Shown here piece after piece: positions 1 through 64,000 of a stretch of 64,000 bases of DNA (the stretch's first letter is position 1; the number at the start of each line of letters is the position of its first letter). Location: assembly GCA_964518305.1 (NCBI GenBank), contig CAZFDK010000006.1:22618-86617 (forward strand), given 5' to 3'. The notes under the pieces are model-generated. The model was not told where the DNA came from. It was given only the letters and a program-made list of their open reading frames with translations, and made no database searches. Both the position numbers and the translations under genes were made by a program. This stretch comes from an uncultured Gemmatimonadota bacterium (GTDB taxonomy: Bacteria; Gemmatimonadota; Gemmatimonadetes; Palauibacterales; Palauibacteraceae).

Positions 1-397
1 ACAGTCCCTCCAGAAAGCCGTATCCTCGGCCGTGCTGGAAGAGGGCCAGGTACAGGATGGCGCAGTTCGTCGTGATCAGCGGCAGGAAGACTCCCAGCTG
101 CCGGAAGAGCGTCGGGCTCACCTTCTTGACCGTGATCTCCACGATCTGCACCAGCGAAGCGATGATCACGATGTAGGAGATGAGACGCAGGTAGGGGGCG
201 GCGGGCAGCACGTAGGCGTTCAGAAATGAGGTCGCCAGCGAGGTGATGGTCATCACGAAGATCACCGCGCCGCCCATCCGTATGGCCGTGGACACGCGGT
301 TGGAGACGCCGAAGAACGGGCACAGGCCCACGAAGTAGGCCAGCACGAAGTTGTTGACCAGCGCTGCCGAGAAGAACACGTACGCCAGGTTTTCCAT
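1..397 (-). CDS. rnfA: Rnf electron-transport complex subunit A (RnfA), 3' end outside the window
   Basis: The reverse translation from the ATG at 395-397 reads MENLAYVFFSAALVNNFVLAYFVGLCPFFGVSNRVSTAIRMG..., a typical RnfA/NqrE-type polytopic N-terminus. The ATG overlaps the rnfE stop (ATGA). This gene is not in the ORF track because it runs off the window edge. Confidence 0.9.
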   Translation of the reverse strand, partial: MENLAYVFFSAALVNNFVLAYFVGLCPFFGVSNRVSTAIRMGGAVIFVMTITSLATSFLNAYVLPAAPYLRLISYIVIIASLVQIVEITVKKVSPTLFRQLGVFLPLITTNCAILYLALFQHGRGYGFLEGL

Positions 398-1104
398 CAG
401 CTGCTCCCCTCTCCGCCCGGCACCTTCTCCCGCGCCGGCTCCTCGGTGCGAACCCCCTGCGGCCACCGGCGCGGCTGGACCGCCTCCTCGGACTCCTCGC
501 CCCGTTCGGCCCACCAGCTCACGCCGAGCAGGACGATGCCCAGGGTGAAGAAGCCGCCGGGCGGAAGAATCATGATCACCCACGGCTCCCAGGAGCCGGG
601 CATCACCTGCGCCCCCATCAGGGTGCCGCTGCCCAGGAGCTCACGGACCCCGCCCATCAGCAGGAGGGCGATCCAGAACCCGGCGGAGGTGCCCAGGGCG
701 TCGAGGACGGAGAGGCCCAGGGGGTTCTCGGACGCGAAAGCCTCCTGGCGGCCCAGGATCATGCAGTTCACGACGATCAGCGGCACGAACGCCCCGAGGG
801 CGCGCGAGGCCGACGGCGCCACCGCCCCCATGGCCAGGTCGACGATGGTCACGAACGTGGCGATGACCAGGATGAAGGTGGAGATCCGCACCTGCTCCGG
901 GACCCAGCCCTTGATCAGGGAGACGAGGGTGCTGGAGCCCACCAGCACGAAGGTGGTCGCCGCGCTCATGGCGATGGCGTTCTGCACGGTGTTGGTCACC
1001 GCCAGGGCGGGGCAGAGACCCAGGAGCTGGATGAGCACCGGGTTCTCCTCCCACACGCCCCGGAGGAAGACCTCTCCCGGCTCCTTCTCCCTCATCGGGC
1101 TCAT
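397..1104 (-). CDS. rnfE: Rnf complex subunit E (RnfE)
   Basis: 235-aa polytopic protein with GVWEENPVLIQLLGLCPALAVT and IVVNCMILGR motifs typical of RnfE/NqrD. ATGA overlaps link it to rnfG upstream and rnfA downstream. Confidence 0.9.
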   Translation of the reverse strand: MSPMREKEPGEVFLRGVWEENPVLIQLLGLCPALAVTNTVQNAIAMSAATTFVLVGSSTLVSLIKGWVPEQVRISTFILVIATFVTIVDLAMGAVAPSASRALGAFVPLIVVNCMILGRQEAFASENPLGLSVLDALGTSAGFWIALLLMGGVRELLGSGTLMGAQVMPGSWEPWVIMILPPGGFFTLGIVLLGVSWWAERGEESEEAVQPRRWPQGVRTEEPAREKVPGGEGSS

Positions 1105-1856
1105 GGCGATCCTCCCGTCCGGTCCCCGTCTCCGCCGGCGCCGGCCGGGCCGGACTTACCGGTGGACGGCGCGGGCAGGCCGGCCTTCGCCTCCTCGCGG
1201 AGCGTCGCACCGACGGCGCTGAGCTGCTCGTTGATGATCTCGATGACGGTCTCCGACGAGATCGTGGCGCCCGTGATCATGTCGACCTGGCCGGGGTCGT
1301 CGCCGCCCTCCTTCACTCCCTCCAGCGGAGGACGGATCCCCTCGAACTCGCTGATGAAGCTGCTGTCGGAGGTGATCTTGGCTCCGAGCCCCGGCGTCTC
1401 CTTGCTCTCCAGCACCGTCATGCCCATGACGCGGTCCTCGCGGGGATCGTAGCCGAAGATCAGCCGCACCACGTCCTGGTAGCCGGGCTTCTCGCCCGCC
1501 ACCGCGAATCCTGCCAGCCGTCCGCCATCGAACCCGGCGTAGACGGTCTTCGCGGCGGCCGAGTCCACGCCGGACGGCAGGCTGTCGAGGAGCTGGCCGT
1601 CGACCACGTGCATGGCCCGGTAGGTTTCCGGGCCGCCGAGGACCTGCTGGACGGCCGACCGCAGGCGCTCCGCCCGGTGGGAGACGATCTTCGGGTGAGC
1701 CCACTGGTAGACGAAGACGATGGCGAAGCCCGCCATCACCGCGGCAATTCCCAGCGTCACGATCAGCCTCCACGGCGCGGGCTGCCGGTTCTCCGGCGAC
1801 GGTCCGCTCTCCCCGTCTCCGTTCCCGTCGCCCACGGGCAACTCGCGCTCGCTCAT
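1101..1856 (-). CDS. rnfG: Rnf complex subunit G (RnfG, FMN-binding)
   Basis: Only the C-terminal 251 aa of track ORF 1101..2789 look real. They have a single N-terminal TM (WRLIVTLGIAAVMAGFAIVFVY) and the FMN-attachment region VDMITGATISSETV (SGAT-like). The ATG at 1854-1856 overlaps the rnfD stop (ATGA). Confidence 0.85.
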   Translation of the reverse strand: MSERELPVGDGNGDGESGPSPENRQPAPWRLIVTLGIAAVMAGFAIVFVYQWAHPKIVSHRAERLRSAVQQVLGGPETYRAMHVVDGQLLDSLPSGVDSAAAKTVYAGFDGGRLAGFAVAGEKPGYQDVVRLIFGYDPREDRVMGMTVLESKETPGLGAKITSDSSFISEFEGIRPPLEGVKEGGDDPGQVDMITGATISSETVIEIINEQLSAVGATLREEAKAGLPAPSTGKSGPAGAGGDGDRTGGSP

Positions 1857-2941
1857 CCGGATCCCCCCTCCGCCGCCCGCGCCCCGAAGGGCGTGGGCAG
1901 GGTGACCCGGTCCAGGAACGGGACCAGGGCGTTCATGAACAGGATCGCGTACATGATCCCCTCGGGCAGGCCGCCCCAGATGCGGATCAGGACCGTGATC
2001 ACACCGATCCCGATGCCGAACAGCCAGACGCCGCTGGCCGTCACCGGGGACGTGACCATGTCGGTGGCCATGTAGACGGCGCCCAGGATCAGGCCTCCGG
2101 AGAAGATCATGAACAGCGGGCCCGGATAGGCGGCGGGGTCGATCAGGTGCAGGACGCCGGAGAAGGCGGCGACCGTGGCGAAGATGCTCACCGGTATGCG
2201 CCAGTCCAGGTAGTTCTTGAGGGCCAGGTAGCCGCCGCAGATCAGGATGACGAGGCCGGCGGTCTCGCCCAGGGAGCCGCCGGTGTTGCCGATGAGCAGG
2301 CGTCCGACCTCGGTGATCTCCCCCTCGAACTTCATCAGCCCCAGGGGCGTCGCCGCGGTGGCCGCGTCGATCTCGGGAGGCTGCAGGAGGGGCAGGGCGA
2401 GGTTCGACTGGTAGACGGTGGCCCGGCCGACGCCCACGGCCGGCCACGTGGTGATGGCCGTGGGGAAGGAGGCCTGGAGGAACGCCCGTCCCAGGAGCGC
2501 CGGGTTGAAGACGTTCTGGCCCAGCCCGCCGAAGATCAGCTTGCCGAACCCCAGGCCGAAGGCGCCCCCGAGAGCGGCCATCCACAGCGGGATGCTGGCG
2601 GGGAGCGTGAGCCCGAGGAGGACGCCGGTGATGACCGCCGATCCGTCGGAGACGGCGTCCAGGTCCTCGAAGGCCCACTCCGTGGCCACGGCCCCGACGG
2701 TTGCGGCCGAGATCACGAGGAGCGCCGAGAGGCCGAAGAACCAGGCGGCGGCGCCCACCACCGGGACCAGGGTCGCCGCCACGGTCCACATGATCCGCGG
2801 CGTGGAGTCCGGGGACTGGATGTGGGGAGACGGCGCGATGCGGAGGGCGGCGCCGGAATCATCCGGCCGCCGGTCCGCGTGCCCCGATGCGCGTCCCCGG
2901 GCCCGTCCGGAGGACCCTCGGCCCCCTCCGCCCGGGGTCAC
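1853..2941 (-). CDS. rnfD: Rnf complex subunit D (RnfD)
   Basis: The real part of track ORF 1853..3991 includes the SPHI motif near the N-terminus, GLGQNVFNPALLGRAF, and the TGATPL-like ATPLGL region. The proposed GTG start at 2939-2941 overlaps the rnfC TGA (GTGA). No ATG lies upstream of the conserved SPHI. Confidence 0.88.
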   Translation of the reverse strand: MTPGGGGRGSSGRARGRASGHADRRPDDSGAALRIAPSPHIQSPDSTPRIMWTVAATLVPVVGAAAWFFGLSALLVISAATVGAVATEWAFEDLDAVSDGSAVITGVLLGLTLPASIPLWMAALGGAFGLGFGKLIFGGLGQNVFNPALLGRAFLQASFPTAITTWPAVGVGRATVYQSNLALPLLQPPEIDAATAATPLGLMKFEGEITEVGRLLIGNTGGSLGETAGLVILICGGYLALKNYLDWRIPVSIFATVAAFSGVLHLIDPAAYPGPLFMIFSGGLILGAVYMATDMVTSPVTASGVWLFGIGIGVITVLIRIWGGLPEGIMYAILFMNALVPFLDRVTLPTPFGARAAEGGSG

Positions 2942-4356
2942 GCCGCGTCCTTTTCCGGGCCCCCGTCCCCGGACCCGGTCCCGTCGGCCGACTCCTCCGG
3001 CTCGTCCTCGGCCTCCTCCGCCAGGCGGCGGAGCCGGCGGACCTGGTTCTTGCCCGCGGCGATGAGCTGGGTGAGGGGGATGTTGGAAGGGCAGACGTAC
3101 GCGCAGCTCCCGCACAGCATGCAGTCGTCGAGGTCGAGCTCCGTCATCTCCTCGAACTGACCGGCCCGTGAGAAGAGTCCGAGGTCGGCCGGGTCGAGGA
3201 ACACCGGGCAGGCCTCGAGGCAGCGCCCGCACCGGATGCAGGGATACTCCGGCCCGGTGGCGGCCGCGTCCGAGGTGAGGATGACGATTCCGGTGGTCCC
3301 CTTGAGGATCGGGGTGTCCAGGTCGGCCTGGGCGTTGCCCATCATCGGGCCACCGAAGACCACGCGCTCGGCGTCCTGCGTGAGGCCGCCGCAGAACTCG
3401 ATGGCATCGGCGATCCGGGTGCCCACCGGGACGGTGAGATTGGACGGGCGGCGGATTCCGGGGCCGGTGACCGTGACGATCCGCTCCACCAGCGGGTAGC
3501 CGGTCTCGAACACCTGGGCGATGGTGGAGATCGAGCCCACGTTCTGAACCACTACCCCGACCTCCAGGGGCAGGCCGCCGGAGGGGACCTCCCGGTCGAG
3601 GATCGACTTGATCATCATCTTCTCGGCGCCCTGCGGGTACTTGGCCCGTAGGGAGACGACGGAGATGTCCAGGTCGCTCGGGATCGTCTGGCGGAGCTCC
3701 TCGATTGCGTCGGGCTTGTTCTCCTCCACGCCGATCACCGCCCGCTCCACGTCCAGGGCGTGCATCATCACGCGGAGTCCGAAGTGCACCCGGTCCGGGT
3801 GCTCCACCATGGTCCGGTGGTCGCCGGTCAGGTACGGCTCGCACTCGGCCCCGTTGGCGATGATCGTGTCGATCTCGGCGTCCTCCGGGGGCGAGAGCTT
3901 GACGTGGGTGGGGAAGGCGGCCCCGCCCAGGCCCACCACGCCGGCGTCCTTCACGGCGCCTGCCACCTCGCCGGCTTCCAGCTCCTTCCACTCGGGTACG
4001 ATCCGGGGCCGCGGCACCTGCGGATCATGGGGATCGACGTCGACGATCACCGCCTCCTGCATCGATCCGTCGGGATGCGGCCAGCGTCGGATGTCGCGGA
4101 CCGTACCGGCGGCCGAGGCGTGGATGGGGGAGGAGATGAAGCCCCGGGCCTCGCCGATCTTGTCGCCCCGCTGCACCCGGTCGCCTTTCTCCACCAGCGG
4201 ACGGGCCGCCTCGCCCGCGTGCTGCTTCAGCGGCAGGGCCAGTCGGTCCGGGAAGGGCATGCGGCGGATCGCCTCGCCGGAGGTGAGATCCTTCAGGTCC
4301 GGGGGGTGGACCCCGTGCCTGAAGCCGGAGCCGACGTCCAGGTCGAAGAGGCTCAC
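2938..4356 (-). CDS. rnfC: Rnf complex subunit C (RnfC; NADH-binding, 2x[4Fe-4S])
   Basis: Motifs include VVGLGGAAFPTHVKL, ANGAECEPYLTGDHR, and two ferredoxin motifs (CIRCGRCLEACP and CMLCGSCAYVCP). I prefer the GTG at 4354-4356, which overlaps the upstream stop (GTGA), over the track ATG at 4383, which would overlap the upstream gene by 31 nt. Confidence 0.9.
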   Translation of the reverse strand: MSLFDLDVGSGFRHGVHPPDLKDLTSGEAIRRMPFPDRLALPLKQHAGEAARPLVEKGDRVQRGDKIGEARGFISSPIHASAAGTVRDIRRWPHPDGSMQEAVIVDVDPHDPQVPRPRIVPEWKELEAGEVAGAVKDAGVVGLGGAAFPTHVKLSPPEDAEIDTIIANGAECEPYLTGDHRTMVEHPDRVHFGLRVMMHALDVERAVIGVEENKPDAIEELRQTIPSDLDISVVSLRAKYPQGAEKMMIKSILDREVPSGGLPLEVGVVVQNVGSISTIAQVFETGYPLVERIVTVTGPGIRRPSNLTVPVGTRIADAIEFCGGLTQDAERVVFGGPMMGNAQADLDTPILKGTTGIVILTSDAAATGPEYPCIRCGRCLEACPVFLDPADLGLFSRAGQFEEMTELDLDDCMLCGSCAYVCPSNIPLTQLIAAGKNQVRRLRRLAEEAEDEPEESADGTGSGDGGPEKDAA

Positions 4357-7300
4357 TGGAACGGCTCCGCCCGCTCGATCCACTCCTCCAGATCCGGCTC
4401 GTCCGGATCCATGGGATCACCGGGATGGATGATGGCGGCAGTGCACTTCTCGGCCGCCTTCACCAGCTCTCTGAACGTGCCCGCCTCCGGGTCCTTGATG
4501 TAGGCCTGCTTGTCGTCGTCATAGGCGAACATGTCGTCGTTGATGTCGATGCACTCGTCGCAGGTGGTGCACCGGGCGGTCTCGATGTAGGGCTCGCGGC
4601 GGATCGTCTGCTCTTTCGCCGCGTCCGCCGCCTCCGCTTCGTCCGCGGCATCCTCCGCCGCCGCTTCTTCCTCCACGGCGGTCTTCTCGGCAGGGGGCGC
4701 CGCGGTGGCGGTTCCACCGCCCGCCGGCCCGCTCTCGGACCCGGCCGTGCCGGCGCCCGACCCATTTCCGCCCGGGCCGGCCTCCTCGACGTCGATGAGC
4801 TCCAGGTTCGGGGTGCTCTCCGCCTCCTCCAGCAGGTCCCCCACAGTCCGGTCGCGGTCCACCGACCGGACCAGCCCCTCGGCCATGCGCCGCGCCACCT
4901 TCCGGGCGTAGTCCCGCTTGAATTGCGCGAGCTCCTCGTCGTAGCGGGACTCGAGCTCCTCCTGCCGGGCCTCCAACTCCTGCTCCAGCTCGGAGCGGAT
5001 CTCGTCGCGCACCGACTCCGGGACCTCGAGACCCGCCAGCTCCCGCAGCTGCGACCAGAAGGAGAGACGCTCCTCGGCCAGCTCGACCATCTCCTCCGAG
5101 GCGGCCAGCCGCGAGATCCGATCAACCCCGTCCAGCGAGTAGACGAAGGGAGTGGCGTCGGCCCGCCCCTCCTCGTCCAGGTCCACGTACTCGTGGAAGA
5201 GAACGAGCTTCTCGCCGTCGGGACCCTCCGGCGCCCGGCCCTCGTCGTCGGGGAGCGGCAGCTCGGCCCTCCCCAGGTCGCGGAAGTGCCTCCCGAACCG
5301 GCCCTCGGTGGCCGCCCAGTCGGCGATCGTCATGGGCAGCTCCAGGGTCCGCGTCTCGTCGCCCTCCGGGGAGCGGTACTCCAGCTCGTAGGTGGGCCAC
5401 CGCTCGTCCACCGAGGGGTTGCCCTCGAGGCTCAGGCAGTCGGCGATGGAGTCGCCGGCGTCGGGATCGTAGGTGAAGTGGGGGAAGGCGCGGCTCTCCA
5501 GGGCGAGGCGCGCGGCCTCGGGCGCCCACTCGTCCGGCGTCCCGTGCTCCACGGGGCAGGGGGTGTGGATGTTGAAGATCGCCGGGCGGCGCTTCCTGAG
5601 GCCCTTCAGCACGCCCTCCAGCATGTGGGAGGCCGTGGCCTGGGAGCTCTGGAGCACGTACGCGCCGCGGTGGGCCAGGGCGATCAGCCCCAGCTCCTTG
5701 CGCGTCTCTTCCTTGCCGTGCTGGGCCTCGCCGTACTCCGCCATGTCGGAGACCTGGCCCAGGAAGCCGCTCGTGCACGCCTGGCCGCCGGTGTTCGAGT
5801 AGACCTGGGTGTCCAGCACGAGCACCCGGATCGGCTTCCCGGAGGCCAGGAGCCGCGAGAGGTTCTGGTGGCCGATGTCCAGCATGGCGCCGTCTCCGCC
5901 GACGACGAGCATCGGGGGACAGAGCTCGAACTCCTCGTCGGTGAGGTCGCGCCACCCCAGGTTTCGGAGCCGTGTCCCGTCCTCGCCGGGGTCGTACTCG
6001 TCTTCGAGGATCAGCTCCGCGCGGCGGACGTTGGCGAAGTCGTCCGCCATGTCCCGCATGTGGCCCTCGAAGATGCCGATGGCCACGGACGGGGCGTCCT
6101 GGAAGAGGTGGTTCACCCAGGGCACCGGGTACGGATTGTACGGGTAGGTGCTGCCCCAGACGGAGGAGCAGCCCGTGCTGTTGGCGATCCCGAGCTCGGC
6201 GCGGCCCCGACCGCTGGGTCCCTCCACGTAGCGCCAGCGGAGGTCCCGCAGGTCCTCGAGGGTGTCGGCGATGCGCCGCAGCCGCTCCTTCTTGCCCGGC
6301 TCCAGCTCGACGTCGACGGTGTCGTCCCCGGAGATGGCCGCCAGGTCGACCTCGACGTCTTCGGAGACCATCTCCCGGGCCTCGCGGTCCAGCGCCTCGA
6401 TCAGCTCGTCCAGCTTCTCGACGAAGTCCTCGACCCGGGACTGCATGGCGGCCGTGACGGCCGACACCACGAGGTGGACCGTGGTCTTCTCGCCGCAGCC
6501 CATGCAGGCCCCGTCCCCGCCCACCATGGAGCGATAGACGTCCTTCTTGAGGAGCAGGGAGGGAAGGACGCCGATCCCACGGTCCACGTCCACGACGTTG
6601 ATGTACCGGTCGTCGGTGTCCGGGAGCTCCTCCCACAGATCCCAGTTGCGGCGGAGCTCCTCGACCGTCTCCTCGTCCTGCTGCACCGTGCGCAGGGCGT
6701 CGTCCGGGCAGACCTCCACGCAGATGTTGCAGCCCTTGCATGCCTCCGGGTCCACCGTGATGGAGAGGAGCCCGCCCGTGCCGTCCTCGCGTGACTCGGG
6801 GACCTCCCAGAAGGGCGAGGTCTTCGCCACGGGAAAGTCCTCGAGCACAGAGTGAACGGCCGCGAAGTCCCGGTCGAGCTCCGCTTTCCGCTCCGGTGCC
6901 CAGTCCAGCTTCGGCGTCAGGTTCTCGTACGCCGTCCGCACCGTGTCGCCGAAGTCCTCCACGGGGGTGGCCTCAACCACGCTGCGGATCTCCCGGGCCA
7001 GGTGCTTCGACACCTGCCGGAGGCGGTCCAGCGAGCGGTCGCCGCGGGAGGCTACGCGGATGGCGGAGTCCAGGATCTGCTCCGGCGTGTTGACCAGGCC
7101 GGGAATGGCGCTGTCCGGACACTGCGTCCAGCACTTGCTGCACCCGGTGCAGTTCTCGGGAACGAACTCCGGCACCTCGAGGCGGATGCTCGTCATGTCC
7201 TTGATGGCGCTCGAGGCCGCCGGGATGGCGCTGAGGGCCGCGAAGGGGTCCGCCACCGGGTCCTCGCCGCCCTCGTACAGGGAGCACACCTGGCCGAAGA

Positions 7301-9563
7301 AGCGCCCGGGGTCGGCCACGCCGGGCTCGGCGTCCACGCGCATCTCCGTCGGAATCTCCGCCATGGGGAGCGGCTGGCCCGGGGCGTCCGCGCGCTCGTC
7401 CTCGGGCACCGGCACCGGGCGGACCTCATCGTAGCCGCGCTGAATGACCCGCACGTTGTCCTCGACGACCTCGTCTCCCAGGTAGCCGAACTTACGCTCC
7501 ATCCGGGCGCGGATGCCCCCGAAGAGCGTCTCCTCGTCCAGTCCAAGGTTCTCCATCAGGGGGGAGACGGCGAAGAAGGCCCCCATGAAGGCCCCGCCCT
7601 GCATCCGATAGCGGAGGCTGGGGTCGGAGGCCTCGTCGGCGGCGATTCGAAAGCCGTCCAGGGCGTAGACCTGAATGTCCCGGTCGCGGATCTCGCGACG
7701 GGCGCGGTCGGGGAGTTCGTCCCACAGCTCCGCCGGCGGCCGATCGCTCTGGATCACGAAGGCGCCTCCGTCCTCGAGGCCGTGGAGCGGATCCGACGTG
7801 CCGAACACGTTCGGGTCCGGCGAGAGCACGGCGTCGACGTGCTTGAGCTCGGCGTTGATCCGGACCGGGTCCGGCGAGAGCGTGGCGAAGAAGGTCGTGG
7901 GCTGTCCCTTCTTCTCCGACCCGTACTTGGGATTGGCCTTGATGTGCAGCCCGGCCAGCTCGAAGGCGGTCATCGCCAGGTTCTTGCCCGTGGTCATCGC
8001 CCCCCATCCGCCCACGGAGTGAATGCGGAGGGAGACCGAGTCGTCGGGCATCAGGTCCAGGTCGCCGGCGGAATCCAGGGCCAGGTCCGTCAGCTCCGGA
8101 TAGTCGTCCAGCAGTTCCTCCTGCTGCACCTGGAGCTTCGGATAGCGGGTGTCCTCCCGGACGAAGTCGACGCCCAGGTAGTACTGGCGCCGGCCGTCGC
8201 CGTCGTCGAGCATGTTCTCCACCGCCGCCACCAGGTCGCCGGGCTGGAGGTCCCGGCTGCCCATGCCGAAGGCGGCGGAGTAGAGCTCCGGAGTCTCACC
8301 GTCGCCGATCGGTGTGACACCGGGGTGGGGGAGCGGGCTGTCGCTCTCCGCGGGAAGCGGATAGCGGGGGTGCGCCGAGTGCCCGTCGGCCCGCCCGTTC
8401 TCCCGCCCCTTGGAGAGGGCCGTCCGAATCTCGCGAAGCAGCGGGGCGTCGGAAGCCAGCGGCTGGTCCAGCCGCTCCAGCACCGTCACGCCCTCCTTGC
8501 CGCGCAGGAGCCGGGTCACCCGGTCCGAGGGGAAGGGACGGAACATGGTCATGTTGAGCACGCCGACCTTCAGCCCCCGCTCCTCACGCAGGTAGTCCGC
8601 GGTTGCCTGGGCGTTGCCCACCACGGTGCCCTGTCCCACGAGCACGTAGTCGGCGTCGTCCAGCCGGTACCCCGAGGCCCGCTCGTACCGCCGGCCCGTG
8701 AGACGCGCGTACTCCTCCATCGCCCGTTCCGTCAGCTCCCGGACGTGGCCGAAGTAGAAGGGTCGCTGGGCGGCCACTCCCTGCGCGTAGGAGTCCTGGT
8801 TCTGGACGGAGCCGAGCAACGCCGGATAGTCGAAGTCGTAGAGGACGGGGATCCTGCGGCGCCGGTCGCCGAACACCTTCCGCTGCGCCGGGGTGGGGGC
8901 GTCGATCATGTCCGACGGGTCGCCGAGGTAGGCCCGCACGAGTTCGGGCCCCGGCAGGAGCAGGGACTCGATCACGTGGGTGCTCAGGAACCCGTCCTGG
9001 GCCATTACGCCCGGGTTCAGCGCCAGCTCGGCGATGCGGTGGGCGATCAGGTTCAGGTCCGCCGCCTCCTGGACGTTCTTCGCGAAGAGCTGGAAGAACC
9101 CGGTGTCGTCGATGGCGTGGTAGTCGTCGTGGCCGGCATGGATGTTCAGCGCCTGCTTGGTCATGGCCCGGCAGGCCATGTTCAGCACGTACGGCAGGCG
9201 CTTGCCGGCGGCCGCGTACAGGGACTCATGCATGTACGCGATGCCCTGGCTGCCCGAGAAGTTCGCGGCCCGGAGCCCGGACATGCTCATTCCCGCCGTC
9301 ACGCCGGCCGCGGCGTGCTCGCCCTCGGGCTCGAAGAAGAGCAGCTCCCGGCCGAATGCGTTCTTCTTCCCGCGGGCGGCGGCGCTGGACCATCCTTCGC
9401 CCATGTCCGTGGCGGGGGTGATGGGATACGCGCCGGCGGCCTCGCTGGCCTCGGTCTCCACCGAGGCGACGGCCTCGCTGCCGTCCATGGCCACGGTCTC
9501 CCCGGGGAAGGGCGGTCCGTCGGCCTCGTCGCGCTCGCGGTCGTGTTTCTCGGACGGGGTCAT
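4353..9563 (-). CDS. Giant fused 2-oxoacid:ferredoxin oxidoreductase (PFOR/NifJ-like, 1736 aa) with a C-terminal coiled-coil, flexible linker and single-cluster ferredoxin domain
   Basis: PFOR domain order can be read directly. It has N-terminal YPITPATDM and a gamma-like SVGGWGAMTTGKNL...KYGSEKKG region. Two motifs follow, CTGCSKCWTQCP and CKGCNICVEVCP. The TPP domain carries GDGACMGCGEKT and GGDGAMLDIGHQNL...SNTGGQ. The C-terminal ~330 aa are extra: a heptad-like charged segment, an Ala/Gly/Glu linker, then CTTCDEC...EKCTAAIIHPG. Confidence 0.9.
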   Translation of the reverse strand: MTPSEKHDRERDEADGPPFPGETVAMDGSEAVASVETEASEAAGAYPITPATDMGEGWSSAAARGKKNAFGRELLFFEPEGEHAAAGVTAGMSMSGLRAANFSGSQGIAYMHESLYAAAGKRLPYVLNMACRAMTKQALNIHAGHDDYHAIDDTGFFQLFAKNVQEAADLNLIAHRIAELALNPGVMAQDGFLSTHVIESLLLPGPELVRAYLGDPSDMIDAPTPAQRKVFGDRRRRIPVLYDFDYPALLGSVQNQDSYAQGVAAQRPFYFGHVRELTERAMEEYARLTGRRYERASGYRLDDADYVLVGQGTVVGNAQATADYLREERGLKVGVLNMTMFRPFPSDRVTRLLRGKEGVTVLERLDQPLASDAPLLREIRTALSKGRENGRADGHSAHPRYPLPAESDSPLPHPGVTPIGDGETPELYSAAFGMGSRDLQPGDLVAAVENMLDDGDGRRQYYLGVDFVREDTRYPKLQVQQEELLDDYPELTDLALDSAGDLDLMPDDSVSLRIHSVGGWGAMTTGKNLAMTAFELAGLHIKANPKYGSEKKGQPTTFFATLSPDPVRINAELKHVDAVLSPDPNVFGTSDPLHGLEDGGAFVIQSDRPPAELWDELPDRARREIRDRDIQVYALDGFRIAADEASDPSLRYRMQGGAFMGAFFAVSPLMENLGLDEETLFGGIRARMERKFGYLGDEVVEDNVRVIQRGYDEVRPVPVPEDERADAPGQPLPMAEIPTEMRVDAEPGVADPGRFFGQVCSLYEGGEDPVADPFAALSAIPAASSAIKDMTSIRLEVPEFVPENCTGCSKCWTQCPDSAIPGLVNTPEQILDSAIRVASRGDRSLDRLRQVSKHLAREIRSVVEATPVEDFGDTVRTAYENLTPKLDWAPERKAELDRDFAAVHSVLEDFPVAKTSPFWEVPESREDGTGGLLSITVDPEACKGCNICVEVCPDDALRTVQQDEETVEELRRNWDLWEELPDTDDRYINVVDVDRGIGVLPSLLLKKDVYRSMVGGDGACMGCGEKTTVHLVVSAVTAAMQSRVEDFVEKLDELIEALDREAREMVSEDVEVDLAAISGDDTVDVELEPGKKERLRRIADTLEDLRDLRWRYVEGPSGRGRAELGIANSTGCSSVWGSTYPYNPYPVPWVNHLFQDAPSVAIGIFEGHMRDMADDFANVRRAELILEDEYDPGEDGTRLRNLGWRDLTDEEFELCPPMLVVGGDGAMLDIGHQNLSRLLASGKPIRVLVLDTQVYSNTGGQACTSGFLGQVSDMAEYGEAQHGKEETRKELGLIALAHRGAYVLQSSQATASHMLEGVLKGLRKRRPAIFNIHTPCPVEHGTPDEWAPEAARLALESRAFPHFTYDPDAGDSIADCLSLEGNPSVDERWPTYELEYRSPEGDETRTLELPMTIADWAATEGRFGRHFRDLGRAELPLPDDEGRAPEGPDGEKLVLFHEYVDLDEEGRADATPFVYSLDGVDRISRLAASEEMVELAEERLSFWSQLRELAGLEVPESVRDEIRSELEQELEARQEELESRYDEELAQFKRDYARKVARRMAEGLVRSVDRDRTVGDLLEEAESTPNLELIDVEEAGPGGNGSGAGTAGSESGPAGGGTATAAPPAEKTAVEEEAAAEDAADEAEAADAAKEQTIRREPYIETARCTTCDECIDINDDMFAYDDDKQAYIKDPEAGTFRELVKAAEKCTAAIIHPGDPMDPDEPDLEEWIERAEPFQ

Positions 9564-9564
9564 G

Positions 9565-10455
9565 TCACCTCACTCCTGTCGCTTCTTCCGTCGCTGCTCC
9601 GGCCGCCGGCTGTCGCTCGTCCTCCGGCCGCTCTCCCTCGGAGAACTGGGCGCCGTCCACCCAGCCCAGGGCGTCGGTCGGGCAGCTTCCGGTGAGCCCG
9701 GGCTCCGCCAGCTCGTTCTTCTCGTAATCGATGACGGCCAGCCCGTCCTCCATGGTGATCAGGTCGTCGGGCGCGTCCCGGGCGCACCGGGCGCAGCCGT
9801 CGCAGGCCACCGCGCAGACGGCGGTGGCCGAGTCGCCTTCGAGCAGGCTCCGGCACTCGACGATCAGCTTCTGCTCCGTGGGCATGATGGTGAACAGGTC
9901 CAGCGGGCAGGCCTCGACGCAGTCCTCGCACGCCGTGCACAGCTCGGGATCGACCACCGGGAGGTCGTTCTCGTTCATCCGGATCGCGTCGAAGTCGCAG
10001 GCCACGGCGCAGTCCCCCAGGCCGACGCAGCCCCAGGGGCAGGCCTTGCCGCCGCCGGTCACCGCCACCGCGGCGGCGCAGCTCTCCGCGCCCTCGTAGT
10101 CGACCTTCCGGGGGGCCACGTCCGAGCCCCCCTTGCAGAGGAGCCGGGCCACCCGGTCCCGCGCCTCGCCGGCCTCGAGCTCCAGCTCCGCGGCCAGGAG
10201 CTCCCGCTCCTCCGCGGACATGTTGGTGCAGTCGGCCGGGTCCACCTCGCCCTCGACCAGGGCCTCCGCGAACGCGCGGCAGCCGGGCTCGCCACAGGCG
10301 CCGCAGTCGGTGCCGGGGAGCATATCCTCGGCCTCGTCGATTCGCGGGTCCTCCCAGACCCAGAACACCCGGTTCACCACGGCGATGGCGGTACCCAGGA
10401 CGAAACCGATGCCTCCCAGGATGCTCGCGGGGAGGAAGATCGACGTCAGCTCCAC
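9565..10455 (-). CDS. rnfB: Rnf complex subunit B (RnfB; membrane-anchored polyferredoxin)
   Basis: It has an N-terminal TM helix (ILGGIGFVLGTAIAVV) and an RnfB-type Cys cluster (DCGACGEPGCRAFAEAL...ADC). Downstream are CPWGCVGLGDCAVAC and CTACEDCVEACP 4Fe-4S motifs. The start is GTG, with GGAGG 6 nt upstream. Confidence 0.85.
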   Translation of the reverse strand: MELTSIFLPASILGGIGFVLGTAIAVVNRVFWVWEDPRIDEAEDMLPGTDCGACGEPGCRAFAEALVEGEVDPADCTNMSAEERELLAAELELEAGEARDRVARLLCKGGSDVAPRKVDYEGAESCAAAVAVTGGGKACPWGCVGLGDCAVACDFDAIRMNENDLPVVDPELCTACEDCVEACPLDLFTIMPTEQKLIVECRSLLEGDSATAVCAVACDGCARCARDAPDDLITMEDGLAVIDYEKNELAEPGLTGSCPTDALGWVDGAQFSEGERPEDERQPAAGAATEEATGVR

Positions 10456-10509
10456 GGCGACCTCCGTGTTCGGGCTCCGCTCTCCGCTCGGCGTTCGGGT
10501 CGCATGGGA

Positions 10510-11532
10510 TCAGCCCTCCAGGTCCTCGAGGCCGGACTGGCGGAGGAGCCAGCCGGCCAGGCGGTCCGCCGGGTCGGCCTCCTCGGCCTCGTGGCCGGGA
10601 GGACCTCCGTTCTCCGAGGCGTCGGCGACATCGGCTGCCAGCGCCAGGGCGCGGAGCTGGGCGAGCTCCTCGGCCTGCTGGCTCCGGGTGGCAGAGCCCA
10701 CCGGGCGCAGGTGGTCCTCTTCGGGCAGGTGCTCCACGGAGAGCCGCGCGGAGAGGGACGCCTCGGACACGGGACGGTGGACGAAGCGCGCCGCGCTCTC
10801 GGCTCCCCCGGGCACGAGCGCTGCCACCCCCGGTCCGTCGTGCGCCCGGAGGGGGGCGAGGTCGTCCGGGTCGTCCGACTGGACGACCAGGGTGCCCGGG
10901 GTGATCAGGCGGACCAGGGGAGCCGCGGGGGACTGACCCTCCACCACCAGCACGAGCTTGAGGCTGCCGTCCATGACCTCGGCCAGCCCACCCGGCCGGA
11001 GTGCTTCGCCCGGGAGGCGGATCACCAGCGGCGGCGCGACCCGGCGCTCCTGCGCGTTCCACATGGCCGGGGGGAAGTCCTCCAGGTAGCCGGCGTGTGC
11101 GTCCTGCCGGAAGCGGCCCGATCGCGCCAGCTCCACGGTTCGTGCCGCGCCGAAGGCCCGCCCCGCGCGGGCCAGGGCGGCCGCGGCCTCGTCCCGGAGG
11201 TCGTCGTCGGCCCCGAGGTCCAGGCGGAAGAGCTCCTCGCCGGAGCGGTGGACCTCCTGCAGGACTTCGCGGGCCCGCTCCACCAGATCGACGGTCCCGG
11301 GATCCAGTCCGCCGGTCTCCTCCAGGACGCTGGCGAAGCGCTCCGGATCGATCCGTCCCTCGGCCAGCTGGCCCAAGGAGGAATCCCGTCGGCGCTCGTC
11401 CCCCGCGGGTACGCGCTGCTCCTCCAGGAGGCCTCCGACCTCGTCCACGGCTCCGGCGACGGCCGACCGGAACGCCTCGCGGTCCTCGGCCACGGCTTCG
11501 AGCGCTCGCTGCACCCGATCGTCAGACGGCAT
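10510..11532 (-). CDS. Hypothetical protein (340 aa, acidic, Cys-free) embedded between korB and rnfB
   Basis: The ORF has non-repetitive, coding-like composition and high GC3. Its ATG overlaps the korB stop region by 11 nt. I recognise no family motif. Confidence 0.6.
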   Translation of the reverse strand: MPSDDRVQRALEAVAEDREAFRSAVAGAVDEVGGLLEEQRVPAGDERRRDSSLGQLAEGRIDPERFASVLEETGGLDPGTVDLVERAREVLQEVHRSGEELFRLDLGADDDLRDEAAAALARAGRAFGAARTVELARSGRFRQDAHAGYLEDFPPAMWNAQERRVAPPLVIRLPGEALRPGGLAEVMDGSLKLVLVVEGQSPAAPLVRLITPGTLVVQSDDPDDLAPLRAHDGPGVAALVPGGAESAARFVHRPVSEASLSARLSVEHLPEEDHLRPVGSATRSQQAEELAQLRALALAADVADASENGGPPGHEAEEADPADRLAGWLLRQSGLEDLEG

Positions 11533-12490
11533 GGCGGTCCAGCTCCTCCTCCAGGGTCTCCACTCTCTCCTCGGCCGATCGGCGGGGCACCGATCGGATC
11601 TGGTCGTAGGCCGGGCGGGACTCGTCCCGGAAGTAGACGCCGAGTCGGATCCGTTCCCGGTCCTCCCCCTCCTCCTCGGCCAGCCGCCGGGCGAAGTCCA
11701 GGTCGCCCGGCTCGTGCCGGCGCTGGTGCTCGTAGATCTCCGAGAGTCCGCCCTCGGCCTCCACGCCGTCCGGGTGCACCAGCAGCTCGATCCGGTCCGG
11801 GTCCCGGACGGCGTCCAGGAACATCTCCTCGGTGTAGTGGGGGCAGCGCTGGAGGATGCGGACGAAGGCGAAGCCCTCGTGGTGGTAGGCGGCCTCCAGG
11901 GTAGCGTCGAGGTGCTGGGGCACCCATTCGGCCGTCTGCGCCACGAAGGACACGTTGCTCACCCCGAGGGTGGCGGTGAGCGGGTTCATGGCGGGGAGGA
12001 AGGTTCCCTGGGGCTGAGTGTTGGTCTGGTAGCCCCGGGGCGTGGTGGGGGAGGTCTGCTTCTTCGTCAGGCCGTAGATGTGGTTGTCGAACATCATGGC
12101 GACCATGTCCGTGTTGTAGCGGGTCGCGTGGATCCAGTGCCCGGCGCCGATGGAGACGCAGTCGCCGTCCCCCATCACGGCGAAGACGTCCAGGTCCGGC
12201 CGGTGGAGCTTGACGCCGGTGGCCACGGGCAGGGCGCGCCCGTGGATGGCGTGAAAGCCGTAGGTGTCGATGTGATGCGGGAAGCGGCCGGAGCAGCCGA
12301 TGCCCGACACCACCACCGTCTCCTCGGGGGCGATCTGCTCGTTCTTGAGGAGCCGCTCGGTGGCGGCCAGAATCGAGTGGTCACCGCATCCGGGGCACCA
12401 CCGGGCCTGCGGCCCTTCGTAGTCCTCCATCTCGAGGACCTGGTCCTGCTCCCGGGCTCGCCGGAGCAGGGAGCATCCTTGCGTTCTCAT
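11522..12490 (-). CDS. korB: 2-oxoglutarate/2-oxoacid:ferredoxin oxidoreductase, beta subunit (KorB-type, TPP-binding)
   Basis: This is the real C-terminal part of track ORF 11522..14293. Motifs are WCPGCGDH, SGIGCSGRF, GDGDCVSIGAGH and YGLTKKQTSPTT. The ATG at 12488-12490 overlaps the korA stop (ATGA). Confidence 0.9.
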   Translation of the reverse strand: MRTQGCSLLRRAREQDQVLEMEDYEGPQARWCPGCGDHSILAATERLLKNEQIAPEETVVVSGIGCSGRFPHHIDTYGFHAIHGRALPVATGVKLHRPDLDVFAVMGDGDCVSIGAGHWIHATRYNTDMVAMMFDNHIYGLTKKQTSPTTPRGYQTNTQPQGTFLPAMNPLTATLGVSNVSFVAQTAEWVPQHLDATLEAAYHHEGFAFVRILQRCPHYTEEMFLDAVRDPDRIELLVHPDGVEAEGGLSEIYEHQRRHEPGDLDFARRLAEEEGEDRERIRLGVYFRDESRPAYDQIRSVPRRSAEERVETLEEELDRHAV

Positions 12491-14418
12491 CCGTTTCCTC
12501 CGTCCGTGGCGGCTCGGGACTCGTCGAGAAGGCGGTCGCGAATCGCCCCGTGGACCTGCATGGGGCGGAGCGGCTCCGTGAGCACTTTGCTCCAGCTGTC
12601 CACGTCGACCAGCGTCGTGGAGCGGAGCAGGGTCGCGAGCTGTCCCCGCCGGCGGTTCTCCTCTGTGATGTAGGGGTCGTCGACGTCGTCGCTGTAGTTG
12701 ATCTCGGCCGTCATCACCCGATCGAAGCGGTCGAAGATCTCGCCGAGCCCCGGCGGGAGGGGCGAGAGGAAGGTCAGGTGCAGCGAGGAGACCGAGAGGC
12801 CCTCCTCGCGGGCCCGGTCCACGGCCTCCTCGATGGCCCCCTTCGTGCTCCCCCACCCGACGACCAGGAGATCGCCCGAGTCGTCGCCGTGGACCTCGGG
12901 CGGCGTCAGGGTGCTCTGGAGGACGGCCAGCTTGCGGCTCCGCATCTCGGAGGCGTGCTGGTTCAGGTCGTAGTCGTAGGCGACGACGCTCTCCTCGTCG
13001 TGGGCGAGTCCCGTGGCGGAGAACTGACCGCCGGACTGGCCCGGCACGAAGCGCTGGGACAGGCCCGTCCGCTCGTTCCAGTCGTAGGGCGGCTTGTCCT
13101 CCGGTACCGGGCTCTGATCGGGCGGGGTCCCCTGCCAGGCGGTCTCCGGTTCCGGCCGGGGGAACGGCTGCACGCCGCGACCCAGGTTCGCGTCGGAGAG
13201 GATCATGACCACGGCCCGGAAGGTCTCGGCGATGCGGCGGGCGGTGATCATCGCGTGGAAGCAGTCCTCGATGGTGGCCGGGGCGATCACCACGTGGGGC
13301 GCGTCGCCCGGCTGTCCGTACAGGGCCGCCAGGAGGTCGGACTGCTCCACGCGGGTGGGAAGGCCCGTGCTCGGCCCGCCGCGCTGCACGTCGACCAGGA
13401 CCAGCGGCGTCTCCGTCATGATGGCCAGGCCCAGGAACTCGGTCTTCAGCGCCACTCCCGGTCCGGACGTGAAGGTGACGGCGGGCTTGCCGGAGAAGGA
13501 GGCTCCGACCGCGACGCCGGCCGCGGCGATTTCGTCCTCCGCCTGATGGAGGGTCCCACCGTAGTCCTCGAAGATCCGCCCCAGGTAGTGGGAGATGGAC
13601 GACGCCGGCGTGATGGGATACATGGAGGCCAGCTCGAACCCGGCGGCCACCGTCCCGAGCGCCACCGCCTGGTTGCCGTTCATCACCACCTTCTCGCCTT
13701 CGTCGGCAGTGGGCGGGACCTCGATCCGGAAGGGCAGGTTCTCCTCGGCCCACTCGAGGCCGCGATGGAGGAGGGCGACGTTGCTCTCGGTGATGGTGTC
13801 CGCTTTGTGGGCGAACTTCCGGGCGATGGCGTCTTCGATGAGGTCGACGTCCCGCTCGTAGGCGTGGGCCAGGAGGCCGAGGACGAACATGTTCTTGCCC
13901 TTCCGGGGGTCCTCGACCACCTCGAGGCACTCCTCCTCCATGGGAACCCGGACGATCCGGTAGTCGGACTCCGACAGCTCCTCCATGGCGGCGTCCCACT
14001 CCTCCCGCACCTCCTCGTCGTCGTGGTCCGCCCACATGTCCTCGATGAGGATCGTGGCGTCCTCGGCCAGCACGCCGAGGCGGTGACGGGACAGGAGGAC
14101 CTGCTCGTTGAAGGCCACCACGAGGTCGCTGTAGTCCCCCCAGTTGGTGACCTCCTCCGAGCCCAGCCGGATGCGGTTGCCGGAAGCGCCGGCGGGAGTT
14201 CGGGCGGGGGGCTCGATCTCGGCGGGGATGATCTCCACGGACCAGACGCCGTTGCCCATGCGGGCTGAGACGGTTCCGAAGATGCGCCCGCACGTCTGGG
14301 CGCCTTCCCCGGAGTCGGAGACGACCTCCACCGTATGGTGATCGGTGCGGAGCGTCTCCCCCTCGGTGAGTACGGACGCGGAGTCGGCAGACCGGGAGGT
14401 GGTCGAGTGAGGTGTCAT
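12487..14418 (-). CDS. korA: 2-oxoglutarate/2-oxoacid:ferredoxin oxidoreductase, alpha subunit (KorA-type, fused gamma+alpha)
   Basis: Motifs are GEGAQTCG (gamma-like), NGNQAVALG, and YPITPASSI...DEIAAAGVAVGASFSGKPAVTFTSGPG. I chose the internal ATG at 14418 (MTPHSTT...). The 48-aa track extension upstream is low quality. Confidence 0.9.
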   Translation of the reverse strand: MTPHSTTSRSADSASVLTEGETLRTDHHTVEVVSDSGEGAQTCGRIFGTVSARMGNGVWSVEIIPAEIEPPARTPAGASGNRIRLGSEEVTNWGDYSDLVVAFNEQVLLSRHRLGVLAEDATILIEDMWADHDDEEVREEWDAAMEELSESDYRIVRVPMEEECLEVVEDPRKGKNMFVLGLLAHAYERDVDLIEDAIARKFAHKADTITESNVALLHRGLEWAEENLPFRIEVPPTADEGEKVVMNGNQAVALGTVAAGFELASMYPITPASSISHYLGRIFEDYGGTLHQAEDEIAAAGVAVGASFSGKPAVTFTSGPGVALKTEFLGLAIMTETPLVLVDVQRGGPSTGLPTRVEQSDLLAALYGQPGDAPHVVIAPATIEDCFHAMITARRIAETFRAVVMILSDANLGRGVQPFPRPEPETAWQGTPPDQSPVPEDKPPYDWNERTGLSQRFVPGQSGGQFSATGLAHDEESVVAYDYDLNQHASEMRSRKLAVLQSTLTPPEVHGDDSGDLLVVGWGSTKGAIEEAVDRAREEGLSVSSLHLTFLSPLPPGLGEIFDRFDRVMTAEINYSDDVDDPYITEENRRRGQLATLLRSTTLVDVDSWSKVLTEPLRPMQVHGAIRDRLLDESRAATDGGNG

Positions 14419-14675
14419 GGCCGTACCTCTTCTATGGATGGGCCGGGCCGTTCTCAGCCCGTCACGCCACAACTTCTTGGGGTGTCCACGCAGCGGCTGT
14501 CCGCAGGTTTCCGTACAGGAGCGTGGGGCAGGAGCGTAGAGGAGAGTGGGGACATTCCCCACACTCAGGGGCCCGGGCTCGTTCGCGAGAGTCCGGCGGA
14601 CGCTCCATTTTGGGCGCCGAGATCGTCCGTGAACCCGATCCGTCGACCCCGATCCCCGGGAGGACGCCCGTCACC

Positions 14676-15848
14676 GTGACCGACCCCGAGGCGTACGTCG
14701 ATCCGGAGGACACCCTCCGTCTCCTCCGCGACCTGGTCCGCATCGACTCGGTCAACCCCCGGCTCGTCGACGGCGCCGCCGGGGAGGCGGAGGTCGCGGC
14801 CTACGTGGCCGGCGAGCTCCGGGACGCCGGCCTGGAAGTCGAGACCAGGGAGGCGACGCCGGGTCGGGTCTCCGTGGTGGGCCGCCTCCGGGGAGAGATG
14901 GGGCCCGGCCCCTCGTTCATGCTCAACGCCCACACGGACACGGTGGGGGTGGCGGGCATGGACGATCCCTTCTCGGCCGACGTCCGGGACGGTCGCCTGC
15001 ACGGACGCGGCGCGTACGACATGAAGGGCGGGCTGGCCGCGTGCATGGCGGCGGCGAAGGCCCTGGCGGCGGCCGATGCGCCCTTCCCGGGCGAGCTGCT
15101 GGTGGCCGCGGTGGCCGACGAGGAGCACAGCAGCGTGGGAACCGCCGACGTGCTCACCGATTACAGCGCCGACGCCGCGGTGGTCACCGAGCCCACGGAG
15201 CTCGACCTGTGCACGGCTCACAAGGGCTTCGCGTGGCTGGAGGTGGAGACCGCGGGGCGTGCCGCCCACGGCAGCCGGTTCGAGGTCGGGCGCGACGCGA
15301 ACATGCGCATGGGTCGGGTGCTGTCGGAGCTGGAGCAGCTGGAGCGGGAGGTGCGGTCTCGCGAGCCCCACCCGCTGCTCGGCCCGCCGTCGCTGCACGC
15401 TCCGCTCCTGCGGGGAGGGAAGGGGATCAGCACCTACGCGGACCGCTGCACGCTCCGGATCGAGCGGCGGACGGTGCCCGGCGAGACCGGGGACCAGGTG
15501 GCCGGCGAGGTGGACGCGATCCTGGAGGAGCTGCGGGAGGCGCCCGATTTCGAGGCCAGCCTGGCCACGCTCCTCGTTCGGAACCCCTTCGAGGTCGACG
15601 CCGACGCCGGCGTGGTCCGCGCCCTCGAGGACGCCTCGGAGCGAGTACTCGGGAGCACCCCGGAGCACGTGGGGGAGAATCCCTGGATGGACTCCGCGCT
15701 GCTGGCCGACGCCGGTATCGAGACGGCGGTGATGGGCCCCCGTGGTAGCGGCGCCCACGCCGACGAGGAGTGGGTCGAGGTGGAGTCAGTCGTCGACCTG
15801 GCGCGGATCCTCTCCGTCGCCGCGGCCGGCTACCTGGGCAGGGACTGA
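14676..15848 (+). CDS. M20 family metallopeptidase (ArgE/DapE/ACY1/YgeY-like amidohydrolase)
   Basis: Motifs are NAHTDTVGV, GRGAYDMKGG and ADEEHSS, plus the C-terminal GPRGSGAHADEEWV. The start is uncertain: GTG at 14676 or TTG at 14610. The track N-terminus from 14412 is spurious. Confidence 0.8.
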   Translation: MTDPEAYVDPEDTLRLLRDLVRIDSVNPRLVDGAAGEAEVAAYVAGELRDAGLEVETREATPGRVSVVGRLRGEMGPGPSFMLNAHTDTVGVAGMDDPFSADVRDGRLHGRGAYDMKGGLAACMAAAKALAAADAPFPGELLVAAVADEEHSSVGTADVLTDYSADAAVVTEPTELDLCTAHKGFAWLEVETAGRAAHGSRFEVGRDANMRMGRVLSELEQLEREVRSREPHPLLGPPSLHAPLLRGGKGISTYADRCTLRIERRTVPGETGDQVAGEVDAILEELREAPDFEASLATLLVRNPFEVDADAGVVRALEDASERVLGSTPEHVGENPWMDSALLADAGIETAVMGPRGSGAHADEEWVEVESVVDLARILSVAAAGYLGRD

Positions 15849-15864
15849 GGGGGACCGCGCGAGC

Positions 15865-17157
15865 GTGCCGCCTCTCGATCTGCCGGCGCCGGTCGGCGAC
15901 GTGGTCCGCAACGAGGACGTGGAATCGGGCTTCTATCCCGGAGAGTTGCGCCGGATTCTGAGCCTCGAGGCCCACGAGACGGCGTACCGGGAGATCGGCT
16001 CGTGGCCCGACTACGCGCCCACCCCCCTCCACCGGCTGTCCGACCTGGCGGAGCGGGCGGAGCTGGGCGGTCTGTGGTACAAGGACGAGTCGGAGCGCTT
16101 CGGGATCGGGAGCTTCAAGAGCCTCGGCGGGGCCTACGGCGTGTTCCGGGTCCTGGAGGCGCGGATCCGGGCGGCCCTCGAGAGCGGCGATGCGCGTCCG
16201 CTGGACGGCTCCGGCGGCTCACGGCGGCGCACGGGACGCGGGAGGGTGCCGGGCCGGCCCCGGGGGGAGCACCGGCGCCCGTCGCCGGGAAAGAAGCTGG
16301 CGGTCTCCTCCGAGCAGCTCCGTGCCGGAGTGCATGCAGACCTGGTCTCCGGGATCACCGTGATGTGCGCCTCGGCCGGCAATCACGGCCAGTCGGTCGC
16401 CTGGGGGGCGGAGCAATTCGGCTGCGACTGCGTCGTCTACGTGCCGGCGGCTACGGAGGACGCCCGGGTGGAGTCCATCGAGGACCACGGGGCGCGGGTG
16501 ATCCGCGTCGAGGGCGGATACGACGCCGCCCTCTCGCGGGCCTCGGAGGAGGCGGGTGAGGACGCGGACCGGATCGTGGTCTCCGACACCGCCTACGACG
16601 GCCACACCGAGGTGCCCCGCGTCGTGATGCAGGGCTACACGGTGCTGGTCCGCGAGGTGCTGGCTCAGCTCCCCACGGGGGTCCGGCCCACCCACGTGTT
16701 CCTCCAGGCCGGCGTCGGCGGGTTCGCCGCCGCCGTTACGGCCCACCTCTGGCAGGCCCTGGGGCCGGATCGACCGCCCGTGGCCGTCGTGGAGGCGTCC
16801 GACGCCGACTGTCTCCGCCGGAGCGTACGGGAGGGGCGTCGGGTGGAGCTGGAGGAGGTGCCGGAGACGGAGATGGGCGGCATGGCGTGCCGGGCCCCGT
16901 CCCGGCTGGCCTGGCCCGTACTCCGCCGTGGCGCGCACTGGTTCATGGCCGTCTCCGACGAGACGTCCCGGGTCGCCTCGCGACTCCTGGCCGATCCCGC
17001 CGGCGGCGACCCGTCCCCGGCGGCCGGTCCCTCCGGGTCCGCCGGCCTCGCCGGCGCCCTCTCGGGCGGCGCCCACGCGCCGTCGCGGGGGATCCTCGAG
17101 ATGCGGCGCGACTCCCGGGTGCTGGTGGTGGGCACCGAGGGGCCGGCGCGGAGCTAG
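15865..17157 (+). CDS. dpaL: Diaminopropionate ammonia-lyase (PLP-dependent, YgeX/DpaL-like)
   Basis: Motifs are WYKDESERFGIGSFKSLGGAYGV (PLP lysine context), ASAGNHGQSVAWGA and the VMQGYTV region. A GTG start at 15865 lies 16 nt after the M20 stop. The protein contains an unusual Arg-rich insertion (see findings). Confidence 0.75.
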   Translation: MPPLDLPAPVGDVVRNEDVESGFYPGELRRILSLEAHETAYREIGSWPDYAPTPLHRLSDLAERAELGGLWYKDESERFGIGSFKSLGGAYGVFRVLEARIRAALESGDARPLDGSGGSRRRTGRGRVPGRPRGEHRRPSPGKKLAVSSEQLRAGVHADLVSGITVMCASAGNHGQSVAWGAEQFGCDCVVYVPAATEDARVESIEDHGARVIRVEGGYDAALSRASEEAGEDADRIVVSDTAYDGHTEVPRVVMQGYTVLVREVLAQLPTGVRPTHVFLQAGVGGFAAAVTAHLWQALGPDRPPVAVVEASDADCLRRSVREGRRVELEEVPETEMGGMACRAPSRLAWPVLRRGAHWFMAVSDETSRVASRLLADPAGGDPSPAAGPSGSAGLAGALSGGAHAPSRGILEMRRDSRVLVVGTEGPARS

Positions 17158-17180
17158 GGCGTTGTCCACCTGCAACGAAC

Positions 17181-17210
17181 AACGGGGGGACGCGGCCGCG
17201 TCCCCCCGTT
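17181..17210. terminator. Bidirectional GC-rich hairpin between convergent dpaL and csp
   Basis: A perfect 30-nt palindrome, AACGGGGGGACGCGGCCGCGTCCCCCCGTT, sits in the 73-nt gap between the two stop codons. It is flanked by short T/A runs on both strands. Confidence 0.6.
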
Positions 17211-17230
17211 TCCCCCCGGGTCGTCCGGCG

Positions 17231-17524
17231 CTAGCGGTAGCCGCCCCGGGCGCCGCTTCCGGCACTGCCGCGGCCGGCGCTGTCTCCGCTCCCGGAATCG
17301 CTGCTTCCGCCGGAGCGGACGACGTTCTGGGCCTTCGGCCCCTTGTCGCCCTTAATGACCTCGAACTCCACCGTCTCGCCTTCGTCCAGGCTCTTGAAGC
17401 CGGAGCCCTGGATGGCGCTGTGGTGGACGAAGACGTCGTCCCCCTCGTCGCGCTCGATGAAGCCGTAGCCCTTCTCGTTCGAGAACCACTTCACGGTACC
17501 GGTGCTGCTGCTCATGCTGTTCAC
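17231..17524 (-). CDS. Cold-shock domain protein (CspA family) with a Gly/Ser/Arg-rich C-terminal tail
   Basis: The core reads [31 protein letters not shown] (RNP1/RNP2 motifs). The tail is [27 protein letters not shown]. The start could be 17524 or 17515. Confidence 0.9.
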
Positions 17525-17786
17525 CTTCTGATGGTAGGGATTCTCCTGCTTTTCGCGTCACCGCTCCAGGCGGTGTAGGTCACACGTCGGCCGCGGGCGA
17601 GGGGTCGTGGGGCCCGTGCGTCGGTCCCGGGAGGGTCGACGCGCAGCTGCAGCTCCCGTACGGTGGAAGGGAAGGTACGCGAGGCGGGTGGGAAGGGCGC
17701 CAAGGACGGGAAGGTCGGGTCTGGCCGGGTCTCTGTCGGATCCTGATTCCGTTCGTTCCGACGACTGAACTGTGTGATCGGCGAGC

Positions 17787-17814
17787 AATATATACGTTGC
17801 GGCCGCATACGCAA
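17787..17814 (-). promoter_or_regulatory. Candidate sigma70-type promoter for csp (TTGCGT-N16-TATATT), overlapped by an 8-bp-stem palindrome
   Basis: On the minus strand the -35 TTGCGT lies at 17809-17814 and the -10 TATATT at 17787-17792. The spacer contains the palindrome ACGTTGCG-N8-CGCAACGT. This implies a ~260-nt 5' UTR. Confidence 0.4.
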
Positions 17815-17868
17815 CGTCCCGGTCCTTTCGGCACGAACGGACTCTCACCCGACCCGGAGCGGAGCCCC

Positions 17869-18687
17869 ATGAGAATCGCCCTGGCCCAGAAGCACGCCTC
17901 CCCCGACCGCGAGCGGAACGTGGACCGGGCCGTGGAGGCCATCCGTACCGCCGGCCGCAGGGGCGCCGACCTGGTGGTCTTCCCCGAGCTGGCCGTGGAC
18001 CGCTTCTTCCCCCGGGAGCCGGGCGGGGACGCATCCTCGGCGGCGGAACCGGTGCCCGGCCCCACGACGGACCGGATCGGCACCGCGGCGCGCGAGGCGG
18101 GAGCGGTCGTGGTGTTCAACCTGTACGAGGAGGACGACCGGGGGCGGCGCTTCGACAGCTCACCGGTGATCGACGCCGACGGGCAGATGCTCGGGGTCAC
18201 GCGGATGGTGCACATCACCGACTTCGAGGGCTTCCACGAGCAGGACTACTATGCCCCCGGCGACCGCGGGGCGCCGGTCTACGACACGGAGGCCGGCCGG
18301 TTGGGCGTCGCCATCTGTTACGATCGCCACTATCCGGAGTACATGCGGGCCCTGGGGGTGGCCGGGGCCGAGGTGGTGGCCATACCGCAGGCCGGGGTGG
18401 TGGGCGAGTGGCCGGAGGGGCTCTACGAGGCCGAGGTCCGCACCGCGGCCTTCCAGAACGGCTACTTCGCCGCCCTCTGCAATCGTGTCGGAGAGGAGGG
18501 AGGGATGACCTTCGCCGGGGAGTCGTTCGTCGTCGATCCCGAGGGACAGGTCGTCGCCCGCGGCGCGGCCGGCGAGGAGGACCTGGTCGTGGCGGACCTG
18601 GACCCCGGCCTGTGCGCCGCGTCCACGGCTCGCCGGCTGTTCTGGCGCGACCGGCGCCCGGACCTGTACGACGACTGGCTCCAGTGA
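17869..18687 (+). CDS. Carbon-nitrogen hydrolase (nitrilase superfamily amidase / N-carbamoyl hydrolase-like)
   Basis: The sequence MRIALAQ..., DLVVFPEL (catalytic Glu), and GVAICYDRHYPE (catalytic Cys) support the call. The internal ATG at 17869 was chosen. Confidence 0.85.
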   Translation: MRIALAQKHASPDRERNVDRAVEAIRTAGRRGADLVVFPELAVDRFFPREPGGDASSAAEPVPGPTTDRIGTAAREAGAVVVFNLYEEDDRGRRFDSSPVIDADGQMLGVTRMVHITDFEGFHEQDYYAPGDRGAPVYDTEAGRLGVAICYDRHYPEYMRALGVAGAEVVAIPQAGVVGEWPEGLYEAEVRTAAFQNGYFAALCNRVGEEGGMTFAGESFVVDPEGQVVARGAAGEEDLVVADLDPGLCAASTARRLFWRDRRPDLYDDWLQ

Positions 18688-20162
18688 ACACCATCCGCGT
18701 CCCGGCCACCGGCGAGGAGCTCCGCCGCCGGGCCGCCGACGCCGGGGAGATGCGACGGGCCCTGCTGCGTGCCCGGCGTGCTCAGGAGGAGTGGGCGGCG
18801 CGGCCGCTCCGCGAGCGGACCCGGACGCTGCTGCGCTTCCACGACCTCCTGCTGGACCGTGGGCAGGAGGCGCTCGACCTCATCCAGATGGAGACCGGGA
18901 AGGCCCGGGCCCACGCGTTCGAGGAGCTGGGCGACACCGCCGCCGTCACCCGCTACTACGCGCGGACCGCCCGGCGTCATCTCCGGGCCCGGCGGCGTGG
19001 GACGCTGGTGCCGTGGCTCACCTCCGCCCGGGAGCATCGTCCGCCGCGGGGCGTCGTGGGGCTCATCGCGCCGTGGAACTACCCCCTGACCCTGGCGGTG
19101 ACCGACGCCGTTCCCGCCCTGGCCGCGGGCAACGCCGTGGTGGTGAAGCCGGACCTGCAGGTCGCCGGTACCGCCCGCTGGGCCGAGGACCTGCTGCGGG
19201 AGGCGGGCGTGCCGCGGGACGTCTTCCGGGTCGTGCCCGGACGGGGCGAGGAGCTGGGCCCGCCGCTGATCTCCGGGGCTGACTTCGTCGGGTTCACGGG
19301 GAGCACGGAGACGGGCCGGGAGGTAGCGCGCCGCGCCGGCCACGAGCTCACGCCCTGCTCCCTGGAGCTCGGCGGGAAGAATCCGATGATCGTGCTGGAG
19401 GACGCCGACCTGGACAGGGCCGTCGACGGGGCCGTGCGCGGCTGCTTCGCCAGCGCGGGTCAGCTCTGCATCTCCCTGGAGCGGATCTACGTGGAGGCGT
19501 CGGTCTTCCGACCCTTCGTCGACCGTCTGGTACCCGCCGTCCGCGCGCTCCGGCTCGGGGTGGGTCCCGATTGGGAGGTGGACATGGGCTCCCTGGCGTC
19601 ACGGCAGCAGCTGGAGAGGACCCGGGAGCACGTGGAGGGCGCCGTGGAGGGCGGCGCCACGATCCTCGCCGGCGGTCGGCACCGGCCCGACATCGGGCCC
19701 TTCGTCCACGAGCCCACGCTCCTCACTGGCGTTCGACCGGGGATGAAGGCCCACGGGGAGGAGACCTTCGGTCCGGTGGCCCGGGTGGAGCCGGTGCGGG
19801 ACGCGGAGCACGCGGTGGAACGGGCAAACGCCACCCGGTACGGCCTGAACGCCAGCGTGTGGACCGCCGACGAGGAGCGGGGGCGGCGCCTGGCGGCGCG
19901 GGTGCGGGCGGGAACGGTGAACGTGAACGACGCCTACGCCGCGGCATGGAGTGCCGCCGACGCCCCCATGGGCGGCACCGGCGACTCCGGGTTCGGGCGC
20001 CGGCACGGTGAGGAGGGCATCCGGAAATACACCGAGGCCCGCACGGTGGCGGTGCAGCGCGGCTTTCCGGTGACGGGGCCGGCGGGGGTCTCCGATCAGA
20101 CGTGGGCGCGGCTGGCGACCGCCCTGCTCGTAGCGCGGCGCCGGATCCCCTGGCCGGAGTGA
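18684..20162 (+). CDS. NAD(P)-dependent aldehyde dehydrogenase (succinate-semialdehyde DH-like)
   Basis: Motifs are [22 protein letters not shown] and [14 protein letters not shown] (catalytic Cys), plus EETFGP. The GTG at 18684 overlaps the upstream TGA (GTGA). Confidence 0.9.
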
Positions 20163-20178
20163 CCGCGCCCCGACGCCC

Positions 20179-21270
20179 GTGAGCGCCTCCATCTTCTTCA
20201 CCGGCTTTCCGGGCTTCCTGGGAGCCGACCTCCTGTGGCGCCTCCTCCGCGACCGGCCCGGGGCCCGTGCGCACTGCCTCGTGCTTCCCCGACACGAGGA
20301 GCTGGCCCGGGAGCGGCTGGGGGAAGGTTCGCTGGCGGCCGCCAGCGAACGAGTGCTCCTGCATGCGGGCGACGTGACCCGAACGAATCTGGGTCTGGAG
20401 CCCGGACTCCAGACCGACCTCGCGTCCGAGGTGGAGGAGATCTTCCATCTGGCCGCCGTCTACGACCTGGAGGTCGACGCCGGTACGGCGAGCAGGGTCA
20501 ACCGGGACGGAACCGGGCACGTGCTGGACTTCGCCGACCGGTGCCGGTCCCTGGGCCGCTTTCATCACATGAGCACCTGCTATGTGAGCGGTCGGCGATC
20601 GGGCACGGTGCGGGAGGACGAGCTCGATCGCGGCCAGGCCTTCCACAACGAGTACGAGCGGTCGAAGATGGAGGCAGAGGCGCTCGTCCGGAAGAGAATG
20701 GACGACGGCCTGCCGGCCACCGTCTACCGTCCGTCCATCGTGGTCGGCGACAGCGACACGGGCTATACGCAGAAGTACGACGGCCCCTATCACGTCCTGG
20801 AGTGGATCCTCCGGCAGCCGAGGTGGGCCGTCGTGCCGGTCCCGTCGGGCGCCGACGGGATCACCGTGAACCAGGTGCCGCGGGACTTCGTCACCCGCGC
20901 CGTCGCCCACCTTAGCCGTTCTCCGGAAACGGCGGGAGAGACGGTTCACCTGGCCGATCCGGCGCCGCCCACGGTGGAGGAGCTGGTGAGGGGCCTGGCC
21001 CGGGCCTCCGGCCGACGGGTCGCGGCGATCCCGGTGCCGCCGTCGCTCCTCCGGCTCGCCCTGGAGGAGATTCCGGGTCTGCGTCGCTTCACCGGCATCC
21101 CGCCCGCGCTGGCGGACTATTTCGACCACCCGGCCCGTTACTCCACGGCACGAGCCCGCGAGCTGCTGTCGGGGAGCGGGATCGAGCCCCCGAGCTTCGA
21201 GGACTACGTGCAGCCCATGGTGGCCTTCGTGCGCGAGAACCCGGAGCCGGCGGCGGGCCAGCTGGCCTAG
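20179..21270 (+). CDS. SDR-family NAD-binding protein (epimerase / thioester-reductase 'NAD_binding_4'-like)
   Basis: It has an FFTGFPGFLGADLL Rossmann motif, a YERSK (YxxxK) motif, and IVVGDSDTG. The start is GTG. Confidence 0.8.
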   Translation: MSASIFFTGFPGFLGADLLWRLLRDRPGARAHCLVLPRHEELARERLGEGSLAAASERVLLHAGDVTRTNLGLEPGLQTDLASEVEEIFHLAAVYDLEVDAGTASRVNRDGTGHVLDFADRCRSLGRFHHMSTCYVSGRRSGTVREDELDRGQAFHNEYERSKMEAEALVRKRMDDGLPATVYRPSIVVGDSDTGYTQKYDGPYHVLEWILRQPRWAVVPVPSGADGITVNQVPRDFVTRAVAHLSRSPETAGETVHLADPAPPTVEELVRGLARASGRRVAAIPVPPSLLRLALEEIPGLRRFTGIPPALADYFDHPARYSTARARELLSGSGIEPPSFEDYVQPMVAFVRENPEPAAGQLA

Positions 21271-21304
21271 GGCCGGCGGCGGCCGCGGGGCAGGGAGACC
21301 GCGC

Positions 21305-21736
21305 TCAGCCCTCCAGCTCGGCCTCCACGTGTACCTCGAGGTTGCCTGCCAGGGCGCGGGACACGGGACACTCGTCCGCGGCGGCCCCGGCCACCGAGCG
21401 GAACGTCTCCCGGTCGATACCCGGCACGCGGCCGCGAACCTGGAGCCGCACCTCGGTGATCGTCGGCGCGTCGTCGATCTCCCCGATGGTGCACTCGGCG
21501 TCGGTGGTGATCTCCTCCGGGTCGTATCCCTCCTCGCTCAGGGCCAGGGAGAGGGCCATGCTGAGGCAGGAGGCGTGCGCGGCGGCGATGAGCTCCTCGG
21601 GGTTCGTGCCGTGCTCCTCGCCGAAGCGGGTCCCGAAGGAGTACTCGCCGGCGAAAGCGCCGGAGTCGGCGCTGAACTCGCCGCTCCCCTCGGCCAGGGA
21701 CCCGGTCCACGTCGCGGTGGCGTTGCTGGTGCGCAT
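21305..21736 (-). CDS. osmC: OsmC family peroxiredoxin
   Basis: 143 aa with NPEELIAAAHASCLSMAL and DECPVSRAL, the two conserved Cys contexts. Confidence 0.9.
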   Translation of the reverse strand: MRTSNATATWTGSLAEGSGEFSADSGAFAGEYSFGTRFGEEHGTNPEELIAAAHASCLSMALSLALSEEGYDPEEITTDAECTIGEIDDAPTITEVRLQVRGRVPGIDRETFRSVAGAAADECPVSRALAGNLEVHVEAELEG

Positions 21737-22020
21737 ATTCTCCTCCGAAAGAAGTTCTTCGTACCGCTCTGGATCACGCAGGTCGGCCGGCCTCTCCGTA
21801 CCGTCGCTTCGGCCGTCCGGAACCGCCTGAGCGCGCAGGATTCACGCCGACCCGACCGGCCGTCCCGGCCGGCGCACGCTTGCCGGTGCAGGCCGAGGAT
21901 CGCAGTTTGGCGCCGGTCGACGCGGGATCCCCCCGCTGCCGGATTCCCGCCGGCAGCACATGCGACGGACACGAGCGAGACGGCCGCCGGCACCAGTCGA
22001 GAGGACATCAGCAGCCAGTG

Positions 22021-24339
22021 ATGATCGAGATCGTCGCCGCCCTCGCGCTGGCGGCGCCCGGAGATTCCACGGTCTTCGAGGGAGCCGATGGCGAGCTCCG
22101 CGTCCGGCCGCCGAAGGTGACGGCACCGGACGTCACGGTGGACGGCACGCTGGAGGAGGAGGTCTGGTCGGAGGCCGCCGTTCTCTCGGGCTTCACCCAG
22201 TATCAGCCCACCGAGGGCATCCCGGCCAGCGAGCCCACCGAGGTCCACGTCCTCTACGGCGACGAGGCCATCTACTTCGGGATACGGGCCCACGACAGCC
22301 GTCCGGACGAGATTCGCTCTTCGGTGGCCGAGCGGGACGAGTCGATCTTCGGCGACGACTGGGTCCGCCTGATGCTGGATACCTACAACCGCCAGCAGCA
22401 GGCGTATGTCTTCTACGTGAACCCGCGCGGCATCCAGACCGACGGGCTGTGGATCGAGGGGCTGAGCCAGGGCCGCGGGGGACCGAGCGTGCCGGTGGAC
22501 TTCAATCCCGACTTCATCTGGCAGTCGGAGGGCCGCGTCACCGACTCCGGCTGGGTGGTGGAGGCCCGGATCCCCTACATGAGCCTCCGGTTTCCCGAGA
22601 GCGACGTGCAGAACTGGGGCATCAACGTGGCCCGGGAGGTGCGGCGCCTGGGATACAAGCAGTCCTGGGCGCCGCTGACGCAGTCCATCAGCAGCACGCT
22701 GGAACAGGAGGGCACGCTGGTCGGGCTCCGGGGCATCGAGCCGCAGCGCCTGCGGGAGGTCACCCCCGTGGTGACGGGCAAGTGGACCGGTGACCGCGTC
22801 GACGGCTCCTTCCGGCGATCGGATCCGGAGCCGCAGGTCGGACTCAACGCCCGCTACGGGCTCACCCAGAACATGGTTCTCGGCGCCACCATCAACCCGG
22901 ACTTCTCTCAGGTGGAGGCCGACGCGGGCCAGATCCGGGTGAACGAGCGCTTCGCGCTGTTCTTTCCCGAGAAGCGCCCCTTCTTCCTCGAGGGAACCGA
23001 GGTCTTCAACACGCCGGCCCGGCTGGTCCACACGCGACGGGTGGTGGACCCGATCGCCGGCGCGAAGGTGACCGGCCGCCTCGCCTCCGTGGACGTGGGC
23101 TATCTCGGGGCCCTGGACGAAAGCCCCGCGAGCTTCGGCGACGCCGAGCACGAGGCCGCATTCAACCTCTTTCGGGCCAGCAAGGACCTGGGGAGCGGCT
23201 CCAACGTCGGCGTCCTGTACACGGACCGCTCGTCGCTGGGCGGCGCGGAGTACAACCGCGTGGCCGCCGGGGACGCCCGGATCCGGTTCGGTGGCCGGTA
23301 CAGCGTGACCGGCCAGGTGGCCGGGGCGTGGACGGGCGAGCGGGACGAGGAGGACCCTGGCTTCGCGCCACTGGTGTCGGCCCGCATGGAGCGGACGGGC
23401 CGGGAGTTCAACTGGCAGTTCGAGTTCGAGGACGTCCACCCCGACTTCCGGGCGGAGAGCGGCCTCATCCGCAGGGTCGGCGATGCGAAGATCTTCGGCC
23501 AGGGAGAGGTGAACTTCTTCACCGACCCCGGCTCCTTCCTCCAGAGCGTGGGGCTCCAGCTCCGGACGACGGAGTTCTTCGCCCACCGGGAGCTGTGGAA
23601 CCTGGAGTCGCCCTTCGAGGCGGAGGTGGAGTTCCAGCCCAGCGTGAGCTTCCGGGGCGGGCACCGGGCCTCGCTCCTGTTTCGGGACGGCTACTTCCGG
23701 TTTCGGCCGGAGTCCTACGACGATTACAGCGTGGAGGGGCCGAGCGGATCGCTCCGCCCGTTCGAGGTGCCGTCCTCCCTGAGCCACATGCTGGCGGGCA
23801 TGGTGACGGGGAGCGTACGCTTCTCGGAAGCCGTTCGGGTGGAGGGGCGCAGCTTCGTGCGCCAGATCCCGATCTTCGCGGAGGCGGCCCTGGGGCGGGA
23901 GTTCCAGGTGAGGCCCAGCCTGAACCTGCAGGCCACGGACAAGTTCTCACTCGACTTCTCGTATGCCCTGTCGCGCATCTGGCGGGAGAGGAACGAGACG
24001 CTCTTCTCGAAGGCGGACATCCCGCGCCTGGAGACCCAGTACATGTTCAGCCGCTGGCTCTACGCCCGCACGATCCTGCAGTACAACCTGCAGCAGCGCG
24101 ACGAGCTCCTGGACCCGCGCTCGGGCCGCCAGCTGTGGGTCGGCGGCGAGGCGGCGGACGGGGTCTCCGACGGCCGGTTCCAGGCTCAGTTCCTGATCTC
24201 CTACGAGCCCTCGCCGGGCACGATCTTCTTCGTCGGCTACACCCGGCAGGAAGAGGGGGGGCTCACGTTCAGCCTCTCGCGCCTGCGGCCGGACTCGGAC
24301 CGTTTCTTCATCAAGGCCAGCTACCTGACGCGCTTCTGA
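22021..24339 (+). CDS. CBM9/DOMON-like N-domain plus large beta-barrel outer-membrane protein (DUF5916-like)
   Basis: Motifs are VDGTLEEEVWSEAA, DDWVRLMLDTYNRQQQAYVFYVNPRGIQTDG and INPDFSQVEAD. The C-terminus ends in an aromatic residue (LTRF). The start is uncertain (ATG 22021, GTG 22018 or TTG 21880) and only a weak signal peptide is visible. Confidence 0.7.
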   Translation: MIEIVAALALAAPGDSTVFEGADGELRVRPPKVTAPDVTVDGTLEEEVWSEAAVLSGFTQYQPTEGIPASEPTEVHVLYGDEAIYFGIRAHDSRPDEIRSSVAERDESIFGDDWVRLMLDTYNRQQQAYVFYVNPRGIQTDGLWIEGLSQGRGGPSVPVDFNPDFIWQSEGRVTDSGWVVEARIPYMSLRFPESDVQNWGINVAREVRRLGYKQSWAPLTQSISSTLEQEGTLVGLRGIEPQRLREVTPVVTGKWTGDRVDGSFRRSDPEPQVGLNARYGLTQNMVLGATINPDFSQVEADAGQIRVNERFALFFPEKRPFFLEGTEVFNTPARLVHTRRVVDPIAGAKVTGRLASVDVGYLGALDESPASFGDAEHEAAFNLFRASKDLGSGSNVGVLYTDRSSLGGAEYNRVAAGDARIRFGGRYSVTGQVAGAWTGERDEEDPGFAPLVSARMERTGREFNWQFEFEDVHPDFRAESGLIRRVGDAKIFGQGEVNFFTDPGSFLQSVGLQLRTTEFFAHRELWNLESPFEAEVEFQPSVSFRGGHRASLLFRDGYFRFRPESYDDYSVEGPSGSLRPFEVPSSLSHMLAGMVTGSVRFSEAVRVEGRSFVRQIPIFAEAALGREFQVRPSLNLQATDKFSLDFSYALSRIWRERNETLFSKADIPRLETQYMFSRWLYARTILQYNLQQRDELLDPRSGRQLWVGGEAADGVSDGRFQAQFLISYEPSPGTIFFVGYTRQEEGGLTFSLSRLRPDSDRFFIKASYLTRF

Positions 24340-24488
24340 CCCTCCCGAGCGGCCGGACACTCGCCTGCCCGACGCTCGTCCCGGTCTCCTGAGAATGAGG
24401 GCTGACATCGTCACCTCTCGCCGACCGCACCCGACCGTCGCACTCCAACACGCCGCGGGAGTCGGAGGAGACGGCCGGGGGGCGGAGG

Positions 24489-25696
24489 ATGGTCCGGTTC
24501 CGGCGGACGAAGCCCCTCCCCACCTACCCGTTCAGCTTCGCCGCCGGCCGCTTCGAGGTGGAGACGACGCGTCGGGACGGACGCACCCTGCGGGCGTTCC
24601 ACCGGGAGCCGGACAGAGCGACGGTAGCGCGGAACCGGGAGGCGCTCTTCGACCTCCACGCCCGGGCCCTCTCCAGGATGGAGGAGTACACCGGGATCGG
24701 GTACCCCTTCGAGAAGTTCGACTTCGTCCTGATCCCCTCCTTCCAGTACGGCGGTATGGAGCACGCCGGGGCGATCCTGTACGACGCCTCCGACCTCTTC
24801 CTCGACCGATCGGCGACTCAGGCCGACGGGCTGGGCCGGGCCAGCGTCATCGCCCACGAGACGGCCCACATGTGGTTCGGCGATCTCGTCACCACGGAGT
24901 GGTTCGACGACGGGTTGATGGAGGAAGTCTTCGCCAACTTCACGGCGGCGAAGATCGTCCGCCCGGCCTTCCCGGAGCTGGACCACGACCTCCGCTTCCT
25001 GCTGGACCACTATCCGGCGGCCTACTCCGTGGACCGGACCGGGGGCACCCATCCCATCCGACAGGAGCTGGGGAACCTGTCGGAGGCCGGCACCCTCTAC
25101 GGCGCCCTGATCTACGACAAGGCGCCCATCGTCATGCGCCAGCTCGAGGCGCTGATCGGCGAGGAGGGGATGCGGGACGGGCTCCGGGAGCACCGGGACG
25201 AGAACCGGTGGGGAAACGCCGGATGGCCCGACCCGATCCGCATCCTGGACGCCCGCGGCGATCGAGACCTGGCCGCCTGGAGCCGGTCGTGGGTGGAGGA
25301 AGCCGGGCGGCCCGTGGTATCGGTGACCCTGGACCAATCCGCCGCCGGCGACAGCCTCCGTTCTCTGACCCTCGGGCAGGAGGATCCCCTGGGCCGGGAG
25401 CGCACGTGGACGGAGCGCTGACGCCGGACCGCTACGTGCGGCTGGCCCTGCGGACGCTCCGGCTGGAGCAGAGCGAACTCCTGATCGACCGGATGCTGGG
25501 CGCCCTGCGCTCGGTGTACTGGCGCTTCCTCTCCCCCGAGGCCCGGTGCCGGTGGGCGCCCGAGGTGGAGGCGGCCCGGACGATTCGCCGCCATCTGGAG
25601 GAGAACCCGTACCTGTCCGGGTTCCTCCGGGACAAGGTGCTCCAGTCGGCCGACCCCCTCTTCAGGGCGGCGCGGATCTCGGAAGGGGACTCCTAA
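24489..25696 (+). pseudogene. Fragmented M1-family (gluzincin) aminopeptidase remnant
   Basis: Frame A (24489-25421) carries the catalytic core: GGMEHAG, HETAHMWFGDLVT and a downstream E. It lacks the ~200-aa N-domain and stops at 25421. A C-terminal-domain-like segment continues in another frame (about 25424-25696). Total length is ~400 aa against ~650-850 aa for intact members. Confidence 0.55.
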
Positions 25697-26601
25697 GCCG
25701 GCTCCACGTGTCGGCGTCGGGCGACCACGAAGGTGCCGGACAGGATCATGGCGATGCCCAGCAGGCCGAGGGGATCCGGAAACTCGGCGAAGAAGACCAG
25801 CCCCCAGACCGCCGCCAGCACGATCTGCAGGTAGCCCACCGCCATGGCCCGGCCGGCCCGCTCGTGCTGGAGCCCCAGGGTGAGGAAGATCTGCGCGCCC
25901 TGCGCCGTGAGCCCGACGCCGAGCATGGCCAGCCACTCCTCCACCGTCGGCCAGACAAGGTTGGCCGTGGCCGGCAGCAGCACAGACGAGCCCACGGTTC
26001 CGATGAGAGCGAAGTAGAAGATGATCACGTAGGGATGCTCGTCCGTCCCCAGGCTGCGGATCGTCACGTAGGCCGAGGCGCTCAGCACGGATCCGGAGAG
26101 GGCGACGCCCACGGCCAGCGGGTCGAGCCCGGTCGTGGCCCCACCGAACAGCATCTCCGGTCGGGCGACCAGCACCACGCCGGCGAGGCTCGCCGCCACG
26201 CCGATGATCTCGATCACCCTCAGGTGCTCGCTCAGAAAGAGGGCGGCGATGATCGCCGTCCACACCGGATTCGTATACTGGATGACCGTGGCCTCGGCCA
26301 GCGGCAGGTGGGAGAGCGCGTAGAAGAAGCACGCGACGGCGCTGAAGCCCAGGACGCCGCGGGCCACCAGGAGTCGCCGGCTCGCGGGCGCGCCCCACAT
26401 CTCCAGGCCCTTGCTGCGCACGAGGACCGCGGTGATGACCAGCGTGACGACGCTGCGGGAGAACACGACTTCCATGGTGGGCACCCGCTGGCCCGCCACC
26501 TTCACCAGCAGGCTCATCAGGCTGAACAGGAGGGCGGCACCGGCCATGTAGCGGACGCCCACGGGAAAGCGCTCCCGGAGGACGTCGGCCGGGTCCCCCA
26601 C
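25693..26601 (-). CDS. DMT-superfamily transporter (EamA-like, 10 TM)
   Basis: Two EamA-type repeats with polytopic hydrophobic sequence. A GTG start at 26601 sits 1 nt after the cobB stop. The track ATG at 26667 would overlap cobB. Confidence 0.85.
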   Translation of the reverse strand: MGDPADVLRERFPVGVRYMAGAALLFSLMSLLVKVAGQRVPTMEVVFSRSVVTLVITAVLVRSKGLEMWGAPASRRLLVARGVLGFSAVACFFYALSHLPLAEATVIQYTNPVWTAIIAALFLSEHLRVIEIIGVAASLAGVVLVARPEMLFGGATTGLDPLAVGVALSGSVLSASAYVTIRSLGTDEHPYVIIFYFALIGTVGSSVLLPATANLVWPTVEEWLAMLGVGLTAQGAQIFLTLGLQHERAGRAMAVGYLQIVLAAVWGLVFFAEFPDPLGLLGIAMILSGTFVVARRRHVEPA

Positions 26602-26602
26602 C

Positions 26603-27397
26603 TCAGGCTCCCCCGAGCAGTTCGGGCAGGATCTCCTCGGCGCCGGCCCGGAAGACGTGCTCGGCACGCGCCGTCAGGGGTGTAGGCTCCGGGTTCACCT
26701 CCGCCAGGAGCGCGCCGGAATCGCCGGCCACCGCGGCCACCGACGCCGCCGGCTGGACCGCGGCGCTGGTGCCCACCACCAGGCACACCGCGGCGGCGCG
26801 GGCCGCCTCCATGGCCGTGTCCAGGGCCTCCCGCGGCAGCGACTCCCCGAACCACACCACGTCCGGTCGCAGGAGCTCGCCGCAGTCGCCGCAGCGGGGA
26901 AGGGCGTCGGCGCTGGAGGCGTCGATCTCCGCCCTGCGCTCGCGGCGCCGTCCGCATCCAGTGCACAGGGTGCGGAAGAGTGAGCCGTGGAGCTCCACCG
27001 CTCGGGCGTGGTCGGGTATCGCATCGTCGCCGGCTGCCGCGCGGAGCGCCCGGGCGTGCAGGTCGTCCACGTTCTGGGTCACGAGTCGGGCGCCGTCGTT
27101 GCCGAGGGCCCACCGGGCCAGGGCGAGGTGCGCCTCGTTCGGGTCGCAGGACGCCACCTTCTGCCGGCGCCAGCGGTACCACTGCCAGACGGTGACCGGG
27201 TCCTCGGCGAAGGCCTCGGGAGTGGCCAGCTCCCGCGGGCTGTACTCGCGCCACAGGCCCTCCTCGCCGCGGAAGGTGGGGACGCCGGAGGCGGCGCTCA
27301 CGCCGGCCCCGGTGAGAGCCACGGCGGCGTCAGCGAGACGGAGCGCGCGTCGGACCTCATCGAGGCTGTCCGCGTCCGTATCGTCCGGCGTCGTCAT
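26603..27397 (-). CDS. cobB: NAD-dependent protein deacylase (Sir2 family, CobB-like)
   Basis: Motifs are LTGAGVSAASGVPTFRG, TQNVDDLH, HGSLFRTLCTGCG...CGDCG (Zn ribbon) and VVGTS. The internal ATG at 27397 was chosen. The upstream track extension is Pro/Arg-rich junk. Confidence 0.9.
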   Translation of the reverse strand: MTTPDDTDADSLDEVRRALRLADAAVALTGAGVSAASGVPTFRGEEGLWREYSPRELATPEAFAEDPVTVWQWYRWRRQKVASCDPNEAHLALARWALGNDGARLVTQNVDDLHARALRAAAGDDAIPDHARAVELHGSLFRTLCTGCGRRRERRAEIDASSADALPRCGDCGELLRPDVVWFGESLPREALDTAMEAARAAAVCLVVGTSAAVQPAASVAAVAGDSGALLAEVNPEPTPLTARAEHVFRAGAEEILPELLGGA

Positions 27398-27726
27398 GCG
27401 GGCTGGAGCTCCGGGGACTCGGGCGTCGAATCGGGGGCGCGCGGGTGTCGATCGCGGCGTCGAACGTGGCTCCGGTCGGTGCAATCCCCGTTCCGGCTGA
27501 GCCCGCCGATCGACGTCGACGCCCCGGGCGTCGAGCGGGGGGAGGGACGGCGGGGGCCTCCACCCCACGTTTCCGTACGAGGCCGTGGGGCCGCAGGACG
27601 GCGACGGAGCTCCCCGTTTTGCCCCCCGGCTCGAGGCCCTAGCATGTAGCGCAGGCGGGCGGCCCGCCGCCCCCCCGCCGCCGGTCGACGGCGGCGCGAG
27701 AGCCGTCTCCGCACAGGGAGGCACCC

Positions 27727-29403
27727 ATGGCCACGACCACCGCCGAGCCCCGCACCGTGCGAGCCCCCACCGGCACCGAGCGATCCTGCCGGGGCTGGGG
27801 GCAGGAGGCCGCCCTCCGGATGCTGATGAACAACCTGGACCCGGACGTGGCGGAGAAGCCGGACGAGCTGGTCGTCTACGGCGGCGCCGGGAAGGCGGCC
27901 CGCGACTGGGAGTGCTTCGACAGGATCGTCGAGACGCTCCGCCGGCTGGAGAACGACCAGACGCTGCTCGTGCAGAGCGGGAAGCCGGTGGGGGTGTTTC
28001 AGACGCACGAGCGGGCGCCCCGCGTACTCATCGCCAACTCGCACCTGGTGCCCCGCTGGGCCGACATGGACACCTTCCGCGAGCTGGAGCGTAAGGGGCT
28101 CATCATGTACGGCCAGATGACGGCCGGCTCGTGGATCTACATCGGCACGCAGGGCATCCTCCAGGGCACCTTCGAGACCTTCGCCGAGGCCGCCCGGCAG
28201 CACTTCGGCGGCGACCTCTCCGGCCGGCTCGTGGTCACGTCGGGGTTGGGCGGCATGGGCGGCGCCCAGCCGCTGGCCGCCACCATGAACGGCGGGGCGT
28301 TCCTGGGCGTGGAGGTGGACGAGGAGCGGATCCGGCGCCGGGTGGAGACCGGCTACTGCGACCGACTCGTCCGCGACCTCGACGAGGCGCTGGATCTGGT
28401 CCTGGACGCCCGCGAGCGCGGCGAAGCCCTGTCCGTGGGCCTGGTGGGGAACGCAGCCGACGTGATCCCCGAGCTGGACCGACGCGACGTGGTGCCCGAC
28501 CTGCTCACCGACCAGACCGCGGCTCATGACCTGGACGTGGGCTACGTGCCGCTGGGGGTCGACCCGGGAGAGACGGACGAGGTCCGCCAGCGGGACCCGG
28601 AGGCTTACCGGGAGCGGGTCCTGGACTCCATGGTCGAGCACGTGGAGGCCATGCTCTCCCTGCAGGAGAAGGGCGCCGTGACCTTCGACTATGGGAACAG
28701 CATCCGGGGGCAGGTGGCCGACAACCGGGGGCTGGAGGAGGCCTTCGAGATTCCCGGCTTCGTCCCGGCTTTCATCCGGCCGCTCTTCTGCAAGGGGTCG
28801 GGTCCCTTCCGCTGGGCGGCGCTCTCCGGCGATCCGGAGGACATCTACGAGACCGATCGCGCGGTGCTCGAGACGTTCCCGGAGAAGGACAGCCTCCGCC
28901 GGTGGATCGAGAAGGCGCAGGACCGGGTCTCCTTCCAGGGGCTGCCGGCGCGGATCTGCTGGCTGGAGTACGGGGAGCGGGCCGAGATGGGGCTCCGCTT
29001 CAACCAGCTCGTGCGCGAGGGGAAGGTGAACGGCCCGCTGGTGATCGGCCGCGACCACCTGGACGCCGGATCCGTGGCATCGCCGAACCGGGAGACCGAG
29101 GGGATGAAGGACGGCTCGGACGCCGTCGCCGATTGGCCCCTCCTGAACGCCATGCTCAACACCTCCTGCGGCGCCGACTGGGTCTCGCTGCACCACGGCG
29201 GCGGCGTGGGCATCGGCTACTCCATCCACGGGGGCATGGTCTGCGTGGCCGACGGCAGCGAGGAGGCCGACGAGAAGCTGGAGCGCGTGCTCACCGCCGA
29301 CCCCGGATCCGGCGTCATGCGCCATGCCGACGCCGGCTACGAGGAGGCGATCCGCACGGCCCGCGAGCGGGGCGTGGACCTGCCCATGGTGGAGGGCGCG
29401 TGA
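27727..29403 (+). CDS. hutU: Urocanate hydratase
   Basis: 558 aa with [21 protein letters not shown] and the [13 protein letters not shown] motifs diagnostic of urocanase. Confidence 0.95.
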
Positions 29404-30674
29404 CGCTCCTCCGGAACATCGGCCTCCTGGCCACCTGCCGCCCCGGCGGCGGGCCGGAGGCGCTGCACCCGGTGCGCGACGCCGTGGTGGCCTGGGAGGA
29501 CGGCGAGATCGCCTGGGTCGGCCCGGAGTCGGACCTCCCGGGGCGTCTCCGCGGGAACGAGGCCGAAGAGATCGACGCCGGCGGCCGCCTGGTGGTGCCC
29601 GGGCTGGTGGACTGCCATACCCACCTGGCGTTCGGCGGCTGGCGCGCCGACGAGTTCCAGGCCCGTGTCCGGGGGGCGAGCTACCGGGAGATCGCCGAGC
29701 ACGGCGGGGGCATCCTGTCCACCGTGCGCTCCACGCGGGAGGCGTCCGAGGACGAGCTGGTGGAGCGGTGCCGGGGGTTCCTGGCCCGCATGCGTCGGCT
29801 GGGCGTCACCACGGTGGAGGCGAAGAGCGGCTACGGGCTGGACCGGGAGACGGAGCTACGGCTGCTCCGCGTGTACCGGCGCCTCCGGGAGGGGGCGGAC
29901 GCCGTGCCCGAGACCGTGGTCCCCACCTTCCTGGGCGCGCACGCCGTCCCCCCGGAGTTCGAGGACGACCGTCGGGGTTACCTCGACCTGATCACGGAGG
30001 AGCTGATTCCGGAGGTGGCCGACGGCGGCCTGGCGTCGGCCTGCGACGTCTTCGTGGAGGAGGGCGCGTTTTCGGTGCCCGAGGCCCGCTCCGTCCTGGC
30101 GGCGGCGCGGGAGAACGGGCTCGAGATTCGCCTGCACGCCGATCAGCTCTCCGCCGGGGGCGGGGCCGAGCTGGCCGCCGAGATGGACGCCCGGTCCGCC
30201 GACCACCTGGAGCACGCCTCCGAGGAGGGCGTGGAGGCCATGGCCGACGCCGGCGTCGTGGGCGTGGACCTGCCGCTTGCCTCCCTCTACCTGGACGGGC
30301 CGCCCCTGGACGTTCGACGTTTGTTGGACCGGGGCGTCCGCGTGGCGGTGGCCACGGACTTCAACCCGGGGACGGCGCCCAGCTATCACCTGCCGCTGGC
30401 CATGACGCTGGCCTGCACCCGGAGCCGGCTACCGCCCGCGGCGGCCGTGAAGGGGGCTACCCTGCAGGCGGCCCGTGCGGCGGGCGTCGAGGAGCGTGTG
30501 GGGTCGGTGGAGCCCGGGAAGCGCGCCGACCTGGCCGTGATCGACGCGCCGGACCCCGTCTCCTGGCTCTATCACCACCGCCCGAACGGCTGCGTGCTCA
30601 CGGTGACCGGAGGACGGGTCACGTGGCGTGCCGACGAGAAGACGACGCCCGCGACGACGGGAGGGACGCGATGA
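29400..30674 (+). CDS. hutI: Imidazolonepropionase
   Basis: Motifs are [26 protein letters not shown] and ATDFNPG. The GTG at 29400 overlaps the hutU TGA (GTGA). Confidence 0.95.
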
Positions 30675-31651
30675 CGGCAGAGCTTCCGGTGGAGCTGACG
30701 CCCCCGACTCCGGAGCCGCCGGAGACCGATGCCGACGACCCGCGCCTGGGCAACTGGGTGGGGCGGGAGGTGCGGCGTCCGGCAGAGACGCGGGTGGCCC
30801 TGGTGGGGTTTCCCTCGGACGAGGGGGTGCGTCGGAACGGCGGCCGCCCCGGCGCCGCCGCGGGACCCGGTGCGCTCCGGCGGGAGCTGTACGGCCTGAC
30901 TCCGGAGCCGCGGGATCCGGCCCGGCAGCCGATGGTCGACCTGCTGAAGCGGACGCGGGACCTGGGGGACGTCCCTGTCGACGGCGACGTGGAGGCGGAC
31001 CAGGAGCGCCTGGCGGACGTGCTGGCCCGCCTGCTGGAGCGCGGAGTCACGCCGGTGGTGCTCGGCGGAGGGCACGAGACGGCCTTCGGGCACTTCCTGG
31101 CCTACGTGCGCGCCGGGCTGGATGTCGAGATCGTGAACTGGGACGCCCATCCGGACGTACGGCCGTGGGAGGAAGAGGGGGCCCATTCCGGCTCCCCCTT
31201 CCGGCAGGCCGTCGAGCATCCGTCGGGAGCGTGTGGCGGGTACTCCGTGGCGGGGCTCCAGCCGCGGTCGGTGGCCCGGGCGCACCTGGAGTTCCTGCGC
31301 CGTGAGGGAGCCGGGGTGCTGTGGCGCGAGGAGACGGACGCCTCCGCCGCCCGTGAGCTCCTGGGGCGGCTCGGGTCACCGGTCATGGCGAGCTTCGACC
31401 TGGACGCCGTGGACCGGTCCGACGCGCCCGGCGTCAGCGCCCCAGCCACCGGGGGGCTCGCGGCCCGAACCTGGCTCGACATCGCCGGGCGGTGCGGGCG
31501 GACGGACGCCGTCTCCTCCATGGACGTGGTCGAGCTGAACCCCGAATACGACCCGGACGGGCAGACCGCCGCTCTGGCCGCCGCCACGGTCTGGCGCTTC
31601 CTCCGCGGGACGGCCCTCCGGCAGACCGAGAGGACCGGGCCGGCGGTCTGA
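30671..31651 (+). CDS. hutG: Formimidoylglutamase (arginase/ureohydrolase family)
   Basis: Motifs are LGGGHETAFG, NWDAHPD, SFDLDAVD and the SMDVVELNP pattern. The ATG overlaps the hutI stop (ATGA). Confidence 0.85.
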   Translation: MTAELPVELTPPTPEPPETDADDPRLGNWVGREVRRPAETRVALVGFPSDEGVRRNGGRPGAAAGPGALRRELYGLTPEPRDPARQPMVDLLKRTRDLGDVPVDGDVEADQERLADVLARLLERGVTPVVLGGGHETAFGHFLAYVRAGLDVEIVNWDAHPDVRPWEEEGAHSGSPFRQAVEHPSGACGGYSVAGLQPRSVARAHLEFLRREGAGVLWREETDASAARELLGRLGSPVMASFDLDAVDRSDAPGVSAPATGGLAARTWLDIAGRCGRTDAVSSMDVVELNPEYDPDGQTAALAAATVWRFLRGTALRQTERTGPAV

Positions 31652-31776
31652 GCCGTTCACTCCCGGGTTGAGCGGATGGGCCCCGATCGGCGCCGGTGTG
31701 CGGGATTTCGTGCCACACTCGGCGGCCAGTCGGGTAGCCGGACAACGACAGGCGAATCCAAGATTGCAGGGTAAGG

Positions 31777-32586
31777 ATGGACCTCTTCCACGGAGACAAC
31801 ACGCCGCCTTTCGACGGGGACGAGCCCAGGCCCGGCCGCGAGGATGACGACAGCGTGCTCGTTCGGACGGCCTCGAAGGTGAACGTGCGCCTGAAGCCCA
31901 TACGGCATCACCTGACGCCGGAGGGCTCCTCCTGTCTCGGGTCGTTCGTGAACGGCAACCTCATCGCGCGGTGCGTCCTCCCGGAGCAGACGGCCGCCCA
32001 GTTCCTGCGCCTCGGCATCCTGGAGGAACCGGTCCACCTGGCGCTGCTGGTGCGGGAGGCCGATCCGGGGCTGCAGGGCAAGCTGCTGGCCCTGACCCCC
32101 CTTCCGGACGACGTGGGTCCGGAGACCGGAGGGGGCGACGAGCCCGATTGGAAGGAAAGCGTGCCCAGCTCCAACTACGAGCAGGAAGTGGGTGGGGGAG
32201 CGGGCGCCGGCGCCGCCGGGTCCCCGGAGCCCGCTGGCGACGACGAGCGACTGGCCGCCGTCTTCCTGGGCAAGATCATCCGCTTCGAGGAAGACCGGAA
32301 GCACCCGGAGAATCTCGCCATGGAGGCCGCCGACGTCCTCCGATCGGCAGTCAAGGGAGGCGCGGGGGACGTGGTCGACCGTCTGCTGCAGGACGTCTCC
32401 GAGGATGTACAGGTCGAAGGGGAAGGCCTCGACGAGGGCGGGTCGGACGCGGACGCCGGATCCGGCTCGCTCCCGGACGACGAGGAGCTCTTCCCCGACG
32501 ATCTGGAGATGCCGGAGGAGCTGGAGGATTCCGACGACCCCGAGGCCTCCGACGACGCGGACGACGGGGAGCCGAACCCGAGCTGA
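31777..32586 (+). CDS. Hypothetical protein with an extremely acidic C-terminal tail (269 aa)
   Basis: A clean ORF with high GC3, with AAGGA directly upstream of the ATG (a marginal SD). The last ~70 aa are Asp/Glu-rich (DDEELFPDDLEMPEELEDSDDPEASDDADDGE). I recognise no family. Confidence 0.6.
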   Translation: MDLFHGDNTPPFDGDEPRPGREDDDSVLVRTASKVNVRLKPIRHHLTPEGSSCLGSFVNGNLIARCVLPEQTAAQFLRLGILEEPVHLALLVREADPGLQGKLLALTPLPDDVGPETGGGDEPDWKESVPSSNYEQEVGGGAGAGAAGSPEPAGDDERLAAVFLGKIIRFEEDRKHPENLAMEAADVLRSAVKGGAGDVVDRLLQDVSEDVQVEGEGLDEGGSDADAGSGSLPDDEELFPDDLEMPEELEDSDDPEASDDADDGEPNPS

Positions 32587-32863
32587 CCCGGGGACGCGGT
32601 CGTCGGGACCATGCTGCTGCTGCAGTGACGAGAGGCGAGCTGCAACACATCTGAGCGGGCAACCTCGCCCGTGCCTCTTCCTCGAGCCACATGATCGAGT
32701 TCCCTGCGCCCTTGGTCGTCGATCTCGTATGTTACACGGAGGTTCGCCGCCGCGGGAATCGCCCGAATCGATCGGGCTCAGACACCCGAAGAGCAGCCAT
32801 GAGGCCGCGTTCGCGAGAGACTGCGGGCCGGCGACGCCCCCGGGCGAAGTCATCCTGACGGGC

Positions 32864-33406
32864 GTGGACCACGAGCGCCTGAGCCGGACGGTGGCCCACG
32901 CCCTGCGGCACGAACCCTGGCTGTACGAGCTGGAGCTGGACGAGGGGGGCTGGGCGCCCCTGGATCAGCTGCTGGAGGCCCTCCGCCGGGACCGCCCCGA
33001 GTGGAGCGACCTCGAGGTGGAGGATCTGCGGGAGATGATTCGGCGCTCCGACAGGAGACGATACGAGATCCGCAGCGGACGCATCCGGGCCCTGTACGGT
33101 CACTCCCTGCCGGAACGCCTCCAGAAGGAGGCGGCGGAGCCGCCGCCATCCCTGTTCCACGGAACCGATCCGGGTGCGCTGTCCGCCATCCGCAGCGAGG
33201 GGCTGCGTCCCATGGGCCGGCAGTACGTGCACCTGTCGGTGGACCGGTCCACGGCGGAGGAGGTGGGACGCCGGAAGGCGCGTGAGCCGGCGATCCTGCG
33301 CGTGGACGCCGGCGGCGCCCACTCCGACGGGGTCACCTTCTACGCCGGAAACGAGAAGGTGTGGCTGAGCGACCGGGTGCCGCCGCGCTACCTGACGCGG
33401 AGCTGA
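32864..33406 (+). CDS. kptA: RNA 2'-phosphotransferase (Tpt1/KptA family)
   Basis: Motifs are LSRTVAHALRHEPWLYELELDEGGW, RIRALYGHS, LFHGT and YVHLS. The start is uncertain: GTG at 32864 gives a KptA-like length, and ATG at 32729 is the alternative. Confidence 0.85.
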   Translation: MDHERLSRTVAHALRHEPWLYELELDEGGWAPLDQLLEALRRDRPEWSDLEVEDLREMIRRSDRRRYEIRSGRIRALYGHSLPERLQKEAAEPPPSLFHGTDPGALSAIRSEGLRPMGRQYVHLSVDRSTAEEVGRRKAREPAILRVDAGGAHSDGVTFYAGNEKVWLSDRVPPRYLTRS

Positions 33407-33457
33407 CAGGGAGCACGGCGTGCGGGAAGAGCGGAGAGCGGGAGCAGCGAGGGCGGG

Positions 33458-35059
33458 ATGACGCCGAGCGAGACGTCCGGGCACGCGGACAGCGTCGGGC
33501 CGCGGGTGCGTCGGGCCGCCCGGCTCGCAGGTCCGCTTCTCGTGCTCCTCACCCTCGTGCTCCCGGCTCCGGCCGACCTCTCCCTCGCCGGGTGGAGGAC
33601 CACCGGGGTGGGCCTCCTCATGGCGCTGTGGTGGGTCACCGAGGCCCTGCCGATACCGGCCACGGCCCTGCTGCCGCTGGTGCTCTTCCCGGTTCTCGAC
33701 ATCGCCGGCATCGACGCGGCGGCCCGGCCGTACGCCCACCCGCTGATCTTCCTCTTCATGGGCGGCTTCATGATCGCCCTGGCCATGGAGCGATGGGACC
33801 TCCCGCGGCGCATCTCGCTGCTGGTGATCCGAGCCCTCGGCACCCGTCCGCGACGGCTCATCGCCGGGTTCATGCTGAGCACGGCTTTCTTCAGCATGTG
33901 GGTCAGCAACACGGCGACGACGCTCATGATGCTTCCGATCGGCCTCTCCGTGATCCACCTGGTGGAGCGGGGAGCGGGTTCCGGGGATCCGGACGTGCCG
34001 GCCGGGGCGCAGCGGGAGTTCGCGGTGGCCCTGATGCTGGCCATCGCCTACGCGGCCAGCATCGGAGGGGTGGGTACGCTCATCGGCACTCCGCCCAACG
34101 CCTTCATGGCCGGCTACATCTCGGAGACCTACGGGGTGGAGGTGGGCTTCGCCCGGTGGATGACCGTGGGAATCCCGCTGGTGGCGGTGGCCCTGCCGCT
34201 GGCCTACCTGTTCCTGACCCGCTTCCTCTTCCGCCTCCGGCTGGAGCGCATCCCGGGCGGGCGGAAACTCATCGAGGGCGAGCTGGAGGAGATGGGGGAG
34301 ATATCGACCCCGGAGCGCCGGGTGGCGGTCGTCTTCGGCCTCACGGCGCTGGCGTGGGTCACGCGGCCCCTGCTGGACGACGTGCTCCCCGGGCTGTCGG
34401 ACGCGGGCATCGCCATGACGGGCGCCGCCGTCCTCTTCCTGGTCCCGTCCGGAGCCGAGGAGGAGAAGACACAGCAGGCTCGGGGTCGGGCAGCCGAGGC
34501 GGATGGAGCCGGGGAGAGGGAGGGGGAGGGCGGCTCGGAGCACGCCGGCTTCCTCCTCAACTGGACGTGGGCGAAGAAGCTCCCGTGGGGCGTGCTCATT
34601 CTCTTCGGGGGCGGGCTGAGCCTGGCCGGAGCGATCTCCGACACCGGCCTCACGGAATTCATCGGCGGGGCGGTGGGAGGGCTGGCGGCCTTCCCGACCC
34701 TGGCCATCGTCGCCGTGGCCACCGCCGTGACGGTCCTCCTCACCGAGCTCACCAGCAACACGGCCACCGCCGCCGCCTTCCTGCCCATCATGGCGTCCGT
34801 GGCCGTGGGTATCGGCGAGAGCCCCTACCTGCTGGTGATCCCGGCGGCGCTGGCGGCGAGCTGCGCCTTCATGCTCCCGGTGGCGACGCCGCCCAACGCT
34901 ATCGTCTACGGCAGCGGGCGCCTGAGCATTCCCCAGATGGCGAAGGCCGGCGTGTGGCTGAACCTGAGTCTCGTGGTGCTCATCACCGTCGTGGCCTACG
35001 CGCTGCTCCCCCTGGTCTTCGGCGTCACCTTCGGGAGCGTGCCCTCCTGGGCCGGGTGA
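33458..35059 (+). CDS. DASS/SLC13 family divalent-anion:Na+ symporter
   Basis: 533-aa polytopic protein with duplicated SNTATT / TSNTATAA hairpin motifs and GTPPNA / ATPPNA motifs. Confidence 0.9.
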   Translation: MTPSETSGHADSVGPRVRRAARLAGPLLVLLTLVLPAPADLSLAGWRTTGVGLLMALWWVTEALPIPATALLPLVLFPVLDIAGIDAAARPYAHPLIFLFMGGFMIALAMERWDLPRRISLLVIRALGTRPRRLIAGFMLSTAFFSMWVSNTATTLMMLPIGLSVIHLVERGAGSGDPDVPAGAQREFAVALMLAIAYAASIGGVGTLIGTPPNAFMAGYISETYGVEVGFARWMTVGIPLVAVALPLAYLFLTRFLFRLRLERIPGGRKLIEGELEEMGEISTPERRVAVVFGLTALAWVTRPLLDDVLPGLSDAGIAMTGAAVLFLVPSGAEEEKTQQARGRAAEADGAGEREGEGGSEHAGFLLNWTWAKKLPWGVLILFGGGLSLAGAISDTGLTEFIGGAVGGLAAFPTLAIVAVATAVTVLLTELTSNTATAAAFLPIMASVAVGIGESPYLLVIPAALAASCAFMLPVATPPNAIVYGSGRLSIPQMAKAGVWLNLSLVVLITVVAYALLPLVFGVTFGSVPSWAG

Positions 35060-35068
35060 GGTCCGGCC

Positions 35069-35944
35069 TCATGGCGTGAGGTGCATGTCCAGGAACTGCA
35101 GCGTCCGGGCCCAGGACTGCTCGGCCGCCTCGGGCGCGTAGCGCTCCCCCGAGGGGTTGGCGAAGGCGTGCCCCGCTCCCTCGTAGACGTGCATCTCGGC
35201 CGTCTTGCCCAGGGAGTCCAGCACGGTCTCGAAGCGGCGCACCTGGTCCACGGGAATGGAGCCGTCCTCGGCGCCGAAGTGGCCCTGGAGGGGCATCTGG
35301 AGCGTCTCGAGCCGGCCCGGGTCCGTGACGAGGCGGCCGTAGTAGATCACCGTCGCGTCGAGGTCCTGCGGCAGCGCCAGGGCGGTCCGGAGGGACCAGC
35401 CGCCGCCGAAGCACCACCCGATGCTCGCCACCCGCGGGGCGCCCCGTTCGGTGAGCCACCGGTGGGCCTGGCTCAGGTTGGACAGCGCCTCGTCCTGCTC
35501 GACCGTGGACGTGAGATCGCCGGCGCTGTCCGGCGACGACGCCACGGCGCCGTAGTAGAGGTCCACGGCCAGGGCCCGGTATCCCTCCCCGGCGAGGCGC
35601 CGAGTCATGGACCGGATGTTGTCGTTGAGGCCCCACCACTCGTGGATCACGATGAGGCCGGGAAGGGAGTCGGAGGCCGCCTCGGGCTCGGCGTAGTAGC
35701 CGCTGACCCGGCGGCCGTCGACCGTGGCGTAGGTGACGGTGTCGGCGGACACGGCCTGTGCCGGCGAGGTGTCGGCCGCGCCGGACGCCACGGGCCTGTC
35801 GCCCTCGTGCTCCTCGGCCATCCGCGCCTGGAAGGTGTCGGCGGAGGCCGCCGCGTCGTCGCCGCCACCTCCACAGGCCGCGAGCAGGAGCGGGCCCGCG
35901 GCGAGAACGGCGAGGAGTCGCACGCTACGGAGCATCTCGGTCAT
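35069..35944 (-). CDS. Dienelactone hydrolase family lipoprotein
   Basis: It has a lipobox LLLAAC, IVIHEWWGLN, the GWCFGGG nucleophile elbow and a C-terminal GAGHAF. This is only the C-terminal part of track ORF 35069..36838. Confidence 0.85.
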   Translation of the reverse strand: MTEMLRSVRLLAVLAAGPLLLAACGGGGDDAAASADTFQARMAEEHEGDRPVASGAADTSPAQAVSADTVTYATVDGRRVSGYYAEPEAASDSLPGLIVIHEWWGLNDNIRSMTRRLAGEGYRALAVDLYYGAVASSPDSAGDLTSTVEQDEALSNLSQAHRWLTERGAPRVASIGWCFGGGWSLRTALALPQDLDATVIYYGRLVTDPGRLETLQMPLQGHFGAEDGSIPVDQVRRFETVLDSLGKTAEMHVYEGAGHAFANPSGERYAPEAAEQSWARTLQFLDMHLTP

Positions 35945-36085
35945 GGAATCGGTCACGTAAGCCCTCCCGGCTCGGTGGACGTGGGGAAGCCGAACATAAC
36001 AGGTTGCCCCGGGCGAACGACCAGCGAACGCTCGAACGAACGATCGACGGACCGACACTGAGCGCGCCGAGGAGCGACACGAGCC

Positions 36086-36829
36086 GTGAAGGCCCTGATC
36101 CTGGCCGCGGGCTACGGCACGCGGCTCTATCCGCTGACCCGGGACCGGCCGAAGCCCCTCCTCCCCGTGGGAGGGCGGCCGCTGCTCGACCACCTGGCCT
36201 CGAACCTGGACCGGGTGGAGGGGCTGCGGGAGATCCTGCTGGTGGTGAACGGACGCTTCGAGGAGGAGCTGCGGAGCTGGGCGGATCGAGCGGGCGGGGC
36301 CATCGGGACGCCCGTTCGCGTGCTCTCCAACGGCACCCGGCAGCCCGGAGAACGGCTCGGAGCAGTGGGGGACGCTGCGTTCGCCATCGAACGCGCCGCC
36401 CCGGACGACGACCTCCTCCTGGCCGCCGGCGACAACCTGTTCGAGTTCGAGCTCCACGACATGATCCGGGCCGCCGCGGGCCGGCCGTCGGCCGACGCCG
36501 TGGTGGCGGTGGAGCGACGGGAGAGCACGGAGGGCCTGGAGCGGAGCGGCGTCGCCGAAGTGGACGACGACGGATGGATCCGGCGGTTCGTCGAGAAGCC
36601 GGAGCAGCCGCCCGGCCGGACTGCCGCGGCTCCGCTCCACCTGTACCGACGCAAGACACTCCCGCTCTTCGGTCGGTACGTGGAGGCCGGCGGCGAGACG
36701 GATGCCCCGGGGCACTTTCTGGAGTGGCTCGTGCCCCGAAGAGACGTCTGGGCATGGACGATGTCCGCGCCGCGCCACGATATCGGAACCCGGGAGGCGT
36801 ATAGGGAGACCCGCGAGCACTTCGGGTGA
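36086..36829 (+). CDS. Sugar-phosphate nucleotidyltransferase (NTP_transferase family)
   Basis: N-terminal signature KALILAAGYGTRLYPLTRDRPKPLLPVGG. The start is GTG. Confidence 0.8.
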   Translation: MKALILAAGYGTRLYPLTRDRPKPLLPVGGRPLLDHLASNLDRVEGLREILLVVNGRFEEELRSWADRAGGAIGTPVRVLSNGTRQPGERLGAVGDAAFAIERAAPDDDLLLAAGDNLFEFELHDMIRAAAGRPSADAVVAVERRESTEGLERSGVAEVDDDGWIRRFVEKPEQPPGRTAAAPLHLYRRKTLPLFGRYVEAGGETDAPGHFLEWLVPRRDVWAWTMSAPRHDIGTREAYRETREHFG

Positions 36830-36867
36830 GCTGTCCACCGACGACCTGAGCCTCGGAGAGGAGAACG

Positions 36868-37314
36868 GTGACTGCCGAAGACGACGACGCGACCGGAGCC
36901 CACGAGCCCGACGTGAACGTGCGGCTGGACTGGCACGGCGACCTGCGGTTCCGCGCCCATGCGGGAGAGTGGGCCACGGAGCTGGACGGGGACACGGAGC
37001 AGGCCACCTCGCCGCTCCAGCTGCTCCTGCAGTCCGTGGGCGGCTGCGCGGCCGTGGACATGATCCACATTCTCCGCAAGGGACGGCAGGAGCCGACGGG
37101 GCTGGAGGTCCGGGTGGCGGCGGACCGGGCCGAAGAGCACCCGCGCCGGCTCACCCGGCTCGAGGTGCGCTTCGATCTCACCGGGGACGTGGAGCGCGAG
37201 GCGGCGGAGCGGGCGGCCCGGCTCTCCTTCGAGACGTACTGCTCCTGCTACCAGAGCCTCCGGGAGGACATCGAGCTGGGCTACAGCGTCACCGTCCATC
37301 GGAACGGTGGGTGA
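36868..37314 (+). CDS. OsmC/Ohr-like family protein
   Basis: 148 aa with LLLQSVGGCAAVDMIHIL and ETYCSCYQSL Cys contexts typical of OsmC-like proteins. The start is GTG. Confidence 0.75.
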   Translation: MTAEDDDATGAHEPDVNVRLDWHGDLRFRAHAGEWATELDGDTEQATSPLQLLLQSVGGCAAVDMIHILRKGRQEPTGLEVRVAADRAEEHPRRLTRLEVRFDLTGDVEREAAERAARLSFETYCSCYQSLREDIELGYSVTVHRNGG

Positions 37315-37329
37315 GCATCCGGTCCCGGA

Positions 37330-38244
37330 TCAGGAAGCGGTGTCCGGCTCCACGCCGGGCGGCGTGTGCCCCGGGTTCCGGGTCCAGATCAGGATGGTGC
37401 CGCAGCCCCGCTCCGTGGGCTTGTTGAACTGTGGCGCCACCTCGGAGGCCCCGCGGTAGACCTCGATGCCGACGATGGACTGGGGCATGAGAAAGTCCAC
37501 GGGAACTCCCGACGTCAGCACCCCGTCGACATAGACGGTGGGAGAGCACCGTCCGCCGAACCGCCGGATCGTCACGCGCGCCGTGCCGTGGCGGTTGGGC
37601 GTGACGCTGACGCCGGCCAGGGACCGGAAGAGATCGCTGGTGTGGGCCGGATCTCGCTCGTTGATGTCGCCGCGGTCCAGGAAGAGCCCGAACCCCGCCT
37701 CCCGCCGCCTCTTGAATCCGGCCATGGGGTCGACCCGCGGCTCGGTGACCTCCACCTCCAGGTCCTCCACCGACAGGACGGTCCGCTCCAGCCAGAGCTC
37801 GGCGCTCGTGGAATGCCGGGCCCGGAGCTCCACGACCCGCGGATTGGTCTCGTAGCCCAGGTAGTGGACCCGGACCCGGTGCCGACCGGGCGCCAGGCTG
37901 TCGAGGCGGAAGCGGCCGTCCTCGTCGGTGACCGTTCGGCGCCCCTGTGAGGGCATGAGGACGCGGGCCCCGGACACGAGCTCCCCGGTCTCCCGAGACC
38001 GGACCGAGCCCACGAACCGGGCCAGCGTGTCCGGGCGGGAGGTCGTGTCCTGGTGGGTGGTGTCGGGTGCGACCGCCGGGGGGGGAGGGAGCGTGTCGCC
38101 CGGCGCCGGTGCGCCGACGGCGGCGGACGGAGGCCGGTCAGCGGGCGCGGTCGGTGCGGAGAGGATCAGGGCGCCGGCGAGCAGCAGGGCCGGCGCCGAC
38201 GGACCCCGCGGGTGTGGGACGGGCGGACCGGCGCGGTTCGCCAT
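37330..38244 (-). CDS. Secreted CarboxypepD_reg-like domain plus TonB-receptor plug-like domain protein, no beta-barrel (304 aa)
   Basis: Signal-like N-terminus. The sequence GSVRSRETGELVSGARVLM...TVTDEDGRFRLDSLAPGRHRVRVHYLGYE is a CarboxypepD_reg fold signature. A plug-like end follows (VDGV...IVGIEVYRGASE...GCGTILIWTR). The ATG shares 1 nt with the upstream paralog's stop. Confidence 0.7.
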   Translation of the reverse strand: MANRAGPPVPHPRGPSAPALLLAGALILSAPTAPADRPPSAAVGAPAPGDTLPPPPAVAPDTTHQDTTSRPDTLARFVGSVRSRETGELVSGARVLMPSQGRRTVTDEDGRFRLDSLAPGRHRVRVHYLGYETNPRVVELRARHSTSAELWLERTVLSVEDLEVEVTEPRVDPMAGFKRRREAGFGLFLDRGDINERDPAHTSDLFRSLAGVSVTPNRHGTARVTIRRFGGRCSPTVYVDGVLTSGVPVDFLMPQSIVGIEVYRGASEVAPQFNKPTERGCGTILIWTRNPGHTPPGVEPDTAS

Positions 38245-39101
38245 CAGCGCCCCGAGGTGGCGCCGTCCCCTCCGGTACGCGTGTGGATGACCAGGACGCC
38301 GCATCCGGTGCTGCTCAGTGTGAACTGGGGCGGCGTCTCCGATCCTCGCCGATAGACCTCGATGCCCTCGATCGCCCCCGGCTGGAGGTTGTCGATGTTG
38401 TAGTTTCGAGTCATGACCCCGTCGAGGAAGACCACCGGCTGACACTGACGCCCGGCCCTCCGCATGGTGATCTGGGCGCGGCCCCGCCGGACCGGTCCCA
38501 CGTCCACGCCGGGGACCGTGCGAAGGAGATCGCTGGTGTGCTGCGGGTTCCTCTTCTCGATCTCCTCTCGCGTGATGAACTCACCGAAGCCGCGCTCCAT
38601 CCGCCGCTTGAAGTCCGCCATCGGATCGACGCGGTTCGTCCGCTTCACCTCCACCGTGAGGTCGGCCACCTCCAGCACGTCCCGCTCCAGCAGGAAGGTG
38701 GCGTTGGTCACGCGCCCCGGTTGGAGGCGAATGGGCCGCTGGTTCGTGGAGTAGCCCAGGTAATGGACCCGCACGTCGTACAGGCCGGCCGGGAGCTCCT
38801 CGATGGTGAAGTTCCCCTCCTCGTCCGTGATGGCCCCGTACTGGATCTCCGGAATCGAGACCCGGGCGCCGCTGATGGGCTTGCCGGTCTGCGAGGAGGC
38901 CACGGTGCCCGTGAAGTTCGCGGTCGTGTCGACGCCGGGGGCCGGCGCCCCGACTTCAACGGTGTCCGGGGTCGTCGTCGTGTCGGGCATCGGGATGGTG
39001 TCCGTCTCCTGGGCGGCGGCGGTCCCGGGAAGGCAGAGGGCGACGGCCACGAGCAGGACGGCGCCGCCGGCGGGTACTCGCTGGACGAAGCTAGAGGTCA
39101 T
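38244..39101 (-). CDS. Paralog of the preceding gene: CarboxypepD_reg plus plug-like, barrel-less (285 aa)
   Basis: Signal peptide VLLVAVALCLPGTAAAQ. The sequence GTVASSQTGKPISGARVSI...ITDEEGNFTIEELPAGLYDVRVHYLGYS matches the paralog. It ends LDGV...IEGIEVYRRGSE...GCGVLVIHTR. Confidence 0.7.
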   Translation of the reverse strand: MTSSFVQRVPAGGAVLLVAVALCLPGTAAAQETDTIPMPDTTTTPDTVEVGAPAPGVDTTANFTGTVASSQTGKPISGARVSIPEIQYGAITDEEGNFTIEELPAGLYDVRVHYLGYSTNQRPIRLQPGRVTNATFLLERDVLEVADLTVEVKRTNRVDPMADFKRRMERGFGEFITREEIEKRNPQHTSDLLRTVPGVDVGPVRRGRAQITMRRAGRQCQPVVFLDGVMTRNYNIDNLQPGAIEGIEVYRRGSETPPQFTLSSTGCGVLVIHTRTGGDGATSGR

Positions 39102-39258
39102 GGGGTGCGGCGATCCTCGTCGGTTCCGGGTCGTGGGCTCCCACCTCGGCGTCGAGCCGGCGCCGCGGGTCGTGGCGCCGGTCCGGACTGGTTCCGCATA
39201 GTTGAGATACCAGCGACGACGGGCCCGTGTTCCTCGCCACTGCCGATGGCGCTTCCCG

Positions 39259-39468
39259 CTACTCGTCGTTGCCGTCCTGCCGGTCGCTGCCCCCGAAGAC
39301 GATGAGGAACGCAAGCCCGGAGACGACGACGAGACCCACGGCCGGCGCGCCCACCACGCCCGCCGCCGCGTCCCGGACGGTGAGGGCGAGGAGCCCCAGG
39401 CCCGCCACGGCGGCGAAGATCAGATAGAAAATCTCTCGCGGGCCGAACGAGCCGCGTATTTTCGGCAT
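39259..39468 (-). CDS. Small two-TM membrane protein (69 aa), hypothetical
   Basis: Two hydrophobic helices and high GC3. It lies 35 nt downstream of the YciE/F-like gene on the same strand, with GGAGAG upstream. Confidence 0.45.
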   Translation of the reverse strand: MPKIRGSFGPREIFYLIFAAVAGLGLLALTVRDAAAGVVGAPAVGLVVVSGLAFLIVFGGSDRQDGNDE

Positions 39469-39503
39469 GGCGCCCGTCTCTCCGCTTCAGTCGGCGCCGA
39501 GGC

Positions 39504-39983
39504 TCACGACGTCCCGACGTTCCGGGCCACCTGTCGCAGCTCCTCGTCGGAGGACCTCTCCTCGTCCAGCGTCTGCTCCAGCAGGTCCGCCACGTCGTGG
39601 GCGCCGAGCTGCCGGGCCAGGTCCCGGGCCGTGCTGTACCCGGCCATCTCGTAGTGGGCGATCCGCCGCTTGACGGCCGCGATGCCCGCGTCCTCCACCG
39701 CCGGGTCGTCGGCCGCCTCCAGAAGCTCCTCCGCCTCGGCCACCAGGCCCGCCATGGCGGCGCAGTCCTCCCGAAGGGGCGTGTGGTCAACGCGGTGGAA
39801 GCACTCCTCGAGGCGGCGGCGCTGCTCGCCGGTCTCCTGGTGGTGGTCCTTGAGGACCTGGACCAGGGACGCGTCGTTCGCCTTCTCGGTGAGTTCCGGC
39901 AGGAGCTCCAGGTCCCGGTGCTCGGCGTCGTACAGGTCCCGGAGCTGGTGAACGAGGAGATCTTGGAGCGTGCTGAGCTGCAT
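39504..39983 (-). CDS. Ferritin-like DUF892 protein (YciE/YciF family)
   Basis: 159 aa reading LQDLLVHQLRDLYDAEH...AHYEMAGYSTARDLA, typical of YciE/YciF. The internal ATG at 39983 was chosen. Confidence 0.85.
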   Translation of the reverse strand: MQLSTLQDLLVHQLRDLYDAEHRDLELLPELTEKANDASLVQVLKDHHQETGEQRRRLEECFHRVDHTPLREDCAAMAGLVAEAEELLEAADDPAVEDAGIAAVKRRIAHYEMAGYSTARDLARQLGAHDVADLLEQTLDEERSSDEELRQVARNVGTS

Positions 39984-40158
39984 CGTTCCTCCCGGTGCTC
40001 GAGAGAGTGCGTGGCGCGGGGGACGGGCGAAGCGATCCCGAGGCCCAGTCGGGTGCAAGGTACTTACCAGAGGCGGGGACTGGCCCGTCCGCCGACCAGC
40101 ATATAATTCCATTCTCGCGAGGATCCGTGACCACTCCCGTATCCGCGGGAGGTGAGCC

Positions 40159-41487
40159 CTGACAGCGGACGGCGAGAGGCGGCGGGAGGCGGCGGGCTGG
40201 GCGCGGGCCCTCGATCGGATCCGGTGGCTGGGCCCCGGGCTGGTGATGGCGGCCACCGCGATCGGGGCGAGCCACCTGGTCCTGGCGCCGACCGCCGGCG
40301 CCAGCTTCGGCTACGCGCTCCTGTGGGTGGTCCTGCTCTCCCATCTCTTCAAGTATCCCGCTTTCGAGTTCGGGCCGCGGTATACCGTGGCCGCCGACGA
40401 GTCCCTGCTCGACGGGTACCGCGAGGTGCCGGGTCCGCGGGGTTGGGCGCTGTGGGTCTTTCTGGCCGGGACGGTGGTGCAGGGCGTGAGCGTGCTGGCG
40501 GGAGTGCTGGGTATCGCGTCCGCGGTGGCCGCGGCGGCCGTACCCGGCCTGCCGCTATGGGTGTGGAGCCTCCTCCTGGGTGCGATCTGCGGAGGGCTTC
40601 TGCGGTCCGGCGGCTTCGACGGGCTCTCGGCTCTCAGCAAGTGGATGCTCGCGGTGCTCGCGGCCATGACGGCCGTCGCGTTCCTCGCCACCCCGCCGCC
40701 GGCTTCCGCCTGGTCCCGGATGGTGGTGCCCGAGGTCCCCGGCGGCTCGGCTCTCCTCCTGGCGGCGCTCCTGGGATGGATGCCCACGGGCATCGACGTG
40801 TCCGTGTGGCACTCGCTCTGGGCCCTGGAGCGGCGGGACGAGTGGCGGGAGCGGGCCGTGCGGGCCGGCACGGGAGAGGACGGGGGATCCGTCCGGGCCG
40901 CGAGCCTCCGGGTGGGCATCACGGACATGCGGATCGGCTACGGCCTCTCACTGGTGCTGGCCGTCATGACGCTCGGGCTCGGCGCCGAGGTGCTCCGTCC
41001 CACCGGCACCGTGCCGGAGGGGGCCGACGTGGCCCTGACGCTCGCCCGTCTCTACACCGACGTGCTCGGAGAGTGGATGTTCCCCGTCTTCCTGGTGGCG
41101 GCCTTCTTCGGGATGTTCTCCAGCGCGTACGGCGTCCTGGACGGCTTCCCCCGGGCCTTCGAGGAGACGGTGCGGCGGCTTCCGGTAACCGGGGGGCGCG
41201 AGGGCGAGGGCTCGGGCCCGCTGTACTGGGGCTTCCTGTGGGGAACCCTGTCCCTGGCAGTCATGGAGACCGCCCTCCTCCCGGATCCCGTGGCCCTGGT
41301 GACGGTGGCCGCGGTGGCGTCCTTCCTCCTGGCTCCCATCACCTTCGGCCTCAACTACTGGTGCGTCACGCGTCGGGTGGACGACGAGGAGCTGCGTCCG
41401 GGACCGGCGCTCCGCGCCTGGGCCGCGTCCGGGATCCTCTTCATGGCCGGCGCCACGAGCCTGTACGTCTGGCTGCACGTGCTCTAG
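40159..41487 (+). CDS. Divergent Nramp/MntH-superfamily transporter; probable CTG start
   Basis: WLGPGLVMAATAIGASHLVLAPTAGASFGYALLW aligns with the MntH TM1 region (MGPAFIAAIGYIDPGNF...AGASFGYQLLW). That conserved block starts upstream of the first canonical start (GTG 40243). A CTG at 40159 follows GGGAGG by 6 nt. Confidence 0.75.
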   Translation: MTADGERRREAAGWARALDRIRWLGPGLVMAATAIGASHLVLAPTAGASFGYALLWVVLLSHLFKYPAFEFGPRYTVAADESLLDGYREVPGPRGWALWVFLAGTVVQGVSVLAGVLGIASAVAAAAVPGLPLWVWSLLLGAICGGLLRSGGFDGLSALSKWMLAVLAAMTAVAFLATPPPASAWSRMVVPEVPGGSALLLAALLGWMPTGIDVSVWHSLWALERRDEWRERAVRAGTGEDGGSVRAASLRVGITDMRIGYGLSLVLAVMTLGLGAEVLRPTGTVPEGADVALTLARLYTDVLGEWMFPVFLVAAFFGMFSSAYGVLDGFPRAFEETVRRLPVTGGREGEGSGPLYWGFLWGTLSLAVMETALLPDPVALVTVAAVASFLLAPITFGLNYWCVTRRVDDEELRPGPALRAWAASGILFMAGATSLYVWLHVL

Positions 41488-41520
41488 CTCCGGGAGCAGG
41501 ACGCCGGTTCGACCACCGCG

Positions 41521-42987
41521 CTACCCCACGGCGGAGGCGCGGGCCACGCGCCGCCACTCGCCGCTCCGGAACCGAAAAGCGTTGACCCCCGCCCGGCCGT
41601 AGACGTCCAGCAGGATGGCGGCCCACACGCCGGCCAGGCCCAGGCCCAGCCCGGGTGCCAGAGACCACCCGAAGGCACGAAGCACCACGAGACCGGAGGG
41701 GAGCGCCAGGAAGGCGACCGCGATGCGCGCCACGGTGAAGAGGGAGATCCCGTACAGGGGCCACAGTGTGTCCCCGGCTCCGCGCAGGGCGCCGCGCATG
41801 ATCCGGGCGATGCTGTAGCCCACTACCGCGACCCCGAACACGCGAATGAAGCTCACCGTCAGCTCCGGCGTGCCGGTCCGAAACAGCACCGCGATCGGCC
41901 CGGCGGCCAGCGCCAGGGCGCCCCCGATCAGCGCCTGCGTGATCACTCCGATCCGGAGGGTCTGCCACCCGTAGGACTCGGCCCGCCGCTCGTCGCCGCC
42001 CCCCAGGGACTGGCCCACCAGGGTGCTGGCCGCCGTGCTGTAGCCCCAGGCGGGCATCATGGCCAGCAGCATCACCCGGCGCGCGATGGCGTAGGCCGCC
42101 ACGACTCCCGTTCCCAGCTCCGCCAGGACGAAGAGAAAAGGGAAGCGTCCCCCCGTCCGGATGAGCCACGTGGACGACAGGGGCCACCCCACGCGGACGA
42201 TCTCCCCGGCGAGGTCGGCGTCCCACTGTCGGCCGCCGGGCCGCAGCCGCACGTCCTTGCGGCCCTTGGTCACCACCCAGGTGAAGAGGGCGCCCGCCAT
42301 GACGTTGGCCGCTACCGTCCCCCACGCCGCGCCGGCCACCCCCAGCGCCGGCACCGGCCCGAGGCCGAAGATGAGGACCGCGTTCAGGATCGCGTTCGTC
42401 GGGATCGTCCACAGTCTTACGCGCATGGGCGTGCGCGTGTCCCCGGCCCCCTCCAGCGCCCGTGCCGCCACCACGCTCCAGAAGCGGAAGGAGACCGAGA
42501 GCATCACGATTCGCAGGTAGGTGCCGCCGAGGCGGATCGTGGCCGCGTCGTCGGTGAGGAGCCCGATCATCTCCTCGGCCCGGAACCACGTGAAGACGGT
42601 GAGGGGGATCGTGATGGCCAGGGCGATCCACAGGGAGATCTTGAGCGCCAGATCGGCGTCCCGGTGCTCCCCGGCGCCCTTCAGACGGGAGACCACGCTG
42701 ATGGTTCCGCTCGAGACGCCCAGCGCCAGGCCGAAGCCGATGAACCAGTACTGGAAGCCGATCTCCAGGCCGGCCACGGCGGCATCGCCGAGGGCCAGGC
42801 TGATCATGAAGAAGTCCAGGGCCCGGAGGGTCGTTCGGAGCCCGCCGGTGACCATGACCGGCACGGCCAGGTCGAACGTGCGCCGGCCCTTCTCCCGGTC
42901 CACCAGGCCCAGGCGGGCCAGGAGGGAGGGGAAGCCGTAGAGGAGGTCGCGGAGGGCGCGGACCGGGCGGGAGCGTCGGCTCGTCAC
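41521..42987 (-). CDS. MATE family efflux transporter
   Basis: 488 aa, 12-TM pattern with the internal duplication typical of MATE (e.g. GDTRTPM and RGAGDTLWP loop motifs). Confidence 0.88.
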   Translation of the reverse strand: MTSRRSRPVRALRDLLYGFPSLLARLGLVDREKGRRTFDLAVPVMVTGGLRTTLRALDFFMISLALGDAAVAGLEIGFQYWFIGFGLALGVSSGTISVVSRLKGAGEHRDADLALKISLWIALAITIPLTVFTWFRAEEMIGLLTDDAATIRLGGTYLRIVMLSVSFRFWSVVAARALEGAGDTRTPMRVRLWTIPTNAILNAVLIFGLGPVPALGVAGAAWGTVAANVMAGALFTWVVTKGRKDVRLRPGGRQWDADLAGEIVRVGWPLSSTWLIRTGGRFPFLFVLAELGTGVVAAYAIARRVMLLAMMPAWGYSTAASTLVGQSLGGGDERRAESYGWQTLRIGVITQALIGGALALAAGPIAVLFRTGTPELTVSFIRVFGVAVVGYSIARIMRGALRGAGDTLWPLYGISLFTVARIAVAFLALPSGLVVLRAFGWSLAPGLGLGLAGVWAAILLDVYGRAGVNAFRFRSGEWRRVARASAVG

Positions 42988-43008
42988 GGCCGTCGGTCGG
43001 TGTCGGGC

Positions 43009-43422
43009 TCAGTCGGCCCGGAGGCGACGGACCCGGGGCCAGGCGTGGGCGCCGAACAGCAGCGCGGCCGTCGCCTCGGCGCTCCGGCCCGCCAGGGCCC
43101 ACGACTCGGCCTCCCAGGCACCCCCTGCGGCCGCGGCCAGGACGCCGGCGTTCAGCAGAGCCGCTCCGGTAACGGCCTGCCACGCCCGCGGCCGCTCGCC
43201 CCGAACGCGCGGCAGGATCCAGAAGGCGACGCCCAGGGCCAGCTGCACCATGAAGCCGACGAGGAGGGTCTCCAGGTGGACGTTGCGGAACCCCCAGAGC
43301 CCGCCGCCGATCGAGGCCATCCGCGGCATCTCGCGCGAGGCCAGAAGCAGGGCGCCGAGCCCGCTTCCCGCCACCAGGTGCACCAGTGAGAGGCGCACCA
43401 TCCACACGCTCAGCGCCGGCAT
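43009..43422 (-). CDS. 4-TM membrane protein, paralog B (137 aa), unknown function
   Basis: Hydrophobic 4-helix pattern. It shares the blocks VHLxxLLVGxxxQLxxGVAxWxLPR, ALLNAG and HAWPRVRR with the upstream gene. Confidence 0.6.
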   Translation of the reverse strand: MPALSVWMVRLSLVHLVAGSGLGALLLASREMPRMASIGGGLWGFRNVHLETLLVGFMVQLALGVAFWILPRVRGERPRAWQAVTGAALLNAGVLAAAAGGAWEAESWALAGRSAEATAALLFGAHAWPRVRRLRAD

Positions 43423-43423
43423 C

Positions 43424-43864
43424 TCAGCTCCTCCGGACCCGCGGCCAGACGTGGAAGACGAAGACCAGCACCGCCACGAACTGGAGCAGGGCGGAGAGGG
43501 GGAGCAGGCCCACGGAGAGCCCCAGTGCCGGGCCGGCCTCGCTGGCCACGCGAAGCAGGAGTCCGGCGTTCAGGGCAGCGTAGCAGAGCCACAGGTCCGT
43601 GCCTTCCGGGTCGGAGTGGCCGTCCCGTCGGGGAAAGAGCCAGAGGGCGACCCCGAAGATCAGCTGCGTGAGCCATCCCACCGTGATCAGGTGGATCCAG
43701 GCCGGACGGAGGAGTGCCACCGAGCCCAGGGAGCCGGACCCGGAGACGCCCGGACCGCCGTCGACGGTGCCCAGCCCCGCCAGGAGGATTCCGGCCACCA
43801 TGGCCAGGGCCAGGTAGACCAGTGCCGTGAGGACGAACACGCGCGAGATCTTCGGCATGACCAT
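43424..43864 (-). CDS. 4-TM membrane protein, paralog A (146 aa), unknown function
   Basis: It has the blocks IHLITVGWLTQLIFGVALWLFPR, ALNAG and FHVWPRVRR. Its stop is 1 nt before the paralog B start. Confidence 0.6.
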   Translation of the reverse strand: MVMPKISRVFVLTALVYLALAMVAGILLAGLGTVDGGPGVSGSGSLGSVALLRPAWIHLITVGWLTQLIFGVALWLFPRRDGHSDPEGTDLWLCYAALNAGLLLRVASEAGPALGLSVGLLPLSALLQFVAVLVFVFHVWPRVRRS

Positions 43865-43966
43865 ATGATAATCCCCCGGCCGGCGAGCTACAGCCGCTCA
43901 GCCGGCGACACCGCGGCGGCCGGGACCCGAACCGAGAGGTGAGACACCGATTCCCGGAGGTACGAG

Positions 43967-45124
43967 ATGGCCGGTCGCTCCAGAAGTTCGTCCCCGGACA
44001 CCCGGGCCGTACACATAGGCGAGGAGCCCCGGGTCGACGGCTCGGTGGTCCAGCCCATCTTCCAGTCGGCCATGTACGAGTACAGCGGCGCCGAGGACGA
44101 GGAGCCGCGCTACATCCGGTACGGCAATACCCCCAATCAGGAAACGGTGGAGAAGAAGCTGGCCGACCTGGAGGGCGGGGAGGCGGCCCTGGCCAGTGCC
44201 AGCGGTATGGCCGCCATCACGACCTCCCTCCTCAGCCTGCTCTCGCCGGAGGATCAGCTCCTGGCCCAGCCCTCCCTGTACGGCGGCACGCACGAGCTCT
44301 TCACGTCCGCGCTCCCCGAGCTCGGCATCGACGTCACGTTCCTGGAAGGCGAGAACCCTCGTCACTGGGAGACGCAGCTGGACGGTACCGCGCGGGCCGT
44401 CTACGCGGAGTCGATCTCGAACCCGCTGATGGAAGTGGGCGATCTCGAGGCGGTGGCCGAGTTCGCCCACGACCACGACCTGGTGGCGGTCATCGACAAC
44501 ACCTTCGCCACGCCCTTCAACTTCCGGCCCCTGGAGGTCGGGTTCGACCTCTCGATCCACAGCGCCACGAAGTACCTCAACGGACACTCCGACGTGGTGG
44601 CCGGAGCCGTGGTGGGACCTGCGTACCTGGTGCGGCGCGCCCGCCGGCGCCTGAAGCAGTTCGGCGGCTCCCTGGACCCCCATGCCAGCTTCCTCCTGAA
44701 TCGAGGGATGAAGACCCTCGGTCTGCGCATGCGACGGCACAACGAATCGGCGCTGGCGCTGGCGCGGTTCCTGGAAGATCGGGACGAGGTGAGCGGGGTC
44801 AACTATCCGGGCCTGCCGACGCACGACGGCCACGAGCGTGCCCGCGAGCTCTTCGCGGGCTGCGGCGGGATGATCAGCTTCGAGCTCGAGGGGGGACGGG
44901 CCGCGGCCGACCGGTTCATGGACCGCCTCACGATTCCGGTGGTGGCGCCGAGCCTGGGAGGCGTGGAGTCGCTGGTGACGCGTCCAGCCGCCACGTCCCA
45001 CGCCGGGATGGACCCGGAGGACCGCCGTCGTCTGGGTATCACCGACGGCCTGGTCCGGCTCTCCGTGGGCGTCGAGGCCACGGAGGACCTGGTGGCCGAC
45101 TTCGAGCAGGCGCTGGAGAGCTGA
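43967..45124 (+). CDS. Cys/Met-metabolism PLP-dependent enzyme (cystathionine gamma-synthase / gamma-lyase / methionine gamma-lyase family)
   Basis: Motifs are YGNTPNQ, DNTFATP and SATKYLNGHSD (PLP lysine), plus the C-terminal LVRLSVGVE. Confidence 0.9.
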   Translation: MAGRSRSSSPDTRAVHIGEEPRVDGSVVQPIFQSAMYEYSGAEDEEPRYIRYGNTPNQETVEKKLADLEGGEAALASASGMAAITTSLLSLLSPEDQLLAQPSLYGGTHELFTSALPELGIDVTFLEGENPRHWETQLDGTARAVYAESISNPLMEVGDLEAVAEFAHDHDLVAVIDNTFATPFNFRPLEVGFDLSIHSATKYLNGHSDVVAGAVVGPAYLVRRARRRLKQFGGSLDPHASFLLNRGMKTLGLRMRRHNESALALARFLEDRDEVSGVNYPGLPTHDGHERARELFAGCGGMISFELEGGRAAADRFMDRLTIPVVAPSLGGVESLVTRPAATSHAGMDPEDRRRLGITDGLVRLSVGVEATEDLVADFEQALES

Positions 45125-45177
45125 TGACGGGTTAAACACCCGCCGGTCCCGAGTGTAGGGAGGGGCCGGTGAATCGC

Positions 45178-45264
45178 GGAGGGGTGGCCGAACTGGACGA
45201 AGGCAGCGGCCTTGAAAGCCGCCGGGGCGGAAGCCCTTTGTGGGTTCGAATCCCACCCCCTCCG
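45178..45264 (+). tRNA. tRNA-Ser (anticodon UGA), class II with a long variable arm
   Basis: I folded the cloverleaf by hand. The acceptor stem is GGAGGGG/CCCCTCC. The anticodon stem is GCGGC/GCCGC with loop CTTGAAA. There is a 17-nt variable arm and a T-arm GTGGG-TTCGAAT-CCCAC. The discriminator is G, and CCA is not encoded. Confidence 0.9.
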
Positions 45265-45372
45265 CCTCTCTCCGGCTCTTTCCCGCCCCCGCTCCTCGTT
45301 GCGTCCGCCCTGGACGTGCCGCGATGTTGCTCGCCGAATGTGGATCCCCCCATCCAGGAGTTTTTTGCCAGC

Positions 45373-46206
45373 GTGACCGAGTCCACCGGCGCAGGCCCGT
45401 CGCGAGGGGGAGAGCGGGGAGAGGCGCCGGAGGTCGAGGCGACCCTGGTGATCGCCTCGGAGACGCCGGCCGTCGTGGCGGAGGAGATCGCCGGACTCGA
45501 CGGGGTGGGGCCGTATCGACTGGAGTGGCGGGGCGTGGAGGAGCTCCGGGACGTCTACTTGGACACCGCCGACGAGCAGCTCCGGGATCTGGGCCTGGCC
45601 CTCCGCCTGCGTCGTGGTGACGGTGGATGGCGGATCGCGCTCAAGGGACCGGCGCGGCCCGTGGCCGGGGGGGCGGTCGAGCGGAGGGAGCTGGAGGTCG
45701 ACTGGTCCCCGGCCGGTTTCCGCCGGATCCTGGAGGCGGCCCGGGACCGAGGCGTGGAGGTGTCGGACCGGCCGTCCGTGCCCTCCGATCCGCACGAAGC
45801 GGATCCGGTGGCCATCGTCCGTGACGCCGGGTTCCGCCCCGTCCAGGACCGGCGCACGCGGCGTCGGCGGGCCGGTGTGCTGCCGGCGTCGGACGAGGGA
45901 GACGGGACCCTGGCGTGGCTGGTGCTGGACACCGTGCTCTTCCGCGCCGCTTCCGGGCGAAGGGTCCGGCACCGGGAGGTGGAGATCGAGGCGACACCGG
46001 CGGCCCCCGAGGGCCTGCCGGGCGACGTGGCCGCGCGCCTCCGGCGGCATTTCCGTGACGCCCTCCGGCCCTGGGAGCACTCGAAGCTCGCCACCGGAGC
46101 GGCGGTGGCGGAGATCGATCCGACGGTGGGACCGGAGGGTGACCTCCTGCCGGTCGCCTACGACCGCCTGGAGCAGAAGCTGTCCGGCAGCGCGCGAGAG
46201 GCCTGA
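45373..46206 (+). CDS. CYTH domain protein (triphosphate tunnel metalloenzyme family)
   Basis: It has an N-terminal ExE-type strand EVEATLVI, then LRLRRGDGGWRIALKGP, RRELEV and VRHREVEIE. The start is uncertain (GTG 45373 or GTG 45340). Confidence 0.65.
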   Translation: MTESTGAGPSRGGERGEAPEVEATLVIASETPAVVAEEIAGLDGVGPYRLEWRGVEELRDVYLDTADEQLRDLGLALRLRRGDGGWRIALKGPARPVAGGAVERRELEVDWSPAGFRRILEAARDRGVEVSDRPSVPSDPHEADPVAIVRDAGFRPVQDRRTRRRRAGVLPASDEGDGTLAWLVLDTVLFRAASGRRVRHREVEIEATPAAPEGLPGDVAARLRRHFRDALRPWEHSKLATGAAVAEIDPTVGPEGDLLPVAYDRLEQKLSGSAREA

Positions 46207-46233
46207 AGGGGCCGAGCCCCCCTACACACGAAA

Positions 46234-46311
46234 AGCCCGGCCGCCCCTCCAGGGGGACGGTCCGGGCTCTCGGTCTCGTGGCCCGCCGCCGGCCGATCGG
46301 CCGGGCGGCGG
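46234..46311. terminator. Two GC-rich hairpins between the convergent CYTH and OMP genes
   Basis: An imperfect hairpin AGCCCGG...CCGGGCT lies at 46234-46268. A strong hairpin CCGCCGCC-GGCCGATCGGCC-(G)GGCGGCGG lies at 46283-46311. Neither has a clear U-tract. Confidence 0.35.
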
Positions 46312-46329
46312 GGCCTGGGATCCGCGGGC

Positions 46330-46932
46330 TCAGCCTCCCGGCGTGATCCGGATGCCAGCCGTGAAGGGCCACACCCAGGAGTTGTCCGTGCCGACCTCGT
46401 CCTCGTCGGAGAAGGCGATGTCGCCCTGCGGGCTGAGCAGGAGGCTCACGGACGGGGCGACCTCGTAGGCCAGGGTGGCGCCCACGTTGATCGCCGGATA
46501 GGTGAAGCTGTCAGCCCCCTCGACGTCCGGAGAGAAGGTCATGGCTCCGCCACCGGCGTTGGCGCTCAGCTCGACCTTGCCGTCGGGCGAGCGGTAGAGC
46601 ACCGCGCCCAGGCCGGCGATGTAGTGGTAGACGTCGATATCCGGGCCCTCGACACCGTCCACCTCAGCTCCGGAGTGGAATCCGAAGTCGGCGTTGCCGC
46701 GCACCGTGAGGCGCTCGCCGACGGGGATCCCGATTCCGGCGCCGAAGCCGTAGCCCGCGTCCGCCGCGTCGGCGATGTCGAAGGTCGGTGCGTACAGCCC
46801 GCCCCTCAGGTCGATCTCGACCGACGGCCGGCCGTCGTCCATCATCTGCGCCGTGGCCGAGCCGGGGGCGAGCGCCAGGATAAGGGCCACCGAGGCGGCC
46901 ATACCGAGCAGTTTCGAAGTGAGGCGATTCAT
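46330..46932 (-). CDS. Small outer-membrane beta-barrel protein (OmpW/OmpA-beta-barrel-like), secreted
   Basis: It has a signal peptide (LGMAASVALILALAPGSATAQ) and alternating amphipathic beta-strand pattern with Gly/aromatic-rich strands. Confidence 0.7.
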   Translation of the reverse strand: MNRLTSKLLGMAASVALILALAPGSATAQMMDDGRPSVEIDLRGGLYAPTFDIADAADAGYGFGAGIGIPVGERLTVRGNADFGFHSGAEVDGVEGPDIDVYHYIAGLGAVLYRSPDGKVELSANAGGGAMTFSPDVEGADSFTYPAINVGATLAYEVAPSVSLLLSPQGDIAFSDEDEVGTDNSWVWPFTAGIRITPGG

Positions 46933-47012
46933 GTTTTCATCTCCCTCGTTGTCGTGTTTCGCTCTCGGGACAGCACGGGATCTCTCGCCCGGCCGTCAAG
47001 CTTTAGTAAAAG

Positions 47013-47041
47013 AATATCGAGTAATATAGCCCCGACGTCAA
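47013..47041 (-). promoter_or_regulatory. Candidate sigma70-type promoter (TTGACG-N17-GATATT) for the OMP gene
   Basis: It sits in the AT-richest stretch of the window. On the minus strand the -35 is at 47036-47041 and the -10 at 47013-47018, about 80 nt upstream of the ATG at 46932. Confidence 0.4.
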
Positions 47042-47196
47042 GGTTTGGGGGCGGGCTGGCCCGACCCGTACTCCACGTCGGCGCCAGGGATCGGCCCCGT
47101 ACGGTCGGTGCCGATGAGACCGACCCCTTGCATGTAAACAACGTTTAAACCGACAGATCGTGACACCGTGCCCGTGAATCCGGTGTCGGACGGACG

Positions 47197-48657
47197 TCAG
47201 TTGCGGCGGGCCTCCCGGCAGACGCCCCGCAGCATGCCCCGGAAGACCATGGAGTGGATCGGGTAGAGGCCGTACCAGTACACGAGACCGGACAGGCCGC
47301 GGGGGTCGAACACCGCCGTTTGCCGGATCACCGACGCGTCCTTCCCGTCGGCGGGTTCCACTTCGAACTGCAGCCAGGCCCGTCCCGGCACCCGCATCTC
47401 GGCCCGGAGCCGGAGGAGCCGGTCCGGCTCGATGCGCTCCACCCGCCAGAAATCCACCGTGTCGCCCGGCTCCACGTGCTCCGGGTCGCGTCGGCCCCGA
47501 CGGACGCCCACGCCGCCGACCAGTTCGTCGAGGAGGCCGCGGAGGCCCCACAGGAAGTCAGCGAAGTACCAGCCGGTGTCCCCGCCGATGCTTCGGATGG
47601 GCGCGAATGCCTGTTCCGGGGCCACCTGGACCTGCTCGGTCCGGGAGTCCACGAGCCGCCCCCCGAAGCGCTGGCCGCCCCAGGACGGGCGCTCGCCGCC
47701 CGACGACAGGGCGTCGGACCACCGGGTGGCCGCGAATTCACGGTCCTCGTTGTTCCGGGCGCGTCGGATCGCTTCCTCGATGCCGCGTGGATCCACGCCG
47801 AACCGCTCTTCGGCGGAGTGATCGGTGACGACGGTCTCGTGGACGAGGCTCGTGGCGAGCTTGCGCCCGATTCGGGAATAGAGCGGCGTGACGAGGCCGA
47901 GCCACAGCGCCGAGAGCCAGGGGGTGAGGACGGGGACGGGAATCATGAGCCGCTGCAGGCCGCGCTGCCGTGCGTACTCCCGCATGATACCCTCGTAGGA
48001 GACCCGATCGGCGCCCCCGATCTGGTAGACCTGCGATTCCTCCGCCGGGCCGTCCAGTGCGCCGAGGAGGTACTCCAGGACGTCCTCGATGGCGATGGGC
48101 TGGGATTCGGTCCGCACCCAGCGAGGGAGGAGCATCACGGGGAGTCGCTCCACGAGGTTGCGGATCATCTCGTAGGAGAGGCTGCCCGAGCCGATGACGA
48201 TGGAGGCCCGGAACTCCATCGTGGGCACGCCGGATTCCCGCAGTATGCGTCCAACTTCCTGCCGGCTGCGCAGGTGGCGGGAGAGGTCGCTCCCCTTGCC
48301 GAGACCTCCCAGGTAGGCGATTCGCCGAATGCCCGCAGACCGGGCGGCCTCGGCGAAGTTCTCGGCGGCCCGGCGGTCCATCTCCTCGAACTTCTCGCCC
48401 TCCCCCATGGAGTGGACGAGGTAGTAAGCGGCGTCGACGCCCCGGAGGGCGGGGCCCAGCGACTCCGGCTCCAGCAGGTCGCCGTACACCACCTCCGTCT
48501 CGTCCGAGACCCGACCCCGGAGGTTCTCGGGTCGACGTGTGAGGCATCGAACGCGCACGTCGGACCGGGCTTCGAGCTCGGGCAGCAGCCGTCCGCCGAC
48601 GTAGCCCGTGGCGCCGGTGAGCAGCACCAGCCGCCGTCCCTCCGGTTGTCCGTTCAC
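47197..48657 (-). CDS. SDR/NmrA-like NAD(P)-binding domain fused to a DUF2867-like C-terminal domain
   Basis: It has a LLTGATGYVGGRL Rossmann motif and a long C-terminal domain ending WYGLYPIHSMVFRGML. The GTG at 48655-48657 overlaps the photolyase stop (GTGA). Confidence 0.8.
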   Translation of the reverse strand: MNGQPEGRRLVLLTGATGYVGGRLLPELEARSDVRVRCLTRRPENLRGRVSDETEVVYGDLLEPESLGPALRGVDAAYYLVHSMGEGEKFEEMDRRAAENFAEAARSAGIRRIAYLGGLGKGSDLSRHLRSRQEVGRILRESGVPTMEFRASIVIGSGSLSYEMIRNLVERLPVMLLPRWVRTESQPIAIEDVLEYLLGALDGPAEESQVYQIGGADRVSYEGIMREYARQRGLQRLMIPVPVLTPWLSALWLGLVTPLYSRIGRKLATSLVHETVVTDHSAEERFGVDPRGIEEAIRRARNNEDREFAATRWSDALSSGGERPSWGGQRFGGRLVDSRTEQVQVAPEQAFAPIRSIGGDTGWYFADFLWGLRGLLDELVGGVGVRRGRRDPEHVEPGDTVDFWRVERIEPDRLLRLRAEMRVPGRAWLQFEVEPADGKDASVIRQTAVFDPRGLSGLVYWYGLYPIHSMVFRGMLRGVCREARRN

Positions 48658-50168
48658 GCTTTCCCCTCCAGGACGGCGGGCGAGCGCCGGTCGACCCACC
48701 GATCCACCCGCTCGAAGTACGGGCCGAGGTCGAACTTCTGGCGGGTCCGGTCGGAGGACATGGGACGGGTCTTACCCAGGATCGAGGTCTCCTGGAAGGC
48801 CCGGTCGTGCAGGCCGAAGCACCAGAGCACGTTGGCGTAGGTGTTCGGGTTGCGACCGTCCAGCGCGTAGCGGTGGTGAAGGTCGATCATCAGGTCCAGC
48901 GCTTCCTCGTAGCTCTCTGTCCATCGAATGATCTGCTTGCCCCATAGCATACGCACGTACCCCTGGATCGTCCCGGTGGCCACCAGCTCGCGCTGGGCGG
49001 CGTTCCACACCTCGTCGTGGGTCGCCGCCGCTTCCAGCGTGTCGGGGTCGTAGAGAGGATCCCGCGTGTCGTCGGCGTGCTCCGACAGCGTCGTCCGCGC
49101 CCAGTCGGGGAGCACGGAGAGGCTGACATGGTCGTCCACGTGACGACAGAAGTTGTACGCGAGCTCGCGGCGCACCACCAGCTGCTCGAGGAACGCGTCC
49201 ACCGACTCGTCCGGCGCCCCGGTCTCCTCGAGCACCCGGAGTGCGGCTTCGCGGGCGGAGACGCAGCCGAAGTGGAGATAGGGGCTGAGCCCGCTGGAGA
49301 CGCCGGCTCCCGGGTCGCGGGAATGCTCCGCGTAGTCGGCGAGGCCGTCCTCTACGAAGCTCTCGAGCCGCTCGAGGCCGGCCCGCCGGCCGCCGCGGTA
49401 GCGGAGAGACCGTTCCACGGAGCGGTCGACGCCGGCGGCGTCGATCCACGCGTCGATATCGTCGTCGTCGGCCTCGGCCAGCGATTCGCCGATGCCGTCC
49501 ACCGGGAGGTCGGGCCGGGCGCCGATCTCGGGCTCGCTCTCCTCCACGGGATGCAGGAAGGCCGGGAGCCGTCGGTGGATCCGGGGACGGATGGTGTAGG
49601 CCGCATACTGGCGGTCCTCGATCTCGTCCATGGGCACGACGCCGTTCCCGTCCACCGCCGCCACGGGCACGCCGGCGTCGGCCGTGTGTGCCACGGCGCG
49701 CCGCGTCATCTCGGGCAGGATGTAGGCCGGGAAATCGTCGGTGACCGTGAGCGCCGACCCGCGAATCATCTCCGCGGCGGCGTCCCTGCGGTCGTCCCCC
49801 CCGGAGCGCAGATAGAAGACGTACGGGATTCCCCGCTCCCGCAGGCCCCGGGCCACGTCCCGGGCCGACTCCAGGATGAACCGGTGCAGCCGGGCGTTGG
49901 CCCCCGGATAATCGGTGTTCAGGCCCTGGTAGACGACCACCGGCAGTCCGAGCCTGTTCCCCCGGCGAATGGCCTCCTCGAGGGCGGGGTTCGACCGGTG
50001 CCGCTGGTACATCTGCATCCAGTAGAGCACGTAGTCGCCGCCGGGCCGGGGCTCCCCCTCCCGCAGCCACCGGCGCCTGCGCTCCGCCGGGTCCCAGGGG
50101 CCCGTCCACCCCTCCGGCGGACGCGGGGATTCGATCTCTCTGAGCGGAATGAAGCTGTAGTCGGCCAC
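48654..50168 (-). CDS. Class II CPD photolyase (deoxyribodipyrimidine photo-lyase)
   Basis: 504 aa. The segment YVRMLWGKQIIRWTESYEEALDLMIDLHHRYALDGRNPNTYANVLWCFGLHDRAFQE...ILGKTRPMS is characteristic of class II photolyases. Confidence 0.9.
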   Translation of the reverse strand: MADYSFIPLREIESPRPPEGWTGPWDPAERRRRWLREGEPRPGGDYVLYWMQMYQRHRSNPALEEAIRRGNRLGLPVVVYQGLNTDYPGANARLHRFILESARDVARGLRERGIPYVFYLRSGGDDRRDAAAEMIRGSALTVTDDFPAYILPEMTRRAVAHTADAGVPVAAVDGNGVVPMDEIEDRQYAAYTIRPRIHRRLPAFLHPVEESEPEIGARPDLPVDGIGESLAEADDDDIDAWIDAAGVDRSVERSLRYRGGRRAGLERLESFVEDGLADYAEHSRDPGAGVSSGLSPYLHFGCVSAREAALRVLEETGAPDESVDAFLEQLVVRRELAYNFCRHVDDHVSLSVLPDWARTTLSEHADDTRDPLYDPDTLEAAATHDEVWNAAQRELVATGTIQGYVRMLWGKQIIRWTESYEEALDLMIDLHHRYALDGRNPNTYANVLWCFGLHDRAFQETSILGKTRPMSSDRTRQKFDLGPYFERVDRWVDRRSPAVLEGKA

Positions 50169-50419
50169 CGTACCTCCGGGAAGGAGTGTTCGTGCTGGGG
50201 ATCACGGCAGGGCCCCGACAACCGGTCGTGAACAGGGGAACATGTAACTACGGGAATGTGAACCGGGCGACCAGACAAGGAGCCGCCGGCGTGAACCGAA
50301 TCCTGGGCCGCACGATCGTGTAGCCACGGGAGGTGCTGCCATTGGCGCCCTGTCGCGCCTCATCGCACCTCATCGCACCTTCATGCAGGAATCACCCACG
50401 TAGCACACGGAGAACCACC

Positions 50420-51013
50420 ATGCGACGTCTCAAGCTCACGGCCCTCGCCCTGCTCGCTGCCGTCCTCATCCCGGCTACGGCGTCGGCGCAGCTCGTGAAG
50501 ATCACGCCGAAGGTCGGTGCTCACTTCTCGTCGGAAACAGTGATGGGCATCGAGGACCAGGTCGGATCCACCATCTCCGAGAGGAGCATCTCGAGCTTCG
50601 CCTTCGGGGCCAACGCCGAGGTCGGAGCGCCGGGTTTCCCACTCGGTCTGCGGGCCGACGTCCTCCTGTCCACCAACAGCGAGGCGACGCTGGACACCGA
50701 GGAGCTGGAGAGCACGCTGCTCGGAGCCTCGGGCTCCCTGGTGCTCCGTCCACTCTCCGTGCTCCCGTTCGTGGATCCGTATCTTCTGGGGGGCGGAGGC
50801 TTCACGAGCACCAGCTACGACGCCACCGAGTTCGCTGGCGATCTTCCCACCGACCGTCAGTTCGCACTGCACACGGGCGTGGGCACCGACATCTCGCTTG
50901 GCGGCACCCGGATCCAGATCGAGGCCACGGATTACATCACGAACCTCGACACCGACTTCGACGTCCAGCACGACGTCTTCGTCACCGCCGGCCTGGGCTT
51001 CTCCTTCCCCTGA
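50420..51013 (+). CDS. Small outer-membrane beta-barrel protein, secreted
   Basis: It has a signal peptide (MRRLKLTALALLAAVLIPATASAQ), an amphipathic strand pattern and a C-terminal GLGFSFP. The internal ATG at 50420 was chosen. Confidence 0.7.
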   Translation: MRRLKLTALALLAAVLIPATASAQLVKITPKVGAHFSSETVMGIEDQVGSTISERSISSFAFGANAEVGAPGFPLGLRADVLLSTNSEATLDTEELESTLLGASGSLVLRPLSVLPFVDPYLLGGGGFTSTSYDATEFAGDLPTDRQFALHTGVGTDISLGGTRIQIEATDYITNLDTDFDVQHDVFVTAGLGFSFP

Positions 51014-51112
51014 TCCGGGCTCGCTGCTGAGCGACATTTCCGACCGGACAGCCCCGGGACGCCGGGGGCGCCTCTGTGCGTCCCCCGGCGGGACGGGGCT
51101 TTTCTCCTGTCC

Positions 51113-53125
51113 GTGACGGTCGACGATCCCCCGGACCGTCCCCTCTTCGTCTGGGACGGCGACTGCCGCTTCTGCGGGTGGTGGGTACGGCGGTGGATGA
51201 GCCGGCTGCCGGAGGGCGCGGTGCGGTCGGTCCCCTTCCAGGAGGTCGCCGGCCGGTTTCCGGAGATCCCGGAGTCCTCCCTCCGGAGGTCGGCGAAGCT
51301 CATCCTGCCGGACGGGCGGGTGCTGGAGGCCGCGGCCAGCGTCTTCCGGCTGCTGGCGATCGGGGGGAGGGGATGGGCGTGGAAGCTCTACCGTGGCTTG
51401 CCGCCGTTCCGCTGGATCGCGGAGGCTGTCTACGGCCGGGTCGCCCGGCACCGATCGGCGGCGGAGGCCACCACGCGCTGGGTCTGGGGGGACGACCCGT
51501 CGCCTCCGACCTTCGCCGTGGGCGGCTGGCTCTTCCGCCTGTCGCTGGGCCTGGTCTACGTCGTCGCCTTCCTCTCCCTCCTGGTTCAGGTGGACGGGCT
51601 CGTCGGTCCGCAGGGCATTCTTCCGGCCGGGGAGCTCCTCCGGGCCGTGCAGGAGGGCACGGCCTCCGGGATCGAGGCGCTCTGGCGGGCGCCGACGCTG
51701 GCGTGGATCTCCTCCGGGGAGGCGGCGCTGACGGCGATGGCCTCCCTGGGAGTCGGGGCCGGCTTCCTGCTGGCTCTCGGAATACGGCCGCTCGTCTTCG
51801 GGGCGGCAGCCTGGGTGCTGTACCTGTCGCTCACCGTGGTGGGCCAGGACTTCCTGGCCTACCAGTGGGACAGCCTGCTTCTGGAGGCGGGCTTTCTGGC
51901 GCTCTTCATCGTCCCGGCGGGTCCCGCCACGCCGGGCGGCCCGGTGTCGGATGCCGGCGACGACGGGACACCGGGACCGGGATCGGGATGGGCCGACGGC
52001 ATCCGAGCGGCCCTGTTTCGGGCCCCGCGGCCGGGCCGGACAGCGGTGTGGCTCGGGGTCTGGCTCCTCCTGCGGCTGATGCTGCAGTCGGGGCTGGCGA
52101 AAATCGCGGGCGGCGACCCGGTGTGGCTCGACCTGACGGCACTCTCCCACCACTTCGAGACGCAGCCGATCCCGAATCCCGTGGCCTGGTTCGCGCACCA
52201 GCTACCGCGCTGGGTTCACCGCGCGGGGACCGCAGGCGCCCTCCTGATCGAGATTGCGGTGCCTCTGTTGCTCCTCCTGCCGCGTCGCCCCCGGCACCTG
52301 GCCGTCGGGGCCGTGGTTCTCCTCCAGGCGCTCATCTTCCTCACCGGCAACTACGCCTTCTTCAACCTGCTCACCGTGGCGGTGGCCTTCCTGGCCGTGG
52401 ACGACCAGGCGTGGAGGAGGCTGCTGGGGGGGCTGCGGGTCGGGCGCCCGCTCCTGGACGAGCTCCGAACGCCCGGTCGGGTCCGCGGCCGCTTCCGGGG
52501 GGCGCTGATGGTTCCCTACGCAGCACTGGCCGTGGTCGTGGGCGGCGCGCAGCTGGCCCGCACGGCGAGCCCCGGCGCCGTCCCGGAGATCGTGGCGGGG
52601 CCCGCCGACGCGGTGGCCGAGGCCGTGGCGCCCCTGCGACTGGTGAACGGCTACGGGCTCTTCGCCGACATGACCACGACGCGGCCGGAGATCGTGCTCG
52701 AGGGACGCCACGGCGATGGTCCGTGGAGGGCCTACGACTTCCGGTACAAGCCGGACGATCCGGAAGAGTCTCCGCTCCAGGTGGCGCCGCACCAGCCGCG
52801 GCTGGACTGGCAGATGTGGTTCGCGGCGCTGAAGGCCCGGCGCGCTCCGGACAGCGCGCCGGCTCGGGCCCGGTACGACCGCTGGCTCCTGCGCTTCGTG
52901 GCCGAGCTTCTCCGGGGTACGCCGGCGGTCACGGGGCTCCTGGACGCGGACTCTCCCTTCCGCAGCCGTCCCCCGGATGCCGTTCGCGCCCGGCTCGTGG
53001 AGTACCGGTTCACGGGGTGGGAGGGGTGGTCCGGGGGAGGGCGCTGGTGGCGGAGGGGAGGAGCTGCGGAGATGTACCTGCCGGCGGTGCGACTCGACCC
53101 GAGCGGGCTGGCACCGGCGCGCTGA
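51113..53125 (+). CDS. Fusion of a DCC-family thiol-disulfide oxidoreductase domain (DUF393) with a lipase-maturation-factor (LMF) family membrane domain
   Basis: The N-terminus reads LFVWDGDCRFCGWWV (the DCC CxxC motif). The polytopic middle and C-terminus read NGYGLFADMTTTRPEIVLEG...YKPDDP...APHQPRLDWQMWFAAL, which is LMF-like. The start is GTG. Confidence 0.8.
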   Translation: MTVDDPPDRPLFVWDGDCRFCGWWVRRWMSRLPEGAVRSVPFQEVAGRFPEIPESSLRRSAKLILPDGRVLEAAASVFRLLAIGGRGWAWKLYRGLPPFRWIAEAVYGRVARHRSAAEATTRWVWGDDPSPPTFAVGGWLFRLSLGLVYVVAFLSLLVQVDGLVGPQGILPAGELLRAVQEGTASGIEALWRAPTLAWISSGEAALTAMASLGVGAGFLLALGIRPLVFGAAAWVLYLSLTVVGQDFLAYQWDSLLLEAGFLALFIVPAGPATPGGPVSDAGDDGTPGPGSGWADGIRAALFRAPRPGRTAVWLGVWLLLRLMLQSGLAKIAGGDPVWLDLTALSHHFETQPIPNPVAWFAHQLPRWVHRAGTAGALLIEIAVPLLLLLPRRPRHLAVGAVVLLQALIFLTGNYAFFNLLTVAVAFLAVDDQAWRRLLGGLRVGRPLLDELRTPGRVRGRFRGALMVPYAALAVVVGGAQLARTASPGAVPEIVAGPADAVAEAVAPLRLVNGYGLFADMTTTRPEIVLEGRHGDGPWRAYDFRYKPDDPEESPLQVAPHQPRLDWQMWFAALKARRAPDSAPARARYDRWLLRFVAELLRGTPAVTGLLDADSPFRSRPPDAVRARLVEYRFTGWEGWSGGGRWWRRGGAAEMYLPAVRLDPSGLAPAR

Positions 53126-53139
53126 CGGGCGGCGCGCAC

Positions 53140-54090
53140 TCAGATCGGGAGCGCCTGCCGGAGCACGAAGAGGAGGTTGGCGGGGCGTTCGGCCAGGCGG
53201 CGCATGTACCACGGGAACCAGTGGGGCCCGTAGCTGATCAGAACGCGGACAGCCTCCCCCTCACCGGCCAGCGTCCGCTGCGCCGCGGTGTCGATGCCGT
53301 ACAGCATCTGGAACTCGTACGCGCCGGGATCGATCCCGCGCTCGCGCGCCTCGGCACGGATGCTCCGGTGGAGACGGCGGTCGTGGGTGCCGTAGGCCGA
53401 CCGGAGGCCGGTGCCGTCCACCTCCAGAGTGCGCCGGGCCAGCCGCAGGAAGTTCTCGTCCACGGCCTCCCGGTCGGGGTAGGCGATCTCGGGAGGCTCG
53501 TCATAGGCGCCCTTCACGAGACGCACGCCGCCGGCGGAGGATAGCTGCCCTTCCAGAGCCAGCAACGCCTCGAGGTCCTCCTCGGTACGGTAGAGGTAAG
53601 ACTGCAGGCAGACGCCGACCCTGGCGCCCTCCCGGCGCAGGTCGCGGTACAGCTCGAGCGTCGGATCCACGTAGCTGGACGACTCCATATCGATCCAGAG
53701 CATCCGTCCCGTGCGTGCCGACGCCTCGGCCAGGGCCTCCATGCTCCGGCGGGTCAGATCGAAGTCGATATCCAGGCCCAGGTGGGTGGGCTTGACCGAG
53801 ATCTCCGGGTTCCCGGGGTGCCCGCTGGTATCCTCCAGGGCGTCCAGGTAATGCTCCCGAATCTCCCGCGCTTCGGCGTCCGTCTCGATCTTTTCGCCCA
53901 GGAAGGTGAAGACCGCGGCGATTCCGTCTTCAGAGAGCCGGTCGGCGGCCTCCAGGGCGTCCGCCACCTCTTCTCCGGGCAGGAATCGGCGCACCGCGCG
54001 CCGCACGATCGAAGAGTCCCGGGACCACCGTCGGAGACGCTCGCTCCGGGAGGCCCGCAGGAGCACTCGGCGGCAGAGAGGCGAGGTCAC
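53140..54090 (-). CDS. Proline dehydrogenase (monofunctional PRODH)
   Basis: 316 aa with ISVKPTHLG, WIDMESS, RLVKGAY and YEFQMLYG motifs. The ATG overlaps the upstream stop (ATGA). Confidence 0.85.
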   Translation of the reverse strand: MTSPLCRRVLLRASRSERLRRWSRDSSIVRRAVRRFLPGEEVADALEAADRLSEDGIAAVFTFLGEKIETDAEAREIREHYLDALEDTSGHPGNPEISVKPTHLGLDIDFDLTRRSMEALAEASARTGRMLWIDMESSSYVDPTLELYRDLRREGARVGVCLQSYLYRTEEDLEALLALEGQLSSAGGVRLVKGAYDEPPEIAYPDREAVDENFLRLARRTLEVDGTGLRSAYGTHDRRLHRSIRAEARERGIDPGAYEFQMLYGIDTAAQRTLAGEGEAVRVLISYGPHWFPWYMRRLAERPANLLFVLRQALPI

Positions 54091-54527
54091 CCCCGGGGCG
54101 AGCGGCGGCCGCCGGAGTCGGCGGGCGTGTCCGTGCTCACCCCCCGGAGGGGGACGCGGGACGTGTCTCGGCCCTGGTGGATTTCCCGTGAGAGGGACGT
54201 CACCAGCGAGTCGTCACGGAGACTCCGCACCTGGCCGTCCGTCAGCGCGGCGTAGAACGCACTGGTGGCGTCGGTGACGACCGCCAGGGGCTCCACCCCG
54301 TGCCGAGCCGCCACCTCCCCGGGATCTGCGGACGGGCGAAGCCGGACGTAGTAACGGTCGGTCGCCGAGTCGGGAACCGCGGCCTTCCGGCCGGGATTGT
54401 TGCCGCCGCACGCTCCGAAGACGGCAGGGCCGAGCCCGGCCGCGGCCAGGAGCAGCGCCATCACCCACCGGCGCCCCGTCGGCCACGTCCCTCTCCGAGT
54501 GTGCCGGCCGCGCGTCAGCGTCATCAC
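54087..54527 (-). CDS. Lipoprotein with a peptidase-inhibitor-I9 (subtilase propeptide)-like domain
   Basis: It has a lipobox AVFGAC. The pattern YYVRLRPSADPGEVAARHGVEPLAVVTDATSAFYAALTDGQVRSLRDDSLVTSLSRE resembles the I9 beta-alpha-beta-beta-alpha-beta fold. The ATG overlaps the upstream stop (ATGA). The domain call rests on pattern resemblance only. Confidence 0.5.
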   Translation of the reverse strand: MMTLTRGRHTRRGTWPTGRRWVMALLLAAAGLGPAVFGACGGNNPGRKAAVPDSATDRYYVRLRPSADPGEVAARHGVEPLAVVTDATSAFYAALTDGQVRSLRDDSLVTSLSREIHQGRDTSRVPLRGVSTDTPADSGGRRSPRG

Positions 54528-56605
54528 CGGCGAGGCACGGTCCGCAGCCGGCGCACGTGTCCGGAGGGTGTCACGCCGAACAGCGGAACCCGCAGGCGGT
54601 CGTCGCCGAGTTCGATCGCTGTCCCGCTCGCGCCGAGGACGAGTGAGCTCGTGGTGGAGAGCTGGAAAGAATCGGCCGCGCCCGTGTCCACGGCGTAGTA
54701 CTGGTCCGCGAGGGAGGCGATGCTCACGACGCTGAGCGGGTTGTCCACGGACGGGTTGATGAACCCGGTCATCAGCTCCGTGCCGAAGACGGACTCCCGC
54801 CAGTGCGCGTTGCGGGTGCCATCTCCGCCCTGGTTCGCCACCGGCACCGGCTCCCCGTCATACCCGCTGCCGCCGATGGCGAGAAAGCGATCGATGGCGA
54901 AGGGCCCCGTGAAGAAGGGATCGTCGGTGTCGCTTCCCTCACGGAGCTGATAGGGGCCGGTGTTGTCGCCGCCCTGGACGTTCCACAGCCCGCCGAAGCC
55001 CAGCACGTGGGCGATCTCGTGGATGACGATCTCCTCCAGCGCCCCCCCGCTTCCGCCCACGTCGGCGGTGTCGACGACCATGCCGCCGGCCAGGGGGAGG
55101 GGCGGCCGCCCGGGATCCGTGTCGCTGGTGCGGATGAAGCACGGCCCGGCCCGGGCGAGGGCCCCGCCCTCTCCGTCGATGGAGTCGCTCCGGACCATCA
55201 GCAGGAGGTCGTCGATGTTCGCTCCGCGCTTTCCCGCGTCGGTCGTCGCCCGGAAGCACTGGTCCAGGTCGATGGAGTCGGCGAAGGCGACGTCCTCGAG
55301 GTCGCCCGTGATCACACGCGTCCACCGGTCGCGGGCCGAGCGCGCCACGGTCCGGAGCGAGTCGGAGACGGTGCCCACGAACTGGAGCTCGATGTCGTAG
55401 CCCGGGGGATGGCTCTCCAGGCGCGCCGTCGCCGTGTTGTCACCCTCGTTCGTCTCGGAGATCCTGTCGCCCGGGTCCACGACCAGCGTCAGCCGGTGTG
55501 TCCCGGCGGCGAATGGTCCGAGGTCGGACTGCGGTGGCAGGGAGTCAGAGGCGCCTGCCGGCAGGGCGGAGAGGGTGCCCGAGCGGAGCGTCGTCCCGCC
55601 GGCGTCCCGGATGCTCCACTCCACGGAGGACAGATCGGTCGGTCCGGTGTTGGTGATCACCCCGCCCAGCTGCACCGTCGAGTCGCGGAGCACGCCGCGG
55701 GGCGTCAGGAAGACGGACCCCACACTGAGGTTCGACCCCGCCGCGACGCGGACGGCGCCGCTGGTGCCGTCGGGGGCCTCGGCCACGACCTCGGCGGTCC
55801 CGCTGCCCACCACGGCGGCCCGGGCCGTGCTGTCCGTCGACTGGACGACGGTGACCACGGCGGCGTCCGTGGAGCTCCACGACAGCCCCGTGCCGGGGAC
55901 CGCGTTGCCCGCGGCGTCCACGACCTCGCCCGTGACGTCGAGCGTGTCACCGCGGGCGGCCCGGACGCTGTCCGGGCTGACGAGCACCCTCGCCACTCTC
56001 TGCTCCACGACCAGCTTCGACGTGTCGGCCATTCCGGCCGCCCGGCCGACGACTCCCGTCACGCCCTCGCTCTGCGACCGGGCCGTACCGGAGGTGTCGA
56101 TGGTGGCGACGGAAGGGCGGACGGTCGTCCAGGTCGCCGAGATGTCCGCGACCGCGTTGCCGTTCGGGTCCAGGGCCTCGGTCCGGAACTCCCGCGTGGT
56201 CCCCAGGGCATCGACCAGGGCCGAGTCCGGCTTCACCTGCACCGCGACGACTTCCTGGTCGACGGTGAGCCCGGCCGAAGCGGTGACGGGCGCGCCTCCC
56301 ACCCGCGCCTCGAGCTGCGTCGTTCCGGAGCCGACGGCCGTGACCGTACCGGTGCTGTCGACGGTCGCCACGCCCTCGTCGGCGGTGCTCCACACCAGTT
56401 CGACCTCCTGCACCCGCTCACCGGACGAGGAGAGCGGGCGAGCGGTGAACTGCTGCGTCCCGCCGATGGCGGAAAGGGTGGCCGATCCCGGTGCGAGCTC
56501 CAGCCGGTCCACGGCGCTGGGGCCCGTCAGGTCGCCGCTGCAGGCCGCGATCGCCGCGGTCGCGAATGCGGCCGCCGCGAGACGCGCCGCTGATGGACAC
56601 TTCAT
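54524..56605 (-). CDS. Lipoprotein: 3x Big_2-like Ig repeats plus a CARDB-like domain plus a leishmanolysin-like (M8) zinc metallopeptidase domain
   Basis: It has a lipobox AAIAAC and three repeats of the pattern 'V..V.V.P....l.a.G.t..f.a...d..Gn.v......W.s.d..vAtvd..G.v.a...G'. A CARDB-like segment ends in NEGDNTA. The catalytic motif is HEIAHVLGFGGLW (HExxHxxGF) with a downstream NAHW. Confidence 0.75.
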   Translation of the reverse strand: MKCPSAARLAAAAFATAAIAACSGDLTGPSAVDRLELAPGSATLSAIGGTQQFTARPLSSSGERVQEVELVWSTADEGVATVDSTGTVTAVGSGTTQLEARVGGAPVTASAGLTVDQEVVAVQVKPDSALVDALGTTREFRTEALDPNGNAVADISATWTTVRPSVATIDTSGTARSQSEGVTGVVGRAAGMADTSKLVVEQRVARVLVSPDSVRAARGDTLDVTGEVVDAAGNAVPGTGLSWSSTDAAVVTVVQSTDSTARAAVVGSGTAEVVAEAPDGTSGAVRVAAGSNLSVGSVFLTPRGVLRDSTVQLGGVITNTGPTDLSSVEWSIRDAGGTTLRSGTLSALPAGASDSLPPQSDLGPFAAGTHRLTLVVDPGDRISETNEGDNTATARLESHPPGYDIELQFVGTVSDSLRTVARSARDRWTRVITGDLEDVAFADSIDLDQCFRATTDAGKRGANIDDLLLMVRSDSIDGEGGALARAGPCFIRTSDTDPGRPPLPLAGGMVVDTADVGGSGGALEEIVIHEIAHVLGFGGLWNVQGGDNTGPYQLREGSDTDDPFFTGPFAIDRFLAIGGSGYDGEPVPVANQGGDGTRNAHWRESVFGTELMTGFINPSVDNPLSVVSIASLADQYYAVDTGAADSFQLSTTSSLVLGASGTAIELGDDRLRVPLFGVTPSGHVRRLRTVPRR

Positions 56606-56964
56606 GGGCGTCGGCAGTCTCCCGTGCGGAAGGGGGCACTCGGCTTCCGGCTCGTTGCCCATCGCCGCCGGGAGCGGCTGCTGCCGCGCCGGAACGAGGG
56701 CCGAACGAGGGCCGAAGCCGTCGCATCAGAGTAGAACACGCGCTTCCCCCCCCGAGTTCCGGCGCTCCTGGCGTTCCCCGGCGCGGACCACCTGATGCAG
56801 GAGGCGATGCGAGGCGTTCACGGAGGCACCGGCGGGCCGTATCTTTTCGCCTTTCGGAGCCGCGCGGACGGCGGGGGGCGTCCGCGCCCGGTGCCGCTCC
56901 AGTGACTTCGGTCACGACAGCCCCGACATCGACTCCATCCACGCCATCGCGTTCGGAGGACCGC

Positions 56965-57762
56965 ATGCCCGAGCTCCCGCACGTCGAGATCTTTCGCCAG
57001 CACCTGGAGGCCACGTCCCTGAAGAAGGCCATCGAGGACGTGGAGGTGCGCGACGAAGACCTGGTCAAGGACATCTCTCCCGCGGACTTCACCGACCGGC
57101 TGACGGGGGATCATTTCGTCGGCAGCCGCCGCCACGGGAAGTACCTCTTCGCCGAGACCGGCGAGGGGACGTCGGTGCTCTTCCACTTCGGCATGAGCGG
57201 CTTTCTGAGCTGGTTCGAGGATCCGGATCGGGAGACCGACTACCCGAAGGTGCTCTGGCACTTCGAGGACGACGGGGTGCTGATCTTCGACTGCGTCCGG
57301 AAGCTGGGGGAAGTCCGCCTGGTGGAGGACGCCGACGACTGGATCGACGAGAAGGGCCTCGGCCCGGACGCCCTCAGCGAGGGCTTCGACCGCACGTCCT
57401 TCCGGGAGGCCCTCTCCGGCCGGCGCGGCTACCTGAAGACGGCGCTCATGAACCAGGAGATCATGGCCGGGATCGGGAACGAGTTCTCGGACGAGATCCT
57501 TTTCCAGCGCAAGCTCCCCCCGAAGACGAAGGTGAAGGCGCTGTCGGAGAAGGAGCTAGAGGCGGTGCACGACACGCTCACGCACGTCATGGAGACCGGG
57601 ATCAGCGCGCGAATGGAGGAGGACAATCTCCCGAGCCGCTTCCTCCTACCGCGGCGCGACGAGGGGGAGGAGTGCCCGCGCTGCGGCGGCGAAATCCAGC
57701 GGATCGAGGTCTCGGGTCGCGGGAGCTACTTCTGCCCGGAGTGCCAGGAAGAGGAGCCGTGA
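56965..57762 (+). CDS. mutM: Fpg/Nei family DNA glycosylase (formamidopyrimidine-DNA glycosylase-like)
   Basis: The N-terminus is MPELPHVE, with Pro2 and Glu3 catalytic. There is an H2TH region (MNQEIMAGIGNEFSDEILF) and a C-terminal zinc finger (CPRCGGEIQRIEVSGRGSYFCPECQ). Confidence 0.9.
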   Translation: MPELPHVEIFRQHLEATSLKKAIEDVEVRDEDLVKDISPADFTDRLTGDHFVGSRRHGKYLFAETGEGTSVLFHFGMSGFLSWFEDPDRETDYPKVLWHFEDDGVLIFDCVRKLGEVRLVEDADDWIDEKGLGPDALSEGFDRTSFREALSGRRGYLKTALMNQEIMAGIGNEFSDEILFQRKLPPKTKVKALSEKELEAVHDTLTHVMETGISARMEEDNLPSRFLLPRRDEGEECPRCGGEIQRIEVSGRGSYFCPECQEEEP

Positions 57763-57941
57763 GGAGCTGACGGGGAGTCGAGCAGGGAGCCGATCGGCGT
57801 CCGCCCGGAGGCCCCCGGGGACGACTCCAGCGGCGGACGGAGAGCCCGAGCCCAAAGAGCAGGTCGGTCGCCGCCGGGACGGGCCCCGCCGCCACCTCGA
57901 TTTGACATCCCGCCCGGACGAGCGGACGTTGTTCTCTGGTT

Positions 57942-57960
57942 GAGAATGAGTTTCAATTTC
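57942..57960 (+). promoter_or_regulatory. Candidate Fur box upstream of the TonB-dependent receptor
   Basis: GAGAATGAGTTTCAATTTC matches the 19-bp Fur consensus GATAATGATAATCATTATC at 13/19 positions. It sits in an AT-rich island 52 nt upstream of the receptor ATG, and a TTGACA hexamer lies at 57902-57907. Confidence 0.4.
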
Positions 57961-58011
57961 ACTCAGCCCGTGCGCTGGCCGGCGGGCGGAGAACCAGACG
58001 AACGACGACAC

Positions 58012-60381
58012 ATGAAACGCCTCCAGATCCTCTGGTCCGACGGACGTGTTCGAACTGTGCTCGCCGTGGCCGCGGCCGCGCTGCTCGCGTCTCCCCCGGC
58101 CCTCGCGGCGCAGGAGGTCGGGGAGCGGGACGGGGGACAACTCGTGGGGCGGGTGACCTCCGAGTCGGGCGAGCCGGTGAGCGGAGCCACGGTGCTCGCC
58201 GCGGGACCCGGCGTTCCCGGGCTCCGGCGGGCGCAGACCGGCACGCGGGGCGAGTACCGACTCGGGTCCCTCCCGGCCGGGAGCTACACAGTGACGGTGC
58301 GGGCCTACGGCTACGCCGAGTGGAGCCGCTCCGTGGACGTCGCGGCGGGACGGAGCCGCCACCTGGAGGTGAGCCTGCGTCCGGCGCCGGTCCAGCTTCG
58401 CGACGTCGAAGTGACCACGGCGACCCGGACGCTCTCCCCGGTGGGCCGGGTGCCCGCGGCGGTGACCGTGGTCGATCGGGAGGGGATCGAGGATCAGGCG
58501 GCCTTCACCTCGGACATCGGACAGATTCTGGATCAGACGGTGCCCGGGCTGGCGCCGGGCAACCAGAGCTCGAGCAACTTCGGGCAGACCCTCCGGGGCC
58601 GGGACCTGCACGTCATGGTAGACGGCATCCCGGTGAGCACTCCGCTTCGGGACGGGCAGCGGGCGCTCCACTCGGTCGATCCCTCCGCGATCGAGCGGGT
58701 GGAGATCGTCCGCGGCGCCACGGCGGCCTACGGCCACGGCGGCACCGGCGGGGTCATGAACATCATCACACGCCAGCCCGGCGACCGGCGCCGAAACGTG
58801 GAGACGGAGGTACAGATCACCACGCCGGGGACCGAGTTCGGGGAGGACCTGGGCTCCCGCCTCACCCAGAACGTCTCGGGACGGGTCGGCGACGTGGGCT
58901 ACACGGTCGGTGCCACGGTGGAGCAGACCGCGAACCGGTACGACGCCGAGGGCGACCGGATCCCGCCGAACCCCCGCGGCCAGGGGGGACGGGCCGACGC
59001 CACGGGCGTCAACCTCCACGGCAAGGTCGGGGTGCCGCTGGGGGACGATCACGAGATCACTCTCTCGGCCACCCGGTACGAGTTTCAACAGGACGACGAC
59101 CTCGGCCGGCTCGTCCCGGGCACGGTGGGCGAGCAGAAGACCACGGTGGATCCGGGGGAGGAGTCCCGGAGCGAGGACGTCGGCAACGAGCACACCGCCG
59201 CTCACGCCCGCTACCGGGCGTCGGACCTCTTCCTGGGCAGCGACGTGGAAGTCACCGCGTTTCTGGACCGGTTCACCGCCAGGTTCCCCTACAGCGGCTT
59301 CTTCGGGGCCCAGTCGCGGATCGAGTCGGACAAGGAGGGCGCCCGGGCCCACGTGAGCACGCCGGTGGGGATCCTCCCGGGAGCCGCACTCACGTGGGGC
59401 GCCGACTATCTCCGGGACGAGACGGCGCAGCCCCTCTCAGACGGCCGGGTCTTCGCCCCGCCGATCGAGCAGCAGAGCATCGGTCCGTTCGCCCGCCTCA
59501 AGCTGCCGGTCGAGAGCCGGCTCACCCTGCGCGGCGGCGTTCGACACGAGGAGATCTGGCTCGACGTGGACGACTTCACGACCATCGAGGAGGTCGGGGG
59601 GAACCCGGTGGAGGGAGGCGACCTCTCCTACAGCGCGACGGTGGCCGACGTGGGGGCGGTATTCGCTCTCACCTCCCGGGTCGACCTGTTCGCCAGTTTC
59701 TCGCAGGGCTTCTCGGTGACGGAGGTGGGGCGGCAGCTCAGGGGCACGACCGCCGAGTCCGTGGAGGCGCTGCAGCCCGATCCCAAGGAGAGCGACCACT
59801 ACGAGGCCGGTCTCCGCGGCCGCTGGTCCGGGCTTCACGTCACGGCCAGCGTCTACGAGAACACTTCCGAGCTCGGAACCACGTTCGACGAGGACCTGCG
59901 GATCGTGCGGTCGCCCGAGGAGATCCGGGGGGTCGAGCTCTCGCTGGACGGACGGCCCTCCGAAAGCTGGAAGCTGGGTGGAACGTTCACCTGGACGGCG
60001 GGCCTGCACGACGCGGACGACGACGGCGACGTGGACGACCCGCTTCCGGGATCCCGGATCCCGCCGGTGAAGGGAACCGCATACCTGGAGAACGTGACGT
60101 TGCCCGGGTGGCGGAACCGCATCCAGGTGCAGAGTCTCGGCGACCGCGAGGTCTTCCCGGAGGACGCCTCGGCCTTCGGCCGCGGCAACGTGGACGGCTA
60201 CACCACCGTCGACGTCTCCAGCGCGCTGGACCTGTGGCGCGGCACGGTCCGGTTGGGGGTGCAGAACGTGCTGAACGAGTTCTACTTCCCGCCCGCCTCG
60301 CAGTGGTTCAACGTCGGCTCCGGGTATACCGCGGGCACCGGCCGCTCGGTGAGCCTGACCTACTCGATCGGCTGGCGCTGA
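58012..60381 (+). CDS. TonB-dependent receptor with an N-terminal CarboxypepD_reg domain
   Basis: It has a signal peptide (...ASPPALAAQE) and the sequence GRVTSESGEPVSGATVLA...YRLGSLPAGSYTVTVRAYGY. The plug reads DGIPVSTPLRDG...IERVEIVRGATAAYGHGGTGGVMNIITR. The barrel ends in a C-terminal aromatic residue (YSIGWR). Confidence 0.9.
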   Translation: MKRLQILWSDGRVRTVLAVAAAALLASPPALAAQEVGERDGGQLVGRVTSESGEPVSGATVLAAGPGVPGLRRAQTGTRGEYRLGSLPAGSYTVTVRAYGYAEWSRSVDVAAGRSRHLEVSLRPAPVQLRDVEVTTATRTLSPVGRVPAAVTVVDREGIEDQAAFTSDIGQILDQTVPGLAPGNQSSSNFGQTLRGRDLHVMVDGIPVSTPLRDGQRALHSVDPSAIERVEIVRGATAAYGHGGTGGVMNIITRQPGDRRRNVETEVQITTPGTEFGEDLGSRLTQNVSGRVGDVGYTVGATVEQTANRYDAEGDRIPPNPRGQGGRADATGVNLHGKVGVPLGDDHEITLSATRYEFQQDDDLGRLVPGTVGEQKTTVDPGEESRSEDVGNEHTAAHARYRASDLFLGSDVEVTAFLDRFTARFPYSGFFGAQSRIESDKEGARAHVSTPVGILPGAALTWGADYLRDETAQPLSDGRVFAPPIEQQSIGPFARLKLPVESRLTLRGGVRHEEIWLDVDDFTTIEEVGGNPVEGGDLSYSATVADVGAVFALTSRVDLFASFSQGFSVTEVGRQLRGTTAESVEALQPDPKESDHYEAGLRGRWSGLHVTASVYENTSELGTTFDEDLRIVRSPEEIRGVELSLDGRPSESWKLGGTFTWTAGLHDADDDGDVDDPLPGSRIPPVKGTAYLENVTLPGWRNRIQVQSLGDREVFPEDASAFGRGNVDGYTTVDVSSALDLWRGTVRLGVQNVLNEFYFPPASQWFNVGSGYTAGTGRSVSLTYSIGWR

Positions 60382-60472
60382 GGCGAGGGACGGAGCCCCG
60401 GGCCGTCCCGACCCGGTGGCGTCGCGTCGGACTGGCGAACGGGACGCCCGCCGCCTCGCGATCGGATTCTCG

Positions 60473-61675
60473 ATGTTGAGACGCTGGAGCCTCGTCCTGC
60501 ACCGGTGGCTGGGCCTGATCGCGGGGCTCCCTATCGCCGTGATCGCCCTCACAGGCAGCCTCCTGGTCTATCGGGGCGCCCTGGACCGGGCCCTCCACCC
60601 GCCCCTGTACGACGTGTCGGTCGCGGCGCAGCAGGCCCTAATCACCCCCGGCGAGGCCCTGGCCGCCACCCGGTGGGAGAACCCGGACCCGGAACCGGTC
60701 ACCGTCCAGCTCCCCTCGGGTCGGGACGATCCGTACGTCGTCTGGCACGAGGCGGCGCACGGGGCCGAGAAGACCTACGTCGACCCGAACACCGGACGGG
60801 TGCTGGGAGTCCGGCCGGCGGGCAGCGATCCGGTCCGGACCCTCTTCGACCTGCACGTGAAGCTCCTGGCCGGCGAGCGCGGGGCGATCGCCGTGGGGGT
60901 GCTGGGACTCCTGCTCCTGTTCGCCTCGGCCACCGGCGTGGTCGTCTGGTGGCCGGGGACCGGGAAGTGGCTCCAGGCCGTGACGGTGCGCCTACGCGGA
61001 AACTCCCGGCGGGTGAACTACGACCTGCACCGGGCCGGCGGATTCTGGACCACGGCGTACCTGGGCCTGCTGGCCCTGACCGGTTCGGGTCTGATCTTCT
61101 ACGGGGCCGCGGGCGACGTCCTCAACGAGGTCACCGGCTCCACGTCGCCCCCGCCGCCCCCGGCGTCGGCCGAGCCTCCGGACGGCTCAGCGCGGGAGGC
61201 GCGCCCGGCCCCGATGCCGGCGGCGCGGATCGACAGCGCCTGGCGGGCTCTCCGGCTCCGGGCCCCGGAGGGTGAGGTTACGTTCATCTCCCTGCCGTCC
61301 GCCGCCCGGGAGCCGCTGAGCCTCCGGTTTCGCCTTCCCTCGGAGCTCCATCCCGTCGGCCGCAGCTTCGCGTACGCCGACCGCTGGTCCGGAGACCTGA
61401 TGCGTGTCGACCGGCAGCCGGAGATGGACACAGGACCACGCCTCCTCCACGCCCTCTACCCCCTCCACATCGGCGATTTCGAGGTGGGACCGATCTCGCC
61501 GGAGGTCGTGCGGCTCCTGTGGGCGCTGCTCGGCGTCGCCCCGGCGGTGCTGGTGGTGACGGGCTTCCTGGTCTGGTACCGCCGCGGTGGTGACGCTACG
61601 TCCGTCCGCGCTCGGAACGGGGCGGGTGACGCCGCCCCGATCTCCACCGAAGTTGAAGGGGAGAGCAGGAGATGA
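60473..61675 (+). CDS. PepSY-domain / PepSY-associated TM helix membrane protein (PiuB-like)
   Basis: LHRWLGLIAGLPIAVIALTGSLLVYR and DLHRAGGFW, with LHALYPLHIG motifs, are typical of iron-regulated PepSY_TM proteins. The ATG at 60473 was chosen. Confidence 0.85.
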   Translation: MLRRWSLVLHRWLGLIAGLPIAVIALTGSLLVYRGALDRALHPPLYDVSVAAQQALITPGEALAATRWENPDPEPVTVQLPSGRDDPYVVWHEAAHGAEKTYVDPNTGRVLGVRPAGSDPVRTLFDLHVKLLAGERGAIAVGVLGLLLLFASATGVVVWWPGTGKWLQAVTVRLRGNSRRVNYDLHRAGGFWTTAYLGLLALTGSGLIFYGAAGDVLNEVTGSTSPPPPPASAEPPDGSAREARPAPMPAARIDSAWRALRLRAPEGEVTFISLPSAAREPLSLRFRLPSELHPVGRSFAYADRWSGDLMRVDRQPEMDTGPRLLHALYPLHIGDFEVGPISPEVVRLLWALLGVAPAVLVVTGFLVWYRRGGDATSVRARNGAGDAAPISTEVEGESRR

Positions 61676-61715
61676 ACGAGGGCCGGCTCCCGAGCCGGCG
61701 AGCCAGGGAGCAGCC

Positions 61716-62231
61716 GTGGCAGATGACGTCGACGAGAGGCCGACGAAGGAGGCCGTCGCCTTCGCCGTCCACCGGGGAGGCGACCGCGAGACCGTTCTCG
61801 CCGTCCGCCGTCCCGAGGACGACGAGGACCTGCCGGGACACTGGGGGCTGCCCGCCGCCAGCCTCCGGGAGGGCGAGAGCTGGGAGGACGCCGTGCTCCG
61901 GACCGGGCCCGAGAAGCTGGGCGTGGACCTGGCCGTGGGCCCGCAGATGAACGAGGGGCGCGCGGAGCGGGACGAGCACGTCCTCCACATGCGCCTGTAC
62001 GACGCGCGTATCTTGAAGGGGAAGCCGGAGGTGCCCCGGGCGGGAGCGGCGGGCGCCGGAGTGACTCAGTACACCGACTGGGAGTGGGTCCCTCCGCAGC
62101 GCCTGGAAAAGGCCGCCGACGCCGGATCCCTCTGCTCGGCTCTCTACCTGGAGTGGCGGACGGCCTGGGAGGGCAGAGACCCCGCCCACCGGACAGGGCC
62201 GACGGCCGGGAGCCGCGGAGACAGCCGATGA
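61716..62231 (+). CDS. NUDIX-fold protein with a degenerate Nudix box
   Basis: EAVAFAVHRGGDRETVLAVRRPEDDEDLPGHWGLPAASLREGESWEDAVLRTGPEKLGV has the Nudix fold pattern. The box reads REx..RT..EKxG rather than the canonical REx2EE. The GTG start at 61716 was chosen to avoid a long overlap with the upstream gene, and is uncertain. Confidence 0.6.
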   Translation: MADDVDERPTKEAVAFAVHRGGDRETVLAVRRPEDDEDLPGHWGLPAASLREGESWEDAVLRTGPEKLGVDLAVGPQMNEGRAERDEHVLHMRLYDARILKGKPEVPRAGAAGAGVTQYTDWEWVPPQRLEKAADAGSLCSALYLEWRTAWEGRDPAHRTGPTAGSRGDSR

Positions 62232-62332
62232 GCCGTCACGGATTCCAGGGTGGGCCCGAGCCGGGCACGCCCATCCTCATGGCCCTGGTCCTCTTCGCCC
62301 TGATCTTTTCCCTGATCTTCGCGGTGAGCTGA
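62228..62332 (+). CDS. Candidate 34-aa single-TM micro-protein
   Basis: The sequence is MSRHGFQGGPEPGTPILMALVLFALIFSLIFAVS. Its ATG overlaps the NUDIX stop (ATGA) and its stop lies 2 nt before the next ATG. It is too short to validate from composition alone. Confidence 0.35.
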   Translation: MSRHGFQGGPEPGTPILMALVLFALIFSLIFAVS

Positions 62333-62334
62333 TC

Positions 62335-63651
62335 ATGACCCGTCCCGAGATCGAGAGCGAAGCGTTGCAGAGATGGACCGTGGAGGCCCGTCAGCGGAGC
62401 CTGGAGCTGGTGGCGGACCTGGACGACGACCAGCTGATGGGCCCGCACCTGGACGTGATCAACCCGCTGTTGTGGGAGATCGGGCACGCCGCATGGTTCC
62501 AGGAGCTGTGGGTCCTGCGGGACCACCTGGGACGCGACCCCATCCGGGACGACGCCGACGACCTGTGGGACTCCATCGAGATCCCCCACGACGACCGCTG
62601 GGACCTGCCCCTGCCGGACCGGGACGAGACGGTGGACTACATGCGGCGCGTCCGGGACCGCGTCGTCGAGGCGCTCCGGGAGCGGGGGGAGGGCGACGGG
62701 CGGCTGCGCTACCGGGCCCGGTACGCGCTCCACCACGAGGACATGCACACGGAGGCCTACAGCTACACGCGCCAGACGCTGTCCTATCCCCCGCCGGCCC
62801 TCTCCTTCGTGCCGGAGCCGGATGGAGCGGCGCCGGGCGGCGGCCCGCTGGACGGCGACGTGGAGGTGCCCCGCGGAACCTTCCGGCTCGGGGCCGGCCG
62901 CGAGGACGGCTTCGTCTTCGACAACGAGAAGTGGGCGCACGAGGTGGAGCTGCAGTCCTTCCGCATCTCGCGGGCGCCGGTCACCGAGGGCGAGTTCGCC
63001 GCCTTCGTGGACGCCGGGGGCTACGAACGCCGGGATCTGTGGAGCGACGAGGGCTGGGCCTGGCGCCGGGAGGCCGGTGCCGACGCCCCGGCCTACTGGA
63101 GCCGCGAGGGCGGTGAGTGGCGGGTCCGGCGCTTCGACCGCCGCCGGTCGCTCCGTCCCCACGTGCCCATGATCCACGTGAACTGGTTCGAGGCCCGTGC
63201 GTGGTGCCGGTGGGCCGGCCGACGGCTCCCCACCGAGGCCGAGTGGGAGGCCGCCGCGGCGGCCCGACCCGACGGCAGCGGCGGGCTCGCACGGGAGAAG
63301 CGTAGCTACCCCTGGGGCGAGGAGCGGCCGGACCCGGACCGGGTCAACATGGACTGGCGGCGCATGGGCCCCGTGGAGGTCGGGGCGCTGCCGGCGAGTG
63401 ACAGTGCCTTCGGCTGCCGGCAGATGCTGGGCAACACCTGGGAGTGGACCGCCGACACCTTCGGCCCCTACCCGGGCTTCGAGCCGGACATGTACGAGGA
63501 GTACTCGGAGCCCTGGTTCGGGACGCGGAAGGTGCTCCGGGGCGGTGCCTGGCCGAGCCGGTCCAGGATGCTTCGGAACACCTTCCGGACCTACTACACC
63601 CCGGACCGGCGCGACGTGTGGTCCGGGTTCCGGACGTGCGCGAGGAGCTGA
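62335..63651 (+). CDS. DinB_2 plus FGE-sulfatase-fold non-heme iron sulfoxide/selenoxide synthase (EgtB/SenA-like)
   Basis: The N-terminal DinB-like four-helix region has His ligands (EIGHAAWFQE, HHEDMHTE). The C-terminal FGE-sulfatase-type motifs are VNWFEARAWCRWAGRRLPTEAEWE, GNTWEWT, RGGAW and GFR. Confidence 0.85.
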   Translation: MTRPEIESEALQRWTVEARQRSLELVADLDDDQLMGPHLDVINPLLWEIGHAAWFQELWVLRDHLGRDPIRDDADDLWDSIEIPHDDRWDLPLPDRDETVDYMRRVRDRVVEALRERGEGDGRLRYRARYALHHEDMHTEAYSYTRQTLSYPPPALSFVPEPDGAAPGGGPLDGDVEVPRGTFRLGAGREDGFVFDNEKWAHEVELQSFRISRAPVTEGEFAAFVDAGGYERRDLWSDEGWAWRREAGADAPAYWSREGGEWRVRRFDRRRSLRPHVPMIHVNWFEARAWCRWAGRRLPTEAEWEAAAAARPDGSGGLAREKRSYPWGEERPDPDRVNMDWRRMGPVEVGALPASDSAFGCRQMLGNTWEWTADTFGPYPGFEPDMYEEYSEPWFGTRKVLRGGAWPSRSRMLRNTFRTYYTPDRRDVWSGFRTCARS

Positions 63652-63687
63652 CGGAGTGGGACGGATGAGAGGGAGAGGCGGTACGAG

Positions 63688-64000
63688 TTGAGGATCCTCC
63701 TCGTCAGCCCGAAGCCCCGGAACTCCCGCACCGGAAACGACGTCACCTCCCGGCGGTGGGCCTCCCACCTCCGGTCCCTGGGACACCAGACGGCGATTCG
63801 GAAGCGGTACGCGCCGGACGCAGACGACGCCGAGGATCCGCCGTTCGGAGGGCGGGAGCCGGACCTGCTGGCGGCGCTCCACGCCCGCCGCAGCGCCGGC
63901 TCGGTCCGGCGGTGGCAGAAGAAGAGGCCCGGCTGGCCGCTGGTGGTGGCCCTCACCGGGACGGATCTGTACCGGGACCTGGACGAGTCGCCGGACGCCC
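63688..64000 (+). CDS. Glycosyltransferase-like protein resembling the selenosugar synthase SenB (TIGR04348-type), 3' end outside the window
   Basis: From the TTG start it reads (M)RILLVSPKPRNSRTGNDVTSRRWASHLRSLGHQTAI...LLAALHARRSAGSV...PLVVALTGTDLYRDL, with 104 codons open to the window edge. The family assignment is from memory of its N-terminal pattern (TGN instead of the GT4 GG motif) and from its EgtB-like neighbour. It is not in the ORF track because it is truncated. Confidence 0.55.
   Translation, partial: MRILLVSPKPRNSRTGNDVTSRRWASHLRSLGHQTAIRKRYAPDADDAEDPPFGGREPDLLAALHARRSAGSVRRWQKKRPGWPLVVALTGTDLYRDLDESPDA

Follow-up and report, generated by a model that had tools for sequence, protein, structure and literature searches.

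Gene content and junctions of the locus

Within the window (the whole 64,000-nucleotide stretch of Gemmatimonadota DNA that was analyzed), positions 1-14418 hold a minus-strand block of ten genes: korA, korB, a gene provisionally called the "orphan," rnfB, a gene encoding a 1736-aa 2-oxoacid:ferredoxin oxidoreductase (OFOR), rnfC, rnfD, rnfG, rnfE, and rnfA (Table 1). Identities had been proposed for the genes in a preliminary description, and each ORF matched the claimed family based on Pfam and TIGR profile scores; none of the ten minus-strand ORFs contains an internal stop. The tight packing described there held when the junctions were re-read in the sequence, with overlaps of 1 to 11 nt and a single 54-nt gap. 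ATGA overlaps join korA to korB (12487-12490), rnfD to rnfG (1853-1856), and rnfG to rnfE (1101-1104); GTGA overlaps join the OFOR gene to rnfC (4353-4356) and rnfC to rnfD (2938-2941); and rnfB is spaced from the OFOR gene by 1 nt. These junctions were as listed previously, except that rnfE and rnfA meet in a 1-nt TGATG overlap (395-399) and not in ATGA. The orphan is translationally coupled to korB via an 11-nt overlap (11522-11532). The 54-nt gap lies between the orphan and rnfB, with GGAGG 6 nt ahead of the rnfB GTG start; GTG is the start codon that we infer for rnfB, rnfC, and rnfD.

Table 1. Features of the ten-gene block, with positions in the window
Feature	Position	Strand	Description
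korA	12487..14418	-	643 aa; two-subunit 2-oxoacid:ferredoxin oxidoreductase, alpha subunit with fused gamma and alpha domains
korB	11522..12490	-	322 aa; ThDP/[4Fe-4S] beta subunit; ATG overlaps korA stop
orphan	10510..11532	-	340 aa; start overlaps korB stop by 11 nt
rnfB	9565..10455	-	296 aa; membrane-anchored polyferredoxin electron-input subunit
giant fused OFOR	4353..9563	-	1736 aa; PFOR-type domains I-II-III-V-VI with family-specific insertions, then helical extension, linker, ferredoxin
OFOR linker	4599..4814	-	residues ~1584-1655, about 75 residues; low-complexity, Ala/Pro/Gly/Glu-rich
OFOR C-terminal ferredoxin domain	4356..4598	-	residues 1656-1736; single [4Fe-4S]; C1665, C1668, C1671, C1707
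rnfC	2938..4356	-	472 aa; NAD(H)/FMN and 2x[4Fe-4S] subunit
rnfD	1853..2941	-	TIGR01946 289.4 bits (cut-off 207); PF03116 342 bits
rnfG	1101..1856	-	FMN-binding; GAT motif ITGATISS
rnfE	397..1104	-	TIGR01948 216.3 bits (cut-off 213.4); PRK12405 233.8 bits (cut-off 184)
rnfA, 5' part	1..397	-	132 codons, cut by window edge

No promoter-like or convincing terminator-like sites were found inside the block; the promoter scan covered the sigma-70 consensus only and is uninformative at 70% GC. The ten genes are probably carried on a single transcript. The window edge cuts the block, which in relatives runs on through the remainder of rnfA to apbE; rnfA of relatives encodes 191 aa, and apbE is the next gene in 37/46 loci.

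RnfB contains PF04060 and Fer4 domains (TIGR01944 80.5 bits, cut-off 68.7), and its cysteines comprise one CxxCx4C...C FeS domain and ~16 others. It aligned over its full length with RnfB of Acetobacterium woodii (9ERI, 186 bits) and Clostridium tetanomorphum (7ZC6, 156 bits), whereas only the N-terminus aligned with RnfB of Azotobacter vinelandii (8AHX); these alignments identify it as the long polyferredoxin type of the ferredoxin-oxidizing A. woodii and C. tetanomorphum enzymes. RnfC (TIGR01945 513.8 bits, cut-off 245.95) has RnfC_N, Complex1_51K, SLBB, and Fer4 domains. RnfG matched PF04205 (FMN_bind; 50 bits, cut-off 22) and scored slightly below the cut-off of TIGR01947 (98.5 versus 102 bits). 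The RsxE model gave the top score for RnfE, and the partial RnfA matched PF02508 (Rnf-Nqr; 135 bits) at profile positions 4-115 of 174. Like the Rnf complexes 9ERI and 7ZC6, the locus encodes six subunits with their cofactor domains; the hosts here, however, are mostly aerobic or facultative heterotrophs and not fermenters or acetogens.

Two oxidoreductases and a degenerate paralogue

KorA exceeded the cut-off of TIGR03710 (OAFO_sf; 511.9 versus 482.75 bits) and also matched POR, POR_N, and PFOR_II; its nearest solved structure is the 2-oxoglutarate:ferredoxin oxidoreductase of Magnetococcus marinus (6N2N, 258 bits). KorB matched Pfam TPP_enzyme_C (96 bits) and scored 229.7 bits against TIGR02177 (cut-off 261.9). 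As in the KorAB-type enzymes of M. marinus and Sulfolobus tokodaii (5B46), gamma is fused to alpha, the beta subunit carries ThDP and a single cluster, and a delta ferredoxin subunit is lacking.

The 1736-aa protein had been described as a giant PFOR, but it is not a canonical PFOR: it scored 385 bits against the NifJ equivalog model TIGR02176, with a cut-off of 911. Pfam identified POR_N, PFOR_II, POR, Fer4, TPP_enzyme_C, and Fer4_13 domains; the nearest solved structure, Moorella PFOR (6CIN), aligned in 5 pieces (304 bits). More than 100 full-length homologues with 60-91% identity were found. Across 14 homologues, the ThDP motif (GGDGAM...DTQVYSNTGGQ), the cluster cysteines (C805/808/811/815, C942/945/948/952, and C1020/1023/1132/1336), and the pyruvate-carboxylate residues T49 and R132 are invariant. 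The NifJ-type PFORs of Desulfovibrio africanus (1B0P) and Moorella thermoacetica have the same domain order and ThDP motif, the same three [4Fe-4S] motifs, and the same Thr/Arg pair for binding the carboxylate of the 2-oxoacid. Unlike these, the giant OFOR has ~500 additional residues, which lie behind domain II, between the two cluster motifs of domain V, and among the proximal-cluster ligands, and which also make up a C-terminal helical extension, linker, and fused ferredoxin. Its sequence is that of a divergent PFOR-type enzyme with ThDP and three-cluster motifs kept; because the TIGR02176 score is so far under the cut-off, pyruvate is given here only as the most likely substrate.

The fused C-terminal ferredoxin was missed in the preliminary description. 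The linker that precedes it varies in length and sequence among homologues and is predicted to be disordered, as the AF2 model is unstructured there (pLDDT ~25). The tail matched Fer4_13 with E 3.7e-4 and 21.6 bits, under the Pfam cut-off of 24.5, and it matched 60 residues of D. africanus ferredoxin I (1DAX, E 1.2e-4), with which it shares the CxxCxxC...C ligand pattern; its four cysteines are invariant among homologues. D. africanus ferredoxin I is a redox partner of D. africanus PFOR and is a free protein, whereas the ferredoxin here is covalently tethered to the OFOR. The tail was found in 69/71 related loci with the OFOR 3' end available, including all Rnf-linked copies, and was missing only from two standalone copies; in loci L077 and L078, a tail-less giant OFOR adjoins fatty-acyl-CoA regulator genes. 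An Acidobacteriota-labelled genome (L071) encodes the giant OFOR alone and retains the tail, so the tail is not exclusively an Rnf adaptor.

The orphan label did not hold: its sequence identifies the product as a degenerate, cofactor-less paralogue of the C-terminal module with which the giant OFOR binds ThDP. Neither the GDG...NTGGQ motif nor the cluster cysteines are retained, the protein has no match in Pfam or NCBIfam, and its AF2 model (pLDDT 84) has no significant fold match in the PDB. However, hhalign aligned orphan residues 119-282 with residues 1168-1395 of the OFOR profile (E 4e-4), and the orphan HMM matched 120 OFORs collinearly (159 rows versus 5 with shuffled controls). A bridging protein (L080:7190-9529) aligned with OFOR residues 1164-1579 (BLASTP E 7e-34) and with the orphan profile (hhalign, 80%). 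The family comprises 619 clusters at 50% identity, and nearly all members are 325-370 aa long. To our knowledge, characterized KorAB-type enzymes have no such translationally coupled 340-aa partner.

Conservation of the arrangement

Genes for the giant OFOR were found in at least 513 species genomes. Synteny was counted in the best 80 giant-OFOR loci, mostly from Gemmatimonadota, with denominators that differ by gene; rnfB lies immediately upstream of the OFOR gene in 65/69 loci and rnfC immediately downstream in 52/57. Also upstream are korA (53/56), korB (57/60), and the orphan (59/63), and rnfD, rnfG, rnfE, and rnfA follow downstream in 44-48 of 48-52 loci. Junction lengths are kept exactly across relatives (-4, -11, -4, -4, -4, -4), including the korA/korB overlap of -4 in 48/56 loci and the korB/orphan overlap of -11 in 47/58; the least conserved junction is OFOR/rnfC. 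The arrangement is far above chance expectation, since dozens of genomes share the order, the strand, and the lengths of the overlaps even though protein identity is only 35-70%.

A complete Gemmatimonadales chromosome carries korA-korB-orphan-rnfB-OFOR-rnfCDGEA, then a small ORF and apbE. On a Thermoanaerobaculia-labelled contig, gene order differs, yet korAB, an OFOR paralogue, the OFOR, and rnfB stay together. Both the insertion of the OFOR gene between rnfB and rnfC and its link to kor occur throughout Gemmatimonadota and in a few other labelled lineages, a recurrence that decisively refutes a one-off rearrangement and supports the functional linkage of the OFORs with Rnf that had been proposed. 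The order rnfBCDGEA is of the Bacteroidota type, and apbE lies downstream in relatives; here, however, rnfB and rnfC are set apart by the 5.2-kb OFOR gene, with korAB and a pseudo-subunit ahead of rnfB. The arrangement had been considered undescribed, and we found no description of it in the literature searched.

Proposed function and alternatives

On balance, we favor reading the block as a conserved module, probably expressed as a single transcript, in which 2-oxoacid:NAD+ oxidoreduction is coupled to ion pumping. In this scheme, two ThDP/[4Fe-4S] oxidoreductases would convert 2-oxoacids to acyl-CoA and CO2 by oxidative decarboxylation, with KorAB as a 2-oxoglutarate-type enzyme and pyruvate as the most likely substrate of the PFOR-type enzyme. 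In the giant OFOR, electrons would run along the three internal clusters to the enzyme's own ferredoxin domain, which would swing on the tether and deliver them to the polyferredoxin domain of RnfB; the fused ferredoxin is the feature that most directly supports such wiring. The orphan may be an adaptor or scaffold through which KorAB shares the docking surface or tethered ferredoxin of the giant enzyme. Rnf would then reduce NAD+ at RnfC and export Na+ or H+, and so recover energy that is lost in a PDH/OGDH-type complex, namely the ~180 mV by which the oxoacid/ferredoxin couple and NAD+ differ. OFORs joined to an electron-acceptor module are known in pyruvate:NADP+ oxidoreductase (PNO; Euglena, Cryptosporidium) and the NAD+-dependent phenylglyoxylate dehydrogenase PadEFGHI, in which oxoacid oxidation likewise ends in pyridine nucleotide; unlike these, the fused module here is a ferredoxin and not a flavoprotein reductase, and the NAD+ reductase, an ion pump in the membrane, is a distinct complex whose genes flank that of the OFOR. 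Besides the conserved order and junctions, the favored reading is supported by the RnfB type, the lack of rnfH and of a long RnfC helix, and the catabolic surroundings detailed below. Counted against it are the reversibility of Rnf, the reductive-TCA relative of KorA, the weak PFOR score, the sub-cut-off ferredoxin match, the standalone tailed OFOR (L071), and the OFOR/rnfC junction, the least conserved of all.

The reductive TCA cycle has exactly two carboxylases that depend on ferredoxin, pyruvate synthase and 2-oxoglutarate synthase, and the M. marinus relative of KorA is itself a reductive-TCA 2-oxoglutarate synthase. The block could run in reverse, with NADH and a respiratory ion gradient driving Rnf to reduce the tethered ferredoxin; the two OFORs would then act as these two synthases, in CO2 assimilation of an anaplerotic or reductive-TCA type, or would supply low-potential electrons. 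Rnf can work in both directions, and it is run backwards in aerobes such as Azotobacter (PMC12174285). We consider this unlikely. RnfB resembles those of forward-mode enzymes, the cluster has no rnfH, and RnfC is without the long C-terminal helix that is a trait of the reverse-mode A. vinelandii Rnf (PMC12174285). The cluster is near-universal in an organoheterotroph phylum, in which the nearest named relatives, Palauibacterales, are chemoorganotrophs whose MAGs are without carbon-fixation genes (PMC10469786). The block contains no ATP-citrate lyase or similar gene, and its surroundings in the window are catabolic (peptidases, urocanase, proline dehydrogenase, aldehyde dehydrogenase, and a Na+/dicarboxylate-type symporter).

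It is doubtful that the genes share only low-oxygen or fermentative regulation and a general soluble ferredoxin pool, with the tail and orphan serving the OFORs alone, e.g., in stability, oxygen protection, or assembly. Giant OFORs do occur away from rnf, both tailed and tail-less, and some Gemmatimonadota are facultative anaerobes (PMC11651109); however, mere co-regulation would not require that an OFOR gene separate rnfB from rnfC at junctions of 1 to 4 nt (52-65 of 57-69 loci), a built-in ferredoxin points to a defined acceptor, and the linkage is kept under a different gene order (L080). An Rsx-like role, in which the Rnf homologue would maintain a redox sensor or Fe-S protein in reduced form as Rsx does in Escherichia coli (PMC12174285) and the OFORs are incidental neighbors, is highly improbable despite the RsxE-like score of RnfE, given a block with no SoxR-like or regulator gene, the phylum-wide two-OFOR synteny, and an RnfB that is not of the short Rsx/A. 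vinelandii type.

The Rnf and OFOR families are themselves of known kinds; what this analysis adds is a giant OFOR with its own ferredoxin, an orphan that is a paralogue of part of it, and an rnf-embedded block conserved throughout the phylum. If the favored module operates as proposed, electrons from oxoacids would enter an ion-pumping NAD+ reductase directly in the mostly aerobic Gemmatimonadota.

Gene identities and conservation of the block

The reading frames of all ten minus-strand genes (korA, korB, a gene initially called an orphan, rnfB, the giant 2-oxoacid oxidoreductase [OFOR] gene, and rnfC, D, G, E and A) contain no internal stops. The ten genes named in the preliminary description are real, each matching its expected family, whereas the many long opposite-strand ORFs in the window (G+C content ~70%) are the usual artefact of 70% G+C content. 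All six Rnf subunit genes occur in one cluster, and RnfC, RnfD, RnfE, and RnfB score above TIGRFAM cut-offs. RnfC carries Complex1_51K and Fer4 domains (an NADH/FMN domain plus two Fe-S clusters), RnfB carries PF04060 and Fer4 domains (an FeS domain plus polyferredoxin), and the flavinylation motif "GAT" is found in RnfG. The two Kor proteins belong to the two-subunit OAFO_sf/KorAB type, as the alpha subunit scored above the subfamily cut-off and the beta subunit has a ThDP domain. The nearest solved homologue is an OGOR, which is the sole lead on specificity for 2-oxoglutarate.

The gene junctions match the preliminary description except at rnfE/rnfA, where the sequence is TGATG, overlapping by 1 nt, and not ATGA; for rnfB, rnfC, and rnfD, we infer GTG starts. 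An Rfam scan of window positions 1-16000 and of the whole window identified no riboswitch or leader, with the tRNA-Ser at 45178 as its only match. No sigma-70-like promoter was found inside the block, and the six weak terminator-like sites (2.7 expected) all occurred within coding sequence and were unconvincing; both scans are uninformative at 70% G+C, and the promoter, terminator, and Rfam scans are weak evidence on the block.

We identified >100 full-length homologues of the giant OFOR (~1700 aa, 60-91% aa identity) in Gemmatimonadota, Longimicrobiales, Gemmatimonadales, and Palauibacterales, where they are named "2-oxoacid:acceptor oxidoreductase family protein"; among named clusters, the closest is a Candidatus Palauibacterales protein. 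Within the complete Gemmatimonadales chromosome CP070829.1, an OFOR with 61% identity to that of the window is encoded in the order korA-korB-hypothetical (337 aa)-rnfB-OFOR (1710 aa)-rnfC-D-G-E-A-small ORF-apbE. When a set with one genome for each GTDB species was scanned, relatives of the giant OFOR were detected in at least 513 genomes. We used TBLASTN to map the ten window proteins onto the best 80 of these ≥513 loci, and the mapped block genes were all on one strand. The synteny recurs in dozens of genomes, which rules out a one-off rearrangement or an assembly artefact. The rule used to pick starts is biased to those near the upstream stop; alone, it cannot yield the identical overlaps seen in most genomes.

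Family matches of the block genes in the window, and their position and junctions among the best 80 of at least 513 loci (denominators of the position counts are loci whose contig extends far enough)
Gene	Family match (bits, cut-off)	Position relative to OFOR gene (loci)	Junction with next gene (overlap, loci)
korA	TIGR03710 (511.9, 482.75)	upstream (53/56)	korA/korB (-4, 48/56)
korB	Pfam TPP_enzyme_C (96, 21.9); TIGR02177 (229.7, 261.9), below cut-off	upstream (57/60)	korB/orphan (-11, 47/58)
orphan		upstream (59/63)	
rnfB	TIGR01944 (80.5, 68.7)	directly upstream (65/69)	rnfB/OFOR (-4, 48/70)
OFOR (1736 aa)	POR_N, PFOR_II, POR, Fer4, TPP_enzyme_C domains		
rnfC	TIGR01945 (514, 246)	directly downstream (52/57)	rnfC/rnfD (-4, 31/51)
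rnfD	TIGR01946 (289, 207)	downstream (48/52)	rnfD/rnfG (-4, 44/49)
rnfG	passes Pfam FMN_bind; TIGR01947 (98.5, 102), slightly below cut-off	downstream (46/50)	rnfG/rnfE (-4, 39/47)
rnfE	TIGR01948 (216, 213)	downstream (46/50)	
rnfA	partial at window edge; passes Pfam Rnf-Nqr	downstream (44/48)	

The gene apbE encodes the flavin transferase that RnfG and RnfD require. It lies downstream of rnfA in 37/46 related loci, so the block almost certainly extends past window coordinate 1; in two loci (L037 and L059), apbE is placed between rnfG and rnfE instead. In every locus checked, the G+C content of the cluster equals that of its flanks, which identifies the cluster as native DNA and rules out a recent, horizontally acquired island. 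This includes four records labelled as non-Gemmatimonadota that hold the full syntenic cluster: L050 (Planctomycetaceae), L052 (Acidobacteriota), L053 (Gammaproteobacteria; a 1.9-Mb contig with 57% G+C), and L042 (Geobacter sp.; 55% G+C). These are either mislabelled or misbinned MAGs or old inter-phylum transfers.

Three loci have a giant OFOR standing alone, lacking rnf or kor neighbours. In L071, which is labelled Acidobacteriota, the gene lies beside dnaA-dnaN-gyrB-gyrA-like genes. In L077 and L078, both labelled "delta proteobacterium," the OFOR is 1562-1575 aa long and its gene is divergent from an adjoining gene for a ScfR-type short-chain acyl-CoA regulator; an enoyl-CoA hydratase gene is also near the L078 OFOR. 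There, the neighbouring genes hint at involvement in propionate or acyl-CoA metabolism. Another locus has an insertion between OFOR and rnfC. The Thermoanaerobaculia-labelled locus L080 has the order korA-korB-X (779 aa)-OFOR-rnfB-(POR_N/PFOR_II protein), in which the final gene is alpha-like and cut by the contig end, and a hemerythrin-domain gene is directly upstream of korA. KorAB, the giant OFOR, and RnfB therefore stay linked even where the order is rearranged.

Two further observations concern sequence downstream of the cluster. A second korB/korA-like pair, with ~30-36% identity to that of the window, occurs within a few kb in two Gemmatimonadota loci. In L002, rnfA is followed by a gene for an 83-aa protein that combines a hydrophobic stretch with a tail rich in Cys (GGCGSCAGDCGSC). 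This protein has no Pfam match, is barely detectable by TBLASTN in other loci, and is possibly an NqrM-like factor for Fe-S maturation.

Coordinates of features in the window and in related loci
Feature	Sequence	Position	Strand
Ten-gene block	window	1-14418	minus
Giant OFOR gene	window	4353..9563	minus
Orphan gene	window	10510..11532	minus
Stretches rich in amino-acid and organic-acid catabolism genes	window	14412-36838 and 53140-54090	
tRNA-Ser(TGA), sole RNA gene of the window	window	45178-45266	
Photolyase-domain protein	window	48654-50168	
670-aa protein, DCC1-like thiol-disulfide oxidoreductase plus LMF1/LMF1_C (lipase maturation factor)	window	51113-53125	
DinB_2 plus FGE-sulfatase protein, EgtB-like architecture	window	62335-63651	
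Stand-alone OFOR gene, tail present	L071	9890-14965	
Stand-alone OFOR gene, tail absent	L077	9887-14614	
Stand-alone OFOR gene, tail absent	L078	9887-14575	
~6.8 kb inserted between OFOR and rnfC	L070	15079-21887	
Reordered cluster	L080	4248-16844	
Second korB/korA-like pair	L009	20279-22461	minus
Second korB/korA-like pair	L073	21488-23861	
83-aa protein	L002	19816-20067	

The giant OFOR and its C-terminal tail

The product described as a giant PFOR is a fused PFOR-type enzyme that keeps the expected motifs; it is not a canonical NifJ, as it scores 385 bits against the TIGR02176 equivalog cut-off of 911.35 for NifJ-type PFOR. Its alignment to Moorella PFOR (6CIN) is split into five pieces by insertions. 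Its domains are arranged in the order I-II-III-V-VI, and it has the GDG...N motif for ThDP together with the ligands for three [4Fe-4S] clusters. Across a 14-homologue alignment, the invariant features are the ThDP motif (GGDGAM...DTQVYSNTGGQ), two CxxCxxCxxxC motifs (spaced by 137 residues vs. the usual ~56), the proximal-cluster cysteines, and the Thr and Arg that bind the oxoacid carboxylate in solved PFORs, which are generic to OFORs. The surplus of ~500 residues is made up of insertions that follow domain II, interrupt domain V, and separate ligands of the proximal cluster, plus a C-terminal extension.

This extension begins with a conserved helical stretch (an AF2 helix of ~50 residues), continues as a variable Ala/Pro/Gly/Glu-rich linker that is predicted to be disordered (pLDDT ~25), and ends in a domain of 80 residues whose four cysteines (C1665, C1668, C1671, and C1707) are invariant. 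The terminal domain, or tail, aligned to Desulfovibrio africanus ferredoxin I (1DAX) with an E-value of 1.2e-4 and scored 21.6 bits against Pfam Fer4_13, under the cut-off of 24.5. Its AF2 pLDDT is only 52-72; the model of residues 1126-1736 has a mean pLDDT of 60 and is good for the pattern of order and disorder, not for docking surfaces. The tail, whose fusion to the OFOR the preliminary description overlooked, occurs in 69/71 loci that have the 3' end of the gene on the contig, including every Rnf-linked copy.

Origin of the protein between korB and rnfB

The 340-aa product had been taken for an orphan, and several searches gave no family. The single sequence has no Pfam or NCBIfam match, the 28 aligned members together have no Pfam match at E-values up to 10, and a PDB profile search returned nothing significant. 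AF2 gave a confident model (pLDDT 84), in which a helical bundle at the N-terminus precedes an alpha/beta domain. Compared with the PDB by Foldseek, this model had no match at E ≤ 0.001; among its weak hits, ThDP enzymes accounted for 7 of the top 41, which we took as a hint only. The family is compact, with 619 clusters at the 50% identity level and lengths that almost always fall within 325-370 aa. A profile search against 1.84 billion representatives revealed no domain fusion of interpretive value in its 150 best matches.

The origin of the family appears to be resolved by protein X of L080, which occupies the same position after korB and is itself a cofactor-less OFOR paralogue, corresponding to the C-terminal half. 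Protein X aligned to giant OFOR residues 1164-1579 (BLASTP E-value 7e-34) and to the orphan profile (hhalign probability 80%). A direct comparison of the orphan and OFOR profiles placed orphan residues 119-282 onto OFOR residues 1168-1395 (hhalign E-value 4e-4), and an HMM built from 120 orphans aligned collinearly to the same region of 120 giant OFORs, with 159 domain rows vs. 5 for shuffled sequences. Within this region, the ThDP/Mg motif CPPMLVVGGDGAMLDIG...DTQVYSNTGGQ is replaced by APPLVIRLPGEALRPGG...EGQSPAAP, reading LPGEAL...EGQSPAAP in place of GDG...NTGGQ, and the 28-member alignment has no conserved cysteines. Given the bridge through protein X, the profile homology, and the lost motif, the protein is likely a cofactor-less paralogue of the ThDP-binding C-terminal module of the giant OFOR, translationally coupled to korB. 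Since both the ThDP/Mg motif and the cluster cysteines are lost, it would be a pseudo-enzyme and not an OFOR subunit; we infer a role as scaffold or adaptor.

Electron flow and biological significance

KorAB lacks a ferredoxin subunit, and ferredoxin-like modules occur nowhere in the block other than in the OFOR tail and RnfB. RnfB can be aligned from end to end with its polyferredoxin counterparts in the A. woodii and C. tetanomorphum enzymes, which oxidise ferredoxin; its match to the short A. vinelandii subunit is confined to the N-terminus. According to a 2025 review (PMC12174285), the reverse-mode A. vinelandii enzyme has RnfH as an additional subunit, and its RnfC bears a long helix at the C-terminus; neither was seen in the window block or the CP070829.1 cluster. 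The surrounding catabolic genes encode M20 and M1 peptidases, a PLP-dependent enzyme, an aldehyde dehydrogenase, urocanase, a Na+/dicarboxylate (DASS) symporter, and proline dehydrogenase, a gene set consistent with provision of 2-oxoglutarate and pyruvate and with the use of sodium gradients. Elsewhere in the window, the combination of DCC1-like and LMF1 domains in one protein is an unusual bacterial fusion. Palauibacterales are reported to be chemoorganotrophs in which carbon-fixation genes are absent (PMC10469786).

Based on the type of RnfB, the lack of RnfH and the long RnfC helix, the catabolic neighbourhood, and the lifestyle of Palauibacterales, we favour, with moderate confidence, a forward route in which electrons would pass from the oxoacid through the OFOR clusters to the tethered ferredoxin, RnfB, Rnf, and finally NAD+, with ion export. 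On the same evidence, the reverse route of Rnf-driven reductive carboxylation seems unlikely. Somewhat less probable again is that the genes are only co-regulated, with electrons moving via the general ferredoxin pool; the putative ferredoxin fusion is the strongest sequence-level argument for wiring. An Rsx-like housekeeping role is very improbable. A further reading, possible but doubtful, is that the giant OFOR forms a stable peripheral arm of Rnf. The result would be a membrane-bound, ion-pumping 2-oxoacid:NAD+ oxidoreductase supercomplex, with the OFOR and tethered ferredoxin as the counterpart of the complex I N-module and the orphan docking KorAB.

Taken singly, Rnf, PFOR, and KorAB are familiar systems, and the nearest conceptual precedents for an acceptor module fused or bound to an OFOR are pyruvate:NADP+ oxidoreductase and phenylglyoxylate dehydrogenase. 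What is new is the phylum-wide conservation of an OFOR gene inside an rnf operon, together with the predicted fusion of OFOR to ferredoxin on a flexible tether and the putative pseudo-beta protein attached to korAB. We found no description of this cluster in the full-text literature searched, including Gemmatimonadota genomics and the RNF/NQR review PMC12174285. The arrangement is genuine and conserved, and there is more to it than the preliminary description saw.

Existing structures resolve the region of RnfB that binds ferredoxin only poorly; if the proposed wiring is right, the tethered ferredoxin and RnfB would be a natural, genetically defined donor-acceptor pair for studying ferredoxin docking on Rnf, and a 619-cluster family of "hypothetical proteins" would be identified as a pseudo-enzyme that arose from a module of an OFOR. 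Gemmatimonadota, which are abundant in soils, sediments, and marine hosts, would gain extra energy at both oxidative decarboxylation steps of central metabolism, and would do so using oxygen-exposed ferredoxin chemistry. Should the supercomplex exist, this largely aerobic phylum would have an unrecognised energy-conserving replacement for, or supplement to, the pyruvate and 2-oxoglutarate dehydrogenase complexes.

Follow-up and report, generated by a model that had tools for sequence, protein, structure and literature searches.

A PFOR-type 2-oxoacid oxidoreductase with a tethered C-terminal ferredoxin encoded inside the rnf operon of Gemmatimonadota

The Rnf complex is usually described as using freely diffusing ferredoxin, and its physiological electron donor is often not established, especially in aerobes. 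Accessory electron-transfer genes occur in some rnf clusters, and those of Methanosarcina acetivorans and Desulfovibrio carry cytochrome c genes. Among the 2-oxoacid:ferredoxin oxidoreductases (OFORs), which are reversible, the alpha-beta class KorAB-type enzymes (Sulfolobus and Mycobacterium types) lack a ferredoxin domain. Enzymes joined to their redox partners are also known. PNO of Euglena and Cryptosporidium is a PFOR of ~1800 aa with an FMN/FAD/NADPH cytochrome-P450-reductase-like module at the C-terminus, and in the Methylococcus CYP51-ferredoxin and other self-sufficient P450s a ferredoxin is fused through an Ala-rich linker.

The DNA analyzed here is a single stretch of 64 kb (the window). 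On its minus strand, an ORF at 4353..9563 with an ATG start and a TGA stop encodes a protein of 1736 aa (defined as “X”), a single-chain PFOR-type 2-oxoacid:ferredoxin oxidoreductase that ends in a tethered ferredoxin. An earlier note on this DNA had reported the ORF without its strand and had given PFOR lengths of about 1170–1230 aa; the ORF is confirmed, and solved PFORs have 1171–1232 aa. The third-position GC content (GC3) of the gene is 0.94 and is uniform along its length. Two plus-strand ORFs (4425-6794 and 6852-9695) were rejected as antisense artefacts of DNA with 70% GC. All features described below are on the minus strand.

Pfam matches on X comprise POR_N (aa 39–214), PFOR_II (304–386), POR (518–712), two Fer4 domains (798–957), TPP_enzyme_C (1217–1330) and, just under its gathering score, Fer4_13. 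Domains I, II, III, V, and VI are thus all in one polypeptide, in the order of PFOR and colinear with the Moorella thermoacetica enzyme (6cin). The best PDB sequence match is also 6cin (E 2.5e-89), and PFORs were the best matches by fold when an AF2 model of domains V–VI was searched with Foldseek. The score against TIGR02176 (pyruv_ox_red) is 385 bits, below the equivalog cutoff of 911 (911.35), so we classify X as a PFOR-type OFOR and not as an equivalog of the characterized PFOR.

Domain I (POR_N; 8922..9449), supported by Pfam, the 6cin alignment and a motif audit, holds the Thr of YPITP (aa 46–50) and the Arg of MACRAM, which hold the 2-oxoacid carboxylate, as well as the activating Glu of GEHAAAG. 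It is followed by domain II (PFOR_II; 8406..8654) and by domain III (POR/gamma-like, CoA-binding region; 7428..8012), both placed by Pfam. Domain V, the two-cluster ferredoxin-like domain (6693..7172; Pfam and alignment), has its CxxCxxCxxxCP motifs at 7116-7151 and 6705-6740. The TPP-binding core of domain VI (aa 1217–1370; 5454..5915) contains GGDGAMLDIG (aa 1222–1231; 5871-5900) and SNTGGQ (aa 1256–1261; 5781-5798), with a spacing identical to that in 1b0p and 6cin. Alignment and motif audit place ligands 1 and 2 of the TPP-proximal [4Fe-4S] cluster in GDGACMGCGE (aa 1016–1025; 6489..6518), the third in NSTGCSS (6162-6182) and the fourth in HTPCPVEHG (5541-5567). Altogether, 12 of 12 Cys of the three [4Fe-4S] clusters align to the PFOR ligands (805/808/811/815, 942/945/948/952, and 1020/1023/1132/1336).

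In domain order (I-II-III-V-VI), TPP spacing, Thr and Arg ligands and the 12 Cys, X resembles the homodimeric PFORs (D. africanus 1b0p, M. thermoacetica 6cin; NifJ/YdbK), but it differs from them by ~500 extra residues, by its score (385 bits against the 911 cutoff) and by its location in an rnf operon. The YPITP, GDG, SNTGGQ and cluster Cys motifs are retained in 119 of 120 Gemmatimonadota homologues, in which the catalytic domains have a column identity of 0.85–0.94, indicating purifying selection on catalysis. X is apparently an intact, catalytically competent PFOR-type oxidoreductase that probably acts on pyruvate or on some other small 2-oxoacid.

The ~500 additional residues are distributed over three internal insertions, a C-terminal module, a linker and the ferredoxin. 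In domain V, the cluster motifs CTGCSKCWTQCP (aa 805–816) and CKGCNICVEVCP (aa 942–953) are spaced by exactly 125 residues, in line with the ~125 previously claimed. Between them, alignment to 6cin and 1b0p places insertion 1 (aa ~829–929; 6777..7079), which adds ~81 residues, is predicted to form a four-helix unit (AF2, pLDDT 74–90) and has a column identity of 0.63–0.72 across the 120 homologues. The charged insertion that the earlier note had placed between GDGACMGCGE and GGDGAMLDIG is borne out by the same alignment. It adds ~84 residues relative to the M. thermoacetica PFOR (insertion 2, about aa 1033–1125; 6192..6464), lies between Cys ligands 2 and 3 of the TPP-proximal cluster and is predicted to be a long helical hairpin (AF2 helices at 254–298 and 320–344 of the modeled sub-sequence); its region is also kept in decayed paralogues. 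The AF2 model of domains V–VI alone has a pLDDT of 62, and supports the helical nature of the insertions but not their placement relative to the clusters. A third insertion of ~58 aa, absent from the earlier note, lies between domains II and III (aa ~390–489; 8097..8396), where residues 389–490 of X correspond to 352–395 of the 6cin chain.

The C-terminal extension is real, and continues for ~303 aa beyond the point at which the M. thermoacetica enzyme (1171 aa) ends (~330 had been estimated). It begins with a folded module (aa 1371–1593; 4785..5453; AF2 pLDDT ~90), predicted to consist of a small beta domain and long helices, one of which spans 50 residues (aa 1516–1566). No Pfam family matches this module, and Foldseek returned no credible PDB fold match for it. 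A profile search with the C-terminal region matched 2048 protein clusters, and the module is encoded in at least 581 species-level genomes.

The module is followed by an Ala/Gly/Pro/Glu linker (aa 1594–1652; 4608..4784) that is predicted to be disordered (pLDDT < 50); at ~59 aa it agrees well with the low-complexity segment of ~55 aa described earlier. Among the 120 homologues, the linker is 34–100 aa long (median 57), with A, G, P and E making up 64% of residues, and has a column identity of 0.24, compared with 0.6–0.8 in the flanking domains.

The last 81 residues (aa 1656–1736; 4356..4598) form a predicted single-cluster [4Fe-4S] ferredoxin domain, identified by PDB sequence match, Foldseek and Fer4_13 and modeled with pLDDT > 90. 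Its Cys 1665, 1668, 1671 and 1707 fit the ligand pattern CxxCxxC...C, and AF2 and Foldseek predict the Thermotoga/Pyrococcus/Desulfovibrio-type fold that had been proposed. The closest structure is 1fxr (D. africanus Fd I; TM 0.86, rmsd 1.5 Å over 62 columns), followed by the ferredoxins of P. furiosus and T. maritima, and 7 of the 9 top matches are small ferredoxins. By sequence, the domain matches 1dax (D. africanus Fd I; E 1.2e-4) in the PDB. Fer4_13 matches 23 of 23 aligned family members at E ≤ 1e-3 (best 1.8e-8), and the window copy scores 24.3 bits as an isolated domain and 21.6 in the full protein, against a gathering score of 24.5; distant relatives score 25.7–40.6 bits. The fourth ligand is in a Cys-Thr pair in the window copy and its closest relatives, and in Cys-Pro in most homologues. 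The domain also has a conserved C-terminal tail (IIHPG.P.[ND]P.E..L..W..RA.PF[NQ]).

The D. africanus Fd I, P. furiosus and T. maritima ferredoxins (Fer4_13/Fer4_15) share the fold and the CxxCxxC...C pattern, but are free-standing, whereas the domain in X is fused to its reductase by a 34–100-aa linker and has the additional tail. PNO is similar in being a PFOR lengthened by an electron acceptor fused at the C-terminus; X instead ends in a [4Fe-4S] ferredoxin that is tethered through a disordered segment. We rejected a PNO-type fusion, as Pfam detected no flavodoxin, FAD_binding or NAD_binding domain in X and the C-terminus is a ferredoxin. CYP51-ferredoxin, like X, has a partner ferredoxin tethered C-terminally by a low-complexity linker. 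In that protein, however, electrons pass from the ferredoxin to the enzyme, whereas in X the ferredoxin most likely carries them away, toward a membrane complex.

Family matches of both neighbors agree with the earlier placement of X between rnfB and rnfC. Upstream is a polyferredoxin-type rnfB (9565..10455; Pfam FeS and Fer4; TIGR01944 at 80.8 bits, above 68.7), whose stop codon lies 1 nt before the ATG of X. Downstream, the TGA of X overlaps the GTG start of rnfC (as GTGA; 2938..4356; TIGR01945 at 513.6 bits), so X is translationally coupled at both ends. The genes that follow are rnfD (1853..2935; PF03116, E 1e-94; the start codon is not fixed, and the Pfam match begins at 2791), rnfG (1101..1856; FMN_bind in Pfam), rnfE (397..1104; PF02508, E 1.6e-63) and rnfA (1..394; PF02508, E 2.9e-39), which is cut by the window start. 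All six rnf subunit genes, with rnfA partial, are therefore adjacent to X.

We also identified a two-subunit KorAB in the same operon, which the earlier note had overlooked. The korA-like alpha subunit (gamma and alpha fused; 12487..14421, with an approximate start) matches Pfam POR, POR_N and PFOR_II, and TIGR03710 at 511.9 bits (cutoff 482.75). The korB-like beta subunit (11522..12430, with an uncertain start codon) scores 230 bits against TIGR02177, below the cutoff of 261.9, and has an intact TPP motif (GDGD..N). These first two operon genes belong to the KorAB class (TIGR03710/TIGR02177), and X is outside it. The two-cluster ferredoxin domain is missing from KorAB, which would have to rely on a ferredoxin from outside, here perhaps the tethered one. 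Between korB and rnfB is a gene for a Cys-free protein of 340 aa (10510..11532; defined as “Y′”). An accessory electron-transfer gene within or next to rnf is a feature shared with Methanosarcina acetivorans and Desulfovibrio. The partner in those clusters is a cytochrome c. Here it is an entire 2-oxoacid oxidoreductase that brings its own ferredoxin and is encoded between rnfB and rnfC, and the operon additionally contains KorAB and a decayed paralogue. The rest of the window, which encodes urocanase, peptidases and a carboxylate symporter, has the appearance of amino-acid and organic-acid catabolism.

The gene order korA-korB-Y′-rnfB-X-rnfCDGE(A) is nearly invariant in Gemmatimonadota. In species-representative genomes, rnfB is upstream of X in 50 of 50 loci, and downstream are rnfC in 66 of 69 and rnfCDGE in 49 of 52; korA-korB-Y′ were found upstream in 44 of 44 loci with enough upstream sequence. 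The 80 best genome matches are all metagenome-assembled genomes (MAGs), and the identical order occurs in the closed chromosome of a Gemmatimonadales MAG and in a 1.4-Mb contig. The unusual length of X might be taken to indicate an assembly chimera, a concern raised in the earlier note, or neighboring genes that had been joined by mistake. However, we found 120 full-length homologues (60–91% identity, 1665–1782 aa) in NCBI, ENA, JGI and Logan assemblies, the same gene is present in closed MAG chromosomes and its GC3 is uniform; this explanation has next to no probability and we exclude it. The possibility that the long form is a common, already characterized subclass fared differently in its two parts. 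It is common, given the at least 581 species-level genomes with the C-terminal module, but no characterization was found in the literature: publications on Rnf, PFOR/OFOR and Gemmatimonadota, including a 2025 RNF/NQR review and a 2014 Rnf/Nqr evolution paper, yielded no description of the X fusion or its operon.

No Pfam or NCBIfam family matched Y′. Its origin was settled by profile–profile comparison through an intermediate family of ~850-aa paralogues (hhalign probability 98.7%, E 3.2e-16), the other comparisons being weak: comparing Y′ with the ~850-aa paralogues by BLASTP gave no significant or only marginal similarity (E 0.77 and 0.019), and direct hhalign comparison with X 1030–1460 gave a weak match (E 1.2e-3, probability 19%). 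By this profile evidence, Y′ is a decayed, Cys-free paralogue of the helical-insertion/TPP-domain region in the C-terminal half of X. A likely origin can thereby be assigned to two families without a curated Pfam or NCBIfam model, namely Y′ (~330 aa) and the ~850-aa and ~1400-aa proteins. Few copies of the latter have a name in their source, and these are labeled just “ferredoxin.”

We examined seven distant loci, three of which have phylum labels (Planctomycetota, P0160 and P0152; Latescibacterota, P0167). In every locus where X is readable it lacks the TPP motifs, yet both domain-V cluster motifs are kept, except in one split copy (L089). The C-terminal module and ferredoxin are always present, either on X or on a paralogue (Y), and the genes always adjoin rnfB. 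KorB retains its TPP motif. The presence of KorAB in the operon, the decayed paralogue Y′ and the location of the ferredoxin on either paralogue elsewhere suggest that the tethered ferredoxin may be used both by KorAB and by the active site of X itself.

Since X is encoded within an rnf operon, is translationally coupled to its genes and shares the operon with KorAB and Y′, we propose that it is an electron-input module that passes electrons from 2-oxoacids via its tethered ferredoxin to RnfB, a reading to which we assign a probability of about 0.55. Electrons would leave the TPP site of X along the usual three-cluster wire and be picked up by the C-terminal [4Fe-4S] ferredoxin, which, swinging on its ~59-residue disordered linker, would deliver them to the polyferredoxin subunit RnfB. 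The same ferredoxin would probably also take electrons to RnfB from KorAB, in which a ferredoxin domain is lacking. Reduction of NAD+ by Rnf would follow, together with pumping of Na+/H+, and the oxidative decarboxylation of 2-oxoacids would thereby gain an extra energy-coupling site. Channeling to Rnf, which the earlier note had suggested, is strengthened by the near-invariant synteny, the translational coupling and the relatives that have lost catalysis while keeping the ferredoxin and the rnf context. From the sequences we infer that the transfer to RnfB may be direct. We likewise infer that X associates physically with Rnf, what accepts electrons from the tethered ferredoxin, which way electrons flow and what the substrate is.

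Operon membership can also reflect co-regulation only. X might then be a soluble, self-sufficient PFOR-ferredoxin fusion, whose attached ferredoxin raises the local acceptor concentration, much as the ferredoxin fused to self-sufficient P450s does, and serves any partner, with no dedicated RnfB complex. The fully intact catalytic motifs are consistent with this, as is the lack of Rnf-subunit likeness or a membrane anchor in X by Pfam, and enzyme-ferredoxin fusions are known in other systems. We nevertheless consider a merely co-regulated enzyme unlikely. X lies almost invariably between rnfB and rnfC, its start and stop codons abut or overlap those of its neighbors, and it would be hard to explain why catalytically dead relatives of a free-standing enzyme should hold on to their ferredoxin, the clusters of domain V and their place beside rnf genes. 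The case for a role linked to Rnf rests most strongly on these distant loci, in which the TPP site is lost and the clusters, ferredoxin and rnfB neighborhood are kept. They could be taken further, to mean that even in Gemmatimonadota X is mainly an Fe-S scaffold or relay coupling KorAB to Rnf, with its own TPP chemistry secondary or vestigial; the cluster layout survives where other lineages lost the TPP motifs of X, and KorAB is always upstream and apparently intact. The retention of every catalytic motif in all but one of the 120 Gemmatimonadota homologues, at a catalytic-domain column identity of 0.85–0.94, indicates purifying selection on catalysis and makes this reading very improbable.

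Electrons could also flow in reverse, with Rnf reducing the tethered ferredoxin at the expense of NADH and the ion gradient, and X and KorAB acting as pyruvate and 2-oxoglutarate synthases in anaplerotic or autotrophic CO2 fixation. OFORs can run in either direction, and a tether would help to shield a very low-potential carrier from O2. According to a review, Rnf runs this way in aerobes such as Azotobacter (PMC12174285). However, the other genes of the window (urocanase, peptidases, carboxylate symporter) look catabolic, and no marker of the reductive TCA cycle was seen within the 64-kb window, so we regard the reductive direction as rather improbable here.

Returning to X as an electron-input module for Rnf, a bolder version that we advance only tentatively is that X, KorAB, Y′ and RnfABCDGE assemble in the membrane into a single supercomplex that acts as a 2-oxoacid:NAD+ oxidoreductase, in which the leashed ferredoxin would be an internal, non-diffusing shuttle. 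In other phyla, the PFOR body would have decayed to a pseudoenzyme, an Fe-S/ferredoxin scaffold for transfer from KorAB to Rnf. If true, the Gemmatimonadota, which are largely aerobic, and related lineages would gain from such a supercomplex an additional site of ion pumping, located at the steps that use pyruvate and 2-oxoglutarate.

In hundreds of genomes of this abundant and poorly cultured phylum, a donor enzyme and its ferredoxin are fused and wedged between rnfB and rnfC. If the coupling to Rnf is true, this would be a hard-wired pathway from 2-oxoacids to Rnf, saving energy that is wasted by the pyruvate and 2-oxoglutarate dehydrogenase complexes. It would also provide structural biology with a natural “substrate-loaded” Rnf for imaging and, in the sister lineages, a clear example of how an enzyme decays to an electron-transfer scaffold.

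The 1736-aa open reading frame proposed in the earlier note at 4353..9563 is real and lies on the minus strand. This gene, here called X, has an ATG start, 1736 codons and a GC3 of 0.94 in a window of ~70% GC. Two plus-strand ORFs that overlap it, at 4425-6794 (789 aa) and 6852-9695 (947 aa), were rejected as antisense artefacts of high GC content. Pfam recognised POR_N (aa 39-214), PFOR_II (aa 304-386), POR (aa 518-712), two Fer4 motifs (aa about 798-816 and 935-957), TPP_enzyme_C (aa 1217-1330) and, weakly, Fer4_13 (aa 1661-1713). Its closest relatives of solved structure are homodimeric pyruvate:ferredoxin oxidoreductases (PFORs): the M. thermoacetica enzyme (6cin) has 1171 aa and aligns at E 2.5e-89, and those of Desulfovibrio have 1231-1232 aa, which agrees with the ~1170-1230 aa given in the earlier note as the usual PFOR size. 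X is strongly acidic (D+E 18.8% vs K+R 10.2%, at about 70% GC), as are neighbouring proteins, and this composition suggests that the source organism is salt-adapted.

In alignment with PFOR counterparts, X retains YPITP, the domain-I Glu, the substrate Arg, all twelve cluster Cys, and GGDG...SNTGGQ at PFOR spacing. The full set of catalytic and cluster motifs is kept in 119 of 120 close homologues. By these structural features X belongs with the single-chain PFORs, but it scored 385 bits against the PFOR equivalog model, for which the cutoff is 911. Given this score, we classify X on sequence grounds as a divergent PFOR-type 2-oxoacid:ferredoxin oxidoreductase, and its substrate is probably a small 2-oxoacid.

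Piecewise alignment with 6cin as reference located the extra length. X gains 58 aa between domains II and III (aa 389-490, an insertion missing from the earlier list), 81 aa within the ferredoxin-like domain V (aa 828-930), 84 aa from the second to the third Cys ligand of the TPP-proximal cluster (aa 1033-1125) and 303 aa past the usual C-terminus, and is 31 aa shorter across aa 1156-1217. The spacing between the two CxxCxxCxxxCP motifs, estimated earlier at ~125 residues, is exactly 125. Column identity in the insertions is 0.62-0.76 among 120 full-length homologues (60-91% identity; 1665-1782 aa, except for a single truncated entry with 1536 aa), so they are conserved. An AlphaFold2 (AF2) model of aa 770-1380, of low overall confidence (pLDDT 62), predicted four helices for the domain-V insertion (insertion 1; pLDDT 74-90) and a long helical hairpin for insertion 2, the charged TPP-domain insertion that the earlier note had picked out. 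Possible roles for these conserved, helical insertions, which lie near the clusters, are to protect the clusters from O2 in these largely aerobic bacteria or to provide docking surfaces.

The C-terminal extension, put at ~330 aa from the sequence alone, does contain a long helix. AF2 modelled aa 1371-1736 as a confident folded module to about aa 1590 with a ~50-residue helix (aa 1516-1566), a disordered stretch (aa 1594-1652, pLDDT < 50) and a confident terminal domain (pLDDT > 90). The disordered stretch corresponds to the ~55-aa low-complexity linker noted earlier; in the family it spans 34-100 aa (median 57) and is 64% Ala/Gly/Pro/Glu. Column identity is 0.24 at aa 1601-1640 and 0.82 in the terminal domain. 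In a Foldseek search the top match for this domain was D. africanus ferredoxin I, at TM 0.86 and rmsd 1.5 A; ferredoxins of P. furiosus, B. thermoproteolyticus, T. maritima and D. gigas came next. Fer4_13 was matched by all 23 aligned family members. Its predicted fold and ligands are thus those of a single-cluster ferredoxin, as had been proposed. Within aa 1703-1715 (window 4419-4457, minus strand), the fourth ferredoxin Cys is followed by Thr (EKCTAAIIHPG). Cys-Thr also occurs in some relatives, including the closest (P0002, P0004, P0006, P0009, P0010 and P0057), and most homologues have the canonical Cys-Pro.

X lies within a minus-strand operon ordered korA-like, korB-like, Y', rnfB, X, rnfC, rnfD, rnfG, rnfE and rnfA, the last truncated by the window edge. 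A single nucleotide separates the rnfB stop from the X ATG, and the TGA of X overlaps the rnfC GTG start. The operon is headed by a two-subunit KorAB-type 2-oxoacid:acceptor oxidoreductase (11522-14421, minus strand), unmentioned in the earlier note; its korA-like gene scores 512 bits with TIGR03710, above the cutoff, and its korB-like gene has an intact TPP motif. Y', a conserved 340-aa ORF between korB and rnfB (10510-11532, minus strand), had no match in Pfam or NCBIfam. Other genes in the window have ordinary heterotrophic functions, such as urocanase, Na+/carboxylate symporter, M20 peptidase and a PLP enzyme (plus strand, 27643-29400, 33407-35056 and 14370-17154), and no carbon-fixation markers were seen among them.

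Searching with a profile built from the last 366 aa of X gave 2048 protein clusters at the 50% identity level, 901 of them with E < 1e-30. At least 581 species-representative genomes encode relatives, and Gemmatimonadota MAGs make up nearly all of the best 80. Among named relatives, Candidatus Palauibacterales are the closest, at 91% identity. Among those of the best 80 loci with sufficient flanking sequence, rnfB was upstream of X in 50/50 and korA-korB-Y' in 44/44, and downstream were rnfC in 66/69 and rnfCDGE in 49/52. The same order, followed by apbE, recurs on a closed Gemmatimonadales MAG chromosome and a 1.4-Mb contig, which excludes the assembly chimera considered earlier. In relatives L001-L004 the ApbE flavin-transferase gene follows rnfA, sometimes with a ~50-85-aa ORF between; the equivalent region falls outside the window, past its start.

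The C-terminal module also turns up in many proteins of other lengths, either about 820-880 aa or 1300-1460 aa, in which the terminal Fer4_13 is the sole Pfam domain. By homology, the ~870-aa form corresponds to X aa ~724-1736 (28% identity in 786 aligned columns, E 3e-71), and both the cluster Cys and the TPP motif have been lost from it. Y' in turn aligns with the central part of the ~820-880-aa "ferredoxin" proteins (hhalign probability 98.7%, E 3.2e-16). By this profile-profile comparison, made through the ~850-aa proteins, Y' is a further-reduced paralogue of the C-terminal half of X: a Cys-free, decayed copy of its helical-insertion/TPP-domain region.

We examined seven distant loci, three with a phylum label (two Planctomycetota, one Latescibacterota). 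Gemmatimonadota, L004 and L088 have the layout korAB-Y'(~330 aa)-rnfB-X(1616-1750 aa, with ferredoxin)-rnfCDGEA. In L088, two DDE transposase genes (3780-7625) lie upstream of rnfB at the usual korAB place, and the rnfB-X-rnfCDGEA block is intact. In L086, L087, L089, L090 and partially L005, the C-terminal module and tethered ferredoxin are instead on Y, a larger paralogue of ~870 or ~1415 aa upstream of rnfB, and X (~1530 aa), followed by rnfC, has none. The ferredoxin module has evidently moved between the two paralogues. Every readable X copy at the distant loci lacks YPITP and SNTGGQ, most lack GGDG, and several have also lost the proximal cluster (motif-loss homologues: L004, L086, L087, L088, L089, L090, P0160, P0141, P0142 and P0204). 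Both domain-V clusters are kept except in L089, in which two ORFs, of 343 aa and 1080 aa, make up X and no cluster motif is left. L089 also encodes an apparent RnfD-RnfG fusion (18342-20075; 577 aa, NQR2_RnfD_RnfE + FMN_bind). The PFOR-like protein encoded between rnfB and rnfC thus appears to be a pseudoenzyme in lineages outside the Gemmatimonadota-like clade. As judged from these sequences, the family-wide conserved set comprises an active KorAB, usually the two-cluster ferredoxin-like domain, the tethered ferredoxin and Rnf; catalysis by X falls outside it because distant copies have lost the TPP and substrate motifs.

On the best-supported reading, X serves the Rnf complex encoded alongside it as its electron-input module. 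Electrons from a 2-oxoacid would pass from TPP through the three clusters to the tethered ferredoxin, then to RnfB and NAD+, with ion export. Enzymes of the KorAB class have no ferredoxin domain, and the tethered ferredoxin probably serves KorAB as well. Channelling to RnfB, suggested in the earlier note, is plausible and now has more evidence than could then be known. Rival explanations are that X and the Rnf genes share only their regulation, that electrons flow in reverse and Rnf drives reductive carboxylation, or that X is mainly a scaffold.

Among known systems, PNO is a PFOR with a fused flavoprotein acceptor, P450-ferredoxin fusions are joined via Ala-rich linkers, and some rnf clusters carry partner cytochromes; to our knowledge, none brings a PFOR together with a tethered [4Fe-4S] ferredoxin in an rnf operon. 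The long-form PFOR is common, not exceptional. The earlier note had allowed for a common, already characterised subclass, and only the first half of that holds: full-text searches on Rnf, PFOR-ferredoxin fusions and Gemmatimonadota genomics, together with term searches in selected papers, gave no published account of the fusion or operon. Source annotations read only "2-oxoacid:acceptor oxidoreductase family protein", "pyruvate-ferredoxin/flavodoxin oxidoreductase" or "ferredoxin". The component parts were already known, and the function is a proposal; what was unexpected is how X is built, how widely this build occurs and the series of pseudoenzymes, and these make the identity of Rnf's electron feeder directly testable.

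Follow-up and report, generated by a model that had tools for sequence, protein, structure and literature searches.

At the end of the window, the whole 64,000-nucleotide stretch of contig C6 that we analysed from a Gemmatimonadota metagenome-assembled genome (89.8% complete), we uncovered an ordinary two-gene senA-senB cassette of known type, which is very probably the opening part of a locus for selenoneine biosynthesis, with the remaining functions provided in trans by genes elsewhere in the genome (Table 1). An earlier sequence-only reading had proposed a selenoneine-type SenA/SenB cluster here, with a DinB_2 and FGE-sulfatase domain enzyme followed 36 nt on by a glycosyltransferase-like gene, and our analysis bears out the domains, the spacing and the assignment. 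The pathway is rare in the phylum, being found in 4 of 401 sampled genomes.

Table 1. Features of the senA-senB locus and its flanks (window positions, unless placed on contig C6)
Feature	Position	Strand	Details
TonB-dependent receptor (siderophore-type)	57940-60381	+	Plug + beta-barrel + CarboxypepD_reg; co-directional upstream neighbour
PepSY_TM membrane protein	60416-61675	+	Pfam PF03929, 217 bits; co-directional upstream neighbour
NUDIX ORF	61716-62231	+	GTG start; 171 aa
micro-ORF	62228-62332	+	ATG start; 34 aa; one predicted transmembrane helix (MSRHGFQGGPEPGTPILMALVLFALIFSLIFAVS)
senA, selenoneine synthase (non-haem-iron selenoxide synthase)	62335-63651	+	ATG start; 438 aa
senB, selenosugar synthase, first 104 codons	63688-64000	+	TTG start; gene runs on to C6:87488
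MetE-like gene	C6:87518-88636		directly after senB, beyond window end; Cys in His-x-Cys zinc motif
TIGR04553 putative selenate ABC binding protein	C6:88762-89712		358 bits (cut-off 250)
PhnC-type ATPase	after TIGR04553 gene		225.6 bits; shortened by 10-N gap
PhnE-type permease	after TIGR04553 gene		317.4 bits

The 438-aa product of the first gene of the cassette, in which Pfam recognizes the DinB_2 and FGE-sulfatase domains, scores 502.1 bits against the NCBIfam SenA model NF041186 (profile positions 4-382; equivalog cut-off 420 bits), but reaches only 339.2 bits against the EgtB model TIGR03440, under the cut-off of 360 bits. Its iron triad H51/H134/H138 and catalytic Tyr387 align with H51/H134/H138/Y377 of EgtB, and His85 and Tyr421 occupy the positions of EgtB Arg87 and Asp416; the replacement of this thiol-binding pair by His and Phe/Tyr is the published signature of SenA (Kayrouz 2022; 10.1101/2022.04.13.486033). 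The motif further includes Tyr390, a Trp and the run Thr419-Tyr420-Tyr421, such that the hercynine-binding Tyr366/Asn395/Phe396 of the Variovorax paradoxus enzyme correspond to Tyr390/Thr419/Tyr420, with the aromatics kept and the Asn turned to Thr. As it is the hercynine-contacting Asn (SenA Asn395, EgtB Asn414) that is a Thr here, specificity for a hercynine acceptor can only be inferred. Eleven gammaproteobacterial loci show the same Thr-Tyr-Tyr variant, ten of them with senB and nine with egtD adjacent. In the tree the protein is nested within the clade bearing a His at position 87, whose members are mostly senB-adjacent. Judged by its profile scores and active-site motif, this protein is SenA. 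A possible second EgtB/SenA paralogue on contig C3 was rejected, as it gives only a partial match to the FGE-sulfatase domain.

The gene that follows is cut by the window's end. Its 104 residues inside the window give 95.7 bits against TIGR04348 (profile positions 1-89), in keeping with the resemblance to the SenB family already noticed at its N-terminus. Its apparent frameshift stems solely from a scaffold join, a run of 100 Ns (C6:87053-87152) with 55 identical bases repeated on both flanks; a frameshift or pseudogene was rejected on account of this run, the flanking repeat and the colinearity with the intact gene of the closest relative, a genome of the same genus (G001) used as comparison locus. 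Collapsed at the repeat, the gene codes for 342 aa with 88% identity to its G001 counterpart and scores 368.3 bits (cut-off 300), whereas the uncollapsed pieces score 270.2 and 116.3 bits; its continuity rests on the 55-nt overlap and the G001 colinearity. Aligned to V. paradoxus SenB (PDB 8JJQ), it keeps N20, T23, H58, D86, Q131, R155, V157, K158, E231 and E239, while H235 is replaced by Asn, turning the motif EGGAHV into EGGANV. Lys158 is the catalytic residue of SenB, N20/T23/E231 are its sugar-selectivity residues and EGGAHV is its characteristic motif (PMC10891094). By these profile and alignment criteria, what follows senA is a complete SenB and no ordinary GT4.

Two other assignments of the synthase nevertheless need to be weighed. 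It could be an ordinary ergothioneine-pathway EgtB using a sulfur donor, with an unrelated GT4 as its neighbor, given that its EgtB score lies barely under the cut-off, that the EgtB of M. thermoresistibile aligns with it over the full length (260 bits) and that the genome has an EgtD. We hold this to be extremely improbable: the Arg87/Asp416 pair has given way to His/Tyr, the adjacent gene passes the SenB equivalog cut-off with its catalytic Lys kept, and in related genomes bona fide EgtBs reach 409-594 bits with the EgtB model and the SenAs of those genomes 325-351 bits, three of these EgtBs forming a separate, long-branched group in the tree. The points on which the sequence-only reading had staked its proposal all came out in its favor: the glycosyltransferase is no ordinary GT4, the synthase stands apart from bona fide EgtB and the operon holds no egtD/egtC set. 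Alternatively, the synthase could be of the OvsA type, selenylating free histidine at C5 to yield 5-selenohistidine or ovoselenol. Indeed, the best solved structure by sequence is Halomonas utahensis OvsA (334.5 and 328.1 bits, full length) rather than V. paradoxus SenA (228 bits), and in the tree both lie at the base of the query's clade, their placement equally unresolved. However, the higher rank of OvsA largely reflects the absence from V. paradoxus SenA of a 52-residue segment present in the query, OvsA and EgtB. Moreover, the OvsA specificity residues Met401/Gln430/Ala431 are Tyr/Thr/Tyr in the query, and OvsA-YNF, an engineered SenA-like mutant, outscores wild-type OvsA against it. The best genomic match to OvsM (the OvoA C-terminal-type N-pi methyltransferase, TIGR04345) gives 22.6 bits against a cut-off of 170, the same level as in all control genomes, and EgtD is present, whereas most ovs organisms are without it. 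We accordingly regard the OvsA-type assignment as very unlikely and retain that of SenA.

The partner functions are encoded on other contigs. The sole SelD of the genome, with no copy on contig C6, lies at C17:34248-35168 (TIGR00476, 361.8 bits; cut-off 125) and contains selenocysteine, encoded by a single in-frame TGA at its active site; a tRNA-Sec is also found in the genome. As one Sec-SelD copy is present in 40 of 41 relatives, the missing senC is explained by selenophosphate supplied by the resident SelD. Extending the contig downstream, as the earlier reading had advised, yielded the rest of senB but neither senC nor selD. The only EgtD is on contig C59 (TIGR03438, 342.1 bits; cut-off 290.9), which agrees with the prior observation that no egtD lies upstream of the synthase, or indeed anywhere in the 64-kb window; the other SenA-positive genomes of the phylum have one EgtD each (8/8). 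No EgtB was found in the genome. When the 80 closest senA loci are compared, senB is adjacent in 68, but egtD is within 8 kb in only 36 and selD in only 27, so that the senAB-only layout, without adjacent senC and egtD, is a common one and no variant organization. Set against the canonical senA-senB-senC cluster, the C6 locus lacks a co-located senC, while both SelD and EgtD are available in the genome.

These gene identities, active-site motifs and partner genes are directly observed in the assembly, and from the characterized V. paradoxus enzymes we infer the chemistry, substrates and product of the following route. Selenium would be imported, probably via the downstream ABC system, and reduced to selenide, from which the Sec-containing SelD would generate selenophosphate. 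SenB would then move the sugar of UDP-GlcNAc onto selenophosphate, with hydrolysis of the Se-P bond giving SeGlcNAc, and the stand-alone EgtD would convert histidine to hercynine. Finally, SenA, with Fe(II) and O2, would join the selenosugar to C2 of hercynine, and the resulting selenoxide would lose its sugar by elimination and be reduced to selenoneine.

The ABC system in question, comprising the binding protein, ATPase and permease, spans C6:88762-92307; selenate-type transporters adjoin many sen clusters, or a subset of them (10.1101/2022.04.13.486033). Between it and senB is the MetE-like gene, which may be a facultative accessory. In Latescibacterota and Methylomirabilota, orthologues of this gene adjoin senA and carry an in-frame TGA exactly at the codon of the zinc-ligand Cys, followed 14 nt downstream by a conserved hairpin whose loop is GGU; none of the papers listed by a literature search was relevant to MetE-like proteins with Sec. 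It is tentatively conceivable, though on balance unlikely, that this zinc enzyme works as a facultative fourth member of selenoneine metabolism, belonging to a Sec/Cys selenoprotein family with selenium as a zinc ligand. If so, its role might be the methylation of the selenol to Se-methylselenoneine, the handling of a methyl-selenium species or the recycling of methyl groups for EgtD.

Upstream, the NUDIX gene and the micro-ORF are chained to the synthase, as had been noted before: the TGA of the former overlaps the ATG of the latter as ATGA, and only 2 nt separate the micro-ORF stop from the senA ATG. The NUDIX protein scores 34 bits against Pfam PF00293 (cut-off 21.1), with M. smegmatis MutT2 as its best solved relative (34.7 bits). 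Comparison with G001 fixes its GTG start between two indels, one of 2 nt on the upstream side and one of 6 nt, in frame, shortly after it. The box is degenerate, as previously described, reading R-T-G-P-E-K for the consensus R-E-U-x-E-E (RTGPEKLGV against RELREELGV in MutT2; full consensus GX5EX7REUXEEXGU), and that of its homologues reads R-A-G-R-E-K-L-G-V. In-frame TGA or TAG codons in the relatives' homologues were considered as selenocysteine and rejected, these stops being natural C-terminal ends through which the search had read. The micro-ORF, in turn, looks like a genuine gene under purifying selection, since its substitutions relative to G001 are distributed 1/1/8 by codon position (8 of 10 at position 3, P = 0.0034); its resemblance to PEP-CTERM is sub-threshold (17.3 bits against 20.7). 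An Rfam search of window positions 56000-64000 and C6:84000-102224 detected no known RNA elements, and a scan for consensus promoters and terminators, which is not adapted to this phylum, found none.

It is against this background that a modified or different selenometabolite has to be considered, with the NUDIX protein, the micro-ORF and/or the MetE-like enzyme as working members of the pathway. Such members might serve in the housekeeping of nucleotide sugars or selenophosphate, in membrane targeting or in Se-methylation. The tight spacing from the NUDIX gene through to senB, the selection on the micro-ORF, the presence of the NUDIX family in all six SenA-positive but only 5 of 35 SenA-negative genomes among the 41 relatives, and the MetE-like orthologues near senA, along with one more 4.8 kb from an NHISS-type gene, are all consistent with it. 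Yet, of the 11 relatives with NUDIX homologues, only G001 has the gene linked to senA, no conserved neighbors of the family were found in nine relatives, and the box retains just one of its three catalytic glutamates. Likewise, a hydrophobic peptide like the micro-ORF precedes senA only in G001 among 88 senA-family loci. The G001 locus is without the MetE-like gene and otherwise identical, and the MetE-like family is very large, with two of three close homologues examined not near sen genes. Furthermore, the published selenoneine pathway requires no additional enzyme. A modified product is thus very unlikely. As the NUDIX gene and micro-ORF adjoin senA in one same-genus genome only (88 loci), they are better seen as neighbors than as parts of the pathway, and the NUDIX protein probably stands outside it, contrary to the earlier suggestion that the pair may mark a variant. 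The PepSY_TM gene and the TonB receptor (180.7 bits against TIGR01783, under that model's cut-off) similarly adjoin senA in G001 only among the senA-family loci compared. All four are genus-specific co-directional neighbors.

The cassette with its unlinked partners adds a clear selenoneine locus for the Gemmatimonadota, a phylum abundant in soil and sediment with few cultured members. It shows a streamlined form of the cassette in a lineage where SelD is already kept for selenoproteins, senC being dispensable and a selenium importer attached instead. With an EgtD but no EgtB in the assembly, the organism may make selenoneine without ergothioneine, which would go against a reported pattern of the two pathways tending to be found together. 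The known chemistry is left unchanged, and the NCBI models in standard annotation would name both senA and senB.

In comparison with known systems, the synthase shares with EgtB type I (M. thermoresistibile, PDB 4X8B) and the EgtBs of Gemmatimonadota the DinB_2 and FGE-sulfatase fold, the iron triad, the catalytic Tyr and the presumed hercynine acceptor. It differs from EgtB type I in lacking the Arg87/Asp416 pair, in its score under the EgtB cut-off and in its separate clade; in the EgtBs of the three relatives with motifs examined (G001, G016, G022), Arg87 is retained and there is no counterpart of Tyr377. With the ovsA-ovsM-senB-senC cluster of Halomonas utahensis (Kayrouz et al. 2024; 10.1101/2024.04.10.588772; PDB 8U41/8U42), it has in common the selenosugar-donor signature and an adjoining SenB-type synthase, but it departs from it in the Tyr/Thr/Tyr replacing the OvsA specificity residues, in the absence of OvsM and in the presence of EgtD. 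The remaining close system is the senA-senB-senC cluster of V. paradoxus and Amycolatopsis palatopharyngis (Kayrouz et al. 2022, 10.1101/2022.04.13.486033). In contrast to this cluster, the C6 locus is without senC, the genome's only SelD being a selenocysteine enzyme encoded on a different contig; SenA keeps the 52-residue segment that is missing in V. paradoxus and has Thr-Tyr instead of Asn395-Phe396, SenB has EGGANV for EGGAHV, and the genome is without EgtB. As in the known cluster, however, SenA and SenB both pass their equivalog models, with the His/Tyr replacements in the former and K158, N20/T23 and the E231 motif in the latter, and as in other sen clusters, a putative selenate transporter lies nearby (a subset of clusters) and egtD is unlinked (most clusters).

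The gene string at the end of the window is tightly spaced and entirely co-directional on the plus strand, with about 72% G+C across it and no compositional break. The sequence-only reading had described it accurately, and all the domains which that reading named were recovered with Pfam and NCBIfam. As a selenoneine locus it is genuine and follows the senA-senB type already known, and current NCBI models would already annotate both of these genes as selenoneine genes. The source genome is a MAG of 3.09 Mb in 177 contigs (89.8% complete), of which contig C6 carries the window. Relatives by SenA include named Gemmatimonadota MAGs, which agrees, though only weakly, with a Gemmatimonadota origin.

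Features of the selenoneine locus, unlinked genes of the same genome (contigs C7, C17, C59) and MetE-like orthologues at compared senA loci (L-numbers); positions without a prefix are those of the window
Feature	Position	Strand	Remarks
TonB-dependent receptor gene	57940-60381	+	
PepSY_TM protein gene	60416-61675	+	34 nt past receptor gene
NUDIX-fold protein gene	61716-62231	+	40 nt past PepSY_TM gene
34-codon micro-ORF	62228-62332	+	ATG overlaps NUDIX TGA
senA, 438-aa DinB_2 + FGE-sulfatase protein	62335-63651	+	2 nt past micro-ORF stop
senB, glycosyltransferase-like gene	63688 to window end	+	36 nt past senA
MetE-like gene	C6:87518-88636		directly past senB, beyond window end; Pfam Meth_synt_2; PRK06520 209 bits, under cut-off 313
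TIGR04553 "putative selenate ABC transporter" binding protein gene	C6, past MetE-like gene		358 bits, cut-off 250
PhnC-type ATPase gene	C6, past MetE-like gene		second of three transporter genes
Fused PhnE-type permease gene	C6, past MetE-like gene		third of three transporter genes
SelD, only copy in genome	C17:34248-35168		361.8 bits; single in-frame TGA at active-site position (...GAG-U-ACKLGP...)
tRNA-Sec	C7:7226-7322		
EgtD, single stand-alone copy	C59:1915-2817		342 bits, cut-off 290.9
MetE-like orthologue, Latescibacterota	L053:5855-6958		beside senA
MetE-like orthologue, Methylomirabilota	L070:6832-7932		between egtD and senA
MetE-like orthologue, Methylomirabilota	L087:3783-4877		between egtD and senA

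The EgtB-like enzyme had been read as a probable selenoneine synthase (SenA), and several lines of evidence uphold this assignment: The protein scores 502.1 bits on the NCBI SenA equivalog model (cut-off 420) and 339.2 bits on the EgtB model, under its cut-off of 360. According to the preprint in which the pathway was defined, every SenA protein has His and Phe/Tyr in place of the thiol-binding pair of EgtB, Arg87 and Asp416 (Kayrouz et al. 2022, 10.1101/2022.04.13.486033); in an alignment with M. thermoresistibile EgtB, Variovorax paradoxus SenA and the ovoselenol enzyme OvsA of Halomonas utahensis (sequences from PDB alignments), these positions are His85 and Tyr421, and the three-His iron triad and catalytic Tyr are retained. 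In a maximum-likelihood tree from a quick search, the protein nests deep within the His87 clade, with two same-genus genomes and one same-family genome as its nearest neighbors, and EgtB-I and the EgtB genes of relatives fall outside. We accordingly predict it to be SenA.

The glycosyltransferase-like gene had likewise been read as a selenosugar synthase (SenB). Searched against the full assembly, the SenB model picks up the gene as two parts that are out of frame with each other, scoring 270 and 116 bits, between which lie exactly 100 N (C6:87053-87152, about 436 nt past the window end). Because the 55 bases ahead of this run are identical to the 55 behind it, the run appears to mark where scaffolding joined two contig ends that overlap, and not a mutation. 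With the contig extended downstream and the overlap collapsed, the gene codes for 342 aa scoring 368.3 bits on the SenB model (cut-off 300), which align without a break (88% identity) to the product of the unsplit gene in G001, a same-genus relative. A pseudogene call, as split frames would prompt in annotation, is rejected in view of the flank repeat and the merged frame; the gene is thus predicted to be an intact SenB. Residues that matter by mutagenesis in V. paradoxus SenB (PMC10891094) are conserved (K158, N20, T23, E231 and E239), and so are H58, D86, Q131, R155 and V157; its H235 is replaced by Asn. In the SenB gene of a Latescibacterota genome (L048, G048:C1:3373693-3374625), one TGA is flagged within the reading frame; it is either truly internal or only part of the senA/senB overlap.

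Neither a senC in the window nor an egtD-like gene upstream of the synthase had been visible in the sequence, in keeping with which the sole SelD (the senC function) and the sole EgtD (the hercynine source) lie unlinked on other contigs. The SelD is itself a selenoprotein. Exactly one Sec-SelD occurs in 40 of 41 same-order relatives, and SenA scores above its cut-off in only 6 of the 41; therefore, SelD apparently belongs to the resident housekeeping genes of a lineage that uses selenoproteins, and the senAB cassette, with its patchy distribution, could rely on it and would not need to bring a SelD along. The EgtD gene has an OpuC-type ABC transporter next to it on the other strand, and an ABC ATPase gene 250 nt upstream. 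Elsewhere in the phylum, each of the eight further genomes with SenA has one EgtD, and in seven of them senB is directly beside senA. Neither EgtB nor a second full-length gene of the NHISS (SenA/EgtB/OvsA) fold was found anywhere in the 89.8%-complete assembly, the latter with the SenA model and tblastn with SenA. EgtB directly adjoins EgtD, in divergent orientation, in G016, a genome of the same family. Of the nine genomes in the phylum with SenA, four have a true EgtB (at least 360 bits on its model) and five do not, a hint that selenoneine may be made without ergothioneine; this pattern is suggestive only, since the five are less complete MAGs (83-90%).

Selenate-type transporters adjoin many sen clusters (10.1101/2022.04.13.486033), and one lies downstream here, with a 10-N run (C6:90429-90438) interrupting the ABC ATPase gene of the putative importer. 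About 7 kb downstream of senA, a putative ATP-grasp-like gene, recognized by eye, is encoded on the minus strand (C6:93484-94449). A 2026 paper (PMC13674229) described clusters for thiohistidine dipeptides that combine NHISS and ATP-grasp enzymes; the gene seen here, oppositely oriented and behind the transporter, is probably unrelated.

The zinc motif of the MetE-like protein is of the His-x-Cys type and has a Cys (LHMCRGN). Identity to its three senA-linked orthologues (L053, L070, L087) is 53-55%, and in all of these an in-frame TGA stands at exactly this Cys codon, with a conserved GGU-loop hairpin 14 nt downstream. The TGA and the hairpin make this look like a selenoprotein family with Sec and Cys forms. 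Its association with selenoneine genes is recurrent but facultative, because the family, named "cobalamin-independent methionine synthase II family", is very large (>8000 matches at E <= 1e-30) and only one of three close Cys-form homologues examined is near an NHISS-type gene. By the SenB model, a bona fide SenB is lacking from seven genomes of Methylomirabilota that carry senA-like genes of this clade, those of L070 and L087 among them: six yield a distant glycosyltransferase at 81-95 bits, and the seventh no match. Their loci (L052, L056, L065, L070, L087, L095, L111) show the full SenA signature with egtD adjoining.

The NUDIX gene and micro-ORF had suggested a variant organization of the pathway, a proposal that is not supported by comparison with the 80 closest senA loci, one per species and drawn from many phyla, among them Acidobacteriota, Poribacteria, Methylomirabilota, Gammaproteobacteria and Gemmatimonadota. 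Within 8 kb of senA, senB is found in 68 of these, egtD in 36, selD in 27, a selenate-type binding protein in 10 and a MetE-like gene in four; given the egtD and selD counts, senA and senB paired, with neither senC nor egtD nearby, count among the common arrangements. The NUDIX, micro-ORF, PepSY and TonB receptor genes are so placed only in G001 (1/80), whose string runs receptor, PepSY, NUDIX, micro-ORF, senA, senB and transporter, without the MetE-like gene. The Nudix box is indeed degenerate, as had been noticed (R-T-G-P-E-K-L-G-V against R-E-U-x-E-E-x-G-U), and the protein is one of a small family in which the box is degenerate throughout, as R-A-G-R-E-K-L-G-V (homologues including L123-L131). 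Homologues occur in 11 of 41 relatives and, outside this genus, are unlinked to senA and have no conserved neighbor. They are present in 6/6 SenA-positive versus 5/35 SenA-negative relatives, a weak co-occurrence that could reflect shared ancestry, because there are only three apparent independent senA acquisitions. Compared with G001, the micro-ORF has 10 substitutions, distributed 1/1/8 by codon position (P = 0.0034), with seven synonymous and two non-synonymous codons, which points to a real small membrane-protein gene; no counterpart lies upstream of senA in any other lineage among 88 loci. In its 34-aa product, a hydrophobic helix comes after a P-E-P motif; the PEP-CTERM match is sub-threshold (17.3 bits versus 20.7), without the usual basic tail or a passenger domain. 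We conclude that both genes are genus-specific neighbors and likely local passengers; their co-translation with senA is possible and as such lends no support to a pathway role.

By sequence, the best solved structure for this SenA is OvsA (334 bits), with V. paradoxus SenA at 228 bits. This ranking arises because V. paradoxus SenA lacks a 52-residue segment kept by OvsA, EgtB-I and the protein studied here, and because the engineered SenA-like OvsA-YNF variant outscores wild-type OvsA. Unlike OvsA, whose histidine specificity residues are Met401, Gln430 and Ala431 (Kayrouz et al. 2024, 10.1101/2024.04.10.588772), this SenA has Tyr, Thr and Tyr at these positions, the Thr replacing an Asn that in SenA touches the methyl groups of hercynine. 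The Thr-Tyr-Tyr variant also occurs in 11 gammaproteobacterial loci, most of which have senB (10/11) or egtD (9/11) adjacent, which argues that it may be compatible with hercynine. No OvsM-type methyltransferase was found in the source genome, where the top score was 22.6 bits and the cut-off is 170. Given the replaced OvsA residues, this absence and the presence of one EgtD, hercynine as acceptor, and hence selenoneine as product, is the best-supported outcome. SenA is above its cut-off in only 4 of 401 genomes sampled evenly across the phylum; this is a selenoneine locus in a phylum where the pathway is rare, with senC and egtD supplied in trans and a selenium importer attached.
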